This document shows positions 1 to 60,595 of a stretch of DNA of 60,595 nt, piece by piece. Source of the stretch: a virus (taxonomy: Duplodnaviria; Caudoviricetes); the IMG/VR virus record IMGVR_UViG_3300042879_004465, positions 1 through 60,595 of that record, one strand, 5' to 3'. A program made the position numbers and the translations under genes. Numbering within the stretch: the first letter of the stretch is position 1; every line of letters begins with the position of its first letter. The notes beneath the pieces were generated by a model. The model saw only the letters and a list, made by a program, of their open reading frames with translations. It searched no databases and was not told where the DNA came from.

Positions 1-2
1 AT

Positions 3-3000
3 CAAGGAGATAATATTAGTGATATACCACAAGCATTTGATGTTCCAAACATATTAAAAGATGAAGAATATTTGGGATTCTTTTCTCCTCAAAAAATATC
101 TTTAGGATTGGCTGGTGGTTATATTATAGATGCATCTGGAAAATTGATTCCAGTTGGTTTTGGAAATATTAGTTTAGCTACAGCCCCACAACATCTTTCA
201 ATAGGGTCAATATATGATGGAGGATTTGATGATATACCACCAGAATTAAAAGATCCCGGCGATGTGCCAGATGGAAATGTTTTAAAAGTAGAAGTAGGCG
301 GTCTTGATTATGCTGTTGCAATGGTAGAATATCTAAGAGGCCATTGTCCGCAATATACGGACAAAGAATTTCCACCCTCTGTTGGGGGGGATTGTAATGG
401 CGATAATTTTTATGTAAATTCACCATTCAGTTATTGTGCTCCAAATTATCCTTTTGGATTTATTGAAGATGGTAGCAGCGAAGGAAGCGGATCTGGTTTG
501 GAGCCAGTCGGACCACGCGCATTTGAAACTAGACCGAGTAATGCTTTTAGATTAGTTGCGTGGGGAAGCCCGATTGGCGTATTTTCTTTGGCTTCTACGC
601 AAGTTTCCGTTTCCGATTCGCCAGACTATTGCCAGGATATAAATCCAGATGATAAAATTTATCCCGGAACAAATGCATGGAATATATGGACAGATTTTTC
701 TGTAGGCATTAAACATACAGTTGCAATAGATGATTATGGAGGACTTTTTGCAACTCCATTAAGTGATAACACTTACAATCAATCAAGTAAAGGTATGGGG
801 CAAAGTGAACTTATTCCTGTTGAAAATTTTAATGGTCCTCCTGTTAATTGGAACGGAAGAATTAATTATTTCCCACACATTCCAAGACCGGGTTATGTAA
901 AAGAAGAAGAGTGGAATCAACAATTTTACTACAATGTAACTTTACCAAATAGTTGTTATAGATTATGTGCATCAAGATGCCCGTATCTTTTAAATGATAA
1001 TGGTATTTTAATTTCTTGTAGAAAATGTGGAGGAGAACAGTCTGGACCCGGCGGGGATGGCGGCGGCGTAAATTCTGAATGCGCTGATTGTGATTTTACA
1101 TTTAAGATAAAGGGAGCTTTGCATTTTGGTCAAGGAACCCCGGAGGCAAAGGAAAATTGCCCAGATTCTCCTACTGGATGTACTTTAGAGGGATGTTACA
1201 CTTTTAACGAACTAAACACACCTTCAAATGCTAGAGAAATTAATTACGATCTTACACCACTTCTTCTTGGAAAATTTACAAATTGGAAAAACCATACAGA
1301 TCCCGGTGAAGCATTTCAAGAAAGAATGGAAACTTTTGAACCAGATCCCAGATTTCAGCCAGCTTATACTAAAGTTGCGGCTGGCCATTACAACACTTTA
1401 TGTGTTACAAATGAAAATAGAGTAGAAATATATGGAACATATGGTTTAATTGATCAGAACGGAGAAATGTTACCGGGTACAACATTTGATGTATTTGTAC
1501 CAAATGAAATAAAAGCGTTAGCTGGAAGATGGAATGTTACATATGGTGATTGTGAAATATTTTGCAAAGGAGCAACACACAGTCCAATCATAGATGCAAC
1601 TTATACAAATCCATCTTTTGGAAATAATATAGAAGAAATAAAAAGTTCTTGTGATTATAGCGTTTGTATTACCGAAGATAAATCCATACACATTTGGGGC
1701 GATGCTAGCATGGTTCCCGATGCTTTTAATATAGAAACATATAAACGGGGAAAAAAAGCATATAAACGATTAAGACTTCCAAACGCAATTGAAATTGTTT
1801 CTTTTGCAGTGGGCGCAAACTCTTTTTATGTGCATTATCGTCAGCAAATAGCAATAGGACAAAATACATACAATTCGTATAGAACTTATTCATACACAAG
1901 ATATGGAATTGAAGATTTCGGAACCGAAGTTCCTGCACACCTATTCTCAGCAGTTATGCAAGATATTGGAGCGGGCTATGCACACGCAATGGCATTGGTG
2001 TCTACTGGACTAGAAGCAAAAACTTGGAAAGCTGGGGATTTTGCAGAAGATACTTTAAAATATCAATTTGCAAATTTTGAAAGTTTACCATTCTATTTTA
2101 GAAGACAAGCCTTCTTTCATGCTGTTCCTGGCTCTTGGGATTATTCTAAATTTTTATATGGTGGGGTATGCTGCAGAACACTAGAAGGGGGAGATTTTTC
2201 AAATAATCCTGATAATTTAACACAAAGAAACCCTGTTACAGTAGCAGATAGATGTTCTGCTTTGGCGTATAATATTTATAGAGCAGATGAAGAAAACCAA
2301 GGATTCGATCCAAGATTTTCATTCAGTGGACATCCGGAATTATTTTGGATGCGGCCTGATTGGAGAAGATTTACTTACCAATCATCAACAGTTCAAAATG
2401 AAGTTAGCATTAAGGGTTCTGAAATTTCATGCGTTCCAGATGCAGGAATAAATGTTCCTGCCCAACAAGGAGGAATTGGAGCTATATCATTTTATCAGAG
2501 ATCCTGTTTAGGGGATTATGGAGATTGTTGGGGGGAAGGAAGACCACAGGCAGATAGACCCCCGCCATCAGAAATAAGAAGTATACCTTCTTGTGTTCCT
2601 TCTGGGAACTGTGGGACAAGTAGGTGGAACAATCCTGCTGCATTGCCAGGAAATGCTATACAGACCGCTATACCAGTGCCTGTAAAAGTTAGTTTCAGAT
2701 CTACAAAAGATGTTCTTCAGGCATCATTTGTAAGATTTGATGCTCCATCAAGAGGATGTATGAGAGAAGTCGCAAGAAGTCTTTCGTATTTTAAATATGC
2801 AGAAAGACATTATTATTTTGGTTACGATGATACTACAGGGGTATATGGAATTTATAATAATCCAGATTTCTTGAGAGAAATAGCTCCTTTAGTTTATAAC
2901 CCAGAAAAGGATTATGTTTGTGTCGATGCCGATGGTGATGGTATCTTTCAAAGATTTCCTTTAGTAGGGGAAGGCGAAGAAGATCCATGTCTGGGCTTTA

Positions 3001-4571
3001 CTGCTCCATATCCAGTTGGCTGCACACTATGTGGATTTGGAGGCGGAAACGGACCAAACGGGGAAGGGTTGTGCGGTTCCAGTGCTTATTTAAGTTTATT
3101 CAATTATGCATTAAGTGGTCCAAATTATGGGTCCGAAAATGCTGTTGAATGGCCAATATTTTCAATAACAGATCCTGGGTTAGTTGCAATGGATCTAAAA
3201 TTTCAAAGTCAAATTTGTGATGTAGAAGACGGGCCCCAAGGATGTTCTCTTTGCGGTGGAGGGGCGGGTGGACCAAATAGAAATCCACTTTCAGCTGTAG
3301 TAGGGTATGGTGCAGTGGCATTCGTTGCATGTGGTTTTGAGTGCGGTCCCATAGTAAATGAACAATCAGGCGAGATTGTAGATGGTTATTGTGTAGTGAG
3401 GGGGGGCGAAAAAATTAAACCAGGAGGTGCAATATATTATAATAGAGGATTTAAAGCAATTTCGCCCAGCCGTGCATTGCTGTGGGGAGTAGATCAACAA
3501 ATTAGTTATACGATTCCTCCGGAAAATGATACAAATTATCAAAACACTAAAAAAACTTTTATAGATGTTTTAAATGATAGCGAGTATACGCATAAAACGG
3601 AACCTTGGTTTTTTTCCAATTCTCCAAAATGGAAACCAATGTTTTATTATAGTCCTTTGATTGAAGGCTCTAGCAACACGAATGATCCGGAAGTCATTGC
3701 ATTGTCGAAATATAATTTATTGAAGTGTTCACAAGACGGCCCACAAGATGCTATAAAATGTTTAAGCAATGCTATAGATGCAAATGCTGACTGTGGTGGC
3801 TGTGATATCACTAGTGGTGACCCATTTTTAGAAGATGGAGTTTTTGTAGAAGAAATTGAATTCGATACATTAGAAAATCCAATTAGAGAACATATTTTAG
3901 GCAAATTTACATCTAATACGGAATTAGGAGTTAGACAAATATCAAAGGGAGTATTCAAATATGAAATTTCTGCTACTAAAAAAAATCCCGATTTAAATGT
4001 AAAATTTGGTGCCAGACTTTATAAAGTGGATCAATTTGGAACTGAAACTTTGTTATTAAATGATTCTGATTATTCGCCATCTGTTGATAGAGAATTTATA
4101 CAATCTGTAATAGAAGACCCGGGCGATCCCAATTCAGAACCACCCATACCACCAACAGTAACAATCCAAGAAACCCCCACTTTTGGTCGTTATATTTTTA
4201 ATCAATATGTTACAATGCCAATAGAAGTTAATGAAACTGATAAATTGAGATTTGAATTATACGCAAAGGTATTTGAATTGGGAGATACGGTAGAAGGTGG
4301 ATCAAATAGATTACTTGTAAGATACGGTACTGTAACGGATGTTCCGGAGGCATTAGGAGACGAAGCCAGATACGTGGTTGGGGATGAAGTATCTTTTGTT
4401 GAATATAGTAAATTTTCAATAGTATTGGAAAATCCTCCCTGCTTTGGTGGTGGGGATGATACTCCAAATGCTCCACCAAGCAATGTAAAAAAGGTAGTAA
4501 CCGACCAAGGACAAGTAGTATATCAGGCTGGAAATATAACATGTCTTATATTGGATTGTTGTGGTGCGTAA
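3..4571 (+). CDS. Very large Cys/Gly-rich protein with RCC1/BLIP-II-like repeats, probably virion or adhesion related; 5'-truncated by the window edge
   Basis: The frame is open from position 3 (QGDNISDIPQ...) into the 72..4571 ORF. RCC1-like blades: FSVGIKHTVAIDDYGGLF, KVAAGHYNTLCVTNENRVEIYG, SSCDYSVCITEDKSIHIWG, DIGAGYAHAMAL. Many CxxC/CC motifs. Confidence 0.65.
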   Translation, partial: QGDNISDIPQAFDVPNILKDEEYLGFFSPQKISLGLAGGYIIDASGKLIPVGFGNISLATAPQHLSIGSIYDGGFDDIPPELKDPGDVPDGNVLKVEVGGLDYAVAMVEYLRGHCPQYTDKEFPPSVGGDCNGDNFYVNSPFSYCAPNYPFGFIEDGSSEGSGSGLEPVGPRAFETRPSNAFRLVAWGSPIGVFSLASTQVSVSDSPDYCQDINPDDKIYPGTNAWNIWTDFSVGIKHTVAIDDYGGLFATPLSDNTYNQSSKGMGQSELIPVENFNGPPVNWNGRINYFPHIPRPGYVKEEEWNQQFYYNVTLPNSCYRLCASRCPYLLNDNGILISCRKCGGEQSGPGGDGGGVNSECADCDFTFKIKGALHFGQGTPEAKENCPDSPTGCTLEGCYTFNELNTPSNAREINYDLTPLLLGKFTNWKNHTDPGEAFQERMETFEPDPRFQPAYTKVAAGHYNTLCVTNENRVEIYGTYGLIDQNGEMLPGTTFDVFVPNEIKALAGRWNVTYGDCEIFCKGATHSPIIDATYTNPSFGNNIEEIKSSCDYSVCITEDKSIHIWGDASMVPDAFNIETYKRGKKAYKRLRLPNAIEIVSFAVGANSFYVHYRQQIAIGQNTYNSYRTYSYTRYGIEDFGTEVPAHLFSAVMQDIGAGYAHAMALVSTGLEAKTWKAGDFAEDTLKYQFANFESLPFYFRRQAFFHAVPGSWDYSKFLYGGVCCRTLEGGDFSNNPDNLTQRNPVTVADRCSALAYNIYRADEENQGFDPRFSFSGHPELFWMRPDWRRFTYQSSTVQNEVSIKGSEISCVPDAGINVPAQQGGIGAISFYQRSCLGDYGDCWGEGRPQADRPPPSEIRSIPSCVPSGNCGTSRWNNPAALPGNAIQTAIPVPVKVSFRSTKDVLQASFVRFDAPSRGCMREVARSLSYFKYAERHYYFGYDDTTGVYGIYNNPDFLREIAPLVYNPEKDYVCVDADGDGIFQRFPLVGEGEEDPCLGFTAPYPVGCTLCGFGGGNGPNGEGLCGSSAYLSLFNYALSGPNYGSENAVEWPIFSITDPGLVAMDLKFQSQICDVEDGPQGCSLCGGGAGGPNRNPLSAVVGYGAVAFVACGFECGPIVNEQSGEIVDGYCVVRGGEKIKPGGAIYYNRGFKAISPSRALLWGVDQQISYTIPPENDTNYQNTKKTFIDVLNDSEYTHKTEPWFFSNSPKWKPMFYYSPLIEGSSNTNDPEVIALSKYNLLKCSQDGPQDAIKCLSNAIDANADCGGCDITSGDPFLEDGVFVEEIEFDTLENPIREHILGKFTSNTELGVRQISKGVFKYEISATKKNPDLNVKFGARLYKVDQFGTETLLLNDSDYSPSVDREFIQSVIEDPGDPNSEPPIPPTVTIQETPTFGRYIFNQYVTMPIEVNETDKLRFELYAKVFELGDTVEGGSNRLLVRYGTVTDVPEALGDEARYVVGDEVSFVEYSKFSIVLENPPCFGGGDDTPNAPPSNVKKVVTDQGQVVYQAGNITCLILDCCGA

Positions 4572-4598
4572 ATTTAAAATAAATAAAATAGGTGACAT

Positions 4599-5207
4599 AT
4601 GAAACATATTAATGATATACCAATGATGTTTAATACAACTGGTTCAACATCAACATCAAAATCCGAAAACCATTTTTTAAAAATTGGAAAACAAGACCAA
4701 TTAATTTTAAATACTTTGGATTATGGAATTTATAATAAAATTTTAAAATTTAATTTAAATATAAATTTTAATAAATTGTTAATGCTAAAGTTAAATAAAA
4801 TAGGTTCGGGTGATATAATTGATTTTATTACCAGATATACTGGATTAAAAAAATTAATAGTATGGATAACAAATGGAAATTGCGGGTGTGAAGCTCGTAG
4901 AGTAAAGTTTAATTCGTTGTTTAGTTTTTATTGGCCATCTATAAAATTCAGAAAAGTTTATATAGAAGATTTGCATTCTTTGAAATATAAAGATATAAAA
5001 AATTATAAAAAATATTTATCAAGAAAAGCGCAAGAAATGGATTTACCTAATATAAATCTTGATCCAGCTGATATTTTAAATTTACCAAAAGTACCGGATA
5101 AACCAAAACAACCAGAAACACCAGTTAACAAAACGCCAACCAAACCATTAACAGAACCAAAAATAAAAAAGTCTTGTGGTTGTTCAAAAAGAAAACTAAA
5201 TACTTGA
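4599..5207 (+). CDS. Hypothetical basic protein with two CGC motifs
   Basis: 202 aa ORF with SD-like AGGTGA. GDIIDFITRYTGLKK...CGCEARR, a P/K/T-rich linker and C-terminal SCGCSKRK. Confidence 0.6.
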   Translation: MKHINDIPMMFNTTGSTSTSKSENHFLKIGKQDQLILNTLDYGIYNKILKFNLNINFNKLLMLKLNKIGSGDIIDFITRYTGLKKLIVWITNGNCGCEARRVKFNSLFSFYWPSIKFRKVYIEDLHSLKYKDIKNYKKYLSRKAQEMDLPNINLDPADILNLPKVPDKPKQPETPVNKTPTKPLTEPKIKKSCGCSKRKLNT

Positions 5208-5237
5208 TAATCTTTAAAAAGGAGATATATTTTAATT

Positions 5238-5519
5238 ATGAAAACAGGTTTATTAAAATTTAAATACGGCGAAGAAATTATTTGTGAATACGAAAAAAAG
5301 GAAACCCATACACATATTAAAAATATGACTGCTATGATTGCTGTAGAAAATCATAATTGGCAACTGGTAACTTGGCTTCCTTACGCAAAGATTAGAGAAG
5401 GCATAGACATACCAAATTCTGAAATTTTATTTTTAAGTGATTTGAGTGAAGACATGGAAGAATATTATATTAAATGGAAAGAAGCTTTGGAAAAAAAGAG
5501 AGAAATAAGTTTTAAGTAA
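5238..5519 (+). CDS. Small Sm-like-fold hypothetical protein
   Basis: LLKFKYGEEIIC...WLPY pattern typical of small Sm-like proteins in T4-like phages; SD AAGGAG upstream. Confidence 0.55.
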   Translation: MKTGLLKFKYGEEIICEYEKKETHTHIKNMTAMIAVENHNWQLVTWLPYAKIREGIDIPNSEILFLSDLSEDMEEYYIKWKEALEKKREISFK

Positions 5520-5544
5520 AATATTTTCTCTAAATATTTTTATA

Positions 5545-5826
5545 ATGTTTAGAGGAAAATATAAAAAATTAGACGCATCGGGCCTAAAAAAACAGTATCT
5601 CGCAGGAGATACTGTTTTATTTGAAGGAAATATTTACAAGGCAATAAAACAAACTGAACTTTCTCCCTTTAGAGATAAACAAAGTTGGCAATTGACAGGT
5701 TCAAATGTGATATATTCTTCGAATACCCCTCCTATATCGCCTACAACGGGACAATATTGGGAAAAAGATGGAAAGGTTTATGTCTACCACTATGATGGCA
5801 ATAATTATTCTTGGGCAGAGTTTTGA
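5545..5826 (+). CDS. Small carbohydrate-binding (CBM5/12-like) protein
   Basis: YLAGDTVLFEGNIYKA...SP....W resembles CBM5/12, followed by the fibre-type motif PPISPTTGQYW...YVYHYDG...W. Confidence 0.5.
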   Translation: MFRGKYKKLDASGLKKQYLAGDTVLFEGNIYKAIKQTELSPFRDKQSWQLTGSNVIYSSNTPPISPTTGQYWEKDGKVYVYHYDGNNYSWAEF

Positions 5827-7118
5827 ATAACTATTTTTAAAATATTAACAACTTTTTTTTCCACTTTTAAATATATTACTTTAGGTGCGCTCAATTCTTT
5901 GATGTATATAAAAGAGCAACCATCGAAGCCGGGAACACCATTTAAAAAGAAGTATTCTGTCAGAGGGAGCGAACATTCATAGTCCAAATAAGGTGAAATT
6001 TTAGAAGAAACTAAAGAAGAATCCGATAAATCAAATTTTAAAATTGTGCTAATCCCAACACTATTGTAATAAACTTCTGATGTATTAGAGCCATCAACTA
6101 GGGTAACAGTAGCAAGCGATGTTGTAGATACTCCTTCTACTCCAGTACCAACAAAAACTCTTATTGTTTCTAACTTTATGTTGGAATAGTGATCGATGCT
6201 TAAAGAAAGACCGTTGTACGCATATGGATTAAAAAGATTTTCCGTATTGTTTATTCTCGCTGCACCATACCAATTAAAAGTGTGGGTCGGGTCATTTAAT
6301 TCTCTGCAATATTTTTGATAATAATTTTGATTGTTGTATATATCAATTATAGCTCCGGAAGAATTTAACTTGTTTATAATTCCATTTTGAATTTTAGACG
6401 TTGTTAAGGTAGTTAAATCCGGAACCCCACGCATATAAATGTTTATGTTGCTAGGGACAAAATATAAATTTTCATTTAAAATTGTTTCGCTTGGGTCTAT
6501 GTAAATTATTTCTGAATTATCATTTAATTTTATTGAAGACTTTATTTTTAATCTTCCGGAATTTAAAGATGCGCTTGATACTTCTAAAAATTCTTCAAAT
6601 CCATAATCGCTACCATATACTCCCAAAAAATTTAAATTTAATGGATCTTCTTTATTTAACTTTGCTTGAAAATATTGTGCTGTCACTCCACTAATTGCTG
6701 TTAAAACTGGCGGAGAACTAAAATTATAACTTTGATAAAAACCATCGGTAATAGAAGTAGAAAAAGTTACTCCTATTGCATCTATATAAGTATTGTAATT
6801 TCCCGTAACTCCATTTAAAGTATAAATTCCTGCAAAAGATTTTTGTTCTCCGGTTTCTTCTATGTAATAAGTTCCTCCTCCAATTGCGAATGTATTTCCA
6901 ATTGAAAGATTTCCAAAAAATTGTTTTAAAAACTTTAAATCAGAAGAATTGGAAGAAGAAGAATAATCTATAAAAAAACTAGAACCAGATTTTAAAATAT
7001 TTGGGCTTGTTTCCAATAAGCCTTTGGTAAAACAGGGATCTAATGTAGCTCCAGTAAAATTTGTGGCAAATAAACTTATATTTTTAACAACAGTTAAAGA
7101 TTTATTTGTATCTGTCAT
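5805..7118 (-). CDS. Hypothetical protein, probably structural (S/T/G/N-rich, beta-strand rich)
   Basis: 437 aa ORF coupled to the upstream 7120..8040 gene, which has a late promoter; no recognisable family. Confidence 0.55.
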   Translation of the reverse strand: MTDTNKSLTVVKNISLFATNFTGATLDPCFTKGLLETSPNILKSGSSFFIDYSSSSNSSDLKFLKQFFGNLSIGNTFAIGGGTYYIEETGEQKSFAGIYTLNGVTGNYNTYIDAIGVTFSTSITDGFYQSYNFSSPPVLTAISGVTAQYFQAKLNKEDPLNLNFLGVYGSDYGFEEFLEVSSASLNSGRLKIKSSIKLNDNSEIIYIDPSETILNENLYFVPSNINIYMRGVPDLTTLTTSKIQNGIINKLNSSGAIIDIYNNQNYYQKYCRELNDPTHTFNWYGAARINNTENLFNPYAYNGLSLSIDHYSNIKLETIRVFVGTGVEGVSTTSLATVTLVDGSNTSEVYYNSVGISTILKFDLSDSSLVSSKISPYLDYECSLPLTEYFFLNGVPGFDGCSFIYIKELSAPKVIYLKVEKKVVNILKIVIQNSAQE

Positions 7119-7119
7119 A

Positions 7120-8040
7120 TTATGAAGCGAAATAACTTATTGATTGTGTCGAGGTTTTAGCTCTCACGTAAACAACGTTCAAATTGCCTACGTTTAAAAA
7201 CAGCTGTTCGCCGGGATCTAGATTATATCCCAAATTTGTTGCTAGATTGCTGTCTCCTACGTATATTATATCTGTGTTTGAGGAAGATGCCTTCAAATTT
7301 ATTCCGGCATAGCAAGTAAACCCGCTATTCAATTGAACAGATGCGGTAGTTAGGGTTCTTATTCCTGCGGTAACTCCGCTAGGTCTTACCAAGCCAAATA
7401 CAGATAAAGCATCATAAATGTCATCTACTTTTGCATAAATTGCAGTAATTCCATTTACGATATTTGTATCGTTAATCGCAGCAGTTCCAGATACAGCAAC
7501 GGTGAACGGATAAGCTCCGGTAAATCCTTGAACTCTAAGAGACCCCGTAGCTCCAGAATTTTCAACTGCAATTGTTGGATTAATGTATGCAGTGACCGTG
7601 ATATCTTGTACTGACACTCTGAGAGCATTTCCCGAAACCCCCAAAGCGGCTCCGCCCGAGCCAACCAAGGTTGCTGGTATCCAAGTATTACCGCCAAACC
7701 CATATACAGCCATACTGTCTCTCGTATAGCTTCTAGCAATGCCTCCTGTGATCGCTAGGGGAGCTCCGCTGACTCCTTGTACGCTTACGGTGCCTTGGAC
7801 GAATACTGCATCTCCTGCGCTGTTTCCCACAACAATAACTGGATCCGTAAAATTTACAATATTCGCAGTCACGCCAGTTGATAGGATGACCGGGAGTGGG
7901 GTCGATGAAGAAACCAAAGAGGCACTTGAGGTATTGCCGTAGGCAACTTTAAATACCTGATACTGTGCTCCGCCGATCTCGTTGGTGGCGATGTTTGCCG
8001 TATTGCCCGATGCTACATTAATTACAATGTTACTTGCCAT
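7120..8040 (-). CDS. Putative virion fibre or decoration protein
   Basis: 306 aa, V/G/T/S-rich. C-terminal IIYVGDSNLATNLGYNLDPGEQLFLNVGNLNVVYV resembles small virion beta-sandwich domains. SD GGAG and late promoter upstream. Confidence 0.55.
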   Translation of the reverse strand: MASNIVINVASGNTANIATNEIGGAQYQVFKVAYGNTSSASLVSSSTPLPVILSTGVTANIVNFTDPVIVVGNSAGDAVFVQGTVSVQGVSGAPLAITGGIARSYTRDSMAVYGFGGNTWIPATLVGSGGAALGVSGNALRVSVQDITVTAYINPTIAVENSGATGSLRVQGFTGAYPFTVAVSGTAAINDTNIVNGITAIYAKVDDIYDALSVFGLVRPSGVTAGIRTLTTASVQLNSGFTCYAGINLKASSSNTDIIYVGDSNLATNLGYNLDPGEQLFLNVGNLNVVYVRAKTSTQSISYFAS

Positions 8041-8059
8041 TTTTTCTCCAAGTCTATGA

Positions 8060-8066
8060 TATTTAG
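8060..8066 (-). promoter_or_regulatory. T4-type late promoter variant (CTAAATA)
   Basis: TATTTAG on the + strand, 20 nt upstream of the 8040 start codon. Confidence 0.6.
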
Positions 8067-8079
8067 GCTTAACTAACTA

Positions 8080-8107
8080 TTGATAAATTTTTAAAATATG
8101 CTATAAT
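8080..8107 (+). promoter_or_regulatory. Sigma70-like promoter for gp33
   Basis: TTGATA-N16-TATAAT with extended -10 (TGcTATAAT); ATG at 8114 lies at the expected +1. Confidence 0.55.
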
Positions 8108-8113
8108 ATGACT

Positions 8114-8350
8114 ATGTATTTAGACGATAAAGCCAAAACATCGTTTTCTTCTAAAATTTTAGAAAGAGTTCAAAAAACAAAATTGTCCTATATGGATTGT
8201 GTTATTGAATTGGCGGAAGAATTGGGAATTGAACCATCTACTGCTGGCAAACTTCTCACCAAACCAATAATTGAAAAAATTCAAGAGGAAGCAAAAGACA
8301 AGCATTTTTTGAAAAAGGGGAAAGCAAAAAAGCTTCCACTTGATGATTGA
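8114..8350 (+). CDS. gp33: Late transcription coactivator gp33 (alternative start 8108)
   Basis: SYMDCVIELAEELGIEP...KLLTKPIIEKIQEEA...FLK...KLPL; immediately upstream of gp32 as in T4-like phages. Confidence 0.85.
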   Translation: MYLDDKAKTSFSSKILERVQKTKLSYMDCVIELAEELGIEPSTAGKLLTKPIIEKIQEEAKDKHFLKKGKAKKLPLDD

Positions 8351-8381
8351 CTGTCTGGGATAAATATGTTAGAATATAACC

Positions 8382-8426
8382 ATCAGGGTAGGTCCCTGAT
8401 ATAACAAGGTCTGGGTAGGCCCCAGA
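8382..8426 (+). promoter_or_regulatory. Twin hairpins in the gp32 leader (candidate translational operator)
   Basis: ATCAGGG-TAGGT-CCCTGAT (8382-8400) and TCTGGG-TAGGC-CCCAGA (8410-8426), between a TAAATA at 8361 and the SD. Confidence 0.55.
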
Positions 8427-8441
8427 GAAAGAAAGGTAAAA

Positions 8442-9305
8442 ATGAGTTCATTTTCAGATTTTAAGAAGCGTAGCAAGAATTCGGTTCAGGACCTCAGCAA
8501 GAAGCTGGAGAGTCTCAACAGCAAGGAAAGCTACAAGGATGAGCGGTTCTGGAAGCCGTCTCTGGACGCATCCAAGAACGGGTATGCCGTAATCCGTTTC
8601 CTGCCAGCAGTGGAGGGAGAGGATGTTCCTTTCATCAAGTTCTATACACACGCCTTCCGTGGCAAGGGTGGTTGGTTCATCGAGAACTGCCGCACTACTC
8701 TTGGAGAGAAGTGCCCGGTCTGCGAAGCCAATACTGAGCTTTGGAACAGCGGGCTTGAGGAGGACAAGGATATTGCCAGAAATCGTAAGCGCAAGCTTAA
8801 CTACATCAGCAACATTTTGGTGATCAGCGATCCTTCCAACCCGGATAACGAGGGTAAGGTTTTCTTGTTCAAGTATGGAACCAAGATTTTTGAGAAGGTT
8901 CAGGCGCTAATGAGTCCTGAGTTCAAGGACGAGACCCCGGTTGATCCTTTCAACTTCTGGGAAGGCGCCGACTTCAAGCTCAAGATTCGCAATGTCGGTG
9001 GTTATGTAAACTACGACAGAAGCGAGTTTTCGGCTCCGGCTCCTCTGTTTGGAGGAGATGACAAGAAGCTTGAGTTGCTTTGGAAAAAGCAGTATCCTCT
9101 TGGAGAGTTCCTTAGTCCCGCCACGTTCAAGTCTTACGAGGAGCTCAAGGAGCGCTTCAAGAAGACTGTTGGTGAGGATATTCGCGAGCAGTTTGACGAA
9201 AACTCCGAGAGAACCGTAGAGGACGACTCAACGGTGGAGCAGGTTCCATCGGAAGATGTGGACACTCTGGATTACTTTAAGTCTCTTAAAAATAAACAGG
9301 ACTGA
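8442..9305 (+). CDS. gp32: Single-stranded DNA-binding protein gp32
   Basis: DERFWKP, GYAVIRFLP, zinc site HAF...ENC...CPVC, KYGTKIF, PFNFWEGADFKLKIR, NYDRSEF. Confidence 0.97.
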   Translation: MSSFSDFKKRSKNSVQDLSKKLESLNSKESYKDERFWKPSLDASKNGYAVIRFLPAVEGEDVPFIKFYTHAFRGKGGWFIENCRTTLGEKCPVCEANTELWNSGLEEDKDIARNRKRKLNYISNILVISDPSNPDNEGKVFLFKYGTKIFEKVQALMSPEFKDETPVDPFNFWEGADFKLKIRNVGGYVNYDRSEFSAPAPLFGGDDKKLELLWKKQYPLGEFLSPATFKSYEELKERFKKTVGEDIREQFDENSERTVEDDSTVEQVPSEDVDTLDYFKSLKNKQD

Positions 9306-9332
9306 AAAAACCCCCCGAAAGGGGGGTTTTTT
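9305..9332. terminator. Bidirectional intrinsic terminator
   Basis: AAAAAA-CCCCCC-GAAA-GGGGGG-TTTTTT between convergent genes. Confidence 0.9.
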
Positions 9333-9945
9333 ATTTTCTCCAATGTGGAGTGTCAGTTATCTGATTGGCAGTTAAATTAAATAAAGATTGTGTAGTTGGT
9401 ACAGTATAGTGGGGGTCATCAAAATCTCTTTTTTTATTCATTGAAGCTGTAAATTTTAATGAACTTTCTATTTGTTTAAAAGCAGGCTCAAGCATTTCTA
9501 TTGTTTTCATAGAAATTTTTTTGTCGGTTGCTTTTTCTACCTGATTTTGAAGTTTTGATAATTGATTATTTTTTTCTGTCAACGCAGCTCCATTTAGTTT
9601 GTTTGGATTTTCCTGTAAAGAAGGAGCTTTAGGTGGATTTATTTTTGTTTGTGCATTTGTATCGACCACCACATTGCTTGAATTTTTTGCTGCATTTGCA
9701 TTAAAATTTGTAGTTAAAGTTGGCGCAATGACCGGAGAAATTTCAGGGGATATAGGCTTACTTTCCATTATGGAAGGAGTCTGCACGGCTTCTACTGATG
9801 TTGGTATTCTTAATAATTCTGGGGCTTCCAATTTAGGAGCTTTATTTTCCGAGACTTCTGTTTTCATTGGGGTAGCAGAGACATTGATTGTCTCTGCTGG
9901 ATTATTATCTAATCCTAAAATTGAATTTTTGTTTGAGTTTTCCAT
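9331..9945 (-). CDS. Low-complexity protein in the gp29/tape-measure position
   Basis: 204 aa, P/T/S/N-rich with a coiled-coil-like second half. Directly downstream of gp26-gp51; assignment by synteny only. Confidence 0.4.
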   Translation of the reverse strand: MENSNKNSILGLDNNPAETINVSATPMKTEVSENKAPKLEAPELLRIPTSVEAVQTPSIMESKPISPEISPVIAPTLTTNFNANAAKNSSNVVVDTNAQTKINPPKAPSLQENPNKLNGAALTEKNNQLSKLQNQVEKATDKKISMKTIEMLEPAFKQIESSLKFTASMNKKRDFDDPHYTVPTTQSLFNLTANQITDTPHWRK

Positions 9946-10133
9946 TAGTATCTACTCTGCATTATTTGCTGCTGTTTTTCGGTTGTTTCTTGCTCTATAT
10001 GATCATTTAACATGTTAATATAAATTTCGTATTCCCAAGGATACATGTTTTCTATTTCTGTCACGGAAAGTCTTTGGGTATTCGTAAGTAAAAATAAAAT
10101 TTTGTAATAATCTACTAAATTAAAATAATTCAC
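9945..10133 (-). CDS. gp51: Baseplate hub assembly protein gp51
   Basis: LVDYYK..F.L....LSVTEIENMYPWEYEIYINML; follows gp26. Confidence 0.85.
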   Translation of the reverse strand: MNYFNLVDYYKILFLLTNTQRLSVTEIENMYPWEYEIYINMLNDHIEQETTEKQQQIMQSRY

Positions 10134-10135
10134 AC

Positions 10136-10807
10136 TTAGATAAAAAAACGCAAAAAACCCTCGATTTCCACTTTTTCTCCATTTATTTCATTTACATAAT
10201 ACAGGCTTGGAGAAGAATTTAAAAATGTTTTTAAAAGTTTTTCGTCTTTTATTGATATCTCATTTACTATTTGTTGTATTTCCTCTACTTTCAGGACTTT
10301 TAAATCGTATTTATTCCCATTGATTATCAAAGATTTTATTGATTTTTTTATCAATTCATTTTCGTTTATGGTACTAATATCAAAATAATCTTTAGCCTTT
10401 AATTGTTCTGCTTCTATGATTATGCCATTGCTTAAAGATATTTGTTCCTCAAGTAATCCGTTTTTCAATGTTATTTCGTTGATATTCACAGAAAACGATA
10501 TATTTTTTTCCCCTAGAAGATTTAACTTAATTTGTTCTTCTACGCTTTTTGATCTAAGTTGAAGAAATAAAAACTCTAGATCCGGAATGTAAAGATTTTC
10601 TGGATCTTTAATATTTGAACAGTTTTTTAAAATTTGACAAATATTTTTTACTATTTGTCCTACGTTATTTTCTTGTGAAATTATAGATATTAATTTTTGA
10701 TCTTTTATTTTAAAAGGACTGAAACTAATTTCTTTGCCAGAAACTGGAAGTTTCGTGGAATACTGAGGTTGAATTTGATTTATTTGATTTAAAATTTCTT
10801 GTAACAT
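10136..10807 (-). CDS. gp26: Baseplate hub subunit / assembly chaperone gp26
   Basis: PQYSTKLPVSGKEISFSPFKIKDQK, DLEFLFLQLRSKSVEE, C-terminal IEGFLRFF. Confidence 0.88.
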   Translation of the reverse strand: MLQEILNQINQIQPQYSTKLPVSGKEISFSPFKIKDQKLISIISQENNVGQIVKNICQILKNCSNIKDPENLYIPDLEFLFLQLRSKSVEEQIKLNLLGEKNISFSVNINEITLKNGLLEEQISLSNGIIIEAEQLKAKDYFDISTINENELIKKSIKSLIINGNKYDLKVLKVEEIQQIVNEISIKDEKLLKTFLNSSPSLYYVNEINGEKVEIEGFLRFFI

Positions 10808-10808
10808 T

Positions 10809-11390
10809 TTAATTTGTCGCTAATTTAAAATTATATTCCCTGAATGCAAATCTTACAATTATTTTTAGGTATTCGTTATTTGATGTAGCAGATAATTGAA
10901 TTGGGGCTATTTCAACCGGATATGTTTCTTGAAAGGTATAAGTTCCTGTAATTGTTCCGTTTAAATCTAAAATGTCTACTTTTATAGAACTGTTTTCTGC
11001 ATAATTTCTATAAAAGTCACTTACCCAAACCTTTATGTTTCCATCATTTTGGTAATATATACTTTTCATCCAATCATTTACATTTTCTAAAAGTTTTAAA
11101 TTTCCAAACACGGGAAAGGTAATCAAAACTCCATCTCTGTATGCCAATCCTCTTGCTACGGTTCTTCCTAATCCAGGGCCCGCTAAAGCATCTGCTTGAG
11201 TTGTCATAGTTATGACAGGAAGAAGAATGTTTTCCGCAATGTAAGAATTGGGAGTACCTTCCGATCCAATAGATTCTCCGATTGGAAAATACTTTGAGTT
11301 TTTTATTGTTACCAAAAATCTATTTGATCTTTGGAGACCCCCGTTATTTGCTATTCTGTTTTTTAATGCACCAATTGAAATGTCAGCCAT
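10809..11390 (-). CDS. gp54: Baseplate tail-tube initiator gp54 (tube-fold protein)
   Basis: GGLQRSNRFLV, LLP, DWM, ETYPVEIAPIQLS, VRFAFREY; between gp4 and gp26. Confidence 0.75.
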   Translation of the reverse strand: MADISIGALKNRIANNGGLQRSNRFLVTIKNSKYFPIGESIGSEGTPNSYIAENILLPVITMTTQADALAGPGLGRTVARGLAYRDGVLITFPVFGNLKLLENVNDWMKSIYYQNDGNIKVWVSDFYRNYAENSSIKVDILDLNGTITGTYTFQETYPVEIAPIQLSATSNNEYLKIIVRFAFREYNFKLATN

Positions 11391-11799
11391 TGAATATGTC
11401 CTTTTCTGTTAAAATTTTAAATTCCATTCCGTGTTTGATGCAAAAATTTTTTGCGGCTTGCCATTTGGCTGAGTTTATTAGAAATAAAATTTTTTCTTTT
11501 TTTGATGCAGATTCTTTTAAATTTACTTGTTTGTTTGGCTTTACTTCAATCAATATACTTTTTTTTTCTTGATTTTTTTCTAATTGAATTAAAAAGTCCG
11601 GTATGTATCTATGCACTTTCTTATCAATCGGATGCACGTATGGAATTTCTATTTCTTCAAATGACCACTTTTTAACTGATGTGTTTTCATCCAAAAACTT
11701 GCAAACTCTTCTTTCCCATAGAGATCGGCATAAAAGTTCAGTTTTTGAGCCCACATACTTATTTGGATTTTTTGGGGTAAATCTGGTTTTATAGGCCAT
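11383..11799 (-). CDS. gp4: Head completion nuclease gp4
   Basis: MAYKTRFTPKNPNKYVG, RSLWER, WSFEEIEIPY, RYIPDF, IEVKP, NSAKWQAA, FKILTE. Confidence 0.93.
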   Translation of the reverse strand: MAYKTRFTPKNPNKYVGSKTELLCRSLWERRVCKFLDENTSVKKWSFEEIEIPYVHPIDKKVHRYIPDFLIQLEKNQEKKSILIEVKPNKQVNLKESASKKEKILFLINSAKWQAAKNFCIKHGMEFKILTEKDIFNG

Positions 11800-11808
11800 T
11801 TGCAAAAA

Positions 11809-11834
11809 TATTTAGGTAATTTTCTTCCTAAATA
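11809..11834. promoter_or_regulatory. Back-to-back late promoters for gp4 (-) and gp48 (+)
   Basis: TATTTAGG-N10-CCTAAATA inverted repeat in the divergent intergenic gap. Confidence 0.75.
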
Positions 11835-11844
11835 ATTTTATAAA

Positions 11845-12621
11845 ATGCCAATAGAATTAGCATATCCTTTAGTATACAATGAAGAAGTGCCGTTTGCTGT
11901 AATTTTTTCTTGTGCTCCATATTCCGTATTGGCAGCGGATAGAACTAGATCTGGCATAGCAGATAGAAGAGTATTAGCAATATCATTGCCATTTAATAGC
12001 GAACCAAAAATGTCATTAGAACATACTTTTGCGGAGGGAACTAATCCAGTGGGCCCGGTTCTTAGTTTGGCAGGATTAAAAAACACTGCCGGTGGTTATG
12101 ATGCTTTAATGGAACGACTGGCTGCTCCTGCTGCAGCTTTTTACGAGGCTACTTTTACAACGGATACATATAGAAGATTTAGCAACGTGACCGAAGCAAC
12201 AATGACCAGCGAAGCTCGTAGGGCATTTTCTTTTAAATTTTTGTTTGTACCAAAAAGCGCCGATGAATCTGAAGTAGTAGATGCTATAGTAAATAATTTT
12301 AAAAATTTTTCATACCCCCAAAAAATTGAAGATCTACCGGAAAGAACTCTTCCTCAAAATTTATGGACTATAGAGGGATTTTCTACCGTAGCCGATACAG
12401 AATATCTCACAAACAGTTGGCTAGGAAATCCGCTTCCTTGTGTATTAAAATCAATGGAAGTGGACAAAGGCGATCCAAGTGATCCGGTTTTAAAAGTTTT
12501 GCCTAATACAAGAGCACTGACAACACTCTTGCAGCTTACATTTATAGAATTTGAAACGGGAACACACGATCTACTTAATAATGTTCTTTTATCTAAATCA
12601 GAAATAGCGGCGGGGAAATAA
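11845..12621 (+). CDS. gp48: Baseplate tail-tube cap gp48
   Basis: RAFSFKFLFVPKSADESEVVDAIVNNFKNFSYP, PCVLKSMEVD, LQLTFIEFE. Confidence 0.8.
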   Translation: MPIELAYPLVYNEEVPFAVIFSCAPYSVLAADRTRSGIADRRVLAISLPFNSEPKMSLEHTFAEGTNPVGPVLSLAGLKNTAGGYDALMERLAAPAAAFYEATFTTDTYRRFSNVTEATMTSEARRAFSFKFLFVPKSADESEVVDAIVNNFKNFSYPQKIEDLPERTLPQNLWTIEGFSTVADTEYLTNSWLGNPLPCVLKSMEVDKGDPSDPVLKVLPNTRALTTLLQLTFIEFETGTHDLLNNVLLSKSEIAAGK

Positions 12622-12623
12622 TA

Positions 12624-13547
12624 ATGCAATATTTTAGTAATTTTCCAAAAGTGAATGAAACAATAAATGGAAAGTCAAAAAATTTAGTTAATATTTTATG
12701 CGCCCCGGATATATTTCCCGAAGAAAGCGAGACGGCTTTTACTTCAAATGAAGTTGCTATTGGAGTGGGAGATTTGGCTCATAGTATTTATGAAGATGCC
12801 AATAATTTTTGGGCTATAATGTATGCCAATGATTCGATAAATCCTTGGACAATTGGGTTGGAAGATGAAAGCGAGTTTAAACAAAACAATGCAAATTATT
12901 TTGGATATTTTGCAAAATACACAACCGCTCCTAAGCTAGATCCAAATTGTTATGTTGAATTTAAATCAGGAGATATAATTGTACCAGTCGTGAACGGGCT
13001 TGGATATACCGCTGCGCAGGATGTATTTGCCGATTACAATTTACTGGGAACTAGTTCTTCAGCTTTTCCTGCTTGGGTAGTTGATAACTTTTTTGAGGAC
13101 ACGAAAAAAGCAAAAATAACACCGGTAATTAACATTGGAGGAACTGCGAGTACGGATGAATATCCTCCGGTTGGCAGCGGTTTTTTTGTGCTAAGAAAAG
13201 GAAATACTGGATATTATCCTATAGAAAATAGCTACAATCCTACCCAAAGAACAGTAGATGGGTTAACTTCTTATCAATACACAAAATCCCCGGCTACTTT
13301 TCAAAAAATAAATGAACCAAGTAAAGTATTGTCTCCCGCGACTATTATAGCCAGAACCGTAGGAAATTTGGATACTTTGCTTACAGTGGCGTCCGCAAAT
13401 GCGCCATTAAGTGCGGGGCTTTCTGCTTATACCGAATATAATATCACTACTACAGATTTGGCATTTACAAAACAACAAGCAGCAAAAAGTTCTTTGACAT
13501 ATGTTAAGGAAAATTATTTAAGATTAATATTACAAAGTGTAACATAA
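12624..13547 (+). CDS. gp53: Baseplate wedge protein gp53-like
   Basis: MQYFSNFPKV N-terminus; LysM-like LAHSIYEDANNFWAIMYANDSINPW; follows gp48. Confidence 0.75.
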   Translation: MQYFSNFPKVNETINGKSKNLVNILCAPDIFPEESETAFTSNEVAIGVGDLAHSIYEDANNFWAIMYANDSINPWTIGLEDESEFKQNNANYFGYFAKYTTAPKLDPNCYVEFKSGDIIVPVVNGLGYTAAQDVFADYNLLGTSSSAFPAWVVDNFFEDTKKAKITPVINIGGTASTDEYPPVGSGFFVLRKGNTGYYPIENSYNPTQRTVDGLTSYQYTKSPATFQKINEPSKVLSPATIIARTVGNLDTLLTVASANAPLSAGLSAYTEYNITTTDLAFTKQQAAKSSLTYVKENYLRLILQSVT

Positions 13548-13548
13548 T

Positions 13549-15861
13549 ATGGCAAATCCAATTTCTACTGTAATTACTTCTATTTTATTGAAATCCGATA
13601 GAGATTCCGAATTTGATTTAGAAATTTTTAATAAAAATTCTTTATGTCAATTCGAAAGAATGGAATTGGAAGAAAGCGTAAACAACGTTTTTCCTACTGG
13701 CGCTCTTATAATTAGAGACACTAGTGATATAATAACTTATATTTCTCAGAAAAAAATAAAAAGTTTTGAAATCGGATTCGAAAACGGAGAAAGATACAAA
13801 TGGTACATAACTTCGTTGACGTATGCAAACAACGCTGCATCGGAAATTGACCAAAGCTTTGTTGTAATTTATTTCACAAATTCTATATTTTTTGAATCTC
13901 AAAGAGCTTCTTTTTATGATGAAAAAAATATAGTAGTCAATGAGAATGGAGAGGAACAAGTAGGAGAATCAATACCTTTATTTGGAATTCCTTATCCTTT
14001 CATGACAACACCTGAGCATATAATAAGAACTTATGGAGAAAGAGCGGTTTTTAGCCCTCAGCTTACTCCGCCCAAAAATTCTAATACTCCTTCCGGGCAG
14101 AACATAGGGTGTGGTGTAAATTTATTCATAAAAAATACACAAAAACCCACTAATTATGTTTTGTTCAGACCAAGAATTTCTGACGCACAAAGGTTTGAAC
14201 AATATCAAACAAATATAATTTCTTATTTAAATTATATTTTTACTTATGCAATAGATCAAGAAGCAAAAAAACCATATTTTATGTTTTGGACGGACTTCGG
14301 AAATTGTTTAAATTACAAATATTTTAATTTAACAAAAGATTTAGAATCAGGGGAATTTGGCGTTGATCTTCCGGATACAGATAACGGAAAAATTGAAGTT
14401 TTTTCTGTCTACGCTTCTGATAATACAGATCAACAAGTAGAGGTTGAAGGAGAATTAGTTTCTAGTAAAAAAATATATGTTTTAGTTACAAATCCTGCAT
14501 ATTCAATTAATGAAAAAAATTATTACTACTTAAGAAGTTCTCCGATATACTTGGAAAATCAAGCACACGAACTTGCGGGATCTACGAGTAGCGCAGAAAG
14601 ATTAATGTCTCCATTTTTAAGTGAATCCGCAAACACTACTTTGACGACAGTTACTTCATATACCACTAATGACTCTGGAGAGGATTATTTATTAAGAACA
14701 TCGAATTTAAAAGATTCAAATTTAGTTCAATTGCAAGATGGCGGCTATTACGGTTATGCAAAAGATTTTACCATGCATAATAATCCAATAACTGTTACAG
14801 ATGCTGTTGGGTCGTATGAAAATTTGTTGAACTACATGAAGTGTACCCCTTTGGCACTTAGGGATTCATTTGCTCCCAGTGGGGCCCAAACCCCATTATA
14901 TCCTTTTAATGACAACAAATATATATGGCAGTTTCAATATGATATAACCACTACTCACCCAAATATGGGAACAAGCGGAGGAGGTGGCGTCATTTCAAAT
15001 GATTTTTATCAAGAAATTAATAGCGTATTACAAACTCCTGTAGAAGGAAATGGATCTGATGTAGGTTCCATGTTAATTGACGGTATTTTAAAAGATGTTG
15101 CTTTCAATAAAGTCATGGAGGCAAAGTACACTGCAATGAAAGAACAAGATGAATATGATAATTACAGAAGAGTTCTTTTGGAAAAAGCAGAAAAAGAAAA
15201 TTTTATTTCCAATGTATTGTGCTGCATGGGACAAGATCTTACTTCTAATAAAGAAGAATGGTTTTTTGCAAAAATAACTGGTTACATCAAAGATTACAGA
15301 ACAATAGTAGCAGGCAATACTGTGTTGTTACGCAGACAAAATGATACCGCATGGCTTTATTCTTGGGAACGCCTTGAGCCCGGTCCACTATTTTATGGAC
15401 TAAGCGGAGCAAGCGGGGACGTGATAAGAGCTCAGGCATCATATCATAATATGCTACATGGATGGACTACAAATCCTTGTTATGGCTCTACTGGAGATCC
15501 GACTGCAGGGCAAATAGAAAGTTTAGCAAGCGGAAGCGGGTTCATTGGGATGGAAACATGGGCCATAAATTTAAATGAAAGATTAAATGACATCGAAGGA
15601 TCGACTTTATTCGAAAATTACCTCGGCCCCGGATATAATAAATCAAATTTGACAGACAGTGAATTTAAATATAAACCAATAGGATACAAAGAGCCTAATT
15701 ATGATGATTCAATCAAAGGAGAGGCCAGTCATCCCGTGAAAATGTACAAAATACCAACTAACACTTTAAGGCAAATGGGAGGGCTTTCTCCTGTGCCATC
15801 GTTTGAAGGAATCTACACTTATTACTTTATTGCGGAAAATGCCGTGGATGGGAGCTGCTAA
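13549..15861 (+). CDS. Baseplate hub (gp27-like), N-terminal part with large insertions
   Basis: ERMELEESVNNVFPTGALIIRDTSDII and YFMFWTDF...LNYKYF resemble the N-terminal and middle regions of hub proteins; located between gp53 and gp25. Confidence 0.55.
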   Translation: MANPISTVITSILLKSDRDSEFDLEIFNKNSLCQFERMELEESVNNVFPTGALIIRDTSDIITYISQKKIKSFEIGFENGERYKWYITSLTYANNAASEIDQSFVVIYFTNSIFFESQRASFYDEKNIVVNENGEEQVGESIPLFGIPYPFMTTPEHIIRTYGERAVFSPQLTPPKNSNTPSGQNIGCGVNLFIKNTQKPTNYVLFRPRISDAQRFEQYQTNIISYLNYIFTYAIDQEAKKPYFMFWTDFGNCLNYKYFNLTKDLESGEFGVDLPDTDNGKIEVFSVYASDNTDQQVEVEGELVSSKKIYVLVTNPAYSINEKNYYYLRSSPIYLENQAHELAGSTSSAERLMSPFLSESANTTLTTVTSYTTNDSGEDYLLRTSNLKDSNLVQLQDGGYYGYAKDFTMHNNPITVTDAVGSYENLLNYMKCTPLALRDSFAPSGAQTPLYPFNDNKYIWQFQYDITTTHPNMGTSGGGGVISNDFYQEINSVLQTPVEGNGSDVGSMLIDGILKDVAFNKVMEAKYTAMKEQDEYDNYRRVLLEKAEKENFISNVLCCMGQDLTSNKEEWFFAKITGYIKDYRTIVAGNTVLLRRQNDTAWLYSWERLEPGPLFYGLSGASGDVIRAQASYHNMLHGWTTNPCYGSTGDPTAGQIESLASGSGFIGMETWAINLNERLNDIEGSTLFENYLGPGYNKSNLTDSEFKYKPIGYKEPNYDDSIKGEASHPVKMYKIPTNTLRQMGGLSPVPSFEGIYTYYFIAENAVDGSC

Positions 15862-16655
15862 TGTCCAAAAAAATTACAATACTGGGAACAAATGTTCTCA
15901 AGGTTCAAACTGGAAATGCCGTATCAAATAGATTTGAATATATTTGCGCCAATCCAGAAATAACAAGTGGAAATTTGGAAGCTCCAGGTAGTTTGGATGA
16001 TTGTTATGCTTTCTTTCCTGAAATTTTAAATATAGCGAAAGCTTTGGGTGTAGGAAATAGTTATAGTGTTCCAGCTTTTTTTGGAATAAGCGGCGCTTCA
16101 TCTGGTATTTTTCCTTGCGGGCTGTCTGGAAGTTCTGGGATATCCGGAGGAGTTTCCGGTGGAATGCCTTTGATATTCAAGGAACCAGATAAGGAATGTC
16201 TAAAAATAGAAGATCTTTTGGGAAAAGAATGGATGGGATGTTTTTGGCCAGATCCTCTTGCAAACTTTAGTTGTGATTGTCCAGTTTATGGGGATATGTA
16301 TGAAAATTATTTAAAGTATAGATTGGGTTCTGCTACTTTCTGGAATACTCCATTGCAAGTTCCTATATGGAGGCAGGAATTTATAGAGTCGGTAAAAAGT
16401 TTAATAGAAATAACAGTAACTGGAAGTCTTTCGTATAGACCGGGAGATATCGTTTATATAAAAATTGACAATTTAACCGGATTGGCCTCAGGAGATCCAG
16501 AAATGGAAATGGACAAAAGCGCAAGAACAGGTTTTTATTATATAATGAGAGCAAAAAATGTTATTAAAAATGATGGTGGCCATACAACGATTTTATCGCT
16601 TACGCGATTTACAGAGGAAAATTTTTATCCAGATGTAGTGGTTTCTGAGGAATAA
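15861..16655 (+). CDS. Baseplate hub (gp27-like), C-terminal part
   Basis: IEITVTGSLSYRPGDIVYIKI...TGFYYIMRAKNVI...HTTILSLTR is the typical hub C-terminal barrel pattern; TAATG overlap with the previous gene. Confidence 0.6.
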   Translation: MSKKITILGTNVLKVQTGNAVSNRFEYICANPEITSGNLEAPGSLDDCYAFFPEILNIAKALGVGNSYSVPAFFGISGASSGIFPCGLSGSSGISGGVSGGMPLIFKEPDKECLKIEDLLGKEWMGCFWPDPLANFSCDCPVYGDMYENYLKYRLGSATFWNTPLQVPIWRQEFIESVKSLIEITVTGSLSYRPGDIVYIKIDNLTGLASGDPEMEMDKSARTGFYYIMRAKNVIKNDGGHTTILSLTRFTEENFYPDVVVSEE

Positions 16656-16658
16656 TCT

Positions 16659-16666
16659 TATAAATA
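16659..16666 (+). promoter_or_regulatory. Canonical T4 late promoter TATAAATA
   Basis: Exact TATAAATA 9 nt before the ATG at 16676. Confidence 0.75.
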
Positions 16667-16675
16667 TTCTTGACT

Positions 16676-17071
16676 ATGGAAAAAAAAGATTTTGACATTT
16701 TGCTTTCACCAATAAAAACTGCCAATCAAAAAAAGGATATTTCTTTTTTTATCGGAGTTTCATCGGTAGGACAAAAAATTCAAAATTTACTTTATACTGT
16801 GAAGGGGAATAGAGCCTTCATGTCAACTTTTGGTACAAATCTCCAAATATCCTTAAGTACATACAATAGCGGAAAAAGAGCAATTCTTCTCAGTTCCTTG
16901 AAATCAAGTATAGAAAATAAAATTAAAACATTAAAAAATGTGAATATTTCAATGAAAAATAGTTACGTGGCTTCAAATTATGTTGATGTCAAGGTTGTAT
17001 TTGATTACATGAGTCAAGATGGATTGAAGAAAAATAACCAAGTTACAGTCTCAATAAATATGAATACATGA
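16676..17071 (+). CDS. gp25: Baseplate wedge subunit gp25
   Basis: SVGQKIQNLLYTVKGNRAFMSTFGTNL; directly upstream of gp6. Confidence 0.78.
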   Translation: MEKKDFDILLSPIKTANQKKDISFFIGVSSVGQKIQNLLYTVKGNRAFMSTFGTNLQISLSTYNSGKRAILLSSLKSSIENKIKTLKNVNISMKNSYVASNYVDVKVVFDYMSQDGLKKNNQVTVSINMNT

Positions 17072-18183
17072 GCAATTACGATTATAACAATTTGAATGTT
17101 GGAAGTTTGGATTACGCTACCATTAAATCCAACCTGATATCATTCTTTAAAAGATATCCACAACTTGCAAATTTTGATTTTGACAACGAAGCATCTTCTA
17201 TAAATTTATTTTTAGATATTTTGGCTGCTAATACTGCATATAATGGTTACTATTTACATTCGGTTTTGACCAATTCCTTCCCATCGACGGCCACTTCCAA
17301 AAAAGCCATGATGATGAATGCTAGTTTGTACGGAGCATTCATCGAAAATACTATTTCTGCAAGATGTGTGGCTACTTTAAAAAATACAAGCTCTTCTGAA
17401 GTTCCTGCTTTGAGCACTTTTACAGGGACAAGAACAAATGGAAGCCCTTGTTTTTTTTATAATACGGAAGCTATTCCCGTTACGGAGGGTGATAACACCG
17501 TCGCAGTAGAAATGATTTCGGGTAAAGGGGTATATGGATTTGCTCAATTTGATCCTGAAAAATTATATCTGGAATTGCCTTTAAACTACGATCCTACGGC
17601 AATATTGTTCTTGAACAGAGAAGTAGTGGGGTCTACTTATACAGATGTCTCTTGGACCCAAGTAAATAATTTTAGCAATCAAGTTGTTGAGAGTCTTGGA
17701 GGAAAAGTATTCACCGTTTTAAACGGAAAAGATGGATACTACGTTACTACAAATATTCCCGGGGCAATAGCTCCTAGCAATTCTGTTACAATAAAAGCAG
17801 TAGACTCGGATGGTAGTTTATCAAATTCAGCTACAATACTGAGATCAAGAGATTATTCTGGAGTTACTGTAGTGTCTCATACTACTCCCTCCGGGGGAAG
17901 AGACAATGCAACAAAAGATTACATAAAAACCTTTATACCTTACGCATCAAATACAAAAGATCGTTTGGTAACTCAATCTGATTACTTGGATGGGATATAT
18001 CAATATATATTGAGCAATGGAGTAACTACAATACAAAAAGAAGATATATCTGTCACATCTCCATCGGTAGGACAAATAAAAATTTATGTTAATGGACTTT
18101 CTTCTGCTTTGAGAGAAAATTTGATGGTAAATTATTTGGCTACAAGAAAAATGGTTGGAATTTCTCTGACATACGGTCAATAA
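17068..18183 (+). CDS. gp6: Baseplate wedge subunit gp6 (short, 371 aa)
   Basis: LDYATIKSNLISF, FDFDNEASSINLFLDILAANT.YN, NSFPSTA, SGGRD, RLVTQSDY. Confidence 0.85.
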   Translation: MSNYDYNNLNVGSLDYATIKSNLISFFKRYPQLANFDFDNEASSINLFLDILAANTAYNGYYLHSVLTNSFPSTATSKKAMMMNASLYGAFIENTISARCVATLKNTSSSEVPALSTFTGTRTNGSPCFFYNTEAIPVTEGDNTVAVEMISGKGVYGFAQFDPEKLYLELPLNYDPTAILFLNREVVGSTYTDVSWTQVNNFSNQVVESLGGKVFTVLNGKDGYYVTTNIPGAIAPSNSVTIKAVDSDGSLSNSATILRSRDYSGVTVVSHTTPSGGRDNATKDYIKTFIPYASNTKDRLVTQSDYLDGIYQYILSNGVTTIQKEDISVTSPSVGQIKIYVNGLSSALRENLMVNYLATRKMVGISLTYGQ

Positions 18184-18184
18184 C

Positions 18185-18805
18185 ATGCTAGTATTTTTCA
18201 ATAATAGTCCCGGAGCATCGACACCAGATTCTGTTGTCACGGGCATAAATCGCATTGTCGAACAAACATTATTGACTCTGCGATCTTTAAATCTTCCGGA
18301 AAAAAACTGGGATGGAGACAAAATCCAAGTTAAAAAACAATTGCCTAAATGGGTTCAAAACACTTATGATGAATATCCATCAAGAGCTCCGGTAGTAGAT
18401 TTTTTTATTAACTATTATCGTTGGATGTTTGATCTTGAAGAGGGATATGGATGTGGATTTTATCTAGAAAATTTAAGAAATTTATCAAATGTTCCTGATA
18501 AATTTTTACAAGGATATGCCGATATTTTATTTGCCGGGGAGTTGGATTTGGATGTGTACCCAGAATTAAAAAATAATTTTAGAAAATGTTTATTAACATA
18601 TCATAGAGATTATGTGAAAATAAAGGGTACGCCCGATGGAATGCGATTTATTTTAAAATCATTATTTGGAGCAACGGTAGCAGAAGTTAGCACTCAATAT
18701 GCCACTAACATCAAAATAATTACTGATATGGATTCAAATTATCAAAATTTATTTAAGTTAATAGCTTGTCCATTTTCATTTAATGTATCATTTGTTTCAC
18801 CATGA
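18185..18805 (+). CDS. Baseplate wedge gp7-like protein (short, 206 aa)
   Basis: QLPKWV...YP...VDFFINYYRWM and KIKGTPDGMRFILKSLFG match the gp7-like N-terminal core; follows gp6. Confidence 0.65.
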   Translation: MLVFFNNSPGASTPDSVVTGINRIVEQTLLTLRSLNLPEKNWDGDKIQVKKQLPKWVQNTYDEYPSRAPVVDFFINYYRWMFDLEEGYGCGFYLENLRNLSNVPDKFLQGYADILFAGELDLDVYPELKNNFRKCLLTYHRDYVKIKGTPDGMRFILKSLFGATVAEVSTQYATNIKIITDMDSNYQNLFKLIACPFSFNVSFVSP

Positions 18806-19269
18806 TTAATTTTTTTGAAAAATGCATGAACTTTGCCATGTCTTTGGCATCCAAGGGATTCACTGGGAAAAAAGTTTTGCCAGAGGCAAAAAAACTAAGA
18901 GCGTTGTCCTGTTTTGGAAATGAAGATATATCCCCTTGTCCCCATTTACTAAAAAGCAAACATTTTAAAACTCATTATTGCGGTGCCTGTGGATGCGGGG
19001 ACAAACCCCATACCCAGTTGACAATAGATGGGGAAAAATACGGAAAATTAGATTATCCTTATTTGATTTGTCCATTGAGCATGCCCGGATTTTCCAATTA
19101 TTCTCCAGCAAGCCCAAAAGAAGTGGCAGAAAACACAAGAAAGTCTCAGATAGAAATTTATGATATTATGAGACTTCAAAATATAAAAGTAACTTCTCCA
19201 GAACCAACTGAGGAAGAATATCAAATTTTTCAAAAATTATCAAAATTAGGCAAATCCCCATCAGCCTAA
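18802..19269 (+). CDS. Cys-rich putative metal-binding protein
   Basis: SCFG...PCPHL...HYCGACGCGD...ICP. Confidence 0.6.
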   Translation: MINFFEKCMNFAMSLASKGFTGKKVLPEAKKLRALSCFGNEDISPCPHLLKSKHFKTHYCGACGCGDKPHTQLTIDGEKYGKLDYPYLICPLSMPGFSNYSPASPKEVAENTRKSQIEIYDIMRLQNIKVTSPEPTEEEYQIFQKLSKLGKSPSA

Positions 19270-19272
19270 ATA
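19265..19272 (+). promoter_or_regulatory. Late promoter variant CCTAAATA for the neck genes
   Basis: 9 nt before the gp13 ATG. Confidence 0.65.
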
Positions 19273-19281
19273 ATTTTTGAA

Positions 19282-20082
19282 ATGGAACCAACAAACAAAG
19301 ACGAATTTATAGCCTATTGCAGAAGAGCTTTAGGGGAACCCGTAATTCAGGTAAACGTCGGGGCAACCCAAGCGGACGATCGTCTTACGGACTGCTTAAA
19401 TTATCTCACAGAAAAACATTTTGATTTCGTTCATAGGGCATTATTTTCTTATCAAATAACACAAAATGACATAACTCGCCAATATATTGATACGGCTACT
19501 CTCGGAGATGCTTTAGGTGCAACAGGCGGGTGGCCGAATGGCACCGATATATTGACAATTAGCAAGGTATATCCAATTACCTCGACCGTTGGAGATTACA
19601 TCTTTGACTTAAGATATCAATTGTCCATGCAGGATTTCTTTGGCATTTTCTTCAACCAAGGAATTGCCCCATACGGAGCTCTTGCAAATTATGAAATGGC
19701 AAGAAGCTATTTGTCTACAATTGAGTATACTTTTGCGTATCCTTGCTCTTATACATTCTCAAAGGCAACTCAGCGCCTTTTCTTGGAACTTTCAAAGGAC
19801 AGATTAAAGGTGGGAAACTATATTTTGCTTGAGGCTTATGTCGGTATCGACGTAGATCAATATCCAAGAATTTGGAGAGATAGAATATTCAAAAGATATT
19901 ACATTGCCATGTTGAAAAAACAATGGGCTCAGAATTTAATGAAATTTGCAAATGTACCATTGACGGGAGGAGCATCAATAAATGCGCCTGCTCTCATGGC
20001 AGATGCTTTAAGGGAAATACAAGAAATAGAAGATAAAATAACTCAAATGTACGAGCCGCCTCCTGACATGCAAATAGGATAA
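19282..20082 (+). CDS. gp13: Neck protein gp13
   Basis: YCRRALGEPVIQVNV, HFD, KRYYIAMLKKQWAQNLMKF, LTGGASIN, C-terminal YEPPPDMQIG. Confidence 0.93.
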   Translation: MEPTNKDEFIAYCRRALGEPVIQVNVGATQADDRLTDCLNYLTEKHFDFVHRALFSYQITQNDITRQYIDTATLGDALGATGGWPNGTDILTISKVYPITSTVGDYIFDLRYQLSMQDFFGIFFNQGIAPYGALANYEMARSYLSTIEYTFAYPCSYTFSKATQRLFLELSKDRLKVGNYILLEAYVGIDVDQYPRIWRDRIFKRYYIAMLKKQWAQNLMKFANVPLTGGASINAPALMADALREIQEIEDKITQMYEPPPDMQIG

Positions 20083-20083
20083 G

Positions 20084-20989
20084 ATGACAACTAATCCATA
20101 TTTTAATCAAGACGATCCTGGGCAACAAACCCTAATTGAGGATATCACGGTTGAGCTGATTCAAGGAACCGGGAGAGATATAGTATATGTTCCCCGTCAA
20201 TTCGTCAACATTGATAAAATATTTGGAGAAGACATTGCATCTAATTTCAGTGATTCTTATGTTATAGAAGCTTATGTAGAATCTTTCAGGGGATTTGACG
20301 GAACCGATATTGTTAATCAATTCGGCATCGAAGTAAAAGATAAACTTACTTTGGTTATGTCGAAAAGAAGATTTGAGGAGGAAATTACTGCATCAGTTCC
20401 TACGATAACAAGGCCAAGAGAAGGGGATTTAATATACTTTCCTTTGTCAAAAAGCCTTTTTGAGATAAACTTCGTAGAGCATGAAAATCCGTTTTATCCA
20501 ATTGGCAAAAGATATACTTACATGTTGACTTGTGAAATGTTTACATACAGTATGGAGAGAATTGCTACCGGAAACACGGCAATAGACGAAGTATACGATA
20601 CTTCATACAGAACTTTTTACGACATGCTTCTTCCCGGGCCGAGTGGCGCAACATATTTCCACGAAGGCCAATATGTACAACAAACAGGAGGTTCTGGCGG
20701 ATTGGGTCTCATATCCAACTGGAATGGAAACGCAAATGTTCTCACCATCAACATTCTTTCCGGAACATTCAGCCCAGCATTCGCTTTCCAAGTTCTGGGA
20801 GACACCGGAGGGGTATATCCAACTGTCGGTGCTACTTTCACTTCAATCGTGGCGAATCCCAACAAGTATCCTTCATACGGCACAAGCAAGACCCTCAAAG
20901 GAAACAACGAAGACATCGAGCAAGAAAGATTCTCCGACAACGTTGTGTCCTTCGATGAAAACGATCCATTCTCGGAGGGCAACTACTGA
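20084..20989 (+). CDS. gp14: Neck protein gp14
   Basis: NPYF, GRDIVYVPR, IFGED, QFGIEVKD, RPREGDLIYFP, LFEINFVEHENPFY, C-terminal FDENDPF. Confidence 0.93.
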   Translation: MTTNPYFNQDDPGQQTLIEDITVELIQGTGRDIVYVPRQFVNIDKIFGEDIASNFSDSYVIEAYVESFRGFDGTDIVNQFGIEVKDKLTLVMSKRRFEEEITASVPTITRPREGDLIYFPLSKSLFEINFVEHENPFYPIGKRYTYMLTCEMFTYSMERIATGNTAIDEVYDTSYRTFYDMLLPGPSGATYFHEGQYVQQTGGSGGLGLISNWNGNANVLTINILSGTFSPAFAFQVLGDTGGVYPTVGATFTSIVANPNKYPSYGTSKTLKGNNEDIEQERFSDNVVSFDENDPFSEGNY

Positions 20990-22479
20990 TGTTTGGATCA
21001 TATTACTATGGGGAATATTTAAGAAAAGTTGTAATAGGGTTTGGAACTTTATTCAATAATATTTACGTGGAAACTCCCGACAACGGAGTTAACAAGCAAG
21101 TTCGTGTTCCATTGACTTATGCCCCGAAAGAAAAATTTATAAGAAGATTGCTTGAAGAGTCTTCTATTTCCACTGATACAAAGGTAGGAATACGATTACC
21201 TCAACTAAGCTTTGCGATAAGCCAAGTTGCTGTCGATTCTTCAAGAAGAAGAAACAAGGTCAACAGAGAGATTTATGGAGTAGATGGTTTTTTAGGAAAA
21301 CAAACTTTTGTAGAAGTTCCAATAAACATAAATTTTAACTTGTTTATGTACACCCGTCACATAAACAATACTTTGCAGATAACTGAACAAATTATTCCAT
21401 ACTTTAATCCAGAGTTTAACATAAAAATAAACTTTGGAAACAATAGAGATGATATTACAATTCCTTTGGTGATGATCAATGGAATAAACATCAATGAAAA
21501 ATACGATGGAAATTTTGGAGACAGAAGAATAAACATTTCTAGCATTGGTTTTGTCGCAAAAGCGTACATGTTTAGTCCAGCACAGCCAGTCAGTTTAATT
21601 CCAATAGTAGAAAATTTTGATTTGGATGTTGATGTTGATGTTGATGTTTTTCCTGAGCCACCGCCTAGTCAGTCTTTCCCCAATCCTCCGAGTGGACTGT
21701 CCGTTCTTAGTTTCACAGGAACGGGTGCTACACTTGGATGGACGGACGATGCTGGATCTTTCGGTGAAGATGGCTTCAAGATTTACTACTATGAGGCAGG
21801 AAGCGTTCCTCCAGTCGTTTCTGATTTCTTGCTCATCAGCGGAAACACCTACGTACTCGGAGCAACTGCCCCTGCATTGGAAGGCATTGGGAATGTATCT
21901 CAATTCATTGGAAGTTTGAACCAAGGAGAAACGTATTCTTTCGTTGTTACTTCTTACATAGATGCAGGAAGTTCCGGATATGCAGGACCAGTAAGCATTT
22001 TTACGCCGGGGCCTCCAGCTACTCCAACAGCATTGTTCGTGTCGAGCTTTACTGGCACCGGAGCCACTTTGGGTTGGGTAGATCAAGCATCGGTGCCAAC
22101 AGAAACCCAATTCAAGATTTATTATTACGAAACCGGAAGTGTTCCTCCAGTTTCATCGGACTTCTTGCTCATCAGCGGAAACACCTACGTACTCGGAGCG
22201 ACTTATCCGGCTCAGGCTGGAACGGGCAGCGTAACAGGTTTCATAGGGAACCTAAACGACGGGGAAACATATTCGTTCGTAGTTACTTCGTTCAACGCCG
22301 TGGGAAGTTCCGGATACGCAGGACCAGTAAGCATCTTTACCCCGGGCCCGCCGGATACTCCAACAGGATTAAGAATCGTAAGCTTCACTGGCACGGGAGC
22401 AACTCTGGCTTGGATTGATTCGGAGAGTGCTCCAATTGAAACTGAATTCGTAATTTACGTATACAATCATCTATATTAA
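20989..22479 (+). CDS. gp15: Tail terminator / sheath stabiliser gp15 fused to about 2.4 FN3 repeats
   Basis: LRKVVIGFGTLFNNI, VPLTYAPKEKF, LPQLSF, QITEQIIPYFNPEF. After a DVDVDV/PEPPP linker come 112-aa FN3-like repeats (P..L.V.S.T...ATL.W...L..GETYSFVV.S....G.S). Confidence 0.9.
   Translation: MFGSYYYGEYLRKVVIGFGTLFNNIYVETPDNGVNKQVRVPLTYAPKEKFIRRLLEESSISTDTKVGIRLPQLSFAISQVAVDSSRRRNKVNREIYGVDGFLGKQTFVEVPININFNLFMYTRHINNTLQITEQIIPYFNPEFNIKINFGNNRDDITIPLVMINGININEKYDGNFGDRRINISSIGFVAKAYMFSPAQPVSLIPIVENFDLDVDVDVDVFPEPPPSQSFPNPPSGLSVLSFTGTGATLGWTDDAGSFGEDGFKIYYYEAGSVPPVVSDFLLISGNTYVLGATAPALEGIGNVSQFIGSLNQGETYSFVVTSYIDAGSSGYAGPVSIFTPGPPATPTALFVSSFTGTGATLGWVDQASVPTETQFKIYYYETGSVPPVSSDFLLISGNTYVLGATYPAQAGTGSVTGFIGNLNDGETYSFVVTSFNAVGSSGYAGPVSIFTPGPPDTPTGLRIVSFTGTGATLAWIDSESAPIETEFVIYVYNHLY
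21625..21648 (+). repeat. (GATGTT)x4 microsatellite at the gp15/FN3 junction
   Basis: Four exact GATGTT units encoding DVDVDVDV. Confidence 0.85.
21685..22476 (+). repeat. Tandem 336-bp repeats encoding FN3 domains (2 full, 1 partial)
   Basis: Units start at about 21685, 22021 and 22357; a 38-nt identical block lies at 21826-21863 and 22162-22199. Confidence 0.9.
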
Positions 22480-22488
22480 AGGCAAAAT

Positions 22489-23883
22489 ATGTCACACATC
22501 GTAAACTACAATAAAAATACACACGATTTATATTTGTATAACGCAGATCCTATCATAGATCGACAAAATCCTTTGAATAATACTTATGAAATGCCGATAG
22601 GATTTAATCCAAATTTTTGGTTAAATCAAGATGAATTTGGCTTTACTGCTTTTAATTTAGATTTTACTGGAGTTGCATTAAGATTTAGAGGTGGGAGTAG
22701 ATGGCAATCAGAAAATAACGCTCCAAATATTGTGCAATTTCATGGATTATCTGGCTTCGGTTTTGGGCAGAGTAATAATGCAGCATTGATGCTTGATGTA
22801 TTTAATAATGGTCTTCCTATAGGAAATTTTTCTATAGTTGAAAATTATAATTTTTGGAACAATATAGGAATACCTGCAGTTTTAATTAGCCCACAACATG
22901 TTTTAGCCGGTGGGCACATGTTTTTAAGCGAGGCTGCTTTTTCGGTTCCAGAATATGATCCAAATCCTTGGAGAGGAACTACTTTTGCAGAATTTGTATT
23001 TTTAGGGACAAATGGAGTAACCTACTCTAGAATTGGTAGATTAAAAATAGCTTTTGGTTCTATGCTTGGGTTCGGACCGCAACCACAACTTGAGGAAACG
23101 GTTGAGCCTTTTTATACTTATAATATTTTTCCTGAATTGGGATTAAATGAGGAAAATTTTTCTCTACTGGCAGGAGACATGCATTTAATTGAGTTGGATA
23201 CTCCTTTTACGGAAGAAGAATTGCAATTTGTTAAAATTTATAAAATAATAAATTATGCATCTTCCCAACTCTCATCTAACAGTAGTTTTACTATAACTTT
23301 TAATCCTCAGAGTATAATTACAGTACGAAATGCAAATGGAACTGAAAGTTTTTTTGATGAAAATTTATTTGACACAACTTGGTCTGGTGTTCCTTTTTGG
23401 GGATATGAAAATGTAGATGCTACAGGTATTATAAGTAGTCAAGCAAATATTTCTGGTTTTACTCCTGTATATGGAGATAGTTTAGCCGTACTTTTAAAAT
23501 ATCATCCGGGATTACAAGAATTGTGTTTTTATAAATTTATTAATGGAGATGGTCGGTGGACGATATCAAGAGGCTCTAAAAACGATCCAGAAAGTGCCGC
23601 ATATAAAGAATCCAAAATTTGGAATGCAGTCAAAAATTATATACAGCAAACTTGTGGGTATACCATAACATTAATAGATAACTTTACAGAAACTGATAAT
23701 ATTGAAATTGATGGATTGGTATACACAAAAGGAGTTACGCTTTCTGCAAATGCAGGCATAGGCGGAATGACATATTTTTACGGAGGGCTGACTTCCGGGA
23801 ACACTTATTCATTCTTAGTAACTGCCAGAAATGCAATAGGATATTCCGGTTACGCCGGTCCTACAGGATTCAGAACTCCTTAA
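22489..23883 (+). CDS. Trypsin-like serine-protease-fold protein ending in the C-terminal half of an FN3 domain
   Basis: AVLISPQHVLAGGH (His motif), GDMHLIELD (Asp motif), YGDSLA (Ser motif, GDSG variant). The last ~63 aa align with the second half of the gp15 FN3 repeats. Confidence 0.6.
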   Translation: MSHIVNYNKNTHDLYLYNADPIIDRQNPLNNTYEMPIGFNPNFWLNQDEFGFTAFNLDFTGVALRFRGGSRWQSENNAPNIVQFHGLSGFGFGQSNNAALMLDVFNNGLPIGNFSIVENYNFWNNIGIPAVLISPQHVLAGGHMFLSEAAFSVPEYDPNPWRGTTFAEFVFLGTNGVTYSRIGRLKIAFGSMLGFGPQPQLEETVEPFYTYNIFPELGLNEENFSLLAGDMHLIELDTPFTEEELQFVKIYKIINYASSQLSSNSSFTITFNPQSIITVRNANGTESFFDENLFDTTWSGVPFWGYENVDATGIISSQANISGFTPVYGDSLAVLLKYHPGLQELCFYKFINGDGRWTISRGSKNDPESAAYKESKIWNAVKNYIQQTCGYTITLIDNFTETDNIEIDGLVYTKGVTLSANAGIGGMTYFYGGLTSGNTYSFLVTARNAIGYSGYAGPTGFRTP

Positions 23884-23895
23884 TGGAATTAAATA

Positions 23896-24342
23896 ATGGA
23901 AGACGTGAATAAAAATCTTGAATCGTTTTTTGAAATAGAATCCTCGAATCAAAAAATAGAAACCACAAAAACAGCAGGAACGACATCTTCTGCAACTCAG
24001 GATTACGAGTTCGCAAGAAACAACCTAAGATCCCTAATTTCAAACGGATCTCTTGGATTGGAAGGAATAATGAAGGTTGCCTTGGAATCCGACAGTCCAA
24101 GGGCATACGAAGTCTTGGCAAATACGATCAAGACTTTGGCTGAGATAAACGTGAACTTGATGGATGTTTCCGCCAAGTTTGCAGAGACCAACAAAGTGAA
24201 CGTAAAGAACACCACGAACAATTCCATATTCGTTGGGACAACCAAAGATTTGCAGAAATTGCTAAAGAAAGAAAACAATTTTGTTGAAGGTGAATTAAAT
24301 GAACAACCAGCAAAGCGGCTATCGAGCCAACCCGAATCTTAA
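23896..24342 (+). CDS. gp16: Terminase small subunit gp16
   Basis: DYEFARNNL, ESDSPRAYEV, NNSIFVGTTKDLQKLLK; upstream of gp17. Confidence 0.88.
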   Translation: MEDVNKNLESFFEIESSNQKIETTKTAGTTSSATQDYEFARNNLRSLISNGSLGLEGIMKVALESDSPRAYEVLANTIKTLAEINVNLMDVSAKFAETNKVNVKNTTNNSIFVGTTKDLQKLLKKENNFVEGELNEQPAKRLSSQPES

Positions 24343-25960
24343 AGCTCCGGGAATAAATCTAAACTATACCCAAGAGCAACTTGAAGATTACATAAAGTCT
24401 GCAAAAGATCCGGTTCACTTCATAGAGAAACACGTAAAAATTGTCACTCTGAACTCTGGTCTTTCTCCGTTTCTTTTGTATGATTACCAAAAAAGATTCA
24501 TAAACGAGATTCACAACAACAGGTTCGTAATCTCTAAATTTCCTCGTCAAAGCGGAAAATCCAGCTGCGTGCTCGGATACATAAATCACTACATAAATTT
24601 TCAACCAGACGTGAAAGTGGCGATTCTCGCAAACAAGCAAAAGACGGCAACCGATCTATTCTCAAGATTGCAAATTGCATACGAAAATCTTCCTCAATAT
24701 TTGCAGCAGGGAGTATTGGAATGGAACAAGACTTCCTTGAAACTTGAGAACGGATCTTCCGTTGTCTGTGCTGCAACATCTGCATCAGCAATCCGCGGTG
24801 GTTCTTACAATCTTTTGCTTTTGGACGAGTTTGCATATCTTCCGCAGAACATCGCAGAAGAATTCTATGCATCTACTTATCCGACAATTTCTTCGGGTAC
24901 AACCTCAAAAATCGTAATAGTATCGACGCCACATGGGCTGAACCACTATTACAATCTGTGGGTGAACGCAAAAAGACAGCCCGGCCATCCATTGAAGAAC
25001 AAGTTTGTCCCGGTGGAGATCAGTTGGAGAGAAGTTCCGATGTATCCGGGCGGGCCTTTAAGAGGGGAAGATTGGAAGCAAGAAACAATAGCAAATACAA
25101 GCGAGGAACAATTCAATCAAGAATTTGAATGTTCTTTCATCGGGTCTTCGAATACTCTTGTGTCCTCCTCTAAACTCAATATTCTTGCCCCGAATGACCC
25201 AGTCGAGCAGACAATGGATGGTATCAGAATTTTTGAGCAACCGGATGAGAACAAGACATATTTCTTGTTGGCCGACGTTTCAAGGGGTCAAGGAAACGAC
25301 TACTCCGCTTTTACGGTCGTAGAAGGCTCACAGATGCCCTATAACGTCGTTGCGACCTACCAGAACAATACCATAAGCCCCTTTGCCTATCCGACCGTTA
25401 TAAAGACAATAGCGGAAAAATACAACAATGCCTATGTCATGGTTGAGGTGAATGATGTAGGGGGCCAAGTATGTTCCATTCTTTACAACGATCTTCAATA
25501 CGAGAACATGTTGATGACCCAAACTAGAGGAGTCAAAGGTCAAGTTTTGTCCCAAGGATTCGCCAGAGGAAAGTCCGAAATGGGCATTCGAACCACTGCC
25601 CAAACCAAAAAAATTGGCTGTGCCGTATTGAAGAGATTGGTGGAAGAAGACAAACTTCTGCTGAATGACGACAGAATCATAAGAGAGCTGATGTCTTTCG
25701 TATCAAAATCAAATAGTTTCCGGGCAGAGGATAGCCAAACGGACGACTTGGTAATGTGTTTGGTATTCTTTTCTTGGTTAACGAGACAGGAATATTTTAC
25801 GGATTTGATAGAAACAGCAAAAAATAAATATTCGCAGAACGATTCAATTTCTCCAGAAGATGACAACGTATTATTCATGATGGGAAACAAAGAAAAAAAT
25901 TCAGATGAAATCCCTCCAGATGGCTTATCGGACGGAAATTGCGTATGGTTTTCGGGCTAA
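24299..25960 (+). CDS. gp17: Terminase large subunit gp17
   Basis: Walker A PRQSGKS, Walker B LLLDEFA, VSTPHG, QEFECSF, nuclease DVSRG...DYS, DDLVM. Confidence 0.97.
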   Translation: MNNQQSGYRANPNLKAPGINLNYTQEQLEDYIKSAKDPVHFIEKHVKIVTLNSGLSPFLLYDYQKRFINEIHNNRFVISKFPRQSGKSSCVLGYINHYINFQPDVKVAILANKQKTATDLFSRLQIAYENLPQYLQQGVLEWNKTSLKLENGSSVVCAATSASAIRGGSYNLLLLDEFAYLPQNIAEEFYASTYPTISSGTTSKIVIVSTPHGLNHYYNLWVNAKRQPGHPLKNKFVPVEISWREVPMYPGGPLRGEDWKQETIANTSEEQFNQEFECSFIGSSNTLVSSSKLNILAPNDPVEQTMDGIRIFEQPDENKTYFLLADVSRGQGNDYSAFTVVEGSQMPYNVVATYQNNTISPFAYPTVIKTIAEKYNNAYVMVEVNDVGGQVCSILYNDLQYENMLMTQTRGVKGQVLSQGFARGKSEMGIRTTAQTKKIGCAVLKRLVEEDKLLLNDDRIIRELMSFVSKSNSFRAEDSQTDDLVMCLVFFSWLTRQEYFTDLIETAKNKYSQNDSISPEDDNVLFMMGNKEKNSDEIPPDGLSDGNCVWFSG

Positions 25961-25974
25961 ATAACTTCTAAATA
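25957..25974 (+). promoter_or_regulatory. Tandem late promoters (CTAAATA x2) for sheath paralog A
   Basis: CTAAATA at 25957-25963 and 25968-25974. Confidence 0.65.
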
Positions 25975-25992
25975 TCATAGAAAGACAAAAAT

Positions 25993-27981
25993 ATGGGATT
26001 AGAACCTCCACAAATCACTTTAGGCAACGGGACACTTAACGCTTTTAATTTTTTTCCAACTCCAGCGCAAGTTACCGAACCGAGCCAAGATAGAAATAAA
26101 AGATTTGTCTGTGGATTTGTGATGGGGTCTGCTAATCCTAGTAGTGGTAGCGGAACGGGGTGTGGTTTGTTTGCAGCAATTAATAAAATTAGTGACCCAT
26201 TTGGCAGCGGTGACGTTGCTGGACTTAATATACTTGCTTCTACTACAGAATTTTTTAACCCACATACTCTTGGGGGAGTCATAATTAATGCATATGTAAT
26301 TGATTCTATATCTTCCTTAAAAACAATACTTAATAAAATTAATAACAATATAAATTTAGGTTTGTGGAACATCGATCCTTCAAGAACAGTTTCGCCCGGG
26401 CCGAATCCAACAAATCAAGCCCTTTATACCTCTTTGACTGAAAATTTATATTTTGGCGCGTATACAGGAAAAAACAATGTAGATCCAAATCAGGATGGAT
26501 TTGCAGATCAAACAGCTGATTGGATGGGAAATGGAATAACCGCAGCTTTTGGATTTTCTTCTGTTTCTACTCCTGACACCGATTTAGCGCAAATAATAGG
26601 AAACGATGGAGCAGCCTCAAGGGCCGGAGTAGAATTATATGCTTTGCTTCATTTTTTAAAATACGGAGGAGTGGCTGTTATTGCGCCTAGATATCATGAA
26701 TTATCCCTTATAAAAGACGGTTTTAGATATCCTAGTAGTTCTGGCTTTCCTTTAGATCCAGAACGTAACAACATTGGCGCTCTATTCAATAATAGAGGAT
26801 TAGATGCAATCGTTACTTTAGAAGGCGGATCAATGTTAACTGGGGTAGGGCTCACCGGAAATCAAACAAATGATGCAATGATTTATGGTGGAGCATATTA
26901 CGAAGGGGCCGGAGCGCTAGGTCAAGTATACAACAGAACGCAAGGATTATTGCCGGAGCATTTGGGAAATACTTTTGCCGGTCTTGTTTATAAAGGAAAC
27001 ATATTTTCTTCCATAGTGACCGATATACTTTCACCATCTTATCTGCAGATCTTCCATGCCGGGCTTTCCGGAACATCTTTTGGATATCAACAAGAATTCG
27101 GAGCTGATCCAGCTACAGTAGGAGTCTTTAGACATCCATCAACCGATGGTCGGCCTTTCAATTTCAGAAAAAAAACTACTAGTATTTCATATCCCGGAAA
27201 TCCAAATGCATCAGTGACTGGTCTAACAGGAGGCATACTCAATTCAAATCAATTGAACAGTTTGGTATGCGTCGGCGGAAGAACCCTGACAAAAACTTGG
27301 TGGACAACTACAGGAACTCCACAGGGAGCAGTAGTGGGCGGAGGCGCAGACGGATCATATTGGATTCCGAAATTGGATGTAATTGAATTTGCCGGGTCAA
27401 TGAATACCGCTCTGCAGCAAACTACCGGAAACTACATGCTTTCTTCGAACATCGGAGGATCCATTCCCGTCTCAGACGGTGTTCCCAATATGGCTCAATT
27501 AATAACAAGCACTAGATATTCCTCTACGTCTTTTGAATTGTTGGAGGATTTAGCCGCAAAAAGAATAAACACAATTTGCTCTAATTCGCCTACCCATTTC
27601 CCGACAGACTATGTCGGCGCAACCGGTGCAATAGGAACACCAAATACCACTCTATTGAATAGAAGATATGCTCAAGCCATACATGGCTATGCATATCAAA
27701 CGGCTTTCAGAGTTTTGGACGAAATAGTAGGCACTAACGTAGTAAACAATTCGGCAACACGCGCACAAGTGGTAACCGCAATTACTGATGCTTATAACAG
27801 TTCTAATTTCAATTCATATCTTAGAGAAAATTATGTAATTACATGCGATACTACCAACAACAGCAATAACTCAACAATGCTTACTGTAGGCATTACCGTT
27901 AAGCCCGCTGTTTTCACCATAAATAGCCCAACAGGAGGGCAGCTAATATCTGACTTCAATATTATCATAACTCTATCATAA
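25993..27981 (+). CDS. Highly divergent tail sheath (gp18-like), paralog A
   Basis: Occupies the gp18 position. FLKYGG motif; C-terminal KRINTI...NRR...NNSATRAQV...YVITCDTTNN...LTVGITVKP matches the sheath C-terminal domain. Confidence 0.7.
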   Translation: MGLEPPQITLGNGTLNAFNFFPTPAQVTEPSQDRNKRFVCGFVMGSANPSSGSGTGCGLFAAINKISDPFGSGDVAGLNILASTTEFFNPHTLGGVIINAYVIDSISSLKTILNKINNNINLGLWNIDPSRTVSPGPNPTNQALYTSLTENLYFGAYTGKNNVDPNQDGFADQTADWMGNGITAAFGFSSVSTPDTDLAQIIGNDGAASRAGVELYALLHFLKYGGVAVIAPRYHELSLIKDGFRYPSSSGFPLDPERNNIGALFNNRGLDAIVTLEGGSMLTGVGLTGNQTNDAMIYGGAYYEGAGALGQVYNRTQGLLPEHLGNTFAGLVYKGNIFSSIVTDILSPSYLQIFHAGLSGTSFGYQQEFGADPATVGVFRHPSTDGRPFNFRKKTTSISYPGNPNASVTGLTGGILNSNQLNSLVCVGGRTLTKTWWTTTGTPQGAVVGGGADGSYWIPKLDVIEFAGSMNTALQQTTGNYMLSSNIGGSIPVSDGVPNMAQLITSTRYSSTSFELLEDLAAKRINTICSNSPTHFPTDYVGATGAIGTPNTTLLNRRYAQAIHGYAYQTAFRVLDEIVGTNVVNNSATRAQVVTAITDAYNSSNFNSYLRENYVITCDTTNNSNNSTMLTVGITVKPAVFTINSPTGGQLISDFNIIITLS

Positions 27982-27999
27982 TAATTTTTTAATTAAATT

Positions 28000-28033
28000 T
28001 ATCTCCCTCAATTTTTGGGGGAGATATTTTTTT
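28000..28033 (+). terminator. Intrinsic terminator between the two sheath paralogs
   Basis: ATCTCCCTCAA / TTGGGGGAGAT stem (one G-U pair) followed by a T7 run. Confidence 0.65.
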
Positions 28034-28045
28034 AAAAATAAACGT

Positions 28046-28053
28046 CCTAAATA
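28046..28053 (+). promoter_or_regulatory. Late promoter CCTAAATA for sheath paralog B and tube genes
   Basis: 12 nt before the ATG at 28066. Confidence 0.65.
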
Positions 28054-28065
28054 TTAGAAGAAACT

Positions 28066-30048
28066 ATGGGAATTAGCGATATAGACCCCGGCACAAATTC
28101 AAATGCCATTCCATCGGCATTTGATCATTTTCCTATGCCTGAAGGTGCCCCTCCTTTAAATCAAACTGGAGAAAATAAATTAGTTTGCGGTTTTGTATTA
28201 GGAACTAGTACCACCACTGGAACAACGGGATGTGGTTTATATGCAATTTTAAGAGCTGCATACGACAACTTAGTAAATACTGCTGCTATTGCTAGCGGCG
28301 ATTCAAATAATAATTTATTTTTTAACAATCTAGACTGTTTTGCATTGCCCCCCGGAGAACTTCAAACAAAAAATCCAATTTTTATTATTTCTGATCTCTT
28401 TACATTAAGAAGTTCAATGAATGAACTACATAATAATATCAATTATTTGATATTCAGAGTTGATTATAATAGAGTGGATCCGAGCGGCAATTCTACATTT
28501 CCGCTTCAAGGGCAATTTTTAGCAGCTACCAATCCTAATTCAGTAAGACAATACAATTTTTATACAAATTATTTGTTTTATGGATCTTATACCGGAGCAG
28601 AAAACGTAAATCCCGGACAACCATTTCTAGGAACAGACCTGCCACTTGGGGATCTCATGGGTAATGGGATAACCGCCGCGTTTTCTTTTGCGAATCCAAA
28701 AGGCGATGGAGTTTTTAATCTCGGAGATGGATTTATATCAAGAGCAGGCTTAGAATTATTTGCTCTTTATAATTACTTAAAATATGGAGGAATTGCGGTA
28801 ATAGCATCCTCATATGAAGATTTATACAAGATTAAAGATAAAGAAATATTAAGTCCTGATTATTTGGATCCTGAACAGGTTGGGACAAGATACTCAATAG
28901 TACCAAATGGACTAGATTGCATATTGACGCTAGATAATACTTCCATGTTGACTGGCGTAAATAACACCAATAATTCAAACGATGATGGAATGGTCTATGG
29001 AGGAGCTTATTATGGAGCAAATACAACAGACGGCTTGACAATTTATAATTTAACTCAAGGTTTGTTGCCGGAATATCTAGGAAATAGTTTTTGCGGAAAT
29101 GGTTTTAGGGGAAATATATTTTCTTCCATTCTTGAACAAGAAAAAAATCCAGATACGTTGATGATTTTTCATGCGGGACTTTCGGGAGTTTCTTTTGCAT
29201 ATTCTCAAGACTTTTTGGATCAACCAGAACTTGGATTTCGGCATCCATCTACGGACGGAATTCAATTTTTATACAGACAAAGAGTTACGAATAGCAATTT
29301 TAATTCAAACCCCGGACTTACTCTTGGTACTTTAAATACAAATCAATTGCAACGCCTCTGTTGTGTCCCAGGCGTGAATAATTATAGATTTTACTGGACA
29401 GTAGATGGCGTACAAAATGGTACGGTAGTTGGAGGAGGGCCGGATGGAACTCTTTGGGTTCCTTGCTTGCACGTCGTTGAATTTGTGGGGCTTTTGAATT
29501 GGGTAAAGGACGTTCCATTTTCTGGTCAAATTTTTGAATCAAATATAGGTCAAGAATACAGAGTTCCAATTGTAGGATTTTTGCCTTTACCACCAAATCA
29601 AAAAGTTTCAAGTACTCAATATTCTGTATCGGGAACCGAATATAATACTCTCATTCCGAAAAGATTGAATGTATTGAGTCAGCAGGGATATTTTCCGACA
29701 GACTTGGTTGGAGCAACGGGCTCTTCGTTCGTGATAAGAAACAGAAGAAATGCTGAAACTCTTTATTCATTCGCGTACAAAAAAGCACTTGAAGTGGTCA
29801 ATCTTTTCATAGGGTCCAATTTCATAAATAATACGGAAACCAGAAACAGAGTAATAGAGGACATACAGATAGAATATGAAACAGTTTCCCTTAACAGGTA
29901 TTTGAGAAATCCTTATACAATAATATGCAACACAAGCAATAATACGCCAGGAAGTAGCAAATTGACAGTAGAAGTAACGATAACGCCAAAAATAACTCAA
30001 TTTCCGGGGGGCGGAATTCCCCTGAGATTCAAGTTAACAGGAGGATAA
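28066..30048 (+). CDS. Highly divergent tail sheath (gp18-like), paralog B
   Basis: Colinear with paralog A (MGNGITAAF, YLKYGG, TQGLLPE.LGN, IFHAGLSG, FRHPSTDG); C-terminal NNTETRNRV...YTIICNTSNNTP...LTVEVTITP. Confidence 0.7.
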   Translation: MGISDIDPGTNSNAIPSAFDHFPMPEGAPPLNQTGENKLVCGFVLGTSTTTGTTGCGLYAILRAAYDNLVNTAAIASGDSNNNLFFNNLDCFALPPGELQTKNPIFIISDLFTLRSSMNELHNNINYLIFRVDYNRVDPSGNSTFPLQGQFLAATNPNSVRQYNFYTNYLFYGSYTGAENVNPGQPFLGTDLPLGDLMGNGITAAFSFANPKGDGVFNLGDGFISRAGLELFALYNYLKYGGIAVIASSYEDLYKIKDKEILSPDYLDPEQVGTRYSIVPNGLDCILTLDNTSMLTGVNNTNNSNDDGMVYGGAYYGANTTDGLTIYNLTQGLLPEYLGNSFCGNGFRGNIFSSILEQEKNPDTLMIFHAGLSGVSFAYSQDFLDQPELGFRHPSTDGIQFLYRQRVTNSNFNSNPGLTLGTLNTNQLQRLCCVPGVNNYRFYWTVDGVQNGTVVGGGPDGTLWVPCLHVVEFVGLLNWVKDVPFSGQIFESNIGQEYRVPIVGFLPLPPNQKVSSTQYSVSGTEYNTLIPKRLNVLSQQGYFPTDLVGATGSSFVIRNRRNAETLYSFAYKKALEVVNLFIGSNFINNTETRNRVIEDIQIEYETVSLNRYLRNPYTIICNTSNNTPGSSKLTVEVTITPKITQFPGGGIPLRFKLTGG

Positions 30049-30049
30049 A

Positions 30050-30604
30050 ATGTCACAAACCATAGGAAATTTTAAATCCGGATTCAATGGAGGCACAAGA
30101 GCCAACAGGTTTAGCGTCGATATAACTTGGCCAGAAGGCGTGGGCAATTTATCGCCCGATACATTAGAATACCATGCGATTGCGGCGAAACTTCCGGAAG
30201 CAGAATTAGGAAGTATAGCAATTCCTTATAGAGGTCGTGTGGCATATTTTGCAGGAGACAGAGAGTACAAACCTTGGACGGTTACTATTTTGGACGATAC
30301 GGGAAGTAATGCTTCTTGGCTTGCATTTCACAAATGGACAAATTTATTAAGCGACAACGAAACCAACAAAGTAGATGATCCGAAGTATGTTAATACACAT
30401 AAAAGTATAATTTTCAAGCAATTACACGATCCAACTGTTTCAGATAGCACAGGGCATGAACCGATTCGTGTAATAACATTAACAAACGCTTGGCCGTCTG
30501 AAGTTGGACAAATTGCTTTGGACATGGGAGAAGGCGGCAATTTAGTTTCATATTCTGTAACTTTTTCTTATGATTATTATACTATAACAACAGGTCTTCA
30601 ATAA
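30050..30604 (+). CDS. gp19: Tail tube protein gp19, paralog A
   Basis: GGTRANRF, AAKLP, IPYRGRVAYFAGDREYKPWTVTILDD, NAWPSEVGQI, VTFSYDY. Confidence 0.9.
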   Translation: MSQTIGNFKSGFNGGTRANRFSVDITWPEGVGNLSPDTLEYHAIAAKLPEAELGSIAIPYRGRVAYFAGDREYKPWTVTILDDTGSNASWLAFHKWTNLLSDNETNKVDDPKYVNTHKSIIFKQLHDPTVSDSTGHEPIRVITLTNAWPSEVGQIALDMGEGGNLVSYSVTFSYDYYTITTGLQ

Positions 30605-30616
30605 TAAAGGAAAAAA

Positions 30617-31174
30617 ATGGATCTAGGAGCATTTAAATCAAATTTTTCTGGAGGAACTAGGGCAAATAGATTTTTAATTAGTGGAGGAATTGGCGGAAAT
30701 GCCGAATCACAAAAATTTCATACTTTTCATGTGCGGTCTACCTTTATTCCCCCAATTACGAATTTTGTTCTTAGCGTAGATGCTTATGGAAGAAAATTAA
30801 ATATTCCCGGAGACCGACAATATGCTCCTTGGCAATTAACAATTTATGATGATGTTGAAAGTGGAAATGAACAAAGCAATAATCCAAAGGAACTATGGAG
30901 ACTTTTTTCAAATTGGCATAATAACATCAATAGACACTCAAATAACACAACAGCCATAGCCGCACCATATACAAATTATAAAAATACTTGGACAATAGAA
31001 CACTTGGATTTAAATGGAAACACGAATTCTTTGAAAAAATTTATATTAAGAGGATGTTGGCCAAAATCTATCAGTGATATAGATTTTAATATGACTAGAA
31101 GAAATTTTTTAAATACTTTTTCCGTAATAATGCTATATGATGAAGTGGAAGTTGTTGGTGCTGGAGTATCATAA
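30617..31174 (+). CDS. gp19: Tail tube protein gp19, paralog B
   Basis: GGTRANRF, GRKLNIPGDRQYAPWQLTIYDD, LDLNG, GCWPKSISDIDF. Confidence 0.85.
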   Translation: MDLGAFKSNFSGGTRANRFLISGGIGGNAESQKFHTFHVRSTFIPPITNFVLSVDAYGRKLNIPGDRQYAPWQLTIYDDVESGNEQSNNPKELWRLFSNWHNNINRHSNNTTAIAAPYTNYKNTWTIEHLDLNGNTNSLKKFILRGCWPKSISDIDFNMTRRNFLNTFSVIMLYDEVEVVGAGVS

Positions 31175-31193
31175 GGATCCTAATAAAAATACT

Positions 31194-31200
31194 CTAAATA
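31194..31200 (+). promoter_or_regulatory. Late promoter CTAAATA for the head genes
   Basis: 15 nt before the gp20 ATG. Confidence 0.65.
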
Positions 31201-31215
31201 TTGTGAAAGATTAAT

Positions 31216-32787
31216 ATGTCAATAGAAATGTTTGGATTCGAATTCGGCAAAAGAAAATCAGAGGAAACTCTGAGGTCTGAGTTATTGACTGGACCAAAGC
31301 GATTAATTGCCAAAGAAGAATTTGACGGGACAGTAGCGGTAGAAGCTGGTGGCGTATTCGGCACTTATATCGATTACTCCACCGTATTGAAAGATGAAAA
31401 TGCCAACATAATTCAATACAGAAACATGTCTCTTTATCCGGAAGTGGACGCGGCAATAGATGAGATCGTCAATGCATCTATTGTGTGGGGGACCGACAGA
31501 AAACCAATAAAGCTAGATCTTACGGAAGTTCCTCTGTCCGACCAAGTGAAGAGAAAGGTAATTTATAGCTACGAGAGAATCCTCAAGATGATGGATTTCA
31601 ACTCAAAAGCGTATGAAGTTTATCGTCGTTGGTACGTTGACAGCAAACTTTTTTATTATATCATCATAGATGAAAAAAATCCAAGAGACGGAATACAGGA
31701 ACTGATTCCCTTGGATCCACTGAAGACCAAAAAAATCAAAAACATCCAGAAAGAACCCGCCGGGATCAATGCTGGTATGGTTCCTTTGATCAAAAACGTA
31801 GAGGAATTCTATGTCTATTCAAACACGGACAAAGATTCTTACCTGACCACCCCAAATCAAGGAGTCAGAATTTCAAAGGATGCAATTGGTTATGTTCACT
31901 CAGGCATCATAGATCTTAACACGAAGAGAGTAATTGGGTATCTTCACAAGGCAATCCGCCCCGTCAACATGCTTAGGCAGCTGGAAGATGCGCTCATGGT
32001 CTACCGCGTTGCAAGAGCACCAGAACGCAGAGCGTTTTACGTTGACGTTGGCCAGCTTCCGAAACAAAAAGCAGAGCAATATTTAAGAGACATGATGTCT
32101 CGATTCAGAAACAAGATAGTTTATAATCAAGGAACAGGTGAAATTAAAGATGATAAAAACCATTTGTCGATTCTTGAGGATTATTGGATTCCCCGTAGGG
32201 AAGGCTCCAGAGGAACCGAAATTTCGGTGCTGCCGGGGGGCCAAGCAATGTCCCAGATTGAAGACGTCGAATACTTCAAAAAGAAGTTGTACTCGGCACT
32301 CAACGTGCCGACGAGTAGATTAGACAACAATAGCGGTTTTAATATGGGCAGAACCACGGAGATCTCAAGAGAAGAACTTAAATTCTATAAGTTTATTGAA
32401 AGACTTCGTCACCAGTTTGCCCAAATTTTCATGCATCTCCTGAAAGTAGAACTTCTATTGACGGGAACTCTTACGGAAGATGACTGGAACTCAATCAAGT
32501 ATTACATTCAGTTCAAGTTCAATACCGACAATTATTTCTGGGATTTGAAAGAAGCAGAAATTTTATCGGAAAGATTGAAAATGGTTGGCGTGGCAGAATC
32601 TTTTGTCGGAAAATATTTCTCACAAAATTACATCAAAAAGAACATCTTGCGGTTCACCGATGAAGAAAACAAGTTGATGAATAGTGAAATGCAAGAAGAT
32701 GCCATGAAAATGCAGGCACAACAAATGGCTGCTGCTCAGGCGCAGCAAGCTGCAGGAATTCCTCCAGAAGAAGGGGCTCCCCAGTAA
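31216..32787 (+). CDS. gp20: Portal protein gp20
   Basis: YPEVDAAIDEIVN, RRWYVD, YLHKAI, EDALMVYRVARAPERRAFYVDVG, EDYWIPRREG.RGTEI. Confidence 0.97.
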   Translation: MSIEMFGFEFGKRKSEETLRSELLTGPKRLIAKEEFDGTVAVEAGGVFGTYIDYSTVLKDENANIIQYRNMSLYPEVDAAIDEIVNASIVWGTDRKPIKLDLTEVPLSDQVKRKVIYSYERILKMMDFNSKAYEVYRRWYVDSKLFYYIIIDEKNPRDGIQELIPLDPLKTKKIKNIQKEPAGINAGMVPLIKNVEEFYVYSNTDKDSYLTTPNQGVRISKDAIGYVHSGIIDLNTKRVIGYLHKAIRPVNMLRQLEDALMVYRVARAPERRAFYVDVGQLPKQKAEQYLRDMMSRFRNKIVYNQGTGEIKDDKNHLSILEDYWIPRREGSRGTEISVLPGGQAMSQIEDVEYFKKKLYSALNVPTSRLDNNSGFNMGRTTEISREELKFYKFIERLRHQFAQIFMHLLKVELLLTGTLTEDDWNSIKYYIQFKFNTDNYFWDLKEAEILSERLKMVGVAESFVGKYFSQNYIKKNILRFTDEENKLMNSEMQEDAMKMQAQQMAAAQAQQAAGIPPEEGAPQ

Positions 32788-33212
32788 TGCTGTCACCTCT
32801 GAGAGTTCAAAAATTAGTAGAAAATTTGGCAGAGGGCGAAGAAGATCTATTCAAACTAGGTCTTTTGAACGAATTGAATATAAGAAAGCAGGATCTGTGC
32901 AGGCAGCTATCTTCTGCAATTTTCGAACAATTCAATAAAATTAATGAATCTTCGGAATTCGTTGAAAACAAAAATGTTCAAAAATTAATAAAACTTTCAG
33001 AAGAAGCAAAAAAGAATAAATCAATAAAAATTGAATTTAAAAATGCTTCGATTATAAATATTTCAGAATCGGATTTTGCGTCAATAAAACTTTTGTTCGA
33101 CAACTTAAACGACAAAAACAAAGTAATATTGGCCAAAAATTTGTTTGAGGAACCAAGTTATTTTAAGCGAACCTTGGAGTTCGCAAAACAGATCAAAGGA
33201 TTAATCACATGA
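32787..33212 (+). CDS. Putative prohead core-associated protein
   Basis: Between portal and protease; helical; C-terminal FKN...LFDNLNDKNK...F...LEFAK pattern. Confidence 0.5.
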   Translation: MLSPLRVQKLVENLAEGEEDLFKLGLLNELNIRKQDLCRQLSSAIFEQFNKINESSEFVENKNVQKLIKLSEEAKKNKSIKIEFKNASIINISESDFASIKLLFDNLNDKNKVILAKNLFEEPSYFKRTLEFAKQIKGLIT

Positions 33213-33499
33213 GCGACAAATTCACCCTAATCGAATCCATCGTAAACGAAAATGCAGTTGACTTTCGCGAGATCGTCAACAAGGTTTTGTTGGAAAAACT
33301 CGCAACCAAGTTAGATGACCAATACAAGGTTGCCGCAAAGAACATGTTTGTTCTCTCCGAAGAGGAAGAAGCCGAAGAAGAGCTTGAATCAGAGGAAGAG
33401 GAAACAGAGGAAGAAACCGAGGAAGAAATGGAAGAAGTCCCTGAACAGGCTCCTGCCCCCGGTGGTTCCCGCGTAAGACAAAGCTACGGAGCATACTGA
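33209..33499 (+). CDS. Prohead core protein (gp67-like, acidic)
   Basis: LIESIVNENAVDF...KLATKL...AKNMF followed by a poly-Glu tract; directly upstream of gp21. Confidence 0.65.
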   Translation: MSDKFTLIESIVNENAVDFREIVNKVLLEKLATKLDDQYKVAAKNMFVLSEEEEAEEELESEEEETEEETEEEMEEVPEQAPAPGGSRVRQSYGAY

Positions 33500-33501
33500 T
33501 C

Positions 33502-34146
33502 ATGAAACTCATCACCGAACTGGTAGAAGACGTAAAGTACATTCAAGAAGACTCCGGTAACGGTGGTAAGGATTATTACATTGAGGGAGTCTTTCTTCAG
33601 AGCGAAGTAAAAAATCGCAATGGAAGAGTTTATCCCACTCCCACTTTGGTAAAAGAGTGCCGTAGATACATCAAAGAATATGTCGATAAGGGCAGAGCCT
33701 TGGGTGAATTGAACCATCCAACTGGCCCAACCGTCAATTTGGATCGCGTCTCCCACATGGTAAAGTCGCTCAACGAATCAGGTAGAGACATGATTGGACG
33801 TGCCAAGGTCCTAGGCACCCCGATGGGAAATATCGTCAAAAATTTGATCAACGAAGGTGCCAAACTTGGCGTGTCCAGTCGTGGCATGGGATCTTTGGCG
33901 GCAAGAAACGGATATCAAGAAGTCCAAGAAGATTTCATGCTTGCTGCAATTGACATCGTAGCCGATCCTTCTGCCCCGAATGCTTTCGTCAACGGAATCA
34001 TGGAAGGCAAGGAATGGGTATGGGACAATGGTATTTTGAAGTCCCAAGAAATTGAAAAATACCAAAGAACCATTGCCAAGAGTTCTTCCAGAAACTTGGA
34101 AAGAAACATGATCAAGGTATTTGAGCACTTCTTAAGAAGCATATGA
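33502..34146 (+). CDS. gp21: Prohead protease gp21
   Basis: MKLITE, IEGVFLQ, NRNGRVYP, ALGELNHP, LGVSSRGMGS, DIVADPSAPNAFV. Confidence 0.97.
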   Translation: MKLITELVEDVKYIQEDSGNGGKDYYIEGVFLQSEVKNRNGRVYPTPTLVKECRRYIKEYVDKGRALGELNHPTGPTVNLDRVSHMVKSLNESGRDMIGRAKVLGTPMGNIVKNLINEGAKLGVSSRGMGSLAARNGYQEVQEDFMLAAIDIVADPSAPNAFVNGIMEGKEWVWDNGILKSQEIEKYQRTIAKSSSRNLERNMIKVFEHFLRSI

Positions 34147-34625
34147 GAAAAGACTCTCAAAAATTAATTCAATATATTTACGAGCGCATCGATGATGGCG
34201 CTGATGTCGTTTCTACGTCCAGAACAACCAATACCCCTAAAAAAGCCGTTTCTTCTGCTCCCCCGAGAGAAAGAAATAAAAACATACTGATTGATCCAAA
34301 ATTAATGGGTAAAGAGTTTGGCGCAGGCATCGGAAAAGAAGAAGTGGCAACTGCTCTTTCATATACCACAATTCCATATAAAACTTTTGCGGCAGTCGGT
34401 GGATTGGGCGGCGGATTGTTAACGGCGGCAAAACAAGTATTGAACGCGCCCAAAAGAGCAGAACAAGAAGTCAAGGCACAACAAGAAGCCATAAGAAACA
34501 TGACAGGCGTTGAAAATTATTACAAAAATTTGGGAATCAAGCCAATACCGATGCACCAAAAAGGCGAAAGTTCTTTGGATACTTTGAAATCTCTTTTGGG
34601 TCTTCCGGTTTCCAAGAAAAAGTAA
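34143..34625 (+). CDS. Hypothetical basic protein inserted between gp21 and gp22
   Basis: 160 aa ORF with ATGA overlap and Gly-rich segment FAAVGGLGGGLLTAAK. Confidence 0.6.
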   Translation: MRKDSQKLIQYIYERIDDGADVVSTSRTTNTPKKAVSSAPPRERNKNILIDPKLMGKEFGAGIGKEEVATALSYTTIPYKTFAAVGGLGGGLLTAAKQVLNAPKRAEQEVKAQQEAIRNMTGVENYYKNLGIKPIPMHQKGESSLDTLKSLLGLPVSKKK

Positions 34626-34668
34626 TTTTGGTGGGTAAATATTTATTTCAATCAAATTAAAAAATTAA

Positions 34669-34675
34669 CTAAATA
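34669..34675 (+). promoter_or_regulatory. Late promoter CTAAATA for gp22
   Basis: Upstream of SD AAGGA and the ATG at 34697. Confidence 0.65.
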
Positions 34676-34696
34676 CTAAAGCATAAAGGATCTTAA

Positions 34697-35671
34697 ATGA
34701 GCGACAAACTGACAAACGAATACCTAATGAATGTTATTAAGGAAAACGTTGCTCCTGCCGTACACGACGTAAATGGCAAGGGCGCGTTCGCCGTAAATGG
34801 TGCAACCCCAATGAAGGTTGAACCAGTAGCACAACCCGGAACCGCCATGGCCAATCAAGCATCGCTGGCTCCCCGTGGTATGGCTCCCCAAACCATGGCT
34901 CCAGTTGCCAAAGAAGAAGAGGAAGAAGAAGAGGAAATGGCCGAAGCAGTAGAATTCGAACAAAGCCTCCGTTCTCTCCTTGGCGAAGTAAATCTTTCAG
35001 AAGAATTCTTCGTTCAAGTCAAGACTCTCTTTGAGGCAGCAGTTGACCAAAAATTGAAGGCTGTCGCGGAGGAAATCGCCCCTGCCCTTCAAGAAGAATT
35101 CGAAAACAAGCTTGGAACCATCACCGTAAACCTCACCGAGAAGATCGATGATTATCTAGATTACGTAGTTGAGGAATGGATGCAGGACAACAAGCTTGCC
35201 GTAGAAACCGGAATCAAGTCCACCTTGGCAGAAAACTTCATCGTCGGCCTCAAGAAACTTTTTGAGATGCACTATGTTGACGTTCCTGCCGAGAAGTACA
35301 ACGTTCTTGATGGTCTGTATGAGCAAGCCAACTCGCTCCAAGGAGACCTCAATGAAGTTCTACGCGAAAACATCGAACTAAAGAAGCAACTTCTCGTTTC
35401 AGAGTGCGCCGGAATCTTTGTCGCTGAGACAAAGGATTTGGCTGATACTCAAGTTGAGAAGCTTGCATCACTGATCGAAAACATTGAATTTGTCAATGTT
35501 GACGATTATCGTACCAAACTTTTAACCCTCAAGGAGCATTATCTTGGCGGAAAAGCAGTAATTTCGGAACAGCCAGAAGCCGAAGCTACATTCAGCAAAG
35601 CCAACTCTGTACCAACCACTCTAATCGAGAGCTACAGCAGCACTTTGTCAAGACTGGCTAGAAAACTTTAA
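34697..35671 (+). CDS. gp22: Prohead scaffold protein gp22
   Basis: LSEEF...TLFEAAV, KIDDYLDYVVEEWMQDNKLAVETGIK, GLKKLF..HYVDVP, LADTQVEKLASL. Confidence 0.95.
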   Translation: MSDKLTNEYLMNVIKENVAPAVHDVNGKGAFAVNGATPMKVEPVAQPGTAMANQASLAPRGMAPQTMAPVAKEEEEEEEEMAEAVEFEQSLRSLLGEVNLSEEFFVQVKTLFEAAVDQKLKAVAEEIAPALQEEFENKLGTITVNLTEKIDDYLDYVVEEWMQDNKLAVETGIKSTLAENFIVGLKKLFEMHYVDVPAEKYNVLDGLYEQANSLQGDLNEVLRENIELKKQLLVSECAGIFVAETKDLADTQVEKLASLIENIEFVNVDDYRTKLLTLKEHYLGGKAVISEQPEAEATFSKANSVPTTLIESYSSTLSRLARKL

Positions 35672-35674
35672 TCA

Positions 35675-35681
35675 CTAAATA
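35675..35681 (+). promoter_or_regulatory. Late promoter CTAAATA for the major capsid gene
   Basis: Between gp22 and gp23, followed by SD CAGGAG. Confidence 0.7.
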
Positions 35682-35710
35682 ATTAAAATTCACAGGAGAA
35701 AAACACTAAA

Positions 35711-37141
35711 ATGAGCTTTCAAGACAACACCCCATACGACATTCTAACCGAAAAGTGGGACCCCGTCCTCAAGCATGAGGCACTCCCTTCAATCGGCAAC
35801 GAATGGAAGACAAAAGTTACCGCAGTCCTTCTTGAGAACCAAGAACAGGCCATGCGCGATCAGTATCTCACCGAGAACAGCATGACCACCGGAAGCGACA
35901 TCGGCAGCGCAGTTGCATCGACCGCAGCAGGCGGCGTCCGTGGTTATGATCCGATCCTCATCAGCTTGGTTCGTCGCGCCATGCCCAATCTCATGGCATA
36001 CGACATCTGCGGCGTTCAGCCAATGACCGCACCGACCGGTTTGATCTTCGCCATGCGCTCCAAGTATGGTCCCGGATCAGCCAATGCCATCACCAACGAA
36101 GCCATGTTCCAAGAGCCCGATGCTCGCTTCTCAGGTGCAAGCGGTACTTCAGGCGGCTTCACTGCTGCTGGTGGTACTTCACCTTCCACCATCGGCGTAA
36201 ATCCGACCTCCTCAAGCGCAGGATTTGCTAACGCCAAGAACTCAACTGCTTTCAACAGTGCTCGCGCAATGTTGACCAGCGCTGGTGAAGGTCTATCGTT
36301 TGGTGCTGCTTCAACTGCCACTAACGTTCTTAATCAGATGTCATTCACGATTGACCGTGTTGCAGTAGCAGCAGGCACCCGTGCTCTGTCATCCGGTTAC
36401 ACCGTTGAATTGGCACAAGACCTCAAGGCTGTTCACGGTCTCGATGCTGAAGCTGAACTTGCCAACCTTCTCAGCACAGAAATTCTTGCTGAAATCAACC
36501 GCGAAGTCGTCCGCACAATCTACTGGGTTGCCCGTGATGGTTCGCAACAAAGCGACATCACAGCCAAAGGCACCTATAACCTCGACTTGGATTCAGACGG
36601 TCGTTGGTCAGCCGAGCGCTTCCGTGGCTTGGTATTCCAAATCGAGCGTGAGTGCAATGCAATCGCCAAGGAAACCCGTCGTGGTAAGGGCAACTTCGTC
36701 ATCGTCTCAAGCGATGTCGCCAGCGCCCTCGCAATGTCAGGCTTCCTCAACCTCTCACCAGCCCTCAACACCCAATTGGCTGTTGATGACACTGGCAGCA
36801 CCTTTGCTGGTTTGCTCAATGGCAAGCTTCGCGTCTACATTGATCCGTATTCTCAATTAGGCGTAAACTTCTTCTGCGCAGGCTATAAGGGCGAATCACC
36901 GTATGATGCAGGTATCTTCTACTGCCCATACGTCCCCCTGCAAATGATGAGAGCAATCACTCCCGATACCTTCCAGCCCCGCATCGCCTTCAAGACCCGC
37001 TACGGCATGGTAGCTAACCCCTACGTCTTGAAGACCGATGGTACTCCCTATGGTTCAGACTTCTCAACCCAGTCTGGCGCCAATCAGTACTACCGTCTCA
37101 CCAGCGTAACTGGTCTCCACGGTAACACCTACGGAGCATAA
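35711..37141 (+). CDS. gp23: Major capsid protein gp23
   Basis: EKWDPVL, DPILISLVRRAMPNLMAYDICGVQPMTAPTGLIFAMR, ELAQDLKAVHGLDAEAEL, FYCPYVPL, FQPRIAFKTRYG. Confidence 0.98.
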   Translation: MSFQDNTPYDILTEKWDPVLKHEALPSIGNEWKTKVTAVLLENQEQAMRDQYLTENSMTTGSDIGSAVASTAAGGVRGYDPILISLVRRAMPNLMAYDICGVQPMTAPTGLIFAMRSKYGPGSANAITNEAMFQEPDARFSGASGTSGGFTAAGGTSPSTIGVNPTSSSAGFANAKNSTAFNSARAMLTSAGEGLSFGAASTATNVLNQMSFTIDRVAVAAGTRALSSGYTVELAQDLKAVHGLDAEAELANLLSTEILAEINREVVRTIYWVARDGSQQSDITAKGTYNLDLDSDGRWSAERFRGLVFQIERECNAIAKETRRGKGNFVIVSSDVASALAMSGFLNLSPALNTQLAVDDTGSTFAGLLNGKLRVYIDPYSQLGVNFFCAGYKGESPYDAGIFYCPYVPLQMMRAITPDTFQPRIAFKTRYGMVANPYVLKTDGTPYGSDFSTQSGANQYYRLTSVTGLHGNTYGA

Positions 37142-37164
37142 TCCTAGGTAGCTGAGTAGTCACT

Positions 37165-37197
37165 AAAAAACCCTCGGGCCAAAAGCCCGAGGGTTTT
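37165..37197. terminator. Bidirectional intrinsic terminator
   Basis: AAAACCCTCGGGC-CAAAA-GCCCGAGGGTTTT between convergent gp23 and gp3. Confidence 0.88.
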
Positions 37198-37220
37198 CAT
37201 TTGTTTAAATGTTTTTTGGA

Positions 37221-37697
37221 TTATTCGAATGCGTAGTAAGAATAAGAGAAAGTAGCTGTAGCTTTCAAAGGAGCCGAATCGTTTGAATCGGATCGGAAAG
37301 GAATTCCGCTAAGGGCAACCGGAACAACATAATAGAAAGCAATGTTCATGTTGGGAAAATAATTTGATCCAAGAATTGTAAGATTTGCGCTGGTCGCCCA
37401 TTGATTGTATGGAACATTGCTAACGTCATCTGATATATTTCCGATTTGCTTCATCCAATCAAAAATGCTTTTCCAATTCTCCAAATTTTCGTCAATCAAA
37501 AACTCAACTCTCAAAGGTTCAAACGTAAAAGTATTGACTGCCACTGGGATTTGAATGCCCAGAATGGTAGGCTGGGGCTGGGTGTTCAATTGAATTCCCG
37601 GAAGAGCAACAGTCTGGCAAAACAATTTTATGTTTTCGCTGCCTTTGTTTATGCTGAAGTTGTAATAGTTTGTCTGTAATTGATTGATATTTGTCAT
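37221..37697 (-). CDS. gp3: Tail completion / tube terminator gp3
   Basis: FCQTVALPGI, FEPLRVEFLIDENLENWKSIFDWM, PVALSGIPF, ATATFSYSYY. Confidence 0.88.
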   Translation of the reverse strand: MTNINQLQTNYYNFSINKGSENIKLFCQTVALPGIQLNTQPQPTILGIQIPVAVNTFTFEPLRVEFLIDENLENWKSIFDWMKQIGNISDDVSNVPYNQWATSANLTILGSNYFPNMNIAFYYVVPVALSGIPFRSDSNDSAPLKATATFSYSYYAFE

Positions 37698-38308
37698 TTG
37701 AGATAATCTTCCGGATTATCCGACCAACTTCTCGGATCAGATGCTTCTTCTTCTGGATTGTACGGCAATTTCAATTCTTCTATTTTGGACTTGCGTTTCT
37801 TTGATTTTTTGGGCTCTATTTCTTTTTCCCATTCCTTTTCAAGTTCTTCCGCTTCATCTTCGTCCAGTTCTGCATTTTCAGCAAGATGATCGTCAAACAT
37901 GTCTTGCAAAAATTCTACGAACTCTGGATCTGAAAACATGTTCCAAGCGAGTTCCATAGTGTCTGGTTCTTCTATTTCTGCGGCCATTATTTCTTCACTC
38001 ATTCCATTCATAAATTTTATGTAAGCATCGTACATTCTTTGTATGTCCTCTACCGGACTTGAAATGTACATGATGTACTGCTTCAATATTGTTATTTGCT
38101 TGTCTTGCACATTTCCTAGGTAAGAAGTCAATCTGACGCATTCCACGACATGACCTTCTTCATTGGAAGTGCTGTAAACTACGATTTTAGCCGGGTCCGT
38201 CAGAACCACTTCATTTTCTTTTTCTTGTACTATGGCGACTACTTCTTCGCCAGTTGTAAACTTGACTACTTTGACGGACGATGAAGCTTGGTGATTTGTT
38301 TCTTCCAT
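37694..38308 (-). CDS. Sm-like-fold protein with acidic tail (uvsW neighbour in T4-like phages)
   Basis: VKVVKFTTGEEVVA N-terminus; acidic C-terminus; SD AGGAGG and late promoter ATAAATA (38325-38331, minus strand). Confidence 0.6.
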   Translation of the reverse strand: MEETNHQASSSVKVVKFTTGEEVVAIVQEKENEVVLTDPAKIVVYSTSNEEGHVVECVRLTSYLGNVQDKQITILKQYIMYISSPVEDIQRMYDAYIKFMNGMSEEIMAAEIEEPDTMELAWNMFSDPEFVEFLQDMFDDHLAENAELDEDEAEELEKEWEKEIEPKKSKKRKSKIEELKLPYNPEEEASDPRSWSDNPEDYLK

Positions 38309-38343
38309 GCTTCCTCCTTACTAATATTTATTTTTAACAAGTT

Positions 38344-39840
38344 TTATAATTTTATCTTGAATGCTTTGTAGTCAAATTTTTCTTTTTCGTATATCTTGAC
38401 TCTTTGTTCAAAATGCTTGAATACGTGATTCTTGTGCTTTTTCCAAGAAAGATCATCTACTAGATCGAATACTTTCAATGTTTGTTTTCTTTCGGATGTT
38501 CTTAGACCGCGTCCTATGCTTTGAAGCAATCTTATTACTGATTTAGTAGGAGAAGCAAAGATGATATTGTCAAGATGAACGATGTTGATCCCGGTGCTCG
38601 TAGTGCCAAAAGAAGCAACGAGAATGGCATTCTTTTCTCTGTCGATGATTTTCCTAATAGTTTCTCTATTTTCTGCGTCAGTTTTCCCCGAAATGAAATA
38701 TACGTTTTTATCGGGATGTCGTTTTTGAATGAGATCATAAAGTGGTTTTCCGTGCTTTTCTACGTAATTGAACAATACCAAAGTATTGCCTTCGGTTTCC
38801 CCGCAAAGTTTGGATATGAACTCGTTTCTGTCTAAATTTTCTACGAGTAACCCCATTTCTTCCTGATACTTCAATTTTTTGCAGCTATTCCGCATTTCGT
38901 CCGGATAATCCAAAATTATGCAGTCTATGGCCAATTTTGCCAAGACTCCCTTACCTATTAGCCCCTTCGTCGTTATAAACTGAATGGAGGGCCCTAGCGT
39001 GCCCTCTATTGAGAGCTTATGCGCCAAGGTCTGATCGAGCGTCCCGGTCGTTCCGAGCCTAAACCAAGCCTCTGTGAGCTTTTTACCGATGTTTACGAGA
39101 GAGTCGGCCTTGACCAAATGACACTCGTCAAAAATTACGGCATCAAACTGGTCAAACCAAGTTTTTGGAAGTTTGTATACCGATTGCCATGTAGAAACGA
39201 CCAATGGCTTATTGGTGTCCTTTTCTTTACCCGCAGTAATTTTATGCAAAAATTTGGTTACTGACCAATTTTTGTTTTTTCTAGAATAATCAAAAAAGTC
39301 TGCTTCCATTTGCTGGACCAGACCTACCGTGGGAACCAATAACAAAATTTTTTTGGGAGCCTTTAAGCAGTATCGCAATAAAAATCGAATTATCAAATAT
39401 ATGATTAATGATTTTCCGCTTCCAGTAGGAGATACTATTACAGATCTGCAGCTTTTTAAAGCATGTATGACCGCCTTTTTTTGGTGGTCATGTGGATTTA
39501 CTTCTTGGTTTTTTACGGTGACGTTCAATGTTTTGAAAAAACTGTCAAAAATGGTTTCATCCATTTCTACGGTTTTTGTATCTTTTTCGTCAAAAATTAA
39601 ATAATAGTTTCTTTCGTCACAAAATTTTTGAAGATACGTCTTCAATCCTCTTGGAAGAGTGGAGCTGTTTATTTCGTATAATTTTATTTTGCCATCCCAA
39701 ATACGAGATTTGTATAATGGCATGTATTCTGCGCCAGGAACTTTAAAAGAAAAATAAGATCGTAATTCTCTTTTTACAGAATCTTCACAATCAATTTTAT
39801 ACTTAGTGTTGTCTTCCGCAGACGCAATTACAGTGTACAC
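38344..39840 (-). CDS. uvsW: UvsW SF2 helicase
   Basis: WDGKIKL, SPTGSGKS, STWQS, DECH, GTTGTL, STGINI, RLLQSIGRGLR. Confidence 0.96.
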   Translation of the reverse strand: MYTVIASAEDNTKYKIDCEDSVKRELRSYFSFKVPGAEYMPLYKSRIWDGKIKLYEINSSTLPRGLKTYLQKFCDERNYYLIFDEKDTKTVEMDETIFDSFFKTLNVTVKNQEVNPHDHQKKAVIHALKSCRSVIVSPTGSGKSLIIYLIIRFLLRYCLKAPKKILLLVPTVGLVQQMEADFFDYSRKNKNWSVTKFLHKITAGKEKDTNKPLVVSTWQSVYKLPKTWFDQFDAVIFDECHLVKADSLVNIGKKLTEAWFRLGTTGTLDQTLAHKLSIEGTLGPSIQFITTKGLIGKGVLAKLAIDCIILDYPDEMRNSCKKLKYQEEMGLLVENLDRNEFISKLCGETEGNTLVLFNYVEKHGKPLYDLIQKRHPDKNVYFISGKTDAENRETIRKIIDREKNAILVASFGTTSTGINIVHLDNIIFASPTKSVIRLLQSIGRGLRTSERKQTLKVFDLVDDLSWKKHKNHVFKHFEQRVKIYEKEKFDYKAFKIKL

Positions 39841-39850
39841 AAATTATTTA

Positions 39851-40288
39851 TCATGAAATTCCATTTACCAATTTGTTCCAATCAATAGCGGACTTGATTG
39901 CAAAATTTCTGTTGGAAAGAACTTTGATAAAATCTTCCACCATTTTTACTTTTATTTCTGCAGTGTTGATGTCGTTTTTAATTTTTAAAAGAGTGGGGTC
40001 AGCATCCATGAAACGATCTATGTCGGTTTTCATTATCTTTAGCTCAAATGGTTCTTCGCCCCATTTTTCCAACTCTTCTTGGCTTGCCTTGCCGTTATAT
40101 ACCATCCACTTTCTCAATTCCATTACGGACAGTGCATTTCTTAATTTTTGTAGTTCGGTCTTAAGATCTGCATGTATTGAAAGATACTTTCCATGCACTG
40201 AAGGAGTTCTTAAAGACTCTTTAGCTAACTCTGTAGAGTCTATTAAAGAATCCTTTTTAATTTCCTGTTTAAGGTCTTCTAGATTCAT
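39851..40288 (-). CDS. uvsY: Recombination mediator UvsY
   Basis: KDSLIDSTEL..ESLRTPSVHGKY, YNGKA, NRNFAIKSAIDW. Confidence 0.93.
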   Translation of the reverse strand: MNLEDLKQEIKKDSLIDSTELAKESLRTPSVHGKYLSIHADLKTELQKLRNALSVMELRKWMVYNGKASQEELEKWGEEPFELKIMKTDIDRFMDADPTLLKIKNDINTAEIKVKMVEDFIKVLSNRNFAIKSAIDWNKLVNGIS

Positions 40289-40297
40289 TATAAGTAT

Positions 40298-40361
40298 ACT
40301 ATAGAGTATCTTTAAGGGGTTGTCAAGAAATACTTGACAACTTTGTGAAAAAGTGTATAAT
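40298..40361. promoter_or_regulatory. Divergent sigma70-like promoters for uvsY (-) and the glycan island (+)
   Basis: Plus strand: TTGACA(40334)-N16-TATAAT(40356). Minus strand: TTGACA(40326)-N17-TATAGT(40303). The two -35 boxes form TTGTCAAG-N5-CTTGACAA. Confidence 0.75.
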
Positions 40362-40389
40362 AGTGTAAAATCTTTTTAAAGTCGAAAAT

Positions 40390-41067
40390 ATGATTATAGA
40401 TTTAAGAAAAATTCAAACGGTATGGATTAATCTTGACGGCGCAACCGGAAATGCTCAAATTATGGAGCACAGATTCGGCATTCATAATTTTGAAAAAACA
40501 TACCGAAAATCGGCAAGACAAATAGCTCCGCCTCACGGAACACCGGATACAATTAAGCATTACGTAGGCTGTGCTCAATCTCATATTGATATTTTGGAGG
40601 ACACAAATTATTCGTGTCCTCTTTTAATTCTTGAAGATGATGCCGAGTTTACTCAAGACTTTCATCCTATGATTGAAGTTCCCGACAATACGGATGCGGT
40701 GTATCTAGGAGTATCTTCCGGTAATCCTCATTATTTGTCCAAGAGAGTAAACAAATATTTTCTTAGAATTGGAAAAATTTTGGCTACTCATGCTATTTTG
40801 TATTTGAATCCCGATTACAGAAAAGCGGTTGCAGACATTGCAAAAGTGTTTGCTTACAGATTAAAAATTCCATTTGACAATGGCTGTGCATTGATTCAGG
40901 AGAGATTCAATGTAATTACTCCCAACACTCCATTCTTTGTACAGGCAAACCAAAGACAAAGCGCAAATCAATGGGAAGCGGTGACATCAAAGCCCTTGGT
41001 TGACAAGAATAGCGATTTTCCTGTCAGAGAAGAAAACGTACAGCTAGGAATACAGGTGCCAGTATGA
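40390..41067 (+). CDS. Glycosyltransferase, GT25-like
   Basis: WINLD, GCAQSH, LILEDDA, ATHAILY. Confidence 0.75.
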   Translation: MIIDLRKIQTVWINLDGATGNAQIMEHRFGIHNFEKTYRKSARQIAPPHGTPDTIKHYVGCAQSHIDILEDTNYSCPLLILEDDAEFTQDFHPMIEVPDNTDAVYLGVSSGNPHYLSKRVNKYFLRIGKILATHAILYLNPDYRKAVADIAKVFAYRLKIPFDNGCALIQERFNVITPNTPFFVQANQRQSANQWEAVTSKPLVDKNSDFPVREENVQLGIQVPV

Positions 41068-41852
41068 TTGGAATGACAAATTTAGGAAATAATGGTAGAT
41101 TTGGAAATCAAATGTTTCAGTATGCCACGCTATACGCGCTTGGTAAAGAACTAAACTATGAAATTGGAATTCCGTATTTAAATAAAAGTAATGATGACTA
41201 TTTTAATTTTTGTCTACCAGAGTGTTTTTCATTATCGGCAAAAGATTTAAAGGGCCATTATTTTTCATCTTATTATCAAGAACCTCACTTTTCTTATGAT
41301 ACTAATATTAAAAATATTCCTGATAATACAAATTTAAAAGGATATTTTCAAAGTGAAAAATATTTTAAAAATTGCAAAAATGATTTAATGTTTAAAGAAT
41401 TTAATTTTAATAACGAAATTAAAATAAAAACAAAAAAATTATTAAACGGAAGAGACTCAGAATTAATATCAGTACACATTAGACTGGGAGACTATTTAAA
41501 ATTTCAAGATTCTCATCCAATATGTTCTACTGACTACTATAAAACAGCAATCCAAATGCTACCAAGCGATGCAAATATTATGCTTTTTAGCGACGATTAT
41601 AGTTTGGCATTACCATTTTTTAAAGATTTGGGAATAAAAGTTTTTGCATGTGGTACAAATAATAAATTTATAGATATGTGTTTAATGACACAATGTGAAT
41701 ATCATATAATTGCAAATAGTTCATTTAGCTGGTGGGGTTCTTGGTTAAGCAATAGCAAAAAAACAATAGCACCAAAGCAATGGTTCGGTACAGCACCACA
41801 TATGCCAAAAATTTGGAATGATGTTTATGCAGAAGATTGGATTGTAATATGA
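41064..41852 (+). CDS. GT11 alpha-1,2-fucosyltransferase-like protein
   Basis: GRFGNQMFQYA, GYFQSEKYF, SVHIRLGDY, FSDD, IIANSSFSWWGSWL. Confidence 0.92.
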   Translation: MIGMTNLGNNGRFGNQMFQYATLYALGKELNYEIGIPYLNKSNDDYFNFCLPECFSLSAKDLKGHYFSSYYQEPHFSYDTNIKNIPDNTNLKGYFQSEKYFKNCKNDLMFKEFNFNNEIKIKTKKLLNGRDSELISVHIRLGDYLKFQDSHPICSTDYYKTAIQMLPSDANIMLFSDDYSLALPFFKDLGIKVFACGTNNKFIDMCLMTQCEYHIIANSSFSWWGSWLSNSKKTIAPKQWFGTAPHMPKIWNDVYAEDWIVI

Positions 41853-42787
41853 TTACAGTTAGATGTCCTGTAAGAATATCTTTGGTAGGCGGGTCCAGCG
41901 ATCTTGATGCTTATGTAGATAAGCATGGAAAGGGATCTGTTATTTCATTTACTCCAAAAATTTATACTTATGTTTCTATTTACAGGGATAAAATTGGACG
42001 TAACACCATTGATCAAAAGTATATTGTAAATTATTCTCAGCGAGAAGAAGTAAATACAATAAAAGAAATTAAAAATGAACTTGTAAGATTATTTTTTGAA
42101 AAAGAAAGAGTCTATCCTTGTTCAATCCATATGACTAGCGATGTATTTTCTCATGGCTCCGGGCTTGCTGTATCTTCTTCGTATTCTTGTTGTTTGGTAA
42201 AAGCTATTTCCGAGTTAAACAAGACATATCTTTCTGATATTGAGTGTACGGCGAAAGCGCACATTTTAGAAAAATTAATAAATCCGCTTTTGGGGCAACA
42301 AGATGTTTTCGGATGTGGAATTGGTGGATTTAAAAAAATAGAATTTACTCAAAATAGTCTTCCAAAGTATACATTTTTACCGACATCTTTTTTTAATTAT
42401 TATGTTCCATATCTGGTATTTACAGGTCTTACTAGAAACTCTACTAGTATTTTAAAAAATGTTAATGTTCCAGATACCGATACTTTTAATCCTTTGGTAT
42501 TTGAATCAGAACAAATGATATTAAACGGAAACTATGAAAAGTTTTTGCGATTGATAAAGGCTGGCTGGGAAGAAAAAAAAAGAACATCAAAGAGTGTTTT
42601 AGAAGAGCAATCATTGAAAGACTTGGATGAGTATTTGGATAAATATCCTGGTTGCGTAGCACACAAGCTATGTGGTGCTGGCAATGGAGGATTTTTTTTA
42701 GCTTTCTTTGAAGCACAAAATCTTCCAACACATCATAAATTTATTAAAGTAGAATTGAGCAATAGCGGTATTGAAAAAATATTATGA
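41849..42787 (+). CDS. hddA: GHMP-family sugar kinase, HddA-like (heptose-7-phosphate 1-kinase)
   Basis: PVRISLVGGSSD, GSGLAVSSS, GQQD, KLCGAGNGGF; adjacent to gmhA. Confidence 0.8.
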   Translation: MITVRCPVRISLVGGSSDLDAYVDKHGKGSVISFTPKIYTYVSIYRDKIGRNTIDQKYIVNYSQREEVNTIKEIKNELVRLFFEKERVYPCSIHMTSDVFSHGSGLAVSSSYSCCLVKAISELNKTYLSDIECTAKAHILEKLINPLLGQQDVFGCGIGGFKKIEFTQNSLPKYTFLPTSFFNYYVPYLVFTGLTRNSTSILKNVNVPDTDTFNPLVFESEQMILNGNYEKFLRLIKAGWEEKKRTSKSVLEEQSLKDLDEYLDKYPGCVAHKLCGAGNGGFFLAFFEAQNLPTHHKFIKVELSNSGIEKIL

Positions 42788-43296
42788 ATAATTTTATAAA
42801 TAAAATAGACTCAGCTCTTAAAAATTTAAATTTTATTGATTTGGATTATTTAAAAAAAATAGTATTAGACACCAAATCGGAAATTATTATATTAGGAAAC
42901 GGTGGCAGCAACGCTATTTCGTCTCATATAGCCGAAGACTATACAAAAGCGTTAAAGAAAAAAGCAATTGCATTTACAGACGGTGCTAGGCTAACATGCT
43001 ATTCTAATGATTATGGGTATGAGAATGCATTTAAACAATATCTATCAGAATTTTCCACAAAAGATAGTCTTGTAATTTTAATAAGCTCTTCTGGAAATTC
43101 TCAAAATATTTTAAATTGTGCTGAATATTGCCTTGAAAACAAAATTAAATACATTATTTTTTCAGGTTTTAAACAAAATAATTGTTTAATAACAAAATAT
43201 GCAGACCAATCATTGTTAAATTTTTGGGTAAATTCCGACGATTACGGTGTTGTTGAATGTATTCACGAAATTATTTTACACTCGGTAATATCATGA
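42784..43296 (+). CDS. gmhA: SIS-domain phosphoheptose isomerase, GmhA-like
   Basis: GNGGSNAISSH, SNDYGYE, ISSSGNSQNIL, VECIH. Confidence 0.85.
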   Translation: MNNFINKIDSALKNLNFIDLDYLKKIVLDTKSEIIILGNGGSNAISSHIAEDYTKALKKKAIAFTDGARLTCYSNDYGYENAFKQYLSEFSTKDSLVILISSSGNSQNILNCAEYCLENKIKYIIFSGFKQNNCLITKYADQSLLNFWVNSDDYGVVECIHEIILHSVIS

Positions 43297-44009
43297 TTTA
43301 CTGCTTCGATTTGGATGAGACTCTTTGTACTAAAGCTATTGATGGTGATTACGCTACTGCAATGCCAATAGAAGAGGCTATAGAAAAAGTAAACATTCTT
43401 TGGATATTAGGAAATAAAATTTTAATATTTACTGGCCGAGGATCTAGCAGTGGTAAAGATTGGGTGGAATTGACAAAACAACAATTAAAAAATTGGGGTG
43501 TAAAATATGACGAATTAATAATGAATCGCAAGCCTACTTACGATGTAATAATAGATGACAAAGCAATAAATGCTGTTGACTGGCGAAATACTTTTTGCAA
43601 AACTCGCGGAGTTGTCGCTGGAGCATTCGATCTAATACATCCGGGATATTGTAAGTTATTTAAATTTTGCAAAGAACATTGTACTCATCTTACTGTTTTA
43701 TTACATGATGATCCATCTATAGAGAGAAAAAAAATGAGTCCAGTTCACAATCTCGGAGAAAGAACGGAAATTTTAAAGTCCATTAGATACGTTGATGACG
43801 TAATTGCATATACCGATGAGCAGGATCTTGCTATAAAATTAGAACTTGGATATTACAATGTCAGATTTTTGGGAGATGATTATAGAACAAAACCATATAC
43901 TGCGGATTATCTTCCTATTAAGATCATCTATACAGATAGATCGCACGGTTATTCTACGACGCAGTTAAAGAAAAAAATAGCTGATTCATACAAGGAGTTT
44001 ATGGGATGA
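43293..44009 (+). CDS. Fusion of a HAD phosphatase and a cytidylyltransferase-family nucleotidyltransferase
   Basis: N-terminal half: FDLDETLC, FTGRG, KPTYDVIIDDKA. C-terminal half: GAFDLIHPGY, ERTEILKSIRYVDDV, GDDY, GYSTT. Confidence 0.85.
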   Translation: MIYCFDLDETLCTKAIDGDYATAMPIEEAIEKVNILWILGNKILIFTGRGSSSGKDWVELTKQQLKNWGVKYDELIMNRKPTYDVIIDDKAINAVDWRNTFCKTRGVVAGAFDLIHPGYCKLFKFCKEHCTHLTVLLHDDPSIERKKMSPVHNLGERTEILKSIRYVDDVIAYTDEQDLAIKLELGYYNVRFLGDDYRTKPYTADYLPIKIIYTDRSHGYSTTQLKKKIADSYKEFMG

Positions 44010-44902
44010 AAATAATCGTAACTGGCGGATGTGGTTTTATAGGTAGTCATTTAGTAGATATGCTGGTGGAAAAAGAACATCAAGTTATTGTGATTGATGA
44101 CTGTTCTGCTGACAATGAAAAGTTTTATTACAACCAAAAAGCAGAATACTATAAAAACTCTATCTGCGAAATGGATTTTTTAGATAAAGTAACCAAAAAT
44201 TGTGATTTTATATTTCATCTGGCCGCGGAATCTCGGCTGCAAAATTCAATATTAAATCCGAGACGAGCGGTAGATGTTAATATTGGTGGAACTATTAATC
44301 TGCTTGAGTGTTGCAAAAAACATAAAATAAAAGGAATTATATTTTCGTCTACCTCATGTGTGTATGGATTAACAAATTGTCTACCGATTAAGGAAGATCT
44401 ACCAGAAGATTGTCTGAATCCATATGCGTCTACAAAATACGCAGCAGAGCTATTGATAAAAAACTATGTAAAACTGTTTAATATTAATGCTTGTATTTTT
44501 AGATATTTCAATGTTTTCGGTGAACGTTCTCCTGCACATGGACCTTATGCGTTGGTGACAGGCATTTTTTTGAAACAAAAAGCAAACAACCAACCACTGA
44601 CGGTTGTCGGGACAGGCTTGCAAGAAAGAGATTTTATTTACGTAAAAGATGTTGCACTAGCAAACATATTGGCCATGGAACATTGGGATATTGATAATAT
44701 AAAATCTGGAAATGTATTCAATATCGGTTCGGGTTCGGCTATAAAGATTATAGATCTTGCAAAATCCATATCGGATAACATTCAATTTATACCACCAAGA
44801 CAAGGTGAGGCTGAAAATAATCTATGTTCAATAGAAAAAATTCAAAAAGAAATTGATTGGAAACCAACTATAAATATTTTAAAGTGGCTTGAAAGTCGGT
44901 GA
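44006..44902 (+). CDS. NAD-dependent epimerase/dehydratase (extended SDR)
   Basis: TGGCGFIGSH, HLAA, YASTK, RYFNVFG, RDFIYVKDV. Confidence 0.92.
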   Translation: MKIIVTGGCGFIGSHLVDMLVEKEHQVIVIDDCSADNEKFYYNQKAEYYKNSICEMDFLDKVTKNCDFIFHLAAESRLQNSILNPRRAVDVNIGGTINLLECCKKHKIKGIIFSSTSCVYGLTNCLPIKEDLPEDCLNPYASTKYAAELLIKNYVKLFNINACIFRYFNVFGERSPAHGPYALVTGIFLKQKANNQPLTVVGTGLQERDFIYVKDVALANILAMEHWDIDNIKSGNVFNIGSGSAIKIIDLAKSISDNIQFIPPRQGEAENNLCSIEKIQKEIDWKPTINILKWLESR

Positions 44903-44908
44903 ATTATT

Positions 44909-45706
44909 ATGTGCAATTTAACATCAATTATTCCGGTTAAAATTGATTCAGAACAAAGAAAAAAAAATATAGATATAACCTTGAGGTATTTGCTTCAAAA
45001 TACCGATTCCAAAATAATAATCACTGAATGTGATGATCATCCCAAATTTGATGTAAAACACTATAATTCAGATCGTATAAAATATAAGTTTGAAAAAATT
45101 CAAAACAATTTTTTTCATCGAACTCGTTTAATAAATCAAATGTTAAATGAAGTTGATACTCCGGTTGTAGCCAATTATGATGCTGATGTTATTTTACCAA
45201 AAACTTCATACGAAATATCGGAAAAATTAATTTTAACAAAACAAGCTGATGTGATCTATCCGTATGGCTTCAACTGTGCTGGACAAAGAAGAATATTTCC
45301 AGATACAAAAGGTTTAAACAAATTTTATCACACACTAAATCTTGATGATTTGGAGCTTGACCAAAGAAGCCCTTGGCTCAGTAGATACGGACATGTTCAA
45401 TTTTTTAATACTGAGTGCTATATAAAAGGTTTTATGGAGAATGAAAACTACAAGCATTGGTGTCCTGAAGATGATGAACGTGCAATTCGATTTCAAAAAT
45501 TGGGATATAAAGTTATTTGGTTAGACAGCTTGGTATATCACCAAGAACATCCACCTTCTACGCAATCACAGCCATCTAATCTGCATGAAATTTATAAACT
45601 TCACAATTACTTAATACAAGGAAACAAAGAGTCAATAGAAACATACTACAGAAGCCAAGAATATTTAAAAAAGTATGATTCTTATAAAAAATTATGCACA
45701 GCTTAA
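44909..45706 (+). CDS. Glycosyltransferase (GT2/GT7-C-like)
   Basis: NYDADV DxD motif; FMENENYKHWCPEDDE resembles the GT7 GWGxED motif. Confidence 0.75.
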   Translation: MCNLTSIIPVKIDSEQRKKNIDITLRYLLQNTDSKIIITECDDHPKFDVKHYNSDRIKYKFEKIQNNFFHRTRLINQMLNEVDTPVVANYDADVILPKTSYEISEKLILTKQADVIYPYGFNCAGQRRIFPDTKGLNKFYHTLNLDDLELDQRSPWLSRYGHVQFFNTECYIKGFMENENYKHWCPEDDERAIRFQKLGYKVIWLDSLVYHQEHPPSTQSQPSNLHEIYKLHNYLIQGNKESIETYYRSQEYLKKYDSYKKLCTA

Positions 45707-46494
45707 TATTAACAATACACAATAAAGAGTTTTTGCTTCCGCGTGTGCTAGAGGGCATTAAGAATAATACTACAGGATCTTACGAGCTAATTGTGGTATT
45801 GGATGGTTGTTCGGATAGGTCTAGTCAAATAGTATACGATTATCATAATAAGTTTGATAAAATAAGAATATTTGAAACACCGAATGTATTTGAGACAAAG
45901 TCAAATAACGTTGGCCTAAAAAATAGCTCAGGCAAATATTGCACAATTATTCAAGACGATATGATTATAAATGAGTATGCTTGGAATGAAAGAATGGTAA
46001 AACCATTTTCTTTTGGTGATGTATTTGCAGTCACTTCTCGTACAGCTCATAATTGGCAGTTTAATCCTCACACACTCCATTTAAATCTGCCTAATGAATT
46101 GGACCATTGCTGGTGCGATGTTTTGAATCACGTAGATCACGCACATAGAGGAAACACTCCAAGAGAAGAATTTGCAATAAGAAGCTCGGTGAATCGTGGT
46201 CCACTGATGATTCTTCATGAGGATTTACAAAAATTAAATTACCTTGATGAGGAATTTAGTCCGCAAGACATGGATGATCATGATTTTTGCTATAGAGCTA
46301 AAAAAATCTTAAATAAAGTGTGTGGTTGTTATTGGGTAGACATAATAACACAAGATTCTTGGGGAGGAACTAGAGTTTCTGGTTCACCGGCGGCATGGTT
46401 ATTAAAAGCTCATCACAAAAATACAAAAATATTTTATAATAGACATAAGGATTTAATTCATTCACCTCAAGCGATAGAAAGTAGAAAATTATGA
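45694..46494 (+). CDS. GT2 glycosyltransferase
   Basis: TIHNKE, VLDGCSDRS, IQDDM, YLDEEF...DDHDFC. Confidence 0.85.
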   Translation: MHSLILTIHNKEFLLPRVLEGIKNNTTGSYELIVVLDGCSDRSSQIVYDYHNKFDKIRIFETPNVFETKSNNVGLKNSSGKYCTIIQDDMIINEYAWNERMVKPFSFGDVFAVTSRTAHNWQFNPHTLHLNLPNELDHCWCDVLNHVDHAHRGNTPREEFAIRSSVNRGPLMILHEDLQKLNYLDEEFSPQDMDDHDFCYRAKKILNKVCGCYWVDIITQDSWGGTRVSGSPAAWLLKAHHKNTKIFYNRHKDLIHSPQAIESRKL

Positions 46495-47099
46495 TAAATC
46501 AAGTCAAAGAAGCAATTTCAGACGAAAGATGGATGCAGACACAACCTGGAGAAAAAGCAGGACATATTATTGATCCAATAGAAATTTCATATAAAAAATA
46601 TAAAATTGCATATAGTTATTATTTTCAATATTTAAATATTGAAAATTTAGATTTAAAACAAAAAAGTGTAATAGAAATAGGCTGTGCTAGAATTTCTTCT
46701 TTATTTTTTTGTAATAACTATTCGACTTCATATGTAATAGAGCCCACATATTACCCAGAAGCCGATCAGTATTATGAAGGAAAAAATATTATCAAAATAC
46801 ACGATAAAGCAGAAAAATGTAATTTTCCAAAAACCGATGAAGTATGGTTGTTTAATGTTTTAGACCACGTTCAAGATCCAGATTTAATTATTAATAAAGC
46901 AAAACAAAATGCTAAAATTATTAGGTTTTTTGAACCTATTGATTGTGGTACTAATTTGGAGCATCCTTTTAGTTTTACTTTAAACGATTACAAAAAATAT
47001 TTTGGTGATTGTGTAAAACTTTATAGTTGTCCAAACAAAGAACACCCTTCCAAGATGTTTCATGGCTCCGATTGCGCTTACGGAGTTTATTATGTCTAA
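46491..47099 (+). CDS. Class I SAM-dependent methyltransferase-like, copy A
   Basis: VIEIGC, VIEP, DEVWLFNVLDHVQDP. Confidence 0.65.
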   Translation: MINQVKEAISDERWMQTQPGEKAGHIIDPIEISYKKYKIAYSYYFQYLNIENLDLKQKSVIEIGCARISSLFFCNNYSTSYVIEPTYYPEADQYYEGKNIIKIHDKAEKCNFPKTDEVWLFNVLDHVQDPDLIINKAKQNAKIIRFFEPIDCGTNLEHPFSFTLNDYKKYFGDCVKLYSCPNKEHPSKMFHGSDCAYGVYYV

Positions 47100-47679
47100 A
47101 AAATCAATTGACGATCAAAGATGGAACGAAGCTCAACAGGCCGAGAAGCCACACCATATAGCAGATTCTTTGAGCCATTCATATACACACTATGATAAAA
47201 TTTATGATATGTATTTTCAATATTTAAATATTGAAAAACAAAATCTTAAACAAAAATCTATTGCTGAAATAGGACCAGCACGAATACCTGGTTTGTTTTT
47301 TTGTAAAAATTATTCTAAATCATATGTGATTGAGCCAACTTATTATCCAGAAACAGATGAATATTATCGGGGAAAAAATATTGTTAGAATTTTTGAAAAA
47401 GCAGAAAATTGTAAATTTCCACAAACTGATGAAATTTGGCTACTAAATTTATTACAACACGTACAAGACCCAGATAAACTAATAGCACTATGCAAAAAAA
47501 ATGCAAAGACTATTAAATTTTTTGAACCAATAGATTATCCAATTAGCGTTGAACATCCTTTTACTTTTTCTTTTGAAGATTATGTTGAATATTTTGGAAA
47601 TAGTGTAAAGAGATATACTCCAGTGCCGGGATTCCATCAAGCAAATTGTGTGTATGGTGTATATGAAAACAATTGGTAA
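47092..47679 (+). CDS. Class I SAM-dependent methyltransferase-like, copy B
   Basis: IAEIGP, VIEP, DEIWLLNLLQHVQDP; colinear with copy A. Confidence 0.65.
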   Translation: MSKKSIDDQRWNEAQQAEKPHHIADSLSHSYTHYDKIYDMYFQYLNIEKQNLKQKSIAEIGPARIPGLFFCKNYSKSYVIEPTYYPETDEYYRGKNIVRIFEKAENCKFPQTDEIWLLNLLQHVQDPDKLIALCKKNAKTIKFFEPIDYPISVEHPFTFSFEDYVEYFGNSVKRYTPVPGFHQANCVYGVYENNW

Positions 47680-47717
47680 ACAAAAAATATTTACTTAAAT
47701 ATGGTTTGGGTGTATAA

Positions 47718-48419
47718 ATGAAAAATTTAAAAAATATTACTTTAGTGTCAATAAATTGTGTTAATCCACGCGAGTCTTATAAAGCATTAAAATATTGTTC
47801 GAAGTTTTTTAATTTTTATGACACTATTTTATTTACAGATGATAAAAGTAACTATGAAGGAGTAAATGTAAAAAAAATACCAAAATTAACATGGGAAACA
47901 TATAACGATTTTGTGTTGCATTTAGATTCTTATATTAAAAGCGAATATGTTTTAATAATTCAAGACGATGGTCACATAGTTAATCCTGATTTGTGGACGG
48001 ATGAATTTTTAAAATATGATTACATAGGAGCTCCTTGGCCAAGCGAAATTGACTGGATTGAAAAACAACTTCCCACACAACAAGAATACATGAAAAAATA
48101 TTTTCCAAAAAATAGAGTTGGAAATGGTGGATTTTCTTTACGAAGCAAAAAATTTTTACAATTTTCTAATCAGTATATTTCTTGTGAAGGCGTAGGAGAA
48201 GATAGTTTTTTATGCACACGGATCTATGAAGAGGCTATAGAGTATGGAATCAAATTTGCTCCATTTGATTTGGCTGTACATTTTTCATATGAAAATCCTT
48301 GTATAGAATTTGGTTTTACTTGGAATTCTAGAATATACTTTGATAAAACAAAGCATTTTGGCTGGCATGGAAAAAACTTCATAAATACACATGAATTACT
48401 TTCTTTAAAGGATACATAA
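47718..48419 (+). CDS. DUF5672-like GT-A fold protein
   Basis: LIIQDDG, EFLKYDYIGAPW, VGNGGFSLRSKK, GED, FGWHG; TTAAATA late-type motif at 47695. Confidence 0.75.
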   Translation: MKNLKNITLVSINCVNPRESYKALKYCSKFFNFYDTILFTDDKSNYEGVNVKKIPKLTWETYNDFVLHLDSYIKSEYVLIIQDDGHIVNPDLWTDEFLKYDYIGAPWPSEIDWIEKQLPTQQEYMKKYFPKNRVGNGGFSLRSKKFLQFSNQYISCEGVGEDSFLCTRIYEEAIEYGIKFAPFDLAVHFSYENPCIEFGFTWNSRIYFDKTKHFGWHGKNFINTHELLSLKDT

Positions 48420-48420
48420 T

Positions 48421-49410
48421 ATGGTGATTTTGATTACTGGGTGTGCTGGTTTACTTGGTGCCAATTATACTCGCCATTGCCTGAATAATGGACACACTGT
48501 AATAGGAATAGATGATTTTTCTGGCGGCTATAAGAGTTTTCTTCCGTCTCATTCATCATTCACCTTTTATGAATTGAATATCCTTGATCAAGATAAATTA
48601 ACAGACATTTATAAAAAGCATTTACCGGAATGTACATATCATTTTGCAGCTTATGCTGCAGAAGGTTTGTCTCCTTTTATTAGAAATTTTAATTATACCA
48701 ATAACATCATTTGCTCTGCAAATGTCATTAATTGTTGTGTAAATTTTAATAGTAAATTAATTTTCACTTCTAGTATGGCCGTCTACGGCAAACAACCAGC
48801 TCCATTCACTGAAGACTTATTGCCAGTTCCGATAGACCCATACGGAATTGCAAAGTATGCTGTTGAACTTGACATAAAGCAAGCGCATGAACAATTTGGT
48901 CTGAGATACAATATTATTAGACCACATAATGTTCTTGGTATGTATCAAAATATTTGGGATAGATATAGAAATGTAATAGGAATATTTATTAGAAAAGCTA
49001 TAAATGGAATTCCTTTATTGGTATATGGTGATGGAGAACAAACACGCGCATTTTCTGATATAAACTACTATATGGATCCATTTGATTCATTGATGTGCAA
49101 AAATGATGGTGAGTTGTTTAATATAGGAGCAGACAAATATTATTCCATTAATGAAGCTGCAGATATAGTTAAACAAGTTGCAAAAAAATATAACTATAAT
49201 GTCTCCATAAAATATGTGGAACCAAGGCATGAAGTCAAGCATGCCTATTGTGATCATACAAAGGCAAAGCAATATTTAAACTTTGAAGACAAAACAGATT
49301 TGCATGATTTGATAGAAAAAATGTTTGGATGGGCAATAAAAGAACCAAACAGAGATCTAAAAATTATGAAATATGAAATAGAAAAAAACATGTATAGTTA
49401 CTGGAAGTGA
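48421..49410 (+). CDS. NAD-dependent epimerase/dehydratase
   Basis: TGCAGLLG, HFAAYAAEGLSPF, SSMAVYG, PYGIAK, GDGEQTRAFS. Confidence 0.9.
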   Translation: MVILITGCAGLLGANYTRHCLNNGHTVIGIDDFSGGYKSFLPSHSSFTFYELNILDQDKLTDIYKKHLPECTYHFAAYAAEGLSPFIRNFNYTNNIICSANVINCCVNFNSKLIFTSSMAVYGKQPAPFTEDLLPVPIDPYGIAKYAVELDIKQAHEQFGLRYNIIRPHNVLGMYQNIWDRYRNVIGIFIRKAINGIPLLVYGDGEQTRAFSDINYYMDPFDSLMCKNDGELFNIGADKYYSINEAADIVKQVAKKYNYNVSIKYVEPRHEVKHAYCDHTKAKQYLNFEDKTDLHDLIEKMFGWAIKEPNRDLKIMKYEIEKNMYSYWK

Positions 49411-49431
49411 TAAATAAAATATTGGTTTATT

Positions 49432-50127
49432 ATGCAAATTGAAATTTTTATCCGTCATTGTTTTTATTCCCCAAACTCAGCAATACCTAATCGGCATCGC
49501 CCGGATTGGTTTGACAAAGAAAAAATATTTAAAAATTTTAAAAAAGAAGCCAACAAACCAAATTGCAATTATACAATTATATACGACAATCACTTTGGCC
49601 CCCGCAATCAAACTTTTCTGAAAGACGAGACAAATGTGGTTGATATAAACTGTGGTACTGAGGCAAGTAGTTTTATTTTTATGTTGAATTATGTTAGAGA
49701 AAAGAATTATAATCCAGAAACTATAATATATTTTGTAGAGGACGATTATCTCCATAGACCAGATTGGGATGTAGCAATGCGAGAAGCATTTGGGTTGCCA
49801 ATTCATTACGTATCTTTATATGACCATTTGGACAAGTATCTATATTATCCTGATTTATTTTCTAAAATTTATTGTACTTCCAGATGTCATTGGAGAACAG
49901 TACCATCTACATGCAATACATATGCGGTTAAATTCAAACAATTGATGGAAGATTATCATACAAACGAAGTGTATAGTGTATATTCTAATAATGGTGTTTC
50001 ACGTGATCATGAAAAATTTGTAGACTTAGGACGACAAGGAAAAGTATTGGTAACTCCGATGCCTGGTTATGCGACTCACTGCGATCACTTACAATCGCCC
50101 ACGCTTGACTGGAAACAGTACATATGA
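49432..50127 (+). CDS. GT-A fold glycosyltransferase-like protein
   Basis: IIYFVEDDYLH, YVSLYDHLDKY, HWRTVPSTCNT, PGYATH; ATAAATA late-type motif at 49410. Confidence 0.65.
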   Translation: MQIEIFIRHCFYSPNSAIPNRHRPDWFDKEKIFKNFKKEANKPNCNYTIIYDNHFGPRNQTFLKDETNVVDINCGTEASSFIFMLNYVREKNYNPETIIYFVEDDYLHRPDWDVAMREAFGLPIHYVSLYDHLDKYLYYPDLFSKIYCTSRCHWRTVPSTCNTYAVKFKQLMEDYHTNEVYSVYSNNGVSRDHEKFVDLGRQGKVLVTPMPGYATHCDHLQSPTLDWKQYI

Positions 50128-50951
50128 AAGATTGTGTTGTTTATTTGGCAGGCAATAGCGAAGATAATATCAAAGATTTTTATAAAAGTTTATCGTTGTT
50201 GTACGAAAATTATCTTAAAACATTTCAATGTGATGTTGTTGTATTTCACGAAAAAGAATTTATTTCAAAGTTACCCGATTTAATAAAGACGTTTTCAAAT
50301 ATCTCATTTAAATTCTTTGAAATACAATTTAACACTCCAAAGTATCCACCAAATATAATGGAAAATATTCCTGAATATTTTCCGCACCCGACTCATGGCA
50401 GCGGACCCATTGCATGGGGGCATCCCGGGTTTAGTCTAGGATATAGACATATGTGCAATTTTTTTAGTGGAGAGCTATATCAGCAAGTTGGATTGAATGA
50501 CTACGATTATTATATGAGGCTAGACACCGACTCTTATATTTTAAAAAAAGTTACATATAATGTTTTTGATATGATGCGTCATCATGATGCCATATATGGT
50601 TTTATAGGAGCCGCAGTGCAAATTGACAATTCAAAAGTTGTTGAAGGTCTGTGGGAATATTGTAAAAAATTTTCAGATTTAAGTGAGCATGTAAAAGATA
50701 AATTAAAAATTTTAAACATACCTTCTGGAAAAATGTATTACAATAATTTTGAAATAGGAAAAATATCTTGGTTTAAAGGATCTTCTTATAGAGCTTTTTA
50801 CGAGTATATAAAAGAGTCAGGAGGAATTTATACTAAAAGATGGGGCGATGCTCCTATTAGATATTTGGGCATTAATTTATTATTGGATGATTGTAAATTA
50901 ATAGATATAAATAATATCGCATACCAACATGGAGCCATTTATAATTTATGA
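50124..50951 (+). CDS. GT15 (Kre2/Mnt1-like) alpha-1,2-mannosyltransferase-like protein
   Basis: GYRHMCNFFSG, YDYYMRLDTD, YNNFEI, GGIYTKRWGDAP are the hallmark GT15 motifs. Confidence 0.82.
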   Translation: MKDCVVYLAGNSEDNIKDFYKSLSLLYENYLKTFQCDVVVFHEKEFISKLPDLIKTFSNISFKFFEIQFNTPKYPPNIMENIPEYFPHPTHGSGPIAWGHPGFSLGYRHMCNFFSGELYQQVGLNDYDYYMRLDTDSYILKKVTYNVFDMMRHHDAIYGFIGAAVQIDNSKVVEGLWEYCKKFSDLSEHVKDKLKILNIPSGKMYYNNFEIGKISWFKGSSYRAFYEYIKESGGIYTKRWGDAPIRYLGINLLLDDCKLIDINNIAYQHGAIYNL

Positions 50952-51637
50952 ATAATTTTTGTTTACTTATGTATTGCAATGAAAAATATAAATTATTTCA
51001 AGAAAAAACTTCAAGATCATTAATAGAGAGTGGTATTATAAATAAAAGTTTTATTAAAGATGAAAATGATTTAAAACAAACAATTTTCTACGAAGAACAT
51101 AAAAAAATATTATCTGTTCCAAGAGGAGCAGGATATTGCTTGTGGAAACCATATTATATTTTGGAAACCTTATTATTATTACAAGATAATGAAATATTAT
51201 TTTATTTGGATAGTGGGGACTGTATAATAAACATTTTAGAATTTAAAGAAAAAATTGATAAATTAATTTTTGACAAAGACTATTTGTTTTTTGATGGAGG
51301 ATTTTTACAAAAAGAATATACTAGATATGATTGTTTTTATATGATGAATTGTTTAAATTCAAATTACACAGATAGAATTCAGTTAGAAGCTGGTGTTTTA
51401 TTTTTAAAAAATACACCATTTATTAAAAATTTTGTAAAAGAATGGTTGTATTATTGTTCCAATTATCAAATAATAAGTGATGAACAAAATATATACGGAA
51501 ACAATTTTCCAGAATTTAAAGATCATAGACATGATCAGAGTATTCTGACTAATCTTGTAGAAAAATATAAATTATCTAGTATTCCAATGGAAAATTCTGT
51601 TAGACAAGACAATATAAAATGTAATTATTATAAGTAA
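50948..51637 (+). CDS. GT-A fold glycosyltransferase-like protein
   Basis: RGAGYCLWKPYYI, LFYLDSG, FVKEW, DHRHDQSILT. Confidence 0.65.
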   Translation: MNNFCLLMYCNEKYKLFQEKTSRSLIESGIINKSFIKDENDLKQTIFYEEHKKILSVPRGAGYCLWKPYYILETLLLLQDNEILFYLDSGDCIINILEFKEKIDKLIFDKDYLFFDGGFLQKEYTRYDCFYMMNCLNSNYTDRIQLEAGVLFLKNTPFIKNFVKEWLYYCSNYQIISDEQNIYGNNFPEFKDHRHDQSILTNLVEKYKLSSIPMENSVRQDNIKCNYYK

Positions 51638-51650
51638 AAAAGGAAAATTT

Positions 51651-52628
51651 ATGAAAACAGCGTTAGTTTTAGGAGCAGGCGGATTTATTGGTGGGCATCT
51701 TGTAACTCGCTTGAAAAATAGAGGATATTGGGTTCGCGGCGTAGACATTAAAGAACACGAATATAAAAAATCAGAGGCAGACGAATTTTTATTATTGGAT
51801 TTGCGAGACTCTATTAATGTTGAAGCAGCACTAAAATTGAATAATGAAACTTTTGATGAAATATATCAACTAGCAGCCGATATGGGTGGCGCCGGTTATA
51901 TTTTTACAGGTGAACATGATGCAGACGTTATGCACAATTCAGCTATTATTAATTTAAATGTTGCTAACAGTGCAGTACAATACAAAAAAATGCCAAAGAT
52001 TTTTTATTCTTCATCGGCATGCATGTATCCTGAATATAATCAATTAGATCCCAATAACCCAAAGTGTAGTGAAGAATCGGCTTATCCGGCTGCACCTGAC
52101 AGCGAATATGGATGGGAAAAGCTGTTCAGTGAACGTGTGTATTTGGCGTATAATAGAAATTATAAGTTACCCGTTCGCATTGGTCGTTTTCACAATATTT
52201 TTGGTCCTTATGGATCTTGGAATAACGGAAAAGAAAAAGCCCCGGCAGCAGTTTGTCGAAAAGTTGCGTCAGCAGAAGAAGGTGGATCGATTGAAATTTG
52301 GGGAGACGGAAAACAAACAAGATCATTTTTATATATTGATGAGTGTTTAGACACTATTGAAAAGTTTATGAAATCAGACTTTTTGGGACCAATGAACATT
52401 GGCTCTGAAGAAATGGTTTCAATCAATGAACTTGCAAACCGAGTGATGTCAATTGCAAATAAAAATGTTACAATTCAAAATAAACCCGGACCAGAGGGAG
52501 TTCGCGGAAGAAATTCTGATAATACTCTAATGCGAGAAAAATTAAATTGGGCTCCAAGCGCTCCGTTGAATGAAGGGTTAAAAAAGACCTATGAGTGGAT
52601 CAATAGTATGGTAAATCCATCTACTTGA
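51651..52628 (+). CDS. GDP-mannose 3,5-epimerase-like SDR
   Basis: GAGGFIG, LAADMGGAGYI, SSACMYPE, PDSEYGWEK, RFHNIFGP, EKAPAA.CRK, WGDGKQTRSF. Confidence 0.85.
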   Translation: MKTALVLGAGGFIGGHLVTRLKNRGYWVRGVDIKEHEYKKSEADEFLLLDLRDSINVEAALKLNNETFDEIYQLAADMGGAGYIFTGEHDADVMHNSAIINLNVANSAVQYKKMPKIFYSSSACMYPEYNQLDPNNPKCSEESAYPAAPDSEYGWEKLFSERVYLAYNRNYKLPVRIGRFHNIFGPYGSWNNGKEKAPAAVCRKVASAEEGGSIEIWGDGKQTRSFLYIDECLDTIEKFMKSDFLGPMNIGSEEMVSINELANRVMSIANKNVTIQNKPGPEGVRGRNSDNTLMREKLNWAPSAPLNEGLKKTYEWINSMVNPST

Positions 52629-52653
52629 TTTTTATATCAACTTATGGTATAAT
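52625..52653 (+). promoter_or_regulatory. Sigma70-like promoter for gp55 (probably leaderless)
   Basis: TTGATT-N17-TATAAT with extended -10 (TGgTATAAT); ATG at 52660 at the expected +1, no SD. Confidence 0.7.
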
Positions 52654-52659
52654 CATCAC

Positions 52660-53208
52660 ATGGCAAAGTCAAAACCGAAGAAACCCAAGAAGAAAAAAGA
52701 CAAGGATGGCGATTATGTAGATAACGCCCGTCTGTACCAAGAATTAGTAGACGCGGGAAAAAAGAAGCCTAAGTTACCCGATTACATAGGCGATGCGATT
52801 TTAAAGATAGCCAGTAGATTATCTTACCGTCCCAACTTTGCCAATTACAGCTACCGCGAGGAGATGGTCTCCGACGCGGTTTTAAATTGCATTACGTATA
52901 TCGATAACTTTGATCCGGACGTTTCAAAGTCTCCGTTCGGATATCTTACTCAGATTTGCTGGTTCTCTTTTGTAAGAATCATAAACAAGGAAAAGAAGGA
53001 AAAGTACGTACAGTACAAGCTTGCAGAAAGCAAGAACGATCCTGAATTCCACAAATGGTTCAACGAAAAGTTTTCCGGAGTAGAGAACGGCTTCAAGGAT
53101 GCTTTTGGAATCGGTGAAGCCGAGGTAGAAAAGATGGACAAGCAACTTGCTGGCAAGAGAAAAGGCCGCAAGAAAAAGACACCAGATGGAGGTTCCTTGA
53201 ATGTGTAA
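52660..53208 (+). CDS. gp55: Late sigma factor gp55
   Basis: YVDN, YIGDAILKIA.RLSYRPNFANYSYREEMVSDA, NFDP...PFGYLTQI...F..II.KEK. Confidence 0.95.
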   Translation: MAKSKPKKPKKKKDKDGDYVDNARLYQELVDAGKKKPKLPDYIGDAILKIASRLSYRPNFANYSYREEMVSDAVLNCITYIDNFDPDVSKSPFGYLTQICWFSFVRIINKEKKEKYVQYKLAESKNDPEFHKWFNEKFSGVENGFKDAFGIGEAEVEKMDKQLAGKRKGRKKKTPDGGSLNV

Positions 53209-54259
53209 GGCAGTCATTCTGAATGACACTCATTTCGGATTCAAGGGAGACTCGACAACGGTAAACGAATATTTCATCAGGTTCTTTGAGAACCAGCTTT
53301 TTCCTTATATCGAGGAAAATAAAATACAATATGTGTTTCATTTGGGTGATTTGTTCGACCGTAGAAAATACATCAACTTCAGAACGCTCAATCAAGTAAG
53401 AGAGCGGGTTCTGGATGTGTTTGAAAAATTGGGGACAGAGAATCACATCATCTGCGGAAACCATGATACTTTTTTTCGCAATAACAACTCACTGAATTCT
53501 CTTACCGAACTTCTTTCCAAATACAAGAACTGGAAAGTCTATTCGGAACCTACTCTGGTAAACTTCGGTCCAGAGGACAAGTATTGCGCCGCATTGTTGC
53601 CTTGGATCAACCCAGAGAATGAACAAAAGTCCGCTGAGTTCATCAAAGATGTTCCTTGCTCGATTTTGATGGGACATCTTGAGCTTGCTGGTTTCCAGAG
53701 CATTCGTGGGGTGTTTATAGATGCTGGATATGACCCGAGCCACTTTGCCAAGTTTGAATATGTATTGACCGGGCATTATCACGTATCCTCCCGTAGAGAC
53801 AATATTTACTATCTGGGAACCCAATATCAAATGTCTTTTTCCGACGTTTGGGAGAAGAAGGGATTCCATGTATTTGATTTTGAAACAAGAGAACTTCAGT
53901 TTATCGAGAATCCGGAGAAGATATTCTTCACTATAGATTATAATGAAGACGAAAAGATAAATTTAAACTTTGAAACATATAAAAATTCGTTCGTCAAGAT
54001 ATTCGTGAAGAAAAGAACGAAGAACAATTTGTTTGAAAAGTTCATCGATAAATTCTATGAGGTCGGGGTTGCGGAGCTTGCAATCGCGGAAGAAACTCAA
54101 CAGGAAAAGACAGAACTGGACATAGATATAGAAAAAGATACTCTGCAGCTTCTGTATGAGGAAGTCAATCTTATTGAAGAAAAGGTTGACAAAAATATGT
54201 TGCATGATATAATTACTACGACTTATCAAACTGCCTTGGCAGGGGATATAGATGATTGA
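53201..54259 (+). CDS. gp47: Recombination endonuclease gp47 (Mre11/SbcD-like)
   Basis: DTHFG, HLGDLFDRRK, GNHD, GHLE, GHYH. Confidence 0.96.
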   Translation: MCKAVILNDTHFGFKGDSTTVNEYFIRFFENQLFPYIEENKIQYVFHLGDLFDRRKYINFRTLNQVRERVLDVFEKLGTENHIICGNHDTFFRNNNSLNSLTELLSKYKNWKVYSEPTLVNFGPEDKYCAALLPWINPENEQKSAEFIKDVPCSILMGHLELAGFQSIRGVFIDAGYDPSHFAKFEYVLTGHYHVSSRRDNIYYLGTQYQMSFSDVWEKKGFHVFDFETRELQFIENPEKIFFTIDYNEDEKINLNFETYKNSFVKIFVKKRTKNNLFEKFIDKFYEVGVAELAIAEETQQEKTELDIDIEKDTLQLLYEEVNLIEEKVDKNMLHDIITTTYQTALAGDIDD

Positions 54260-55973
54260 GTTCAAAAAAGTAAGATTTAAAAATTTTGGTTCTTTCGGCA
54301 ACAACTTCAGCGAAATAGATCTAGATACCAAGAAGCTCTCTTTGGTAACGGGGATAAACGGCCACGGAAAGTCATTTGCTTTTCTTGATTCCTTGTGCTT
54401 TGGTCTTTTCGGGAAGCCTTTCAGGCCAATCAATATTCCTCAGTTGACCAATGCAGTGAATGGCAAGAACTGCTTGGTAGAGATTGAATTCAACAAAGGA
54501 AAGACCCAATACCTTGTTCGTAGGGGATTGAGTCCTAAATTATTTGAAATATTCAAGAATGGCGAAATGATTGACCAGAACGCCAAGTCCAAAGACTACC
54601 AAGAAATGCTTGAGCAAACAATCTTGGGATTCAGCTATGCCGCTTTCAAGCAAGTGGTCATCTTGGGCAAGAGCTCTTTCATTCCATTCATGCAGTTGAC
54701 TCCGGCAGAGCGAAGAAAGATCATCGAAGGGCTTTTGGACCTCGACATCATTGCCGCAATGGGAACGGTCGTGAAGTGCAAGCTCTCCGAACTGAAGAGC
54801 GAGATACAGACTACCAACGGAATGCTCACCATTGCGAAGGAAAAGCTTAAGTCCCAGCAAGAAATATTAAGGCAAGTTCAGCAAAATCACGAAGAGTTGG
54901 TCGAAAAGAACAAAGCAAAGATAGTAGATCTGGAATCCAAGAAGACAGAGGTTGATGCCAAGAATTCCTCTCTTTTAGATGATATCAAGAAGATAAAGGA
55001 AACGATCAACGAAAAGGAAAAAGAAATTCAAAAATTGAATTCATTGAAGATTCTTGAGACAAAGATGAAAACTCAATATGAATCTTTGATGGAAGAAATT
55101 GCAAACACAGAAGGCAAATCATCGTGTTCCTGCTGTGGCCAAGAACTCAGTGAAAAGGCAAAGTGCAATATTTTGAATGATAAGTATGTAAAGCGTGATG
55201 AATTTGAGACGGCGTTGAAAGAAATTTCTCTTAAGCTTGAAGCTTTATCTGGAATGGAGGAAAAAAGAGAAGAACTAAATTCAACGTTGAAAAGATGGAA
55301 CATTGATCAAAGTGTATTTTCAAAAGAAAAACAAATTCTTCAGAACAGAATTGATGAGATGAATGAAGAAATTGAAGATCTTGAGAAAAAACATCTAGAC
55401 AACAACAAAATTTATGATAAAATTAACGAAACGAAAAAAGAAATACTTGAAAAATCTGAAACATACGAAAAGGCAGTCAAGGAGCAGATACATTATGATG
55501 TTGTGTATGATATGCTGCGCGATAGCGGCCTGAAGAGCAAGATAATCAAGCATTACGTTCCTATAATTAACAATTACGTGAACAAGTATCTTGAAAGACT
55601 CAATCTTTATGTCGATTTCAACCTTAACGAGGAATTTAAGGAAACCATCAAATCCAGATATAGAGATGAATTCTCTTATTCTTCTTTCTCTGAAGGAGAG
55701 AAGCAGAGAATCGATTTAGCCATTCTGTTGACTTGGAGAGAAATTGCCAAGATGAAGAATAGTCTAAATTGCAATCTTTTGATATTCGATGAAATTTTAG
55801 ATTCATCTTTGGATGGACAAGGAACCGAGACTTTCTTGAAAATACTCTCAAAGATGAAAAACAAATGCTCAGTATTCATTATTTCACACAAAAGCGATCA
55901 GTTAATAGATAAGTTTGACCAAGGAATCCAAGTAGAAAAGAAAAACAACTTTTCAAAGATTAAAATTGTATAA
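54252..55973 (+). CDS. gp46: Recombination ATPase gp46 (Rad50/SbcC-like)
   Basis: GINGHGKS, coiled coil with CSCCGQ hook, FSEGEKQRIDL, LIFDEILDSSLD, ISH. Confidence 0.96.
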   Translation: MIEFKKVRFKNFGSFGNNFSEIDLDTKKLSLVTGINGHGKSFAFLDSLCFGLFGKPFRPINIPQLTNAVNGKNCLVEIEFNKGKTQYLVRRGLSPKLFEIFKNGEMIDQNAKSKDYQEMLEQTILGFSYAAFKQVVILGKSSFIPFMQLTPAERRKIIEGLLDLDIIAAMGTVVKCKLSELKSEIQTTNGMLTIAKEKLKSQQEILRQVQQNHEELVEKNKAKIVDLESKKTEVDAKNSSLLDDIKKIKETINEKEKEIQKLNSLKILETKMKTQYESLMEEIANTEGKSSCSCCGQELSEKAKCNILNDKYVKRDEFETALKEISLKLEALSGMEEKREELNSTLKRWNIDQSVFSKEKQILQNRIDEMNEEIEDLEKKHLDNNKIYDKINETKKEILEKSETYEKAVKEQIHYDVVYDMLRDSGLKSKIIKHYVPIINNYVNKYLERLNLYVDFNLNEEFKETIKSRYRDEFSYSSFSEGEKQRIDLAILLTWREIAKMKNSLNCNLLIFDEILDSSLDGQGTETFLKILSKMKNKCSVFIISHKSDQLIDKFDQGIQVEKKNNFSKIKIV

Positions 55974-55976
55974 GCC

Positions 55977-56162
55977 ATGAATGAAGAAAATTTTCAAAAG
56001 TTTACTAACCGCTCAAAGAAGAACAAGTTCAAGAATGAAAATGGACGCAAGCGAAACAAGCGCGAACGTCGTAATGACAGGTATCGAGGAAAACAGATCA
56101 TAGAAGGCTTGATTTCTGATGGCGATTCAGTGTATAATAGGAACAATGATGACAAAAACTAA
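55977..56162 (+). CDS. Small basic hypothetical protein
   Basis: 61 aa K/R-rich ORF filling the gp46-gp45 gap. Confidence 0.45.
   Translation: MNEENFQKFTNRSKKNKFKNENGRKRNKRERRNDRYRGKQIIEGLISDGDSVYNRNNDDKN
56109..56138 (+). promoter_or_regulatory. Sigma70-like promoter for gp45
   Basis: TTGATT-N18-TATAAT, with 7 nt between it and the ATG at 56146. Confidence 0.55.
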
Positions 56163-56811
56163 AATCAAACTGTCGCGCAACACTCTTTCGGTTTTCAAGA
56201 ACTTTGCTTCGATCAATTCTAATTTGTTGATCAAGCCCGGAAACATGATCAAGACAATTGCTCCGAGTCAATGTCTCTTGGCAGAAGCCAAGGTAGAGGA
56301 GGATTTTCCCGTGGAGGTGGCCATCTGGGATCTTGGTCAGTTCCTCGGAGTGGTAAGTCTTTTCGATGAGCCTGAGTTTGAGTTCAATGATTCGTATGTT
56401 TCGATTCAATCGAACAACTCCTCTGTGAAGTACTTCTACGCATCGGCATCTTTGCTCACTGTTCCGAAGAAGAATCTGTCGGTCCCTAAGTTCACCCAAG
56501 AGTTTGAATTGACCCACAGTACTTTCTCCGAGCTCACCAAGGCAGCATCGGTTCTTCAGGTTTCGGACGTTGAGATCAAGGGAGAGAATGGAGTCATTTC
56601 CATGACAGTCTCCAAGAAGAATGATCCAAGTTCAAACTCTTACTCAGTTGAAGTGGGAGAGTGCAACGATGACTTCTCTTATGGTCTTGACATGGGGAAC
56701 CTAAAGCTTCTTCACGGAGACTATACGGTGTCTTTGTCCGACAGCATCGTTAGCAAGTTTTCTCACTCAAGCATTGGCCTGAACTACTACATCGCAGTAG
56801 AAAAGAACTGA
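56146..56811 (+). CDS. gp45: Sliding clamp gp45
   Basis: KLSRNTLSVFKNFASINSNL, IWDLGQFL, NLKLLHGDY, YYIAVE. Confidence 0.95.
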   Translation: MMTKTKIKLSRNTLSVFKNFASINSNLLIKPGNMIKTIAPSQCLLAEAKVEEDFPVEVAIWDLGQFLGVVSLFDEPEFEFNDSYVSIQSNNSSVKYFYASASLLTVPKKNLSVPKFTQEFELTHSTFSELTKAASVLQVSDVEIKGENGVISMTVSKKNDPSSNSYSVEVGECNDDFSYGLDMGNLKLLHGDYTVSLSDSIVSKFSHSSIGLNYYIAVEKN

Positions 56812-56818
56812 GGAATAA

Positions 56819-57769
56819 ATGATCTCAACAGAGATTACCGACTTGATTTGGGTCGAGAAGTACAGACCCAAGTCCATTTCCGATTGCATTCTTACCAAGG
56901 AATTGCAGGGCATTTTTTCCGGCATTGCCAAGAGCGGAAAGATGATCAATCTAATGCTTTCCGGCAAACCCGGAACGGGAAAGACCACGATTGCAAGAGC
57001 TCTTTGCCAAGACTTGGGGCTGGATCACATTGTCATCAACTGCTCCGAACAGAATGGCATTGATACTCTTCGGACCACAATCAGGTCTTTCGCTTCGACC
57101 AAATCTTTGCATGGAGGCAAGAAGGTAATCATTCTAGACGAGTTTGATTACGCAAATCCCCAGTCCATGCAGCCTGCGCTCAGAGGGGCAATTGAGGAGT
57201 TTGCTCCCAATTGTAACTTTGTTCTGACTTGCAACTACAAGAGCAGAATTATCGATCCTCTGCACAGCAGATGCACGGTTATTGACTTCAATTTTCCTCC
57301 CGAGGAGCGTTCCGATATTGCCAAGAAGATGATGGCAAGATGCGAAACTATTCTCAAGCAGGAAAAAATTCAGTACCAGACTGAAGTAATTGCCAACTTG
57401 ATTGTCAAGTACTTCCCCGACTTTCGCAGGGTCATAAATGAGTTGCAGAAGTACTCGGCTGCAGGAAAGATTGATATCGGAATTCTGGCCAACAAGCAGG
57501 ATGAAAATGTCAAGGAATTGGTAGAACACATGCGGAAGAAGGACTTTGCCTCATGCCGCAAGTGGATAGCTACAAGCCCCGAGACTGGGTCTCCAGACTT
57601 CTTTAGAAAGCTCTACGATGCCTTATACCAAGCTCTAAAGAAGCCATCGGTCCCGGGCATGGTTCTAATCGTTGCTGAGTACCAGTACAAGGCTGCTTTT
57701 GTGGCAGACCAAGAAATCAACAACATGGCAATGGTTTGCCAATTGATGATGGATTGTGAGTTCGAATAA
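56819..57769 (+). CDS. gp44: Clamp loader large subunit gp44
   Basis: WVEKYRP, GKPGTGKTT, ILDEFD, PLHSRC, YFPDFRR, ADQEIN. Confidence 0.96.
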   Translation: MISTEITDLIWVEKYRPKSISDCILTKELQGIFSGIAKSGKMINLMLSGKPGTGKTTIARALCQDLGLDHIVINCSEQNGIDTLRTTIRSFASTKSLHGGKKVIILDEFDYANPQSMQPALRGAIEEFAPNCNFVLTCNYKSRIIDPLHSRCTVIDFNFPPEERSDIAKKMMARCETILKQEKIQYQTEVIANLIVKYFPDFRRVINELQKYSAAGKIDIGILANKQDENVKELVEHMRKKDFASCRKWIATSPETGSPDFFRKLYDALYQALKKPSVPGMVLIVAEYQYKAAFVADQEINNMAMVCQLMMDCEFE

Positions 57770-58149
57770 TGCAATTAAAAGATTTTTTAAACACAATAAA
57801 CAATTCCAAGGAAAATGTCATTGATTCCGATCAAAAGGTGGAAAAATTGTATCCGCCTTTTGTCGTAAATAGGTGCTTTTCTTACTTTCCTGACACAATT
57901 TTTATCGTTAATCAGATCAATTGCCTTGGGAATGCAGACAAAAAACTGCAGTATGACTATCTTCTTTACTCTATCCGACCTAGGAAAAGGTTTGCCCCTT
58001 GGCAGAAAAAGATAGACGACCAAGATGTAGATCTCGTAAAGCAGGCTTATGGCGTTTCCGAGAAGAAAGCCTTGGAAATGATGGATCTTTTGGACTCGGA
58101 AAAACTTGAAAAAATACGGAATTCTCAATTTACTGGTGGACATAAATAA
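57769..58149 (+). CDS. gp62: Clamp loader small subunit gp62
   Basis: YPPFVVNRCFSYFPDT, QYDYLLYSIRPRKRFAPW, C-terminal GG. Confidence 0.93.
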   Translation: MQLKDFLNTINNSKENVIDSDQKVEKLYPPFVVNRCFSYFPDTIFIVNQINCLGNADKKLQYDYLLYSIRPRKRFAPWQKKIDDQDVDLVKQAYGVSEKKALEMMDLLDSEKLEKIRNSQFTGGHK

Positions 58150-58170
58150 TAGTGTTCGCCAGGAGTTGAA

Positions 58171-58596
58171 ATGTCACATTCAAATGAAGATTTATTCAAA
58201 GGCGTGGGAGTTCCCATTCGCCTCACCAAAAAAGAGAATTATCTGGTAATAAAGGAAACTCTGGAAAGAATCGGAGTTAGCCCCAAAAACAAGAAGGTTC
58301 TATATCAATCTTGCCATATACTGCACAAGAATGATCATTACATAATTGCGCACTTCAAGGAGCTTTTTAAACTCGACAATCTTAAGTCAGATGTGTCAGA
58401 AGAAGATTTGCTCAGAAGAAATGCAATTGTAAATTTGCTTCAGGACTGGGATTTGATTGAAGTTCTGAGTCCGGAAAAGATCAAAAACAAGATGCCGATA
58501 AATGGCATTAAAATTTTAAGATACGAAGAAAGAGATGACTGGGACCTGATCCCAAAATTTAATACAGGAACATTGAGAAAATTCTTCTCGGAGTGA
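58171..58596 (+). CDS. regA: Translational repressor RegA
   Basis: KETLERIGV, LYQSCHILHK, HFKELFKLD, RRNAIVNLLQDW, WDLIPKF. Confidence 0.95.
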   Translation: MSHSNEDLFKGVGVPIRLTKKENYLVIKETLERIGVSPKNKKVLYQSCHILHKNDHYIIAHFKELFKLDNLKSDVSEEDLLRRNAIVNLLQDWDLIEVLSPEKIKNKMPINGIKILRYEERDDWDLIPKFNTGTLRKFFSE

Positions 58597-58599
58597 ATA

Positions 58600-59907
58600 A
58601 TGAACAATATTACTTTATGCATGATCGTAAAAAATGAATCGCACATCATTAAGGATTGCATTCAGTCCGTATCGAAATACATTGATAATTATGTAATTTG
58701 CGATACGGGATCTACCGACAACACAAAGCAAATTATCAAGGAATATTTTGATTCTGTCAATATTCCCGGAGAGATCCACGACCACGAATGGGAAAACTTC
58801 GGGGCGAATAGAACAAAGGCCCTTGACATGTGCAGAGGCAAGAGCAAGTGGATCATCATGATCGATGCCGACGATTACATCGAAGGCGACATGCCAACTG
58901 ATTTCAACGATGAAATCGACGGATACACAGTAAATATTCGTAGAGGAAATTTTGAATGGAAGAGAGCACAGATCTTCAATCTTGCTCGCAAAAATTGGCA
59001 CTATGTAGAGCCTATTCACGAATATCCATTCTGCGAGCAGCCAATGAATGTCCAACACTTGCAAGGGAATTACGCCTTCCAAGTCAGAACTGCTGGATAT
59101 AGAACGATTTCATGTGCTACGCAGCAAGAGAAGTATTGGAAAGACTATGAGTTGCTCAAAAAGGCAATGGAAACAGATCCTACTTCACAGAGAAAGCAAT
59201 TCTATTTGGCACAATCGGCGTTCGATTCTCACAGATGGGACATTGCGGAACAGGAATACCAAAAGAGAGTTGAAATGGGAGGCTGGAATGAAGAAATGTT
59301 CTTCGCGCAACTTCGCGTTGGAATCTGCAGAGAAATGCAGCAAAAGCCAGTCGAACAGATCGCAGACGCATTCCTCAAGTCATGGGAAATGCGGCCTATC
59401 AGGGCGGAGCCTCTTTATCATCTTTCTTGCATTTATAGAAAGTATGGCCGTCCTGCTGCAGCATTTATAGTAGCCTTCCAAGCTTTGTCTCTTCCAAAGC
59501 CAGAGGGAGACATTCTATTCGTTGACAACGACCCGTATAAATGGGGCATCTTGGATGAGATCGTCTCCACTGCACATGCAGTAGGAAAGTTTCATCTGGG
59601 GTTACAAGCAGCCGATAGATTATTGAATGAAAATTTGCTACCACCCGAGCAGATTGAAAGAGTCCAGAAGAATAGACAATCTTATTACAATAAGGTAATG
59701 GAAATTCAAATGGCTATGGCGGAGCAAAACAAAAAACAAGCAGAAGCACAAGCAAAGCTCCACATTCCCCCTGTTCCAGCAACCACATTGAATGTTCCAT
59801 CGGTCATTCCTAACGTTTTTGCCCCAAAAGCAGTATACGGGCAAGAATCGAGATCTCCGGTAGCAGTTCAAACCAAAAAATTAAGCAAAAAGAAGAGAAG
59901 AAAATAA
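58600..59907 (+). CDS. GT2 glycosyltransferase with C-terminal TPR repeats
   Basis: LCMIVKNE, DTGSTDNT, IDADD, IHEY; helical TPR-like FYLAQS...RAEPLYHL. Confidence 0.88.
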   Translation: MNNITLCMIVKNESHIIKDCIQSVSKYIDNYVICDTGSTDNTKQIIKEYFDSVNIPGEIHDHEWENFGANRTKALDMCRGKSKWIIMIDADDYIEGDMPTDFNDEIDGYTVNIRRGNFEWKRAQIFNLARKNWHYVEPIHEYPFCEQPMNVQHLQGNYAFQVRTAGYRTISCATQQEKYWKDYELLKKAMETDPTSQRKQFYLAQSAFDSHRWDIAEQEYQKRVEMGGWNEEMFFAQLRVGICREMQQKPVEQIADAFLKSWEMRPIRAEPLYHLSCIYRKYGRPAAAFIVAFQALSLPKPEGDILFVDNDPYKWGILDEIVSTAHAVGKFHLGLQAADRLLNENLLPPEQIERVQKNRQSYYNKVMEIQMAMAEQNKKQAEAQAKLHIPPVPATTLNVPSVIPNVFAPKAVYGQESRSPVAVQTKKLSKKKRRK

Positions 59908-59923
59908 CATCATCTAGTATGGG

Positions 59924-59930
59924 CTAAATA
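59924..59930 (+). promoter_or_regulatory. Late promoter CTAAATA
   Basis: 22 nt before the ATG at 59953. Confidence 0.6.
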
Positions 59931-59952
59931 TTATACTTGCAAGTTTAGCCAT

Positions 59953-60595
59953 ATGCCAGATAATTCCAGCTCACTTAAACTTATAAAATCACATCCCGAT
60001 CTTTTATTGGGGTGTGATTATTTTATAGTTGAGTCGGCAAAAAATCCAAAAATTATAAAAATTGGATCTGGCATCAGTCAACTTTTCATCAAGAATAGTG
60101 ATGGAGAAGAATATTTACTTCAAGGCAATTTTTCAAAAATTGCAGAAATGTTCTCCATCAATGATTTGTACAATCATGCCAAAGGAAAAATTTACAAGAT
60201 AAAAGAGCCGTTTGGCAATTTATTTCAAAATGCCTTGATCAAAGAAGTTGCTCCTACTACTTTTTCAGAACAATATGAAGTAGGAAGAGGAGTAAGCGAA
60301 CACTATTTTGTACAAAAATCTGATAACAAAGTAATAAAATTTTATGGAAATTCGAACCAAATTAAAAATTTGTTCGAAGAGGTTATTCCTTTTGTCGATC
60401 CAGCAAAAGAACCTCAAAAATTGCAAATTGTAGAAAAAGTAATAGTAAAAGAATCTACTCCTATTATAGGACCGCTTGGCCCACAAGGAGAAAAAGGAGA
60501 AAAAGGAGATGAAGGACCACAAGGTATTCAAGGACCTAAAGGAGATCCCGGTGAAGTTGGTCCGATGGGCCCTAGCGGTGATAAAGGAGATATTG
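59953..60595 (+). CDS. Collagen-like (Gly-X-Y) protein, 3'-truncated; absent from the ORF track
   Basis: Open frame MPDNSSSLKLIK... to the window end; from about 60469 reads GPLGPQGEKGEKGDEGPQGIQGPKGDPGEVGPMGPSGDKGD. Confidence 0.85.
   Translation, partial: MPDNSSSLKLIKSHPDLLLGCDYFIVESAKNPKIIKIGSGISQLFIKNSDGEEYLLQGNFSKIAEMFSINDLYNHAKGKIYKIKEPFGNLFQNALIKEVAPTTFSEQYEVGRGVSEHYFVQKSDNKVIKFYGNSNQIKNLFEEVIPFVDPAKEPQKLQIVEKVIVKESTPIIGPLGPQGEKGEKGDEGPQGIQGPKGDPGEVGPMGPSGDKGDI

Follow-up and report, generated by a model that had tools for sequence, protein, structure and literature searches.

The late proteins of one phage repeatedly carry a glycine two residues before a threonine or serine (G-x-[ST]), which raises the question of whether they offer acceptor sites to a glycosyltransferase that the phage itself encodes. 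The DNA, a stretch of 60,595 nucleotides that is referred to here as the window, comes from an uncultured T4-like phage. A sequence-only reading had proposed that G-x-[ST] was selected as an O-glycosylation sequon in virion proteins of unrelated fold, giving a glycan coat over the particle. All the strings that it listed are present (in the 306-aa and 437-aa proteins, 'gp53', the hub, gp13, gp14, gp15, both sheaths and the capsid protein). Its hand count of about 13 of 35 glycines in the 306-aa protein was confirmed as 13 G-x-[ST] sites, among them GNTA, GNTS, GVTA (twice), GNSA, GVSG (twice), GATG, GFTG and GITA. Its observation is partly confirmed and its interpretation partly supported by the results described below.

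The structural module contains PHROG matches to gp26, gp51, gp4, gp48, gp25, gp6, gp13, gp14 and gp15, and further matches to capsid, scaffold, protease, portal and tube proteins. Its capsid protein shares 54% identity with capsid proteins from Synechococcus phages. Motif counts were made in the 31 proteins of this module (9339 aa; a set that takes in assembly proteins and several unknowns) and in 35 other proteins of the window (8800 aa), each against shuffled controls.

Table 1. Features of the window discussed in the text
Feature	Position	Strand	Remarks
437-aa protein, family unassigned	5805..7118	-	directly downstream of 306-aa gene
Structural module of T4-like myophage	5805..37697	.	31 ORFs counted as structural
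306-aa protein, family unassigned	7120..8040	-	richest carrier: 13 G-x-[ST], 4 G-x-[ST]-G
770-aa hub-region protein	13549..15861	+	4 G-x-[ST]-G: GTSG, GLSG, GASG, GSTG
Gly/Ser low-complexity tract of 264-aa hub-region protein (gene 15861-16655)	16083..16160	+	5 overlapping G-x-S-G
gp14-like neck protein	20084..20989	+	PHROG match; 3 G-x-[ST]-G
gp15 FN3-repeat extension	21685..22479	+	Pfam fn3 E 9.5e-11
464-aa protein	22489..23883	+	15 G-x-[ST] vs 6.5 expected
Two tandem genes called sheaths in the sequence-only reading (662, 660 aa)	25993..30048	+	between terminase and tube genes
Gly/Ser/Thr-rich loop of major capsid protein (aa 140-157)	36128..36181	+	GASG, GTSG
Perfect sigma-70-type promoter match (TTGACA, 16 nt, TATAAT)	40334..40361	+	ahead of sugar island
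Sugar island, 16 ORFs	40390..52628	+	12 kb; 6 kb upstream of transferase
GT2-TPR glycosyltransferase, homologue of C. difficile SgtA	58600..59907	+	Pfam GT2 E 4.6e-16
Collagen-like fibre gene, open at window end	59953..60594	+	Pfam Collagen 1.1e-7; translation

The raw density of G-x-[ST] is 2.2-fold higher in structural-module proteins than in the others (1.57 vs 0.70 per 100 aa), because their Gly and Ser/Thr contents differ. Against shuffled sequences the excess is 1.33x in the structural module (147 observed, 110.2 expected, z 4.1) and 1.31x in the other proteins (62 vs 47.5, z 2.3), so that virion proteins are no more enriched than non-virion proteins of the same contig and the supposed absence of the pattern from replication proteins holds by eye only. 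Similar values were obtained for E. coli housekeeping genes (1.21x), for cyanophage S-8S55 (1.22x) and for five relatives whose records contain no transferase homologue (1.27-1.36x, two of the five records being 100% complete). G-x-T by itself is found 80 times in structural-module proteins against 54 expected, and among 319 residue pairs set two positions apart it ranks second. Once the 306-, 437- and 464-aa proteins are removed and low-complexity sequence is masked, the other 28 proteins show 92 G-x-[ST] sites vs 82.8 (1.11x, z 1.2). Since the loose motif behaves alike in non-virion proteins, E. coli, a cyanophage and transferase-less relatives, interpreting it as a selected sequon is untenable. 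It stems from a composition rich in Gly and Ser/Thr, together with a 1.2-1.3x tendency that proteins show in general, and holds no information on glycosylation.

The narrower motif G-x-[ST]-G shows a genuine excess in some of the late proteins. Structural-module proteins contain 34 sites where 9.3 are expected (3.7x, z 8), and the other proteins of the window 2 where 2.4 are expected. The excess persists with 10-aa block shuffles (2.7x, z 6.6), after masking of low-complexity sequence and removal of paralogous copies (19 vs 6.6, z 5.0), and when the three richest proteins are also taken out (12 vs 5.4, z 2.9); part of it comes from Gly/Ser low-complexity tracts and paralogous copies. All 34 sites lie in 13 of the 31 proteins. 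The other 18, with portal, scaffold, protease and the tube proteins among them, lack the motif altogether, so that there is no coat over the whole particle. The 1499-aa giant protein has no site either.

Carriers of the narrow motif are the 306-aa protein, two hub-region proteins, both sheath candidates, gp13, gp14, FN3 modules and the capsid loop. Homologues of the 306-aa protein (95, all unnamed) do not occur among 50,697 cultured-phage records; in 41 that could be aligned, G12-x-T14 and G172 are both present in 41/41. In the AF2 model of its monomer, residues 1-190 show no regular structure (pLDDT 46-69 for the most part), residues 192-215 form a helix and the C-terminus resembles a jelly roll. 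Two CTAAATA motifs precede the gene. The neighbouring 437-aa protein has 11 G-x-[ST] sites vs 6.6 expected and one G-x-[ST]-G, and an Atlas search yielded no usable lead for it. Clade orthologues of the 770-aa hub-region protein contain between 1 and 13 G-x-[ST]-G sites. In the gp14-like protein, site 185 is kept in five of six far relatives and the other two sites are not. The capsid loop is semi-conserved in close relatives, and its sequence differs in far relatives, S-8S55 and T4 gp23.

The description of these folds as unrelated holds only in part. All 13 G-x-[ST] sites of gp15 fall in its FN3-repeat extension (period 112 aa), and the last 63 aa of the 464-aa protein form a paralogous FN3 module, 46-51% identical to two of the gp15 repeats; its N-terminal part gave a weak trypsin-like lead. 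The relative G001 has a gp15 of 216 aa lacking the extension, and lacks the 464-aa gene. The two sheath candidates are considered paralogues because they are tandem, measure 662 and 660 aa and have two motif contexts in common (FHAGLSG and GATG); they contain 4 and 3 G-x-[ST]-G sites, respectively. Neither matched a PHROG or Pfam family, nor any sheath family at E <= 1e-5, and an ORF of 629 aa at the same position in G001 is 29% identical to the first.

The candidate enzyme is a GT2 domain followed by TPR helices. It matches SgtA by BLASTP (3e-19 over residues 1-270) and by hhalign (98.9%, 288 columns, with the DADD motif aligned). By sequence, the solved structures matched are the GmaR glycosyltransferase domain (4.4e-15) and, over residues 171-321, TPR proteins. 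The AF2 model (pLDDT 86.7) has its best full-length fold matches in ThuS and SunS (E 4e-15, ~390 columns). Assignment as a SunS equivalog was rejected, with 46.9 bits against the NCBIfam cut-off of 350. Only 11 of 50,697 phage records match the protein, none of them a cyanophage. Its gene starts 3 nt after a regA-like gene and has no CTAAATA late-promoter-like motif ahead of it. The earlier proposal of a phage-encoded transferase acting on the motif stands in part: an SgtA homologue is present and the single-site acceptors of SgtA (G-P-T-G, G-A-T-G and G-A-S-G) have the form of the enriched G-x-[ST]-G, whereas the loose motif does not support it.

A collagen-like fibre gene begins 46 nt past the transferase gene, with CTAAATA at 59924. 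Such genes adjoin the transferase in the window, in eight clade relatives with downstream sequence and in one unrelated jumbo phage, and many of them encode (G-x-T)n. In six of six clade contigs searched, the 1.6 kb downstream include a same-strand gene that encodes a G-X-Y run (8 to 483 triplets), and this applies equally to the window, G019 and G022/G023. Thr occupies Y in 92/111, 74/107 and 46/52 triplets of G016 and is frequent at Y in G012, G015 and G022/G023; the collagen-like proteins of G013 are mostly G-x-Q. In the unrelated jumbo phage Tunturi_5, 3.7 kb separate a transferase homologue from a tail fibre of 1469 aa, in which Thr takes Y in 66 of the 110 triplets. Two complete transferase-less relatives encode 0 and 1 collagen-like proteins. 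Of two huge uncultured phages whose homologues are distant (24-28% identity), neither has a collagen-like gene within 15 kb. As for the window's own lineage, the 97%-identical relative G019 has the full 712-aa form of the collagen-like protein, with 53 G-X-Y triplets, in which Q, K, R and V predominate at Y, and just 3 G-x-[ST]-G sites; the nearest collagen-like protein of this lineage is poor in Thr, and the window stops before any further fibre genes.

Taken together, these data somewhat favour a joint reading, in which the loose motif is background, the G-x-[ST]-G excess is real in a subset of proteins and an SgtA-type enzyme glycosylates the fibres. The phage would encode a GT-A/TPR protein O-glycosyltransferase directly before its collagen-like tail-fibre genes, and this enzyme would transfer the first sugar to Thr or Ser in fibre G-x-T/S-G triplets in the cytoplasm. 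Homology to SgtA and gene order make the fibres its most likely target. Donors might come from soluble enzymes encoded in the variable sugar island, which could also lengthen the glycan. The counts, the homology and the order of the genes are shown here; the activity of the enzyme, its acceptor and any link to the island are inferred. Elsewhere in the virion, scattered G-x-[ST]-G sites match the SgtA acceptor in local sequence and might, as a minority possibility, be hit too.

An unlikely but serious alternative is that no virion protein is glycosylated, and that island and transferase remodel the host envelope, thereby excluding other phages, or modify DNA. In that case the excess of the motif would be a structural feature, due to turns, Gly-rich loops and short collagen-like stretches. 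The island encodes a heptose-nucleotide pathway (GmhA-like, HddA-like and a phosphatase-nucleotidyltransferase), three SDR epimerase/dehydratases, GT11, GT2, GT15 and DUF5672; in G001 its gene content diverges beyond the first two genes. It is preceded by a sigma-70-type promoter, the sole 12/12 match within 37000-53500, and has no late-promoter-like motif. Given this promoter and the lack of CTAAATA before the transferase, the enzymes may be made before the late proteins, a timing that also fits a role in host takeover. Similar glycosyltransferase-rich variable regions of SAR11 T4-like phages have been read as host O-chain modification (PMC7029224; the term 'TPR' does not occur in the available text of that paper), and the collagen-like fibres of some clade members contain few Thr. 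Against this alternative, the nearest characterised relatives of the enzyme (SgtA, GmaR, SunS and ThuS) all act on proteins or peptides, and the transferase stays beside fibre genes in every clade member seen. No membrane span is predicted in the transferase, and no 19-aa hydrophobic window suggests one in the 16 island proteins, bar one Rossmann N-terminus (1.64); lipid-carrier transferase, flippase, polymerase and ligase genes are all absent from the window.

Rather improbable is a broader version, in which the scattered G-x-[ST]-G sites of sheath, hub, neck, capsid and 306-aa protein were selected as acceptors, much of the exterior being glycosylated with a structure that depends on the island. 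It draws on the confinement of the 3.7x excess to structural-module proteins and on the ability of SgtA to use single isolated sites, with Ser as well as Thr. In seven further transferase-bearing clade genomes the motif reaches 2.85-4.50x in structural homologues and 0.65-2.1x in non-structural ones; the values for comparison are 0.81 in T4, 1.53 in S-8S55, and 1.56 and 1.87 for two complete relatives that lack the enzyme. Across eight genomes, 45 of 79 motif columns occur in one genome only while per-protein counts stay similar, as expected if number and not place is kept; four of the five sites testable against far relatives are lineage-specific. However, the contrast rests on one clade, and hence is a single evolutionary contrast, and it depends on low-complexity tracts and on proteins specific to the clade. 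The clade member G013 falls to 1.52x after masking. Over seven core orthologues that the window has in common with G006 and G007, which lack the transferase, it holds 6 sites vs 5 and 5; the capsid protein and gp14 of both have just as many sites (3 and 2 each), and their T4-gp18-like sheaths have 1 and 2. The transferase-less locus L057 reaches 3.17x (in a record that is 50% complete), noise in aligning loops rich in Gly, Ser and Thr may account for the seeming turnover, and the motif may simply mark turns and loops.

The whole-particle coat selected through G-x-[ST] in all virion proteins is scarcely credible: its strings exist, G-x-T ranks high and the phage carries a protein-type transferase and a sugar island, but it is contradicted already by the composition-controlled counts in virion, non-virion, E. 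coli, S-8S55 and transferase-less proteins, by the loss of signal in the remaining 28 proteins, by the motif-free tube, portal, protease and scaffold proteins and by the rarity of the enzyme among phage records and its absence from those of cyanophages.

Among known systems, the SAR11 T4-like phages are also aquatic and, as far as described in PMC7029224, likewise combine tail-fibre regions with clustered genes for glycosyltransferases and sugar nucleotides. Mycobacteriophages are tailed phages with their own glycosyltransferases, which modify virion proteins at the C-termini of capsid and tail-tube subunits (Freeman et al. 2023, as cited in PMC12619734); the window differs in having tube proteins without G-x-[ST]-G and, going by that citation, in enzyme family and presumed acceptor. 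GmaR (the Listeria flagellin O-GlcNAc transferase, its domain order as given in the relevant part of PMC9638930), SunS and ThuS, the best solved-structure matches, all combine GT-A with a helical or TPR domain and use protein or peptide substrates; these are flagellin or small bacteriocin peptides, unlike the fibre presumed here. The closest system is SgtA of C. difficile, an O-GlcNAc transferase for the collagen-like spore-surface glycoprotein BclA3, which, in the sections of PMC7157674 that describe it, consists of GT-A and four TPRs, is encoded directly upstream of bclA3, modifies Thr/Ser in G-x-T-G and G-x-S-G peptides of BclA3 and accepts the single-site peptides named above in vitro. The window shares with it a homologous enzyme of the same domain order and the gene order, and the peptides that SgtA accepts in vitro equal the enriched motif; BclA3 repeats (GPTGPTG..., GATGATG...) resemble the fibre repeats of clade relatives (GPTGNTGPTG...). 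It differs in its phage carrier, in a presumed tail-fibre rather than spore-coat substrate, in the low Thr content of the nearest collagen-like protein of its own lineage, in the size of the enzyme (435 aa vs 358 aa), whose helical part is longer and whose basic tail is disordered, and in the nearby island of heptose and deoxy-sugar enzymes.

The 60.6-kb window takes in the whole record of this virus and, judged by its gene content, covers part of the genome of an uncultured T4-like myophage. Matches to PHROG and Pfam profiles identify the T4-type genes gp33, gp32, gp51, gp26, gp4, gp48, gp25, gp6, gp13, gp14 and gp15, together with both terminase subunits, tube proteins, portal, protease, scaffold and major capsid protein. 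Farther along lie UvsW, UvsY, a sugar island, gp55, gp47, gp46, gp45, gp44 and gp62, followed by a regA-like gene, a GT2 gene and a collagen-like gene. Cultured phages offer capsid matches of at most 54% identity, the best of them from Synechococcus phages. Open reading frames were called greedily, longest first, and divided into a structural set and a non-structural set of 35; the 1499-aa protein, an 88-aa antisense ORF and the open-ended collagen-like ORF stand outside both.

Coordinates of features in the window and, where named, in related genomes
Feature	Record	Position	Strand	Remark
1499-aa protein	window	72-4571		Gly-rich, weak RCC1-repeat matches; counterpart in the 67-kb relative G001 has 2050 aa, with only 28% identity over 566 aligned residues
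Structural set, 31 ORFs	window	5805-8040, 9331-23883, 25993-37697		includes assembly proteins and unknowns
437-aa protein	window	5805-7118	-	
306-aa protein	window	7120-8040	-	
CTAAATA site	window	8066	-	
Tube-family genes, four	window	10809-11390, 30050-30604, 30617-31174, 37221-37697		
464-aa protein	window	22489-23883	+	between gp15 and small terminase subunit; C-terminal FN3 module copied from gp15 extension
CTAAATA sites	window	25957, 31194, 35675, 59924	+	
Sheath-like genes, tandem pair	window	25993-30048	+	662 and 660 aa; a single 629-aa gene in G001
Terminator-like hairpin	window	37167-37197		strong (13 pairs, 8 G-C), directly 3' of capsid gene
uvsY/island gap	window	40298-40361		divergent sigma-70-type promoters; an 11-of-12 match faces uvsY
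Sugar island	window	40390-52628	+	
Island counterpart	G001	51165-60604		
Transferase (GT2-TPR) gene	window	58600-59907	+	
88-aa antisense ORF	window	60265-60531		
Collagen-like protein, 2467 aa	clade member G013, locus L179	7856-15259		1.5 kb downstream of transferase gene; about 480 G-X-Y triplets, about 320 with Y = Gln, i.e. G-x-Q, not G-x-T
Two GT2-TPR genes in tandem	clade member G017, loci L194-L195	80487-82839		54% and 58% identity to the window's

The GT2 gene encodes a transferase of 435 aa. Its N-terminal GT2 domain (Pfam PF00535, E 4.6e-16) carries a DxD motif, MIDADD, aligned with WLDADD of Clostridioides difficile SgtA, and in the structural model (pLDDT 86.7) this domain consists of strands alternating with helices. 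Residues 171-321 match consensus TPR proteins, the model has helices at 175-387, and TPR proteins are among its fold matches. By sequence, the best match among solved structures is the GT domain of GmaR (4.4e-15), followed by ThuS and SunS; the model likewise aligns with ThuS and SunS (about 390 columns, E 4e-15), the next fold matches being wall-teichoic-acid transferases at about 1e-7. Comparison with SgtA, whose sequence was taken from locus L237 as located by the published sgtA primer, gave 3e-19 and 25% identity in BLASTP (residues 1-270 against 1-264) and a probability of 98.9% in hhalign (E 2.4e-17, 288 columns). As described in PMC7157674, C. difficile SgtA is a 358-aa protein with a GT-A domain and four TPRs whose gene immediately precedes bclA3, and puts beta-O-GlcNAc on the Thr of GPT collagen repeats; the same paper gives modification of single-site peptides in 24 h as 28% for G-P-T-G, 39% for G-A-T-G and 71% for G-A-S-G.

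In the window, the collagen-like gene begins 46 nt after the transferase gene, and this gene order recurs in its clade relatives G019, G022/G023 and G011-G017. G019, a 97% identical relative, contains the full collagen-like protein (712 aa) with 53 G-X-Y triplets, where Y is mostly Gln, Lys, Arg or Val, and three G-x-[ST]-G sites; further fibre genes of the window's own phage lie past the contig end. Six other clade contigs, with capsid proteins 66-86% identical to the window's, have a collagen-like gene at most 1.6 kb downstream on the same strand. Thr at Y is common in G012, G015 and G022/G023 and scarce in G013; in G016 it dominates, with 92/111, 74/107 and 46/52 triplets. The two complete relatives that lack the transferase encode 0 and 1 collagen-like proteins. 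An unrelated jumbo phage, Tunturi_5, has a homologue of the transferase (33% identity) and, 3.7 kb away, a tail fibre of 110 triplets, with Thr at Y in 66 of them; of two huge phages with distant homologues (24-28% identity), neither had a collagen-like gene within 15 kb. The defensible core, together with the excess of a 4-mer described below, is a putative SgtA-like protein glycosyltransferase adjoining collagen-like fibre genes. Glycosylation of these fibres is the best reading of the arrangement, and we hold it to be somewhat more probable than its negation.

A narrower motif than the one first proposed does stand out. The commonest residue after G-x-[ST] in the structural set is Gly (34/147), and the resulting G-x-[ST]-G is found 34 times against 9.3 expected (3.7-fold, z 8; 2.7-fold, z 6.6, with 10-aa block shuffles), spread over 13 of the 31 proteins. 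The non-structural set yields 2 for an expected 2.4, and the 1499-aa protein yields none. Masking of low-complexity sequence leaves 24 against 8.2, dropping paralogous copies as well 19 against 6.6 (z 5.0), and removing the three richest proteins in addition 12 against 5.4 (z 2.9); the 4-mer was chosen after viewing the data, for which these z values leave room. The excess of acceptor-like G-x-[ST]-G in some late proteins is genuine, and the enriched 4-mer is the sequence context in which SgtA, a homologue of the phage enzyme, has been demonstrated to act.

More generally, the 80 G-a-b-G tetrapeptides of the structural-module proteins favour Ser (20), Thr (14), Gly (9) and Asp (8) at b. Asn is rare there (2 against about 6 expected from its frequency of 7.7%), perhaps because Asn-Gly, which is prone to deamidation, is avoided in a particle that has to last.

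Correlation of the motif with the transferase across relatives had been proposed as a check, and the outcome is divided. The structural homologues of seven further clade genomes have G-x-[ST]-G at 2.85-4.50 times expectation (non-structural homologues, 0.65-2.1), against 1.56 and 1.87 in the complete transferase-free relatives G006 and G007, 1.53 in the cyanophage S-8S55 and 0.81 in T4; however, the eight transferase-bearing genomes, window included, form one clade. Moreover, the seven orthologues shared by the window, G006 and G007 (gp13, gp14, portal, protease, scaffold, capsid and gp3-like) have 6, 5 and 5 sites, respectively. The capsid proteins of G006 and G007 have three each against about 0.6 expected, and in the clade member G013 masking brings the ratio down to 1.52. 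Among 79 motif columns in the eight genomes, 45 are occupied in a single genome and one in all, a scatter that may stem from sites turning over while selection acts on their number, or from noise in aligning Gly/Ser/Thr-rich loops. No genome compared has G-x-[ST]-G in its tube proteins, portal, protease, scaffold, gp25, gp26 or gp4. We regard it as improbable that G-x-[ST]-G is a sequon at which the SgtA-like enzyme would decorate sheath, hub, neck, a capsid loop and the 306-aa protein as well as the fibres, with the swappable island supplying a strain-specific glycan. If true, this would give an abundant uncultured aquatic T4-like clade a glycan coat that is attached at a defined motif and varies from strain to strain.

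The motif-rich proteins had been regarded as unrelated, and this is correct only in part. Over its last 63 residues, the 464-aa protein shares 46-51% identity with two FN3 repeats of gp15, whose own motif sites all (13/13) fall within the FN3 extension with a period of 112 residues; G001 has neither this extension nor the 464-aa gene. The 306-aa family stands apart: in an alignment of 41 homologues, reaching down to 36% identity, every one has 13-23 sites (z 1.7-4.6), several of them invariant, and by this alignment the motif is an intrinsic feature of the protein. Beyond the clade, a single-protein search for this family matches only contigs of at most 32 kb, too short to hold both family and transferase. 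The monomer model of the 306-aa protein is poor at residues 1-190, and all four of its G-x-[ST]-G sites lie in the poorly modelled N-terminal part. Its C-terminal domain matches cupin and jelly-roll folds only weakly (E about 1e-3), and the protein is assigned to no family. For the 464-aa protein, Atlas look-ups gave a weak lead, trypsin-like (scores 0.90-0.92) plus FN3; for the 437-aa protein they gave none that was usable.

The sequence-only reading had proposed the broad motif, G-x-[ST], as a candidate O-glycosylation sequon, recurring across virion proteins but not evident by eye in the replication proteins. Every string that it quoted is present in the window, and its hand count of 13 motifs among the 35 Gly of the 306-aa protein is exact; composition-controlled shuffles nevertheless reveal no excess specific to the target proteins, the ratio being 1.33 in the structural set and 1.31 in the others on the same contig.

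Observed G-x-[ST] counts and expectation from 1000 shuffles per protein
Protein set	Proteins	Observed	Expected	Ratio	z
Window, structural module	31	147	110.2	1.33	4.1
Window, others	35	62	47.5	1.31	2.3
Window, 1499-aa protein		13	18.9	0.69	
T4, structural	32	94	112.4	0.84	
T4, non-structural	57	107	93.4	1.15	
E. coli K-12, 50 kb	42 ORFs	140	115	1.21	
S-8S55, structural	15	246	201.6	1.22	
S-8S55, others	40	91	73.8	1.23	
G001, structural	29	109	87.8	1.24	
G001, others	54	79	75.5	1.05	
Five far relatives, structural loci	16-17 ORFs each			1.27-1.36	

Since the shuffle-corrected ratios are alike, the 2.2-fold gap in raw density between the window's two sets is a matter of composition; S-8S55, at 2.0 per 100 aa, exceeds the window in raw density. 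No transferase homologue occurs in the five far-relative records, two of which are 100% complete. G-x-T alone gives 80 against 53.8 (1.49) in the structural set and 23 against 19.4 (1.19) in the rest of the window, and 1.35-1.48 in the far relatives. Other spacings around Gly in the structural set are flat (G+1 1.08, G+3 0.82, [ST]+2 to G 0.96), with the single exception of [ST]-G (1.31). Without the 306-, 437- and 464-aa proteins and with low-complexity sequence masked, the remaining 28 proteins have 92 against 82.8 (1.11, z 1.2). Local composition was rejected as the source of the broad signal, as block shuffles of 30 and 15 aa still give 1.32-fold and 1.28-fold; the broad excess is thus small but position-specific, yet common to all control sets. 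T4 as sole baseline had made the window look special, and E. coli, S-8S55 and the far relatives identify T4 as the outlier. G-x-[ST] as stated is background. The sequence-only inference was partly right but rested on a statistic that fails; the SgtA-like enzyme and the excess of the narrower 4-mer stand. A three-residue motif with two degenerate positions can be striking by eye and yet belong to the general protein background.

CTAAATA occurs 14 times in the window, fewer than the roughly 22 predicted from base composition, and all 14 copies are sited 10-83 nt upstream of a same-strand start. The genes behind them are almost all virion genes: gp4, gp48, gp13, both sheaths, portal, scaffold, capsid, the collagen-like gene and the 306-aa gene (two copies), besides two small ORFs. 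CTAAATA is probably the late-promoter core of the clade. The T4 late-promoter octamer TATAAATA is not enriched (7 matches against 6.6 expected) and was discarded in favour of CTAAATA. No CTAAATA lies upstream of the transferase gene or the sugar island, and the island is faced by the region's only perfect sigma-70-type match, TTGACA-16-TATAAT. With these signals, the island resembles a unit transcribed early. No membrane span was predicted in the 16 island proteins or the transferase, and no lipid-carrier step was found among the window's genes, which fits stepwise cytoplasmic glycosylation but is not proof of a protein target. The island of G001 is in the same place and has only its first two genes in common with the window's (81% and 61% identity). 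Beyond these two, the island genes are replaced in G001, as in a serotype locus.

Glycosylated tailed-phage virions are, as far as we have found, documented only for mycobacteriophages (as related in PMC12619734), and literature searches, supplementary files excluded, retrieved no paper on glycosylated collagen-like phage fibres. Glycosylation of the fibres, if true, would bear on host range, particle stability and grazing. Aquatic T4-like phages have large glycosyltransferase islands, currently read as serving host-surface modification (PMC7029224). Should the SgtA-like enzyme modify this clade's fibres, such islands would need a new reading, as self-decoration of the host-recognition apparatus.

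Follow-up and report, generated by a model that had tools for sequence, protein, structure and literature searches.

In chaperone–usher pili, each subunit supplies in trans what the incomplete Ig-like fold of its neighbour lacks, and the resulting non-covalent chains are very stable; a single strand is donated, a chaperone and an usher take part, and the pilins that polymerize are homologous. In cellulosomes, cohesin–dockerin scaffolds with multiple sockets hold exchangeable enzymes and carbohydrate-binding modules. The neck of T4 carries a collar and whiskers, the whiskers being fibritin and not a protease-like protein. In the insulin receptor, the insert is located in the C–C′ loop of FnIII-2. 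Fragment complementation of an engineered FN3 domain (monobody), reportedly described by Dutta, Batori, Koide & Koide in 2005 (Protein Sci 14:2838), is said to involve two fragments, cut in the same C–D/C′ loop region as considered here, that reassemble with high affinity. According to the available part of PMC7039211, the chain of the insulin receptor is divided at a furin site within the insert domain. In the baseplate of Lactococcus phage Tuc2009, the C-terminal β-hairpin of BppU completes the β-sheet of BppA domain 2, and the composite resembles a titin domain, as described in the available part of PMC4742702.

Here, we describe an FN3 domain that is split between two neighbouring genes of a phage neck locus, together with the age and conservation of the split, the selection on both halves, the balance of their numbers and the swap of the cassette that one of them carries. 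No description of natural split FN3 docking in phages was found in the literature searched, a scope that leaves out most subscription journals.

Architecture of the gp15–ORF-X locus

The window is the whole stretch of 60,595 nucleotides analysed here, and its source is an uncultured freshwater T4-like phage. The gene order gp13-like, gp14, gp15, (ORF-X), gp16, gp17, gp18 is T4-like: gp14 (PF11649) lies upstream of gp15, gp16 downstream shows a weak small-terminase-like match (PF11053, E 0.023, below the cut-off), and gp17 and gp18 are named from translations and gene order, with no family search. Residues 5–202 of gp15 match PF16724 in Pfam (E 1.3e-50, 172.3 bits against a cut-off of 25), and the protein also matches Pfam fn3 (E 9.5e-11). 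Its best match in the phage collection is Pelagibacter phage Mosig, with 39.7% over residues 1–204; the FN3 extension was not found in the cultured phages of this collection, none of the 2057 matching collection records covering at least 80% of the protein. The features of the locus are collected in Table 1.

Table 1. Features of the gp15–ORF-X locus, in coordinates of the window.
Feature	Position	Strand	Description
gp15 (tail sheath stabiliser / neck protein), 496 aa	20989..22479	+	T4-gp15 core, two complete FN3 repeats, one orphan FN3 first half
gp15 FN3 repeats 1 and 2, complete (aa 231–339, 343–451)	21679..22341	+	Paired N and C half-HMM matches in one chain, E 9e-17 to 1e-24
Socket: orphan strands A-B-C of FN3 repeat 3 (gp15 aa 455–492)	22351..22464	+	N-half HMM E 2e-14, no C half downstream in the chain
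Junction	22465..22488	+	Four variable gp15 tail codons, TAA at 22477–22479, 9-nt spacer AGGCAAAAT
ORF-X, 464 aa	22489..23883	+	Conserved N-terminal region, trypsin-like core, helix, C-terminal FN3 second half
ORF-X residues 1–70, conserved N-terminal segment, phage backbone	22489..22698	+	97% nucleotide identity to L001 (blastn)
Swapped hypervariable core of ORF-X (aa 71–381), holding the His-Asp-Ser triad	22699..23631	+	DNA similarity to L001/L002 absent; flanks 96–97% identical
His143 codon, LISPxH..GH motif	22915..22917	+	19/19 members
Asp230 codon, D-x-x-L-x-E-L motif	23176..23178	+	18/19 members
Ser331 codon, G-D-S motif (GDSL in the window)	23479..23481	+	G329, D330 and S331 invariant, 19/19 members
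Plug: orphan FN3 strands C′-E-F-G (ORF-X aa 405–463)	23701..23877	+	C-half HMM E 7e-22

The coding part of gp15 (20989–22476) ends in ...TEFVIYVYNHLY, and the ATG of ORF-X at 22489 is in frame with gp15 across the TAA and AGGCAAAAT; as the initial annotation stated, these 12 nucleotides at 22477–22488 are all that parts the two ORFs. GC content falls from about 0.50 in the FN3 repeats of gp15 to about 0.30 in ORF-X. Regarding expression signals, no terminator-like site lies between 21706 and 24400, and no promoter- or terminator-like signal of note was found in the gp15/ORF-X gap. Among the sequencing runs listed as holding this DNA, none is an RNA run. The T4 late-promoter word TATAAATA occurs 7 times against 6.6 expected by chance, and is absent near the junction.

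To locate the FN3 pieces, phmmer was run with the complete repeat 2 of gp15 (112 aa) as the query on the 569 stop-to-stop frames that the window contains. Within this repeat, positions 1–39 match the gp15 tail (domain E 5.1e-11) and positions 48–110 match the last 63 residues of ORF-X (domain E 2.4e-13), and no third frame among the 569 matches below E 0.8. Since the two tails match different parts of one repeat, the pieces are complementary and the C–C′ loop alone is missing. The two proposals of the initial annotation, that a third FN3 repeat begins at the end of gp15 and that its missing half reappears at the end of the next ORF, are therefore both borne out. Along gp15 the half-domain HMMs follow the order N C N C N. 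The first half of FN3 (PF00041), strands A-B-C with the strand-B core Trp, is recognizable in the gp15 tail, and the second half, strands C′-E-F-G with the strand-F Tyr-x-Phe/Val-x-Val, in the ORF-X tail. The ORF-X family profile matches only the second halves of solved FN3 domains, among them those of titin (1.1e-13) and Dscam, and 7 of 19 family members have a Pfam fn3 match. Orphan C halves dominate, and for this reason an iterated full-length FN3 HMM shrank to the C half; separate half-domain HMMs were used in its place.

ORF-X as a protease-like protein

The His, Asp and Ser annotated in this order at 22915, 23176 and 23479 are His143, Asp230 and Ser331 of ORF-X. They lie in TAAH-like, D-x-x-L- and GDSG-like motifs and are kept across the family (H143 in 19/19, D230 in 18/19 and S331 in 19/19 members). 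The Ser motif reads GDSG in nine members, GDSL, the type of the window, in six and GDSC in four; by this distribution GDSL is a clade variant. It had been suspected of marking altered or lost activity; with the triad intact, loss of activity does not appear to be indicated.

The AF2 model of ORF-X (pLDDT 75.3, pTM 0.76) was compared with known folds. In the PDB, the 50 best matches listed are all trypsin-like proteases or complexes containing one, including one umbrella-toxin particle, and these matches are weak (best E 4.8e-4, TM at most 0.41, rmsd mostly above 9 Å); matches in BFVD are similar. The ten best Atlas feature hits all carry the Trypsin family, with scores up to 0.92. No Pfam family matches the window ORF-X at E up to 1; a trypsin family is found neither by Pfam nor by the PDB sequence profile, and a single member of the 19 matches PF00089, at E 0.051, below the cut-off. 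For the middle region noted initially, a putative trypsin-like (chymotrypsin) fold with conserved His, Asp and Ser is supported, weakly by the fold search. ORF-X is most likely a putative virion-borne serine hydrolase, for which we infer the catalytic activity, the substrate and the location in the virion. Its N-terminal region has conserved residues of its own in the family (Y7, N8, H12, D13, Y15 and P21), and residues 1–144 are common to longer proteins that have other C-termini and lack the plug.

A probable two-chain FN3 joint

We consider it probable that a two-chain FN3 plug-and-socket joint tethers a variable serine hydrolase to the neck, with physical complementation of the halves inferred. 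FN3 repeat 3 of gp15 would be a deliberate two-chain domain, its socket (A-B-C) on gp15 and its plug (C′-E-F-G) on ORF-X. The two genes would be co-transcribed and closely coupled (stop, 9 nt, start), and after translation the halves would interdigitate into a single FN3 sandwich, which would hold ORF-X non-covalently at the neck, where the gp15 arm ends. A part in contact with the host surface would be expected to have its core exchanged between near-identical phages, as ORF-X does. More widely, this freshwater phage group would have a plug-and-socket system of which the joint is one example. Among the three readings of the initial annotation, docking of an enzyme on the neck by fragment complementation appears the best-supported: conservation, purifying selection and balanced half counts favour it, while complex modelling supports it weakly.

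Exchange of the core and balance of the halves

Homologues of ORF-X number 8 in one protein search and 48 hits in another. Neither ORF-X nor its region had a match in the phage collection by distant-mode DNA and protein searches, and a single-protein ORF-X scan of IMG/VR gave no match; the IMG/VR relatives were found with an alignment query, and the metagenome scan used a nine-sequence alignment. One contig bearing an ORF-X protein is 138,815 nt long. Among relatives the ORF-X proteins are 26–47% identical.

Phages whose flanks are 97% identical have had the ORF-X core replaced, with breakpoints at ~22698 and ~23632 (blastn); DNA identity to L001 resumes at 23632. Compared with the window ORF-X, protein P0004 is 94% identical in the plug and 35% in the core, and P0007 is 81% and 26% identical, respectively. 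By these values the plug tracks the lineage of the socket and not the cargo. The replacement core always comes from the same protease-like family, so the enzyme, which had been called swappable, is exchanged between near-identical phages but only for its own kind. Other cargo types, for which a look in this slot had been suggested initially, occur with the same kind of plug in other phages. The plug-bearing cargoes include carbohydrate-binding-like modules, an enzyme-like protein of ~900 aa and an esterase-bearing ORF-X; the plug can be N- or C-terminal, and anchor proteins carry one to three sockets.

A different explanation, which we regard as unlikely, is that these half-domains are recombination scars: FN3 DNA would be a landing pad for cassette swaps, the halves would be tolerated unpaired tails, and ORF-X would be free or bound to the virion otherwise, for example via its N-terminal 70–144 residues. 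The swap breakpoints do lie inside ORF-X, and the plug-less longer proteins sharing residues 1–144 fit this explanation as well. Against it, the halves remain recognizable (E 1e-12 to 1e-24) where the rest of ORF-X is 26–35% identical and the carriers differ. The numbers of orphan sockets and plugs also speak against scars. Counted with the half-domain HMMs in three contigs of 60–65 kb, they are 1:1 in the window, 5:5 in G001 and 1:1 in G002, the contigs being incomplete (G001 39% and G002 36% complete by CheckV; window 60.6 kb). The halves visible in two short fragments, L007 and L009, are unbalanced, and the contig holding L021 and L022 shows two plugs against one socket in the two stretches fetched. 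The plug-first loci (seven, five of them distinct) favour scars in part, since three directly follow a socket and four follow another cargo gene, with no adjacent socket. Sockets also occur in tandem runs of two or three, and what purpose these would serve as scars is not obvious.

Selection and complex modelling

The socket has a dN/dS of 0.17 relative to L008, whereas 9 of the 10 changes in the last six gp15 codons, after strand C, are non-synonymous. The plug differs from that of L001 by four synonymous and no non-synonymous changes. The strand-B core aromatic is kept in all 16 orphan sockets (Trp in 14, including the window, and Phe in two), and this residue would be exposed without a partner. 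Both FN3 halves look to be under selection, judging from these substitutions. An excess of synonymous changes in both halves beside codons that vary freely just past strand C, and a retained core Trp or Phe, are not what unpaired scars would lead one to expect, although the DNA conservation of the plug can also be explained by recombination breakpoints alone.

Modelling bears on the same choice. A complex prediction for gp15 residues 353–496, a chain that starts 10 residues into FN3 repeat 2, with ORF-X residues 392–464 gives an ipSAE of 0.50 (runs 0.45, 0.50 and 0.52) against 0.00 for the best control, with partner pLDDT of at least 69 and contact agreement of at least 84%; the verdict of the tool is weak support. 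For the gp15 C-terminus and ORF-X, whose association was one of the initial readings, support from modelling is weak, which also fits scars. The mark applied is passed by 58 of 80 solved complexes and by 2 of 110 mismatched pairs; passes at a score of 0.60 or lower comprise 7 of the 80 solved complexes and both passing mismatches. For halves of a common fold, a pass may come from resemblance to FN3 structures already solved. When ORF-X is modelled by itself with AF2, the plug strands are drawn without the socket (pLDDT 64–80), which also favours a plug that needs no partner.

Conservation of the cut

At all eight loci where an ORF-X homologue and its upstream gene are both visible, the upstream protein has an orphan A-B-C end, followed by TAA and by an ATG 1–11 nt further on. 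These loci are the window, L001, L002, L003, L004, L005, L007 and L008, which represent six distinct loci and five junction types. At none of the eight are the seven FN3 strands on one polypeptide; a stop and a new start lie between C and C′. The sockets are carried by gp15, by a 109-aa plug-plus-socket adaptor, by a 112-aa adaptor of the same build (L007) and by a 170-aa protein. P0055, a further gp15 relative (78% identical), also ends after A-B-C with a stop.

This arrangement bears on read-through or recoding of the stop, by which a single chain would carry the protease-like domain as an insert in the C–C′ loop of FN3 repeat 3, comparable to the insulin-receptor FnIII-2 insert before furin cleavage. 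The insert domain of that receptor has a chain-dividing furin site (available part of PMC7039211), and ORF-X is in frame with the upstream gene in three of the five junction types (spacers of 9, 3 and 3 nt), those of the window with L001/L002, of L005 and of L007. However, it is out of frame in L008, where the spacer is 1 nt and the gp15 DNA is 85% identical to that of the window, and in L003/L004, where the spacer is 11 nt. The downstream ORF is therefore not kept in frame across relatives, as it would be in programmed read-through, and the two out-of-frame types argue against a conserved read-through mechanism. In addition, the stop is TAA at every junction, and the first Met occupies the same position in all ORF-X family members. 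No fused gp15–ORF-X form appeared in a search for longer proteins, which is weak evidence. In an AF2 model of a read-through construct (22015–23880, with X at the stop), the mean pLDDT is 65, and FN3 repeat 2, the internal control, reaches only 28–47, a level at which the model speaks neither for nor against read-through. We hold a read-through fusion, one of the readings initially offered, to be very improbable as the conserved mechanism, and a minor read-through product may occur in this particular phage.

A recent nonsense mutation in one gene, also considered initially, or an assembly or sequencing error has the in-frame arrangement in the window as its sole support, has next to no chance of being correct and is refuted by shared junctions and by distant relatives, with ORF-X proteins 26–35% identical and unrelated first-half carriers, that have the same stop and start. 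The TAA is genuine: it is present in contigs of three independent runs from different studies (X4, 22338–22522; X5, 22311–23900; X6, 22200–22560), for which zero differences are listed between 22279 and 22597, and the IMG/VR contigs L001 and L002 have a junction identical to that of the window. Relatives with the same cut at 26–47% identity, three first-half carriers and two out-of-frame types together rule out a recent nonsense change. The split is confirmed as old and conserved, neither an error nor a recent event.

Implications

If the halves pair in a two-chain joint, this would be a natural, genetically encoded split-domain connector. Variable enzymes would be bolted to a conserved structural protein without gene fusion, and cargoes could be swapped by recombination with the attachment intact. 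The frequency of FN3 and Ig-like domains on phage surfaces would also find an explanation in such pairing, and annotators would have a rule that links orphan half-domains into assemblies. Protein engineers would gain naturally evolved, possibly orthogonal plug–socket pairs. Lastly, an abundant group of lake phages would have a serine-hydrolase-like, hypervariable protein at the neck, which would point to an unrecognized host-surface interaction.

More tentatively, FN3 fragment complementation could serve freshwater T4-like phages in general, as a combinatorial connector. Scaffolds, adaptors and plugged cargoes would self-assemble into branched, exchangeable virion arrays of enzymes and binding modules, plug–socket specificity would place each cargo, and the shared FN3 DNA would be the site of recombination. 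Such a connector would be a viral counterpart of the cellulosome, made from the halves of a single domain.

Comparison with known systems

The N-terminal 200 residues of gp15 are a bona fide gp15 core and the neck gene order resembles that of T4, but the gp15 of the window has an FN3 extension and a protease-like neighbour, whereas T4 has fibritin whiskers. As in chaperone–usher pili, an incomplete Ig-like fold would be completed by another chain; here, however, four strands would be donated and heterologous cargo enzymes attached. Where pili lack just the G strand and obtain it from an N-terminal extension, the cut here lies between C and C′ and leaves 3 + 4 strands. The neighbouring genes are those of a phage: family models assign gp14 and gp15 to the neck, and the others, judging from translations and order, encode structural or packaging proteins. 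By analogy, the FN3 split may work like donor-strand pili without being a member of that family.

The cellulosome offers a likeness in organization, with multi-socket scaffold proteins that hold exchangeable enzymes and binding modules. The folds are unrelated, cohesin and dockerin each being a complete domain, and Pfam finds neither family among the window proteins. In the insulin receptor and IGF-1R, the FnIII-2 domain likewise has a large insertion, and its two parts end on two chains (α and β). However, the receptor folds as one chain that is cut later, whereas in the phage two chains arise by separate translation from the outset, and in some relatives the two genes are not in the same frame. 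The fragments attributed to Dutta et al. 2005 are a laboratory construct of a human fibronectin FN3 domain, while the phage case is natural, conserved and would serve as a gene-to-gene connector.

Finally, the Tuc2009 baseplate shares with the proposed joint an accessory protein docked via one Ig/titin-like β-sandwich made from two polypeptides, the docked module being exchangeable and facing the host surface (available part of PMC4742702). In the same account, what is contributed is a hairpin of two strands, the siphophage baseplate domain that receives it is already nearly whole, and the composite is seen in structure only. In the phage system described here, a canonical FN3 domain is cut into 3 + 4 strands at the C–C′ loop in a myovirus neck, sockets can occur in tandem, and both halves are recognizable in sequence beside intact repeats.

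The divided FN3 domain and its proposed assembly

Half-domain HMMs resolve the FN3 region of gp15, the neck protein, into the order N-C, N-C, N, i.e. two whole repeats and an orphan first half (residues 455–492; strands A-B-C, here the socket). An orphan second half (residues 405–463; strands C′-E-F-G, the plug) forms the C-terminus of ORF-X, the protease-like protein encoded directly downstream. When the whole of repeat 2 is used as the query, its positions 1–39 match the gp15 tail (E = 5.1e-11) and positions 48–110 match the ORF-X tail (E = 2.4e-13); elsewhere in the 569 frames of the window no score falls under E = 0.8. The half-domain HMMs and these complementary matches bear out the initial annotation, in which a third FN3 repeat was split between the ends of gp15 and of the next ORF.

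Fragment complementation is the most likely way in which the two halves would be joined. The sheets of a whole FN3 domain place strand C next to both C′ and F, whereas E is the partner of A and B; thus, a 3 + 4 cut would produce two deeply interlocking pieces. The gp15–ORF-X interval holds no terminator-like site, and such tight stop–start coupling would favour assembly of the neighbouring products. The complex predicted for gp15 353–496 paired with ORF-X 392–464 has an ipSAE of 0.50 versus 0.00 for the best control, graded by the tool as weak support, with a partner pLDDT of at least 69 and a contact agreement of at least 84%. Among 80 solved complexes, 58 pass the mark of this test, as do 2 among 110 mismatched pairs, and passes scoring 0.60 or under comprise just 7 of the 80 solved complexes and both passing mismatches. 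Part of this score may come from whole FN3 domains already familiar to the model. Since gp15 of T4 forms a hexamer in the neck, by analogy the neck could carry up to six copies of ORF-X.

The halves were also compared between relatives. Against locus L008, dN/dS is 0.071 for the whole of gp15 and 0.17 for the socket (nine synonymous and six non-synonymous changes in 36 codons), and 9 of the 10 changes in the six codons past strand C are non-synonymous. The plug differs from that of L001 by four synonymous and no non-synonymous changes. The core aromatic of strand B is retained in 16/16 orphan sockets; therefore, the sockets preserve a residue that complete FN3 domains bury and that would be exposed in a lone half.

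Conservation of the cut

The 5.8-billion-protein collection contains eight homologues of ORF-X, which are 82–31% identical and share the same start Met, and a representative library gives 48 matches. DNA was recovered for nine loci. Counting the window, eight loci have a visible gene upstream of an ORF-X homologue, and in all of them an orphan A-B-C half is followed by TAA and by ATG after 1–11 nt. The sockets are carried by different proteins (see table), and P0055, another gp15 relative, likewise ends in one. In the window, the gp15 C-terminus (...EFVIYVYNHLY) is followed by TAA, AGGCAAAAT and ATG in the same frame. Stop read-through, which would give a minor fusion, had been suggested for this junction, and the junctions of L001/L002, L005 and L007 are also in frame; however, those of L008 (1-nt spacer) and L003/L004 (11-nt spacer) are out of frame, so read-through is not the conserved mechanism. 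A recent nonsense change splitting one gene, also suggested initially, is excluded because the same stop–start cut is shared by loci with different socket carriers. An error in the TAA is ruled out by contigs from the runs of three studies, which span the junction with no difference listed over 22279–22597, and by two IMG/VR contigs with the identical junction.

Probable identity of ORF-X and replacement of its core

ORF-X of the window has no Pfam family match. The family alignment contains the motifs LISPxH...GH, D-x-x-L-x-E-L and G-D-S, and the His, Asp and Ser located initially at 22915, 23176 and 23479 hold up as His143, Asp230 and Ser331, conserved in 19/19, 18/19 and 19/19 members, respectively. 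The Ser motif is GDSG in nine members, GDSL in six and GDSC in four. For the AF2 model (pLDDT 75.3), the best 50 PDB matches listed are trypsin-like proteases or complexes containing one, at weak scores (best E = 4.8e-4, TM 0.41 or less); BFVD and ESM Atlas searches agree with this reading. ORF-X is thus probably a chymotrypsin-fold serine hydrolase, predicted to be active.

The window shares 96–97% DNA identity with L001/L002 over 18000–22698 and 23632–27000, and between these segments (22699–23631, ORF-X residues 71–381) no DNA similarity to L001/L002 is detectable. The plug of P0004 is 94% identical to that of the window and its core 35%; the values for P0007 are 81% and 26%. The plug is therefore much more conserved than the core in near relatives. 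The proposal of a swappable enzyme stands in that the core is replaced between close phages, but the slot always holds the same family.

Other C-termini occur among related proteins. P0021, P0024, P0025, P0027, P0028, P0030, P0035 and P0037 (560–940 aa) combine the ORF-X N-terminal region and a GDSG-type protease-like domain with another conserved C-terminal domain in place of an FN3 half, which may be an alternative attachment. A viral ESM Atlas cluster with a fold like the Atlas model of ORF-X (TM 0.39 by query) has dockerin PF00404 in 86% of its members; as a lead only, protease-like proteins of phages may use dockerin as a second docking module.

Plugs and sockets in related phages

About 12 proteins of the 48-match set start at residue 3–4 with an FN3 second half, followed by varied cargo. 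Three of seven plug-first loci lie directly after a socket and four after another cargo gene. On G001, a 64-kb contig, a triple-socket gene is followed by three plug-first genes. Orphan sockets and plugs number 5/5 on G001, 1/1 in the window and 1/1 on G002, where G001 and G002 are incomplete contigs (39 and 36% complete by CheckV); short fragments are out of balance. In L009, an ORF-X-like protein with the shared N-terminal and GDS motifs has two tandem sockets replacing the plug, and a plug-first cargo gene comes next; thus, the ORF-X family can be anchor as well as cargo. Longer ORF-X variants of 728–750 aa (in L003, also P0009, P0013 and P0017) carry a GDSL/SGNH-esterase-like domain past the plug, and PF13472 is found in 2 of the 19 family members. 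By sequence, this domain hints at activity towards host surface polysaccharide.

Features of the window and of related loci
Source	Feature	Position	Remarks
Window	Cys-rich ORF	18802–19269	155 aa; several C-x-x-C pairs; immediately upstream of neck genes; conserved
Window	gp13-like ORF	19282–20082	
Window	gp14	20084–20989	PF11649
Window	gp15	20989–22479	PF16724 core, E = 1.3e-50, residues 5–202; FN3 repeats after core
Window	ORF-X	22489–23883	464 aa
Window	Small-terminase-like gene	23896–24342	Weak match to PF11053 (E = 0.023); named from translation and gene order
Window	Large terminase	24299–25960	Named from translation and gene order, without family match
Window	Tail sheath	From 25993	Named from translation and gene order, without family match
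L001/L002, L008	Socket carrier		gp15
L003/L004	Socket carrier		109 aa; plug + socket
L007	Socket carrier		112 aa; plug + socket
L005	Socket carrier		170 aa
L003	Longer ORF-X variant	6001–8187	
L009	Double-socket ORF-X-like protein	1561–3012	
G001 (= L028–L031)	Gene row	37655–43164	284-, 899-, 400- and 271-aa proteins, in this order
G001	284-aa protein		C-terminus of three tandem sockets
G001	899-aa protein		Plug-first; enzyme-like
G001	400-aa protein		Plug, three whole FN3 domains, C-terminal socket
G001	271-aa protein		Plug-first; carbohydrate-binding-like
G001	109-aa protein		Adaptor
G001	728-aa ORF-X		Plug, then GDSL/SGNH-esterase-like domain

Genome setting

The source of the window is an uncultured T4-like myovirus, and its DNA occurs in sequencing runs of metagenomes from lakes and other fresh waters. 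Among the cultured phages of the collection, Pelagibacter phage Mosig has the closest gp15, with 39.7% identity confined to residues 1–204. No record among the 2057 that match spans 80% of the window gp15, so its FN3 extension is unseen in the cultured phages of that collection. The linker from the gp15 core to the first FN3 repeat contains a D-V-D-V-D-V-D-V run (encoded at 21600–21650) and is variable in L008 and P0055. The Cys-rich ORF is near-identical in L001 and recognisable in L008. The two terminase genes overlap by 44 nt (24299–24342) in different frames. In a comparison of 25993–27981 of the window with 2644–3534 of L006, the DNA identity (95.6%) ends at 26117, approximately 40 codons inside the tail sheath gene; the sheath too may therefore hold a swapped variable part.

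Comparison with known systems

In the literature searched, no paper describes a phage that naturally uses split FN3 domains as connectors. In chaperone-usher pili, an Ig-like sandwich is completed in trans, as proposed here for the FN3 joint. Engineered FN3 fragments reportedly reassemble, as Dutta et al. are said to have found in 2005. FnIII-2 of the insulin receptor contains an insert with a furin site (PMC7039211). In phage Tuc2009, as described in PMC4742702, BppA is completed by a hairpin of BppU, which provides a phage precedent for completion of an Ig-like sandwich in trans.

Follow-up and report, generated by a model that had tools for sequence, protein, structure and literature searches.

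The described systems closest to the gene cassette analyzed here are the pathways to nucleotide-activated heptoses. The GDP-D-glycero-alpha-D-manno-heptose pathway (GmhA, HddA, GmhB, and HddC, as in Aneurinibacillus, Campylobacter, and Bacteroides) takes the same four chemical steps that we propose below, and the SIS isomerase and GHMP kinase of the cassette are nearest to its GmhA and HddA/WcbL, respectively. However, the phosphatase of the cassette is an AfhF-type small HAD rather than GmhB, and its transferase is an HxGH-class Rossmann enzyme rather than a GlmU-like HddC, and is fused to the phosphatase. The ADP-L-glycero-beta-D-manno-heptose pathway (GmhA, HldE or HldA plus HldC, GmhB, and HldD) shares with the cassette an HxGH-class transferase of the HldC superfamily and the fusion of two steps in one protein (cf. 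HldE), after which, in the cassette, a GalE-like SDR follows (cf. HldD). It differs in the kinase, which is PfkB rather than GHMP, and in the transferase motif, which is HxGH rather than HPGY.

Phages offer a further point of comparison. The same logic of isomerase, anomeric kinase, omega-phosphatase, and nucleotidyltransferase (NT) underlies NDP-arabinose DNA hypermodification (AfhE and AfhF of phage HY126; gp51, gp52-53, and gp55 of RB69), likewise in a T4-like phage setting, and the cassette phosphatase is a true homolog of AfhF and RB69 gp51. As that pathway is described in PMC13326640, its isomerase is KdsD-like, its kinase APH-like, and its transferase MurU-like, and AfhF is a Mg-dependent phosphatase that converts arabinose-1,5-bisphosphate to arabinose-1-phosphate ahead of an NDP-sugar pyrophosphorylase; the one family member for which that account reports an assay is AfhF itself. 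The arabinose pathway places a pentose onto DNA, whereas the island around our cassette instead carries GT-A, GT2, GT11, and GT15 enzymes. For the enzymes of Tang et al. 2024, the architectures named in commentaries (PMC11573728, PMC11461863) are limited to mono-domain, kinase/NT, and isomerase/kinase/NT forms, and the commentaries state that viruses yielded no phosphatase.

The cassette (41849-44902, plus strand) lies in a fragment of a T4-like marine myophage genome, the 60,595-nt stretch of IMG/VR record IMGVR_UViG_3300042879_004465 that we call the window. Its four genes encode an HddA-like kinase, a GmhA-like SIS protein, a HAD-NT fusion, and a GalE-like SDR. The sequence-only reading had placed a kinase, an isomerase, a HAD-transferase fusion, and an SDR in series here, and the open reading frames and domain matches bear this out; the genes are, moreover, translationally coupled, with an ATGA start/stop overlap at all four junctions (GT11/kinase, kinase/SIS, SIS/fusion, and fusion/SDR). 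No NTP_transferase domain (GlmU-like, HddC NF049965 type) was detected in any of the four.

The kinase (312 aa; 41849..42787 in an ORF open from 41837, plus strand) has a GHMP_kinases_N domain. Its best NCBIfam model is HddA (NF049969), at 74 bits far below the cut-off of 600, and heptose kinases take the first four places among its PDB matches (3k85, 4usm, 4usk, and 4n3o; 86.7-59.8 bits), followed by a fucokinase at 32.8 bits. The nearest family is thus HddA and not PfkB, which agrees with the alpha-route kinase proposed earlier, and the predicted substrate of the enzyme is heptose 7-phosphate, with phosphorylation at the anomeric position. The SIS sugar-phosphate isomerase (170 aa; 42784..43296, plus strand) has GmhA as its four best NCBIfam matches (70.1 bits to TIGR00441, cut-off 209.45), and 13 of its 15 PDB matches are phosphoheptose isomerases, the remaining two being DiaA. 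We compared 34 distinct cassette SIS proteins with E. coli GmhA, whose active-site residues we take to be S55, H61, E65, D94, S119, S124, and H180. N52, G53, G54, S55, H61, N93, D94, S119, S124, and H180 are kept in all 34, the catalytic Glu65 is Asp in every one, and the alignment is ambiguous across GmhA region 169-175. These proteins may well convert sedoheptulose-7-phosphate to heptose-7-phosphate, although the uniform replacement of Glu65 weighs against a heptose route.

The fusion ORF (43257/43293-44009, plus strand) probably starts at 43293, because the same Met opens 20 of 32 aligned homologs; the 238-aa product from that position begins MIYCFDLD. Its N-terminal domain (residues 1-105; 43293..43607, plus strand) is a small HAD phosphatase with DxDxT (D6, D8, and T10), K80, and D88-D89 invariant among aligned homologs. 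It matches PDB 9iqw_A (E 2.2e-11 from the single sequence and 3.7e-20 from a profile), the title of which is [quoted passage not shown], as well as phrog_1238 (84.1 bits), and it is 33.7% identical to the RB69 gp51 homolog of phage JS09 and 41% identical to P-SSM2 gp311. An earlier suggestion that this HAD is not of the GmhB type holds up: GmhB/HAD-IIIA models gave no match to the fusion protein in the NCBIfam search, in which the best match of the domain was TIGR01689 EcbF-BcbF at 19.7 bits, and its nearest relative is AfhF. Homology and intact catalytic motifs place the domain in the AfhF family, and it is a likely sugar-1,omega-bisphosphate phosphatase that could act here as the 7-phosphatase on heptose 1,7-bisphosphate. 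Elsewhere, the family is tied to arabinose in RB69-like phages, and so to other sugars too; in bacteria it occurs in NeuB/CMP-sugar clusters (8/9 stand-alone loci examined); and in P-SSM2-type cyanophages the same small HAD is found with a PfkB kinase and an HPGH NT.

The C-terminal domain (residues 106-238; 43608..44009, plus strand) is an HxGH-class NT (CTP_transf_like). The HPGY signature from which such a transferase had been proposed (H116-P117-G118-Y119, with Tyr in place of the second His of HxGH) is invariant in 32/32 aligned homologs. The best sequence and fold matches are the TagD/TarD and CCT/ECT cytidylyltransferases: TagD (TIGR01518) scores 58.7 bits (cut-off 165.4) and rfaE_dom_II/HldC (TIGR02199) 46.6 bits (cut-off 181.5), with neither cut-off reached; profile scores are 74.9 bits for TagD, 73.9 for ECT, and 32.8 for B. 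pseudomallei HldC (5x9q); and in the fold comparison TMt is 0.84-0.86 for TagD and 0.67 for HldC. The domain keeps the RYVD and RxxGxSTT-like motifs of TagD and basic residues aligned to TagD K44 and K46, but it differs from TagD in the change of the second His to Tyr and in having a fusion partner, which is a sugar-bisphosphate phosphatase here and a sugar kinase in relatives. The STT region reads RSHGYSTT, compared with (F/L)xxGxSTT in the cross-kingdom heptose nucleotidyltransferases as given in PMC11573728. In the phrog comparison, the best match is phrog_7878, a cyanophage "heptose NT" family (111.8 bits). The expected reaction would be sugar-1-phosphate plus NTP to NDP-sugar. Stand-alone HPGY NTs (~50% identical) are also present in five incomplete MAGs (0.6-1.8 Mb), in none of which (0/5) was the cut-off for rfaE domain I or II reached, so the HPGY subfamily is not heptose-specific.

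The last gene (44006..44902, plus strand) encodes a 298-aa extended SDR of the Epimerase family (188.5 bits). Its scores to GalE (175.9 bits, cut-off 262.3) and to the ADP-glyceromanno-heptose 6-epimerase HldD (TIGR02197; 118.3 bits, cut-off 274.6) both fall below the thresholds, and the alignment shows YxxxK (PYASTKYAAEL) and SSTSCVYG motifs. A Thr-Asp-Glu triad, the mark of 4,6-dehydratases, is absent from the aligned sequence. The enzyme is a candidate epimerase acting at C4 or C6 of an NDP-sugar.

The arrangement of these genes is not due to chance. Of 32 HPGY-fusion loci from viruses or phages, 30 extend at least 1.6 kb upstream, and in 28 of these the fusion is directly preceded by the kinase and SIS genes; 30 extend at least 1 kb downstream, and 27 of these have the SDR there. 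One of the two loci missed in the upstream count (L029) in fact has a divergent SIS and GHMP kinase there, with a transaldolase placed between them. The cassette recurs in about 30 viral contigs and in the published genome of the cyanophage SynMITS9220M01, in which the fusion bears the annotation "hypothetical". Some of these phages carry other heptose genes nearby. In the locus L079, the cassette adjoins a PfkB kinase and HPGH NT pair, and 4 kb upstream of the SynMITS9220M01 cassette there are a more canonical HddA (276.7 bits) and an HddC-like NT, together with a GMD-like dehydratase, a cupin, and an RmlD-like reductase, a module without an isomerase or phosphatase of its own.

In other lineages, components of the cassette are fused pairwise. 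Two proteins (P0141 and P0142) are GHMP kinase-HPGY NT fusions with 58% identity to the window kinase (over its full length in the case of the P0141 kinase half) and 60% to the NT, and another (P0182) joins a cassette-type SIS to an HPGY NT. In P0180, an HPGY NT (48% identical to that of the window) is fused to a GmhB-type HAD (NF006506, 128.5 bits; Histidinol-ppas, 115.4 bits, above the cut-off of 84.15). P0273 combines the small HAD with a near-canonical GmhA-like SIS (175.7 bits, cut-off 209.45), and P0149 has the NT and HAD in reverse order. The earlier proposal that kinase, phosphatase, isomerase, and transferase form a single pathway is supported by this conserved synteny and these fusions. 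The AfhF-family assignment of the HAD, the recurrence of the cassette, and the pairwise fusions of its components in other lineages are what is new here; all three also argue that the cassette probably encodes a self-contained route from a ketose phosphate to an NDP-aldose, with sedoheptulose-7-phosphate to NDP-heptose the likeliest case.

We favor heptose because GmhA and HddA are the closest relatives of the SIS protein and the kinase, respectively, both by NCBIfam and by solved structures. The pairing of the small HAD with a PfkB kinase and HPGH NT in P-SSM2-type cyanophages, and the HddA/HddC-like module upstream of the SynMITS9220M01 cassette, point the same way. Sedoheptulose 7-phosphate is supplied by the pentose-phosphate and Calvin cycles. 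The SIS enzyme would isomerize it to D-glycero-D-manno-heptose-7-phosphate, and the GHMP kinase, by homology to HddA, would phosphorylate C1 to give the alpha-1,7-bisphosphate. The AfhF-type HAD domain would then remove the 7-phosphate, the fused HPGY NT would join heptose-1-phosphate to an NTP (CTP being somewhat favored), and the GalE-like SDR would epimerize the NDP-heptose.

The same steps might instead act on a sugar other than heptose, namely a hexose or pentose (as in phage NDP-arabinose) or an octose. In the GDP-octose sub-pathway of lincosamide biosynthesis (LmbR transaldolase, LmbN, LmbP, LmbK, and LmbO), a SIS isomerase, GHMP kinase, HAD phosphatase, and nucleotidyltransferase act in series, as in the cassette, and LmbO is a GlmU-type guanylyltransferase; we compare the two systems by description. 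The likeness of every component to heptose enzymes is remote and far below curated cut-offs, the HY126 representative of the HAD family has arabinose-1,5-bisphosphate as its substrate, and the transaldolase in the diverged L029 cassette leaves room for an octose route. Nonetheless, we judge a non-heptose sugar improbable: unlike the lincosamide system, the 69 ORFs scanned in the window fragment include no transaldolase, GmhA and HddA outrank all other NCBIfam models and solved structures for the SIS and kinase, P0180 joins the HPGY NT to a GmhB-type HAD, and canonical heptose genes co-occur with the cassette (L079 and SynMITS9220M01). Still less credible, and indeed very unlikely in our view, is an NT that serves as a cytidylyltransferase for glycerol-3-phosphate or another polyol phosphate, independently of the kinase and isomerase and with the HAD in an unrelated role. 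TagD leads the NCBIfam, PDB-sequence, and fold matches of the NT, many homologs carry the JGI (predicted) name "glycerol-3-phosphate cytidylyltransferase", and stand-alone HPGY NTs are found in housekeeping contexts. However, the TagD score is far under its cut-off, CDP-glycerol synthesis needs neither a phosphatase nor a kinase, gene order is strictly conserved with translational coupling, and orthologous NTs are fused in other lineages to pathway partners (HddA-like kinase, cassette SIS, and GmhB-type HAD), which makes a polyol-phosphate substrate unlikely.

If the sugar is a heptose, the cassette could replace a known route with non-orthologous enzymes and yield no new nucleotide sugar, a sub-case of the NDP-heptose reading to which we give limited credence. 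HddA-type kinases give the alpha anomer whereas HldC uses the beta anomer, which speaks against it, as does the Tyr that replaces the second His of HxGH in every homolog. Making one product by two routes would also be redundant in L079 and SynMITS9220M01, because both already have other heptose pairs beside the cassette. On the other side, the NT best matches the "heptose NT" family of cyanophages, the SynMITS9220M01 homolog scores essentially equally to rfaE_dom_II (59.2) and TagD (58.8), and all viral heptose enzymes tested gave ADP-heptose according to commentaries (PMC11573728, PMC11461863). Alternatively, and as tentatively, the NDP-heptose route may be a third, hybrid one leading to an undescribed nucleotide sugar, for example, CDP-D-glycero-alpha-D-manno-heptose or an epimer. 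If so, an HddA-type kinase would set the alpha anomer, the AfhF-type HAD would be the "missing" viral heptose-bisphosphate phosphatase, and the HxGY Rossmann NT subfamily would provide a nucleotide handle orthogonal to ADP and GDP. A phage with canonical routes beside the cassette, the situation in L079 and SynMITS9220M01, could then run both and supply a distinct glycan from the cassette.

The final product would pass to the glycosyltransferases of the surrounding glycan island (GT11, a GT25-like GT-A enzyme, GT2, DUF5672, and GT15); no GT9 heptosyltransferase was found among the 16 island ORFs scanned. The GT11-family gene (41064..41852, plus strand; Glyco_transf_11, 84.5 bits), the stop of which overlaps the kinase start, has counterparts in 20/32 HPGY-fusion loci, and no other transferase accompanies the cassette as constantly. 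The first island gene (40390..41067, plus strand), also a frequent cassette neighbor, gave no match in a Pfam search and was assigned to GT25-like GT-A-fold enzymes from an AF2 model (pLDDT 80.6, pTM 0.83) with Mimivirus R655 and human GLT25D1 as top Foldseek matches; E82-D83-D84 is invariant in the alignment. In the sole intergenic gap upstream of the island lies a sigma-70-type promoter sequence (TTGACA, a 16-nt spacer, and TATAAT; 40334..40361, plus strand). Promoter-like sites overall are not above chance between 39800 and 53400 (76 vs. 74.1 expected), and this one, identified by consensus match only, is the single 12/12 match to the sigma-70 consensus within that region. The glycan island appears to be read from this host-type promoter, i.e., early in infection.

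The sequence-only reading had described four ORFs in series, and they are present as claimed. ATGA start/stop overlaps occur at all junctions: between the preceding GT11 glycosyltransferase gene and the HddA-like kinase (41849), kinase and SIS isomerase (42784), isomerase and fusion (43293), and fusion and SDR (44006). The kinase is a GHMP enzyme whose best curated model is indeed HddA (74 bits, cut-off 600). Its top four PDB matches are all heptose kinases (3k85, 4usm, 4usk and 4n3o; 86.7–59.8 bits), followed in fifth place by a fucokinase at 32.8 bits. The top curated models for the SIS protein are all GmhA, as had been proposed (70.1 bits vs. a cut-off of 209.45), and phosphoheptose isomerases make up 13 of its 15 PDB matches. 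GmhA residues N52, G53, G54, S55, and H61, and likewise N93, D94, S119, S124, and H180, are kept in 34/34 distinct cassette SIS sequences; all 34 also carry Asp in place of Glu65, a conservative yet systematic change. The SDR, read earlier as an epimerase, is GalE-like (175.9 bits vs. a cut-off of 262.3), with YxxxK and a GalE-type SSTSxVYG segment.

The fusion most likely starts at 43293, giving 238 aa, because 20 of the 32 fusion homologues in our alignment (chosen from 120 listed) begin at the same MIYCFDLD. Residues 1–105 correspond to a minimal HAD phosphatase in which every catalytic motif is invariant, and residues 106–238 to a CTP_transf_like Rossmann nucleotidyltransferase (NT), the combination that had been put forward. 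The HxGH motif of the NT reads H116-P117-G118-Y119 (HPGY) in 32/32 aligned homologues, so that feature also holds. Overall, we consider the original observation right and its reading as a pathway largely right.

The HAD was said not to be of the GmhB kind, and this holds: the domain is without a match to any HAD-IIIA or GmhB model. Its closest solved structure is 9iqw_A (E 2.2e-11 in a single-sequence search and 3.7e-20 in a family-profile search), entitled [quoted passage not shown] in the structure library. As outlined in the excerpted text of PMC13326640, the HY126 route comprises an isomerase, an anomeric kinase, removal of the terminal phosphate by AfhF, and NDP-sugar formation. JS09_0133, a homologue of RB69 ORF051c, is 33.7% identical to the HAD domain, and its gene adjoins those for an arabinose-5-P isomerase and a kinase/pyrophosphorylase. 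PHROGs and many T4-like phage records name the small-HAD family (phrog_1238) “phosphoheptose isomerase.” This ~110-aa family is mislabeled: its members are HAD phosphatases and homologues of AfhF and RB69 gp51. P-SSM2 gp311 (L002:7086-7430), which bears the isomerase name, is a HAD of 114 aa that shows the motifs DIDGT and IDDK. The window's domain is 41% identical to gp311, which adjoins a PfkB kinase and an HPGH nucleotidyltransferase; the P-SSM2 cluster is a beta-type heptose module, and the small HAD would act as its phosphatase. According to the consulted portion of a commentary (PMC11461863), a cross-kingdom survey found no phosphatase in viruses. The AfhF-type HAD family, which the cassette supplies, is a candidate for this missing viral heptose phosphatase.

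The same four genes occur in the same order in Synechococcus phage SynMITS9220M01 (genes 204–207), where the fusion, 47.5% identical to that of the window, is annotated “hypothetical protein.” The cassette itself is thus already present, partly annotated, in a published phage genome; the other three genes are listed as heptose-related in the seen part of the genome announcement (PMC7378029). Synteny was evaluated in 72 IMG/VR loci from the fusion search plus SynMITS9220M01. Fused HAD-NT proteins are encoded in 33 of these loci, with HPGY in 32 of the 33. Kinase and SIS genes (at least 35% identity) lie upstream in 28 of the 30 HPGY loci having at least 1.6 kb there, and the SDR lies downstream in 27 of the 30 having at least 1 kb there. 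One of the two upstream misses, L029, does encode a GHMP kinase and a transaldolase directly upstream, along with an SIS that is further diverged; its diverged cassette (L029:3163-6735) runs SIS, FkbM methyltransferase, transaldolase, GHMP kinase, HAD-NT (HPGY), and SDR. In some variants a SAM-dependent methyltransferase gene separates kinase and SIS (L018:4743-5504, L009:4857-5495), and in the protein P0146 a TylF-type methyltransferase is fused behind HAD-NT; because of these inserted or fused enzymes, there is a hint of O-methylated products. Seven more fused copies are on contigs filed as cellular (Prochlorococcus single-cell assemblies and several MAGs), many of which may be phage DNA. 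The wider family, counted so as to take in single-domain relatives, comprises 1004 clusters (90% identity) at E 1e-3 or better from 1295 candidates, and a 50%-identity library holds 4642, 912, and 29 representatives at E ≤ 1e-3, 1e-10, and 1e-30, respectively. Marine phages of the T4-like type commonly carry the cassette, which would therefore bear on how ocean viruses redirect sedoheptulose-7-phosphate, as well as on how these abundant viruses remodel surface or virion glycans.

Fused genes from other lineages tie together every pair of cassette activities. GHMP kinase is joined to an HPGY NT in P0142 and in P0141 (458 aa), the latter from the 595-kb uncultured phage LR756511.1; identity to the window is 58% for the kinase (full length) and 60% for the NT. 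The LR756511.1 locus has this fusion and an SDR, with no SIS or HAD within 5 kb. A cassette-type SIS is joined to an HPGY NT in P0182, and an SIS to an HSGH NT in P0251. P0273 combines the small HAD with a near-canonical GmhA-like SIS (175.7 vs. 209.45 bits), P0149 has NT and HAD in reverse order, and locus L028 encodes two neighboring fusions, NT-GHMP and HAD-NT (HAGH), together with another GHMP kinase. In P0180, a GmhB-type HAD (128.5 bits on NF006506; 115.4 on Histidinol-ppas, above the cut-off of 84.15) precedes an HPGY NT sharing 48% identity with that of the window, and because of this pairing the evidence points to heptose-1-phosphate as the substrate of the HPGY subfamily. Two metagenomic proteins of ~400 aa (P0177 and P0197) consist of small HAD, AAA_33 P-loop kinase, and HxGH NT, the cassette's three activities (phosphatase, kinase, transferase) with an unrelated kinase. 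Recurring kinase/phosphatase/transferase sets built from nonhomologous parts are what a sugar-1,omega-bisphosphate route would predict. NT-domain relatives are also found fused to cREC_REC (“cyclic-phosphate processing receiver”) in P0196, P0221, P0236, P0258, and P0283.

Heptose is the favored sugar because the nearest relatives of isomerase and kinase are GmhA and HddA, because P0180 joins the HPGY NT to a GmhB-type HAD, and because heptose-type genes lie near the cassette elsewhere. In locus L079, a PfkB kinase and an HPGH NT immediately precede it. SynMITS9220M01 carries a second heptose-type module 4 kb upstream (genes 196–200, L001:1-3823), with a canonical-type HddA (276.7 bits), an HddC-like NTP_transferase, a cupin, an RmlD-like reductase, and a GMD-like 4,6-dehydratase, which we take to be the Campylobacter-type set for 6-deoxy-heptose. 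This module is without an isomerase or phosphatase of its own; only those of the cassette are present. That the cassette acts on some other sugar is improbable in our judgment, and the case for it draws on several features. All component scores fall far under curated cut-offs, and the small HAD family is not sugar-specific, acting on arabinose in RB69-like phages and sitting with NeuB in most of the stand-alone bacterial and archaeal loci examined. L029 includes a transaldolase, and there is no GT9 heptosyltransferase among the 16 scanned ORFs of the island around the window's cassette. A Pfam scan of 69 window ORFs detected no transaldolase; the window is a fragmentary record estimated to be 33% complete.

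HPGY was discarded as an indicator of specificity for heptose, given that stand-alone HPGY NTs (~50% identical) occur in five MAGs next to housekeeping or unrelated genes. The rfaE domain I/II cut-off is reached in 0/5 of these small marine/archaeal, incomplete genomes.

As regards the nucleotide, the NT is nearer to CTP-dependent enzymes, with profile scores of 74.9 bits for TagD, 73.9 for ECT, 57.0 for TarD, ~37 for CCT, and 32.8 for HldC (5x9q), and fold TMt values of 0.84–0.86 for TagD, 0.79 for the Fom1 CyTase, and 0.67 for HldC. Its STT-region motif, RSHGYSTT, resembles the RTEGISTT of TagD more than the (F/L)xxGxSTT of heptose transferases (excerpted text of PMC11573728). However, the curated models are nearly tied (TagD 58.7 vs. 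rfaE-II 46.6 for the window; 58.8 vs. 59.2 for the SynMITS9220M01 homologue), and the best PHROG is a cyanophage “heptose” NT family (111.8 bits). We found no reliable determinant of nucleotide specificity in the NT sequence. With kinase homology to HddA as the sole guide, we infer the alpha anomer; the transferase reaction retains anomeric configuration. Single phages can hold the cassette together with canonical gene pairs of the alpha or beta type, which suggests that its product is nonredundant. It is possible, if doubtful, that this is a nucleotide-heptose new to description. The papers listed on CDP-heptose and UDP-heptose concern ALPK1 signaling or the beta-D-manno series.

Bacterial envelopes are built in part from activated heptoses, and the vertebrate receptor ALPK1 responds to beta-NDP heptoses as potent agonists. 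The cross-kingdom survey, per the accessible parts of two commentaries (PMC11573728, PMC11461863), found viral heptose enzymes and only three transferase architectures. The cassette supplies a fourth, phosphatase fused to transferase, and unexpectedly pairs a GHMP kinase with a transferase of the HxGH class. We found no literature joining heptose, GHMP, and cytidylyltransferase. Within the literature searched, three proposals appear new to print: assignment of the phosphatase step in phage heptose modules to the AfhF-type HAD, the HAD-NT architecture in which HxGY is invariant, and its pairing with a GHMP kinase.

The 60.6-kb window makes up the whole “genome” recorded for this phage. It encodes T4-type portal, prohead protease, scaffold, gp23, UvsW, UvsY, gp46/47-like nuclease, sliding clamp, clamp loader, RegA, gp32, terminase, and neck and baseplate proteins. 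The major capsid protein is only ~54% identical to Synechococcus/Prochlorococcus myophage counterparts. These genes and this divergence place the phage among marine T4-like myophages, beyond the cyanophage groups in culture. The cassette lies within a 12-kb, low-G+C (0.29–0.33), plus-strand island of sugar-nucleotide and glycosyltransferase genes, bordered 5′ by uvsY (39851-40288, minus strand) and 3′ by a late-sigma-like gene (52660-53208). The first island gene (40390-41067) encodes a GT-A enzyme with a predicted fold resembling Mimivirus R655 and GLT25D1, and is followed by GT11 (41064-41852), counted in 20 of 32 cassette loci. Other island genes encode GT2, DUF5672, GT15 (Kre2/Mnt1-type), and two more SDRs. 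A 12/12 sigma-70 consensus (40334-40361), the only such match in 39800-53400, falls in the single intergenic gap directly before the island; as a consensus match to a host-type promoter, it suggests early expression. Late-promoter control was rejected, as the T4 late motif TATAAATA is at chance level (7 observed vs. 6.6 expected). The idea that a T4 BGT-like enzyme heptosylates the phage DNA is unsupported, given the GT-A fold predicted for the otherwise unannotated first island gene. The island looks like a system for building an oligosaccharide on an acceptor of the host or the virion, rather than for DNA modification.

Stand-alone AfhF-like HADs, 47%–55% identical to the window's domain, are encoded in Dehalococcoidia, Chloroflexota, Solirubrobacterales, Actinomarina, Woesearchaeota, and other MAGs (loci L092, L094, L106, L109, L128, L130, L140, and L146, each at ~4300-9600, and L101). 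They lie in conserved clusters that have a NeuB-family synthase in 8/9 loci examined and often also a CMP-sugar synthetase (CTP_transf_3), GmhA-like SIS_2, AP_endonuc_2 TIM-barrel, class IV aminotransferase, and SDR genes (83 of 138 computed ORFs were scanned for domains). These clusters look like an uncharacterized CMP-ulosonic-acid pathway, where terminal dephosphorylation would fall to the HAD.

The GT15 gene of the phage glycan island encodes a Glyco_transf_15 homologue (Kre2/Mnt1-type alpha-1,2-mannosyltransferase; 50124-50951, 122.5 bits), from a family known mainly in fungi. An ORF at the 3′ end of the window (59953-60594) has collagen triple-helix repeats, and the first island gene is predicted to fold like the collagen galactosyltransferase GLT25D1; a link between the two is pure speculation. 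Finally, the 1499-aa ORF at 72-4571, with weak RCC1-like repeats (30.1 bits), probably encodes a structural or fiber protein.
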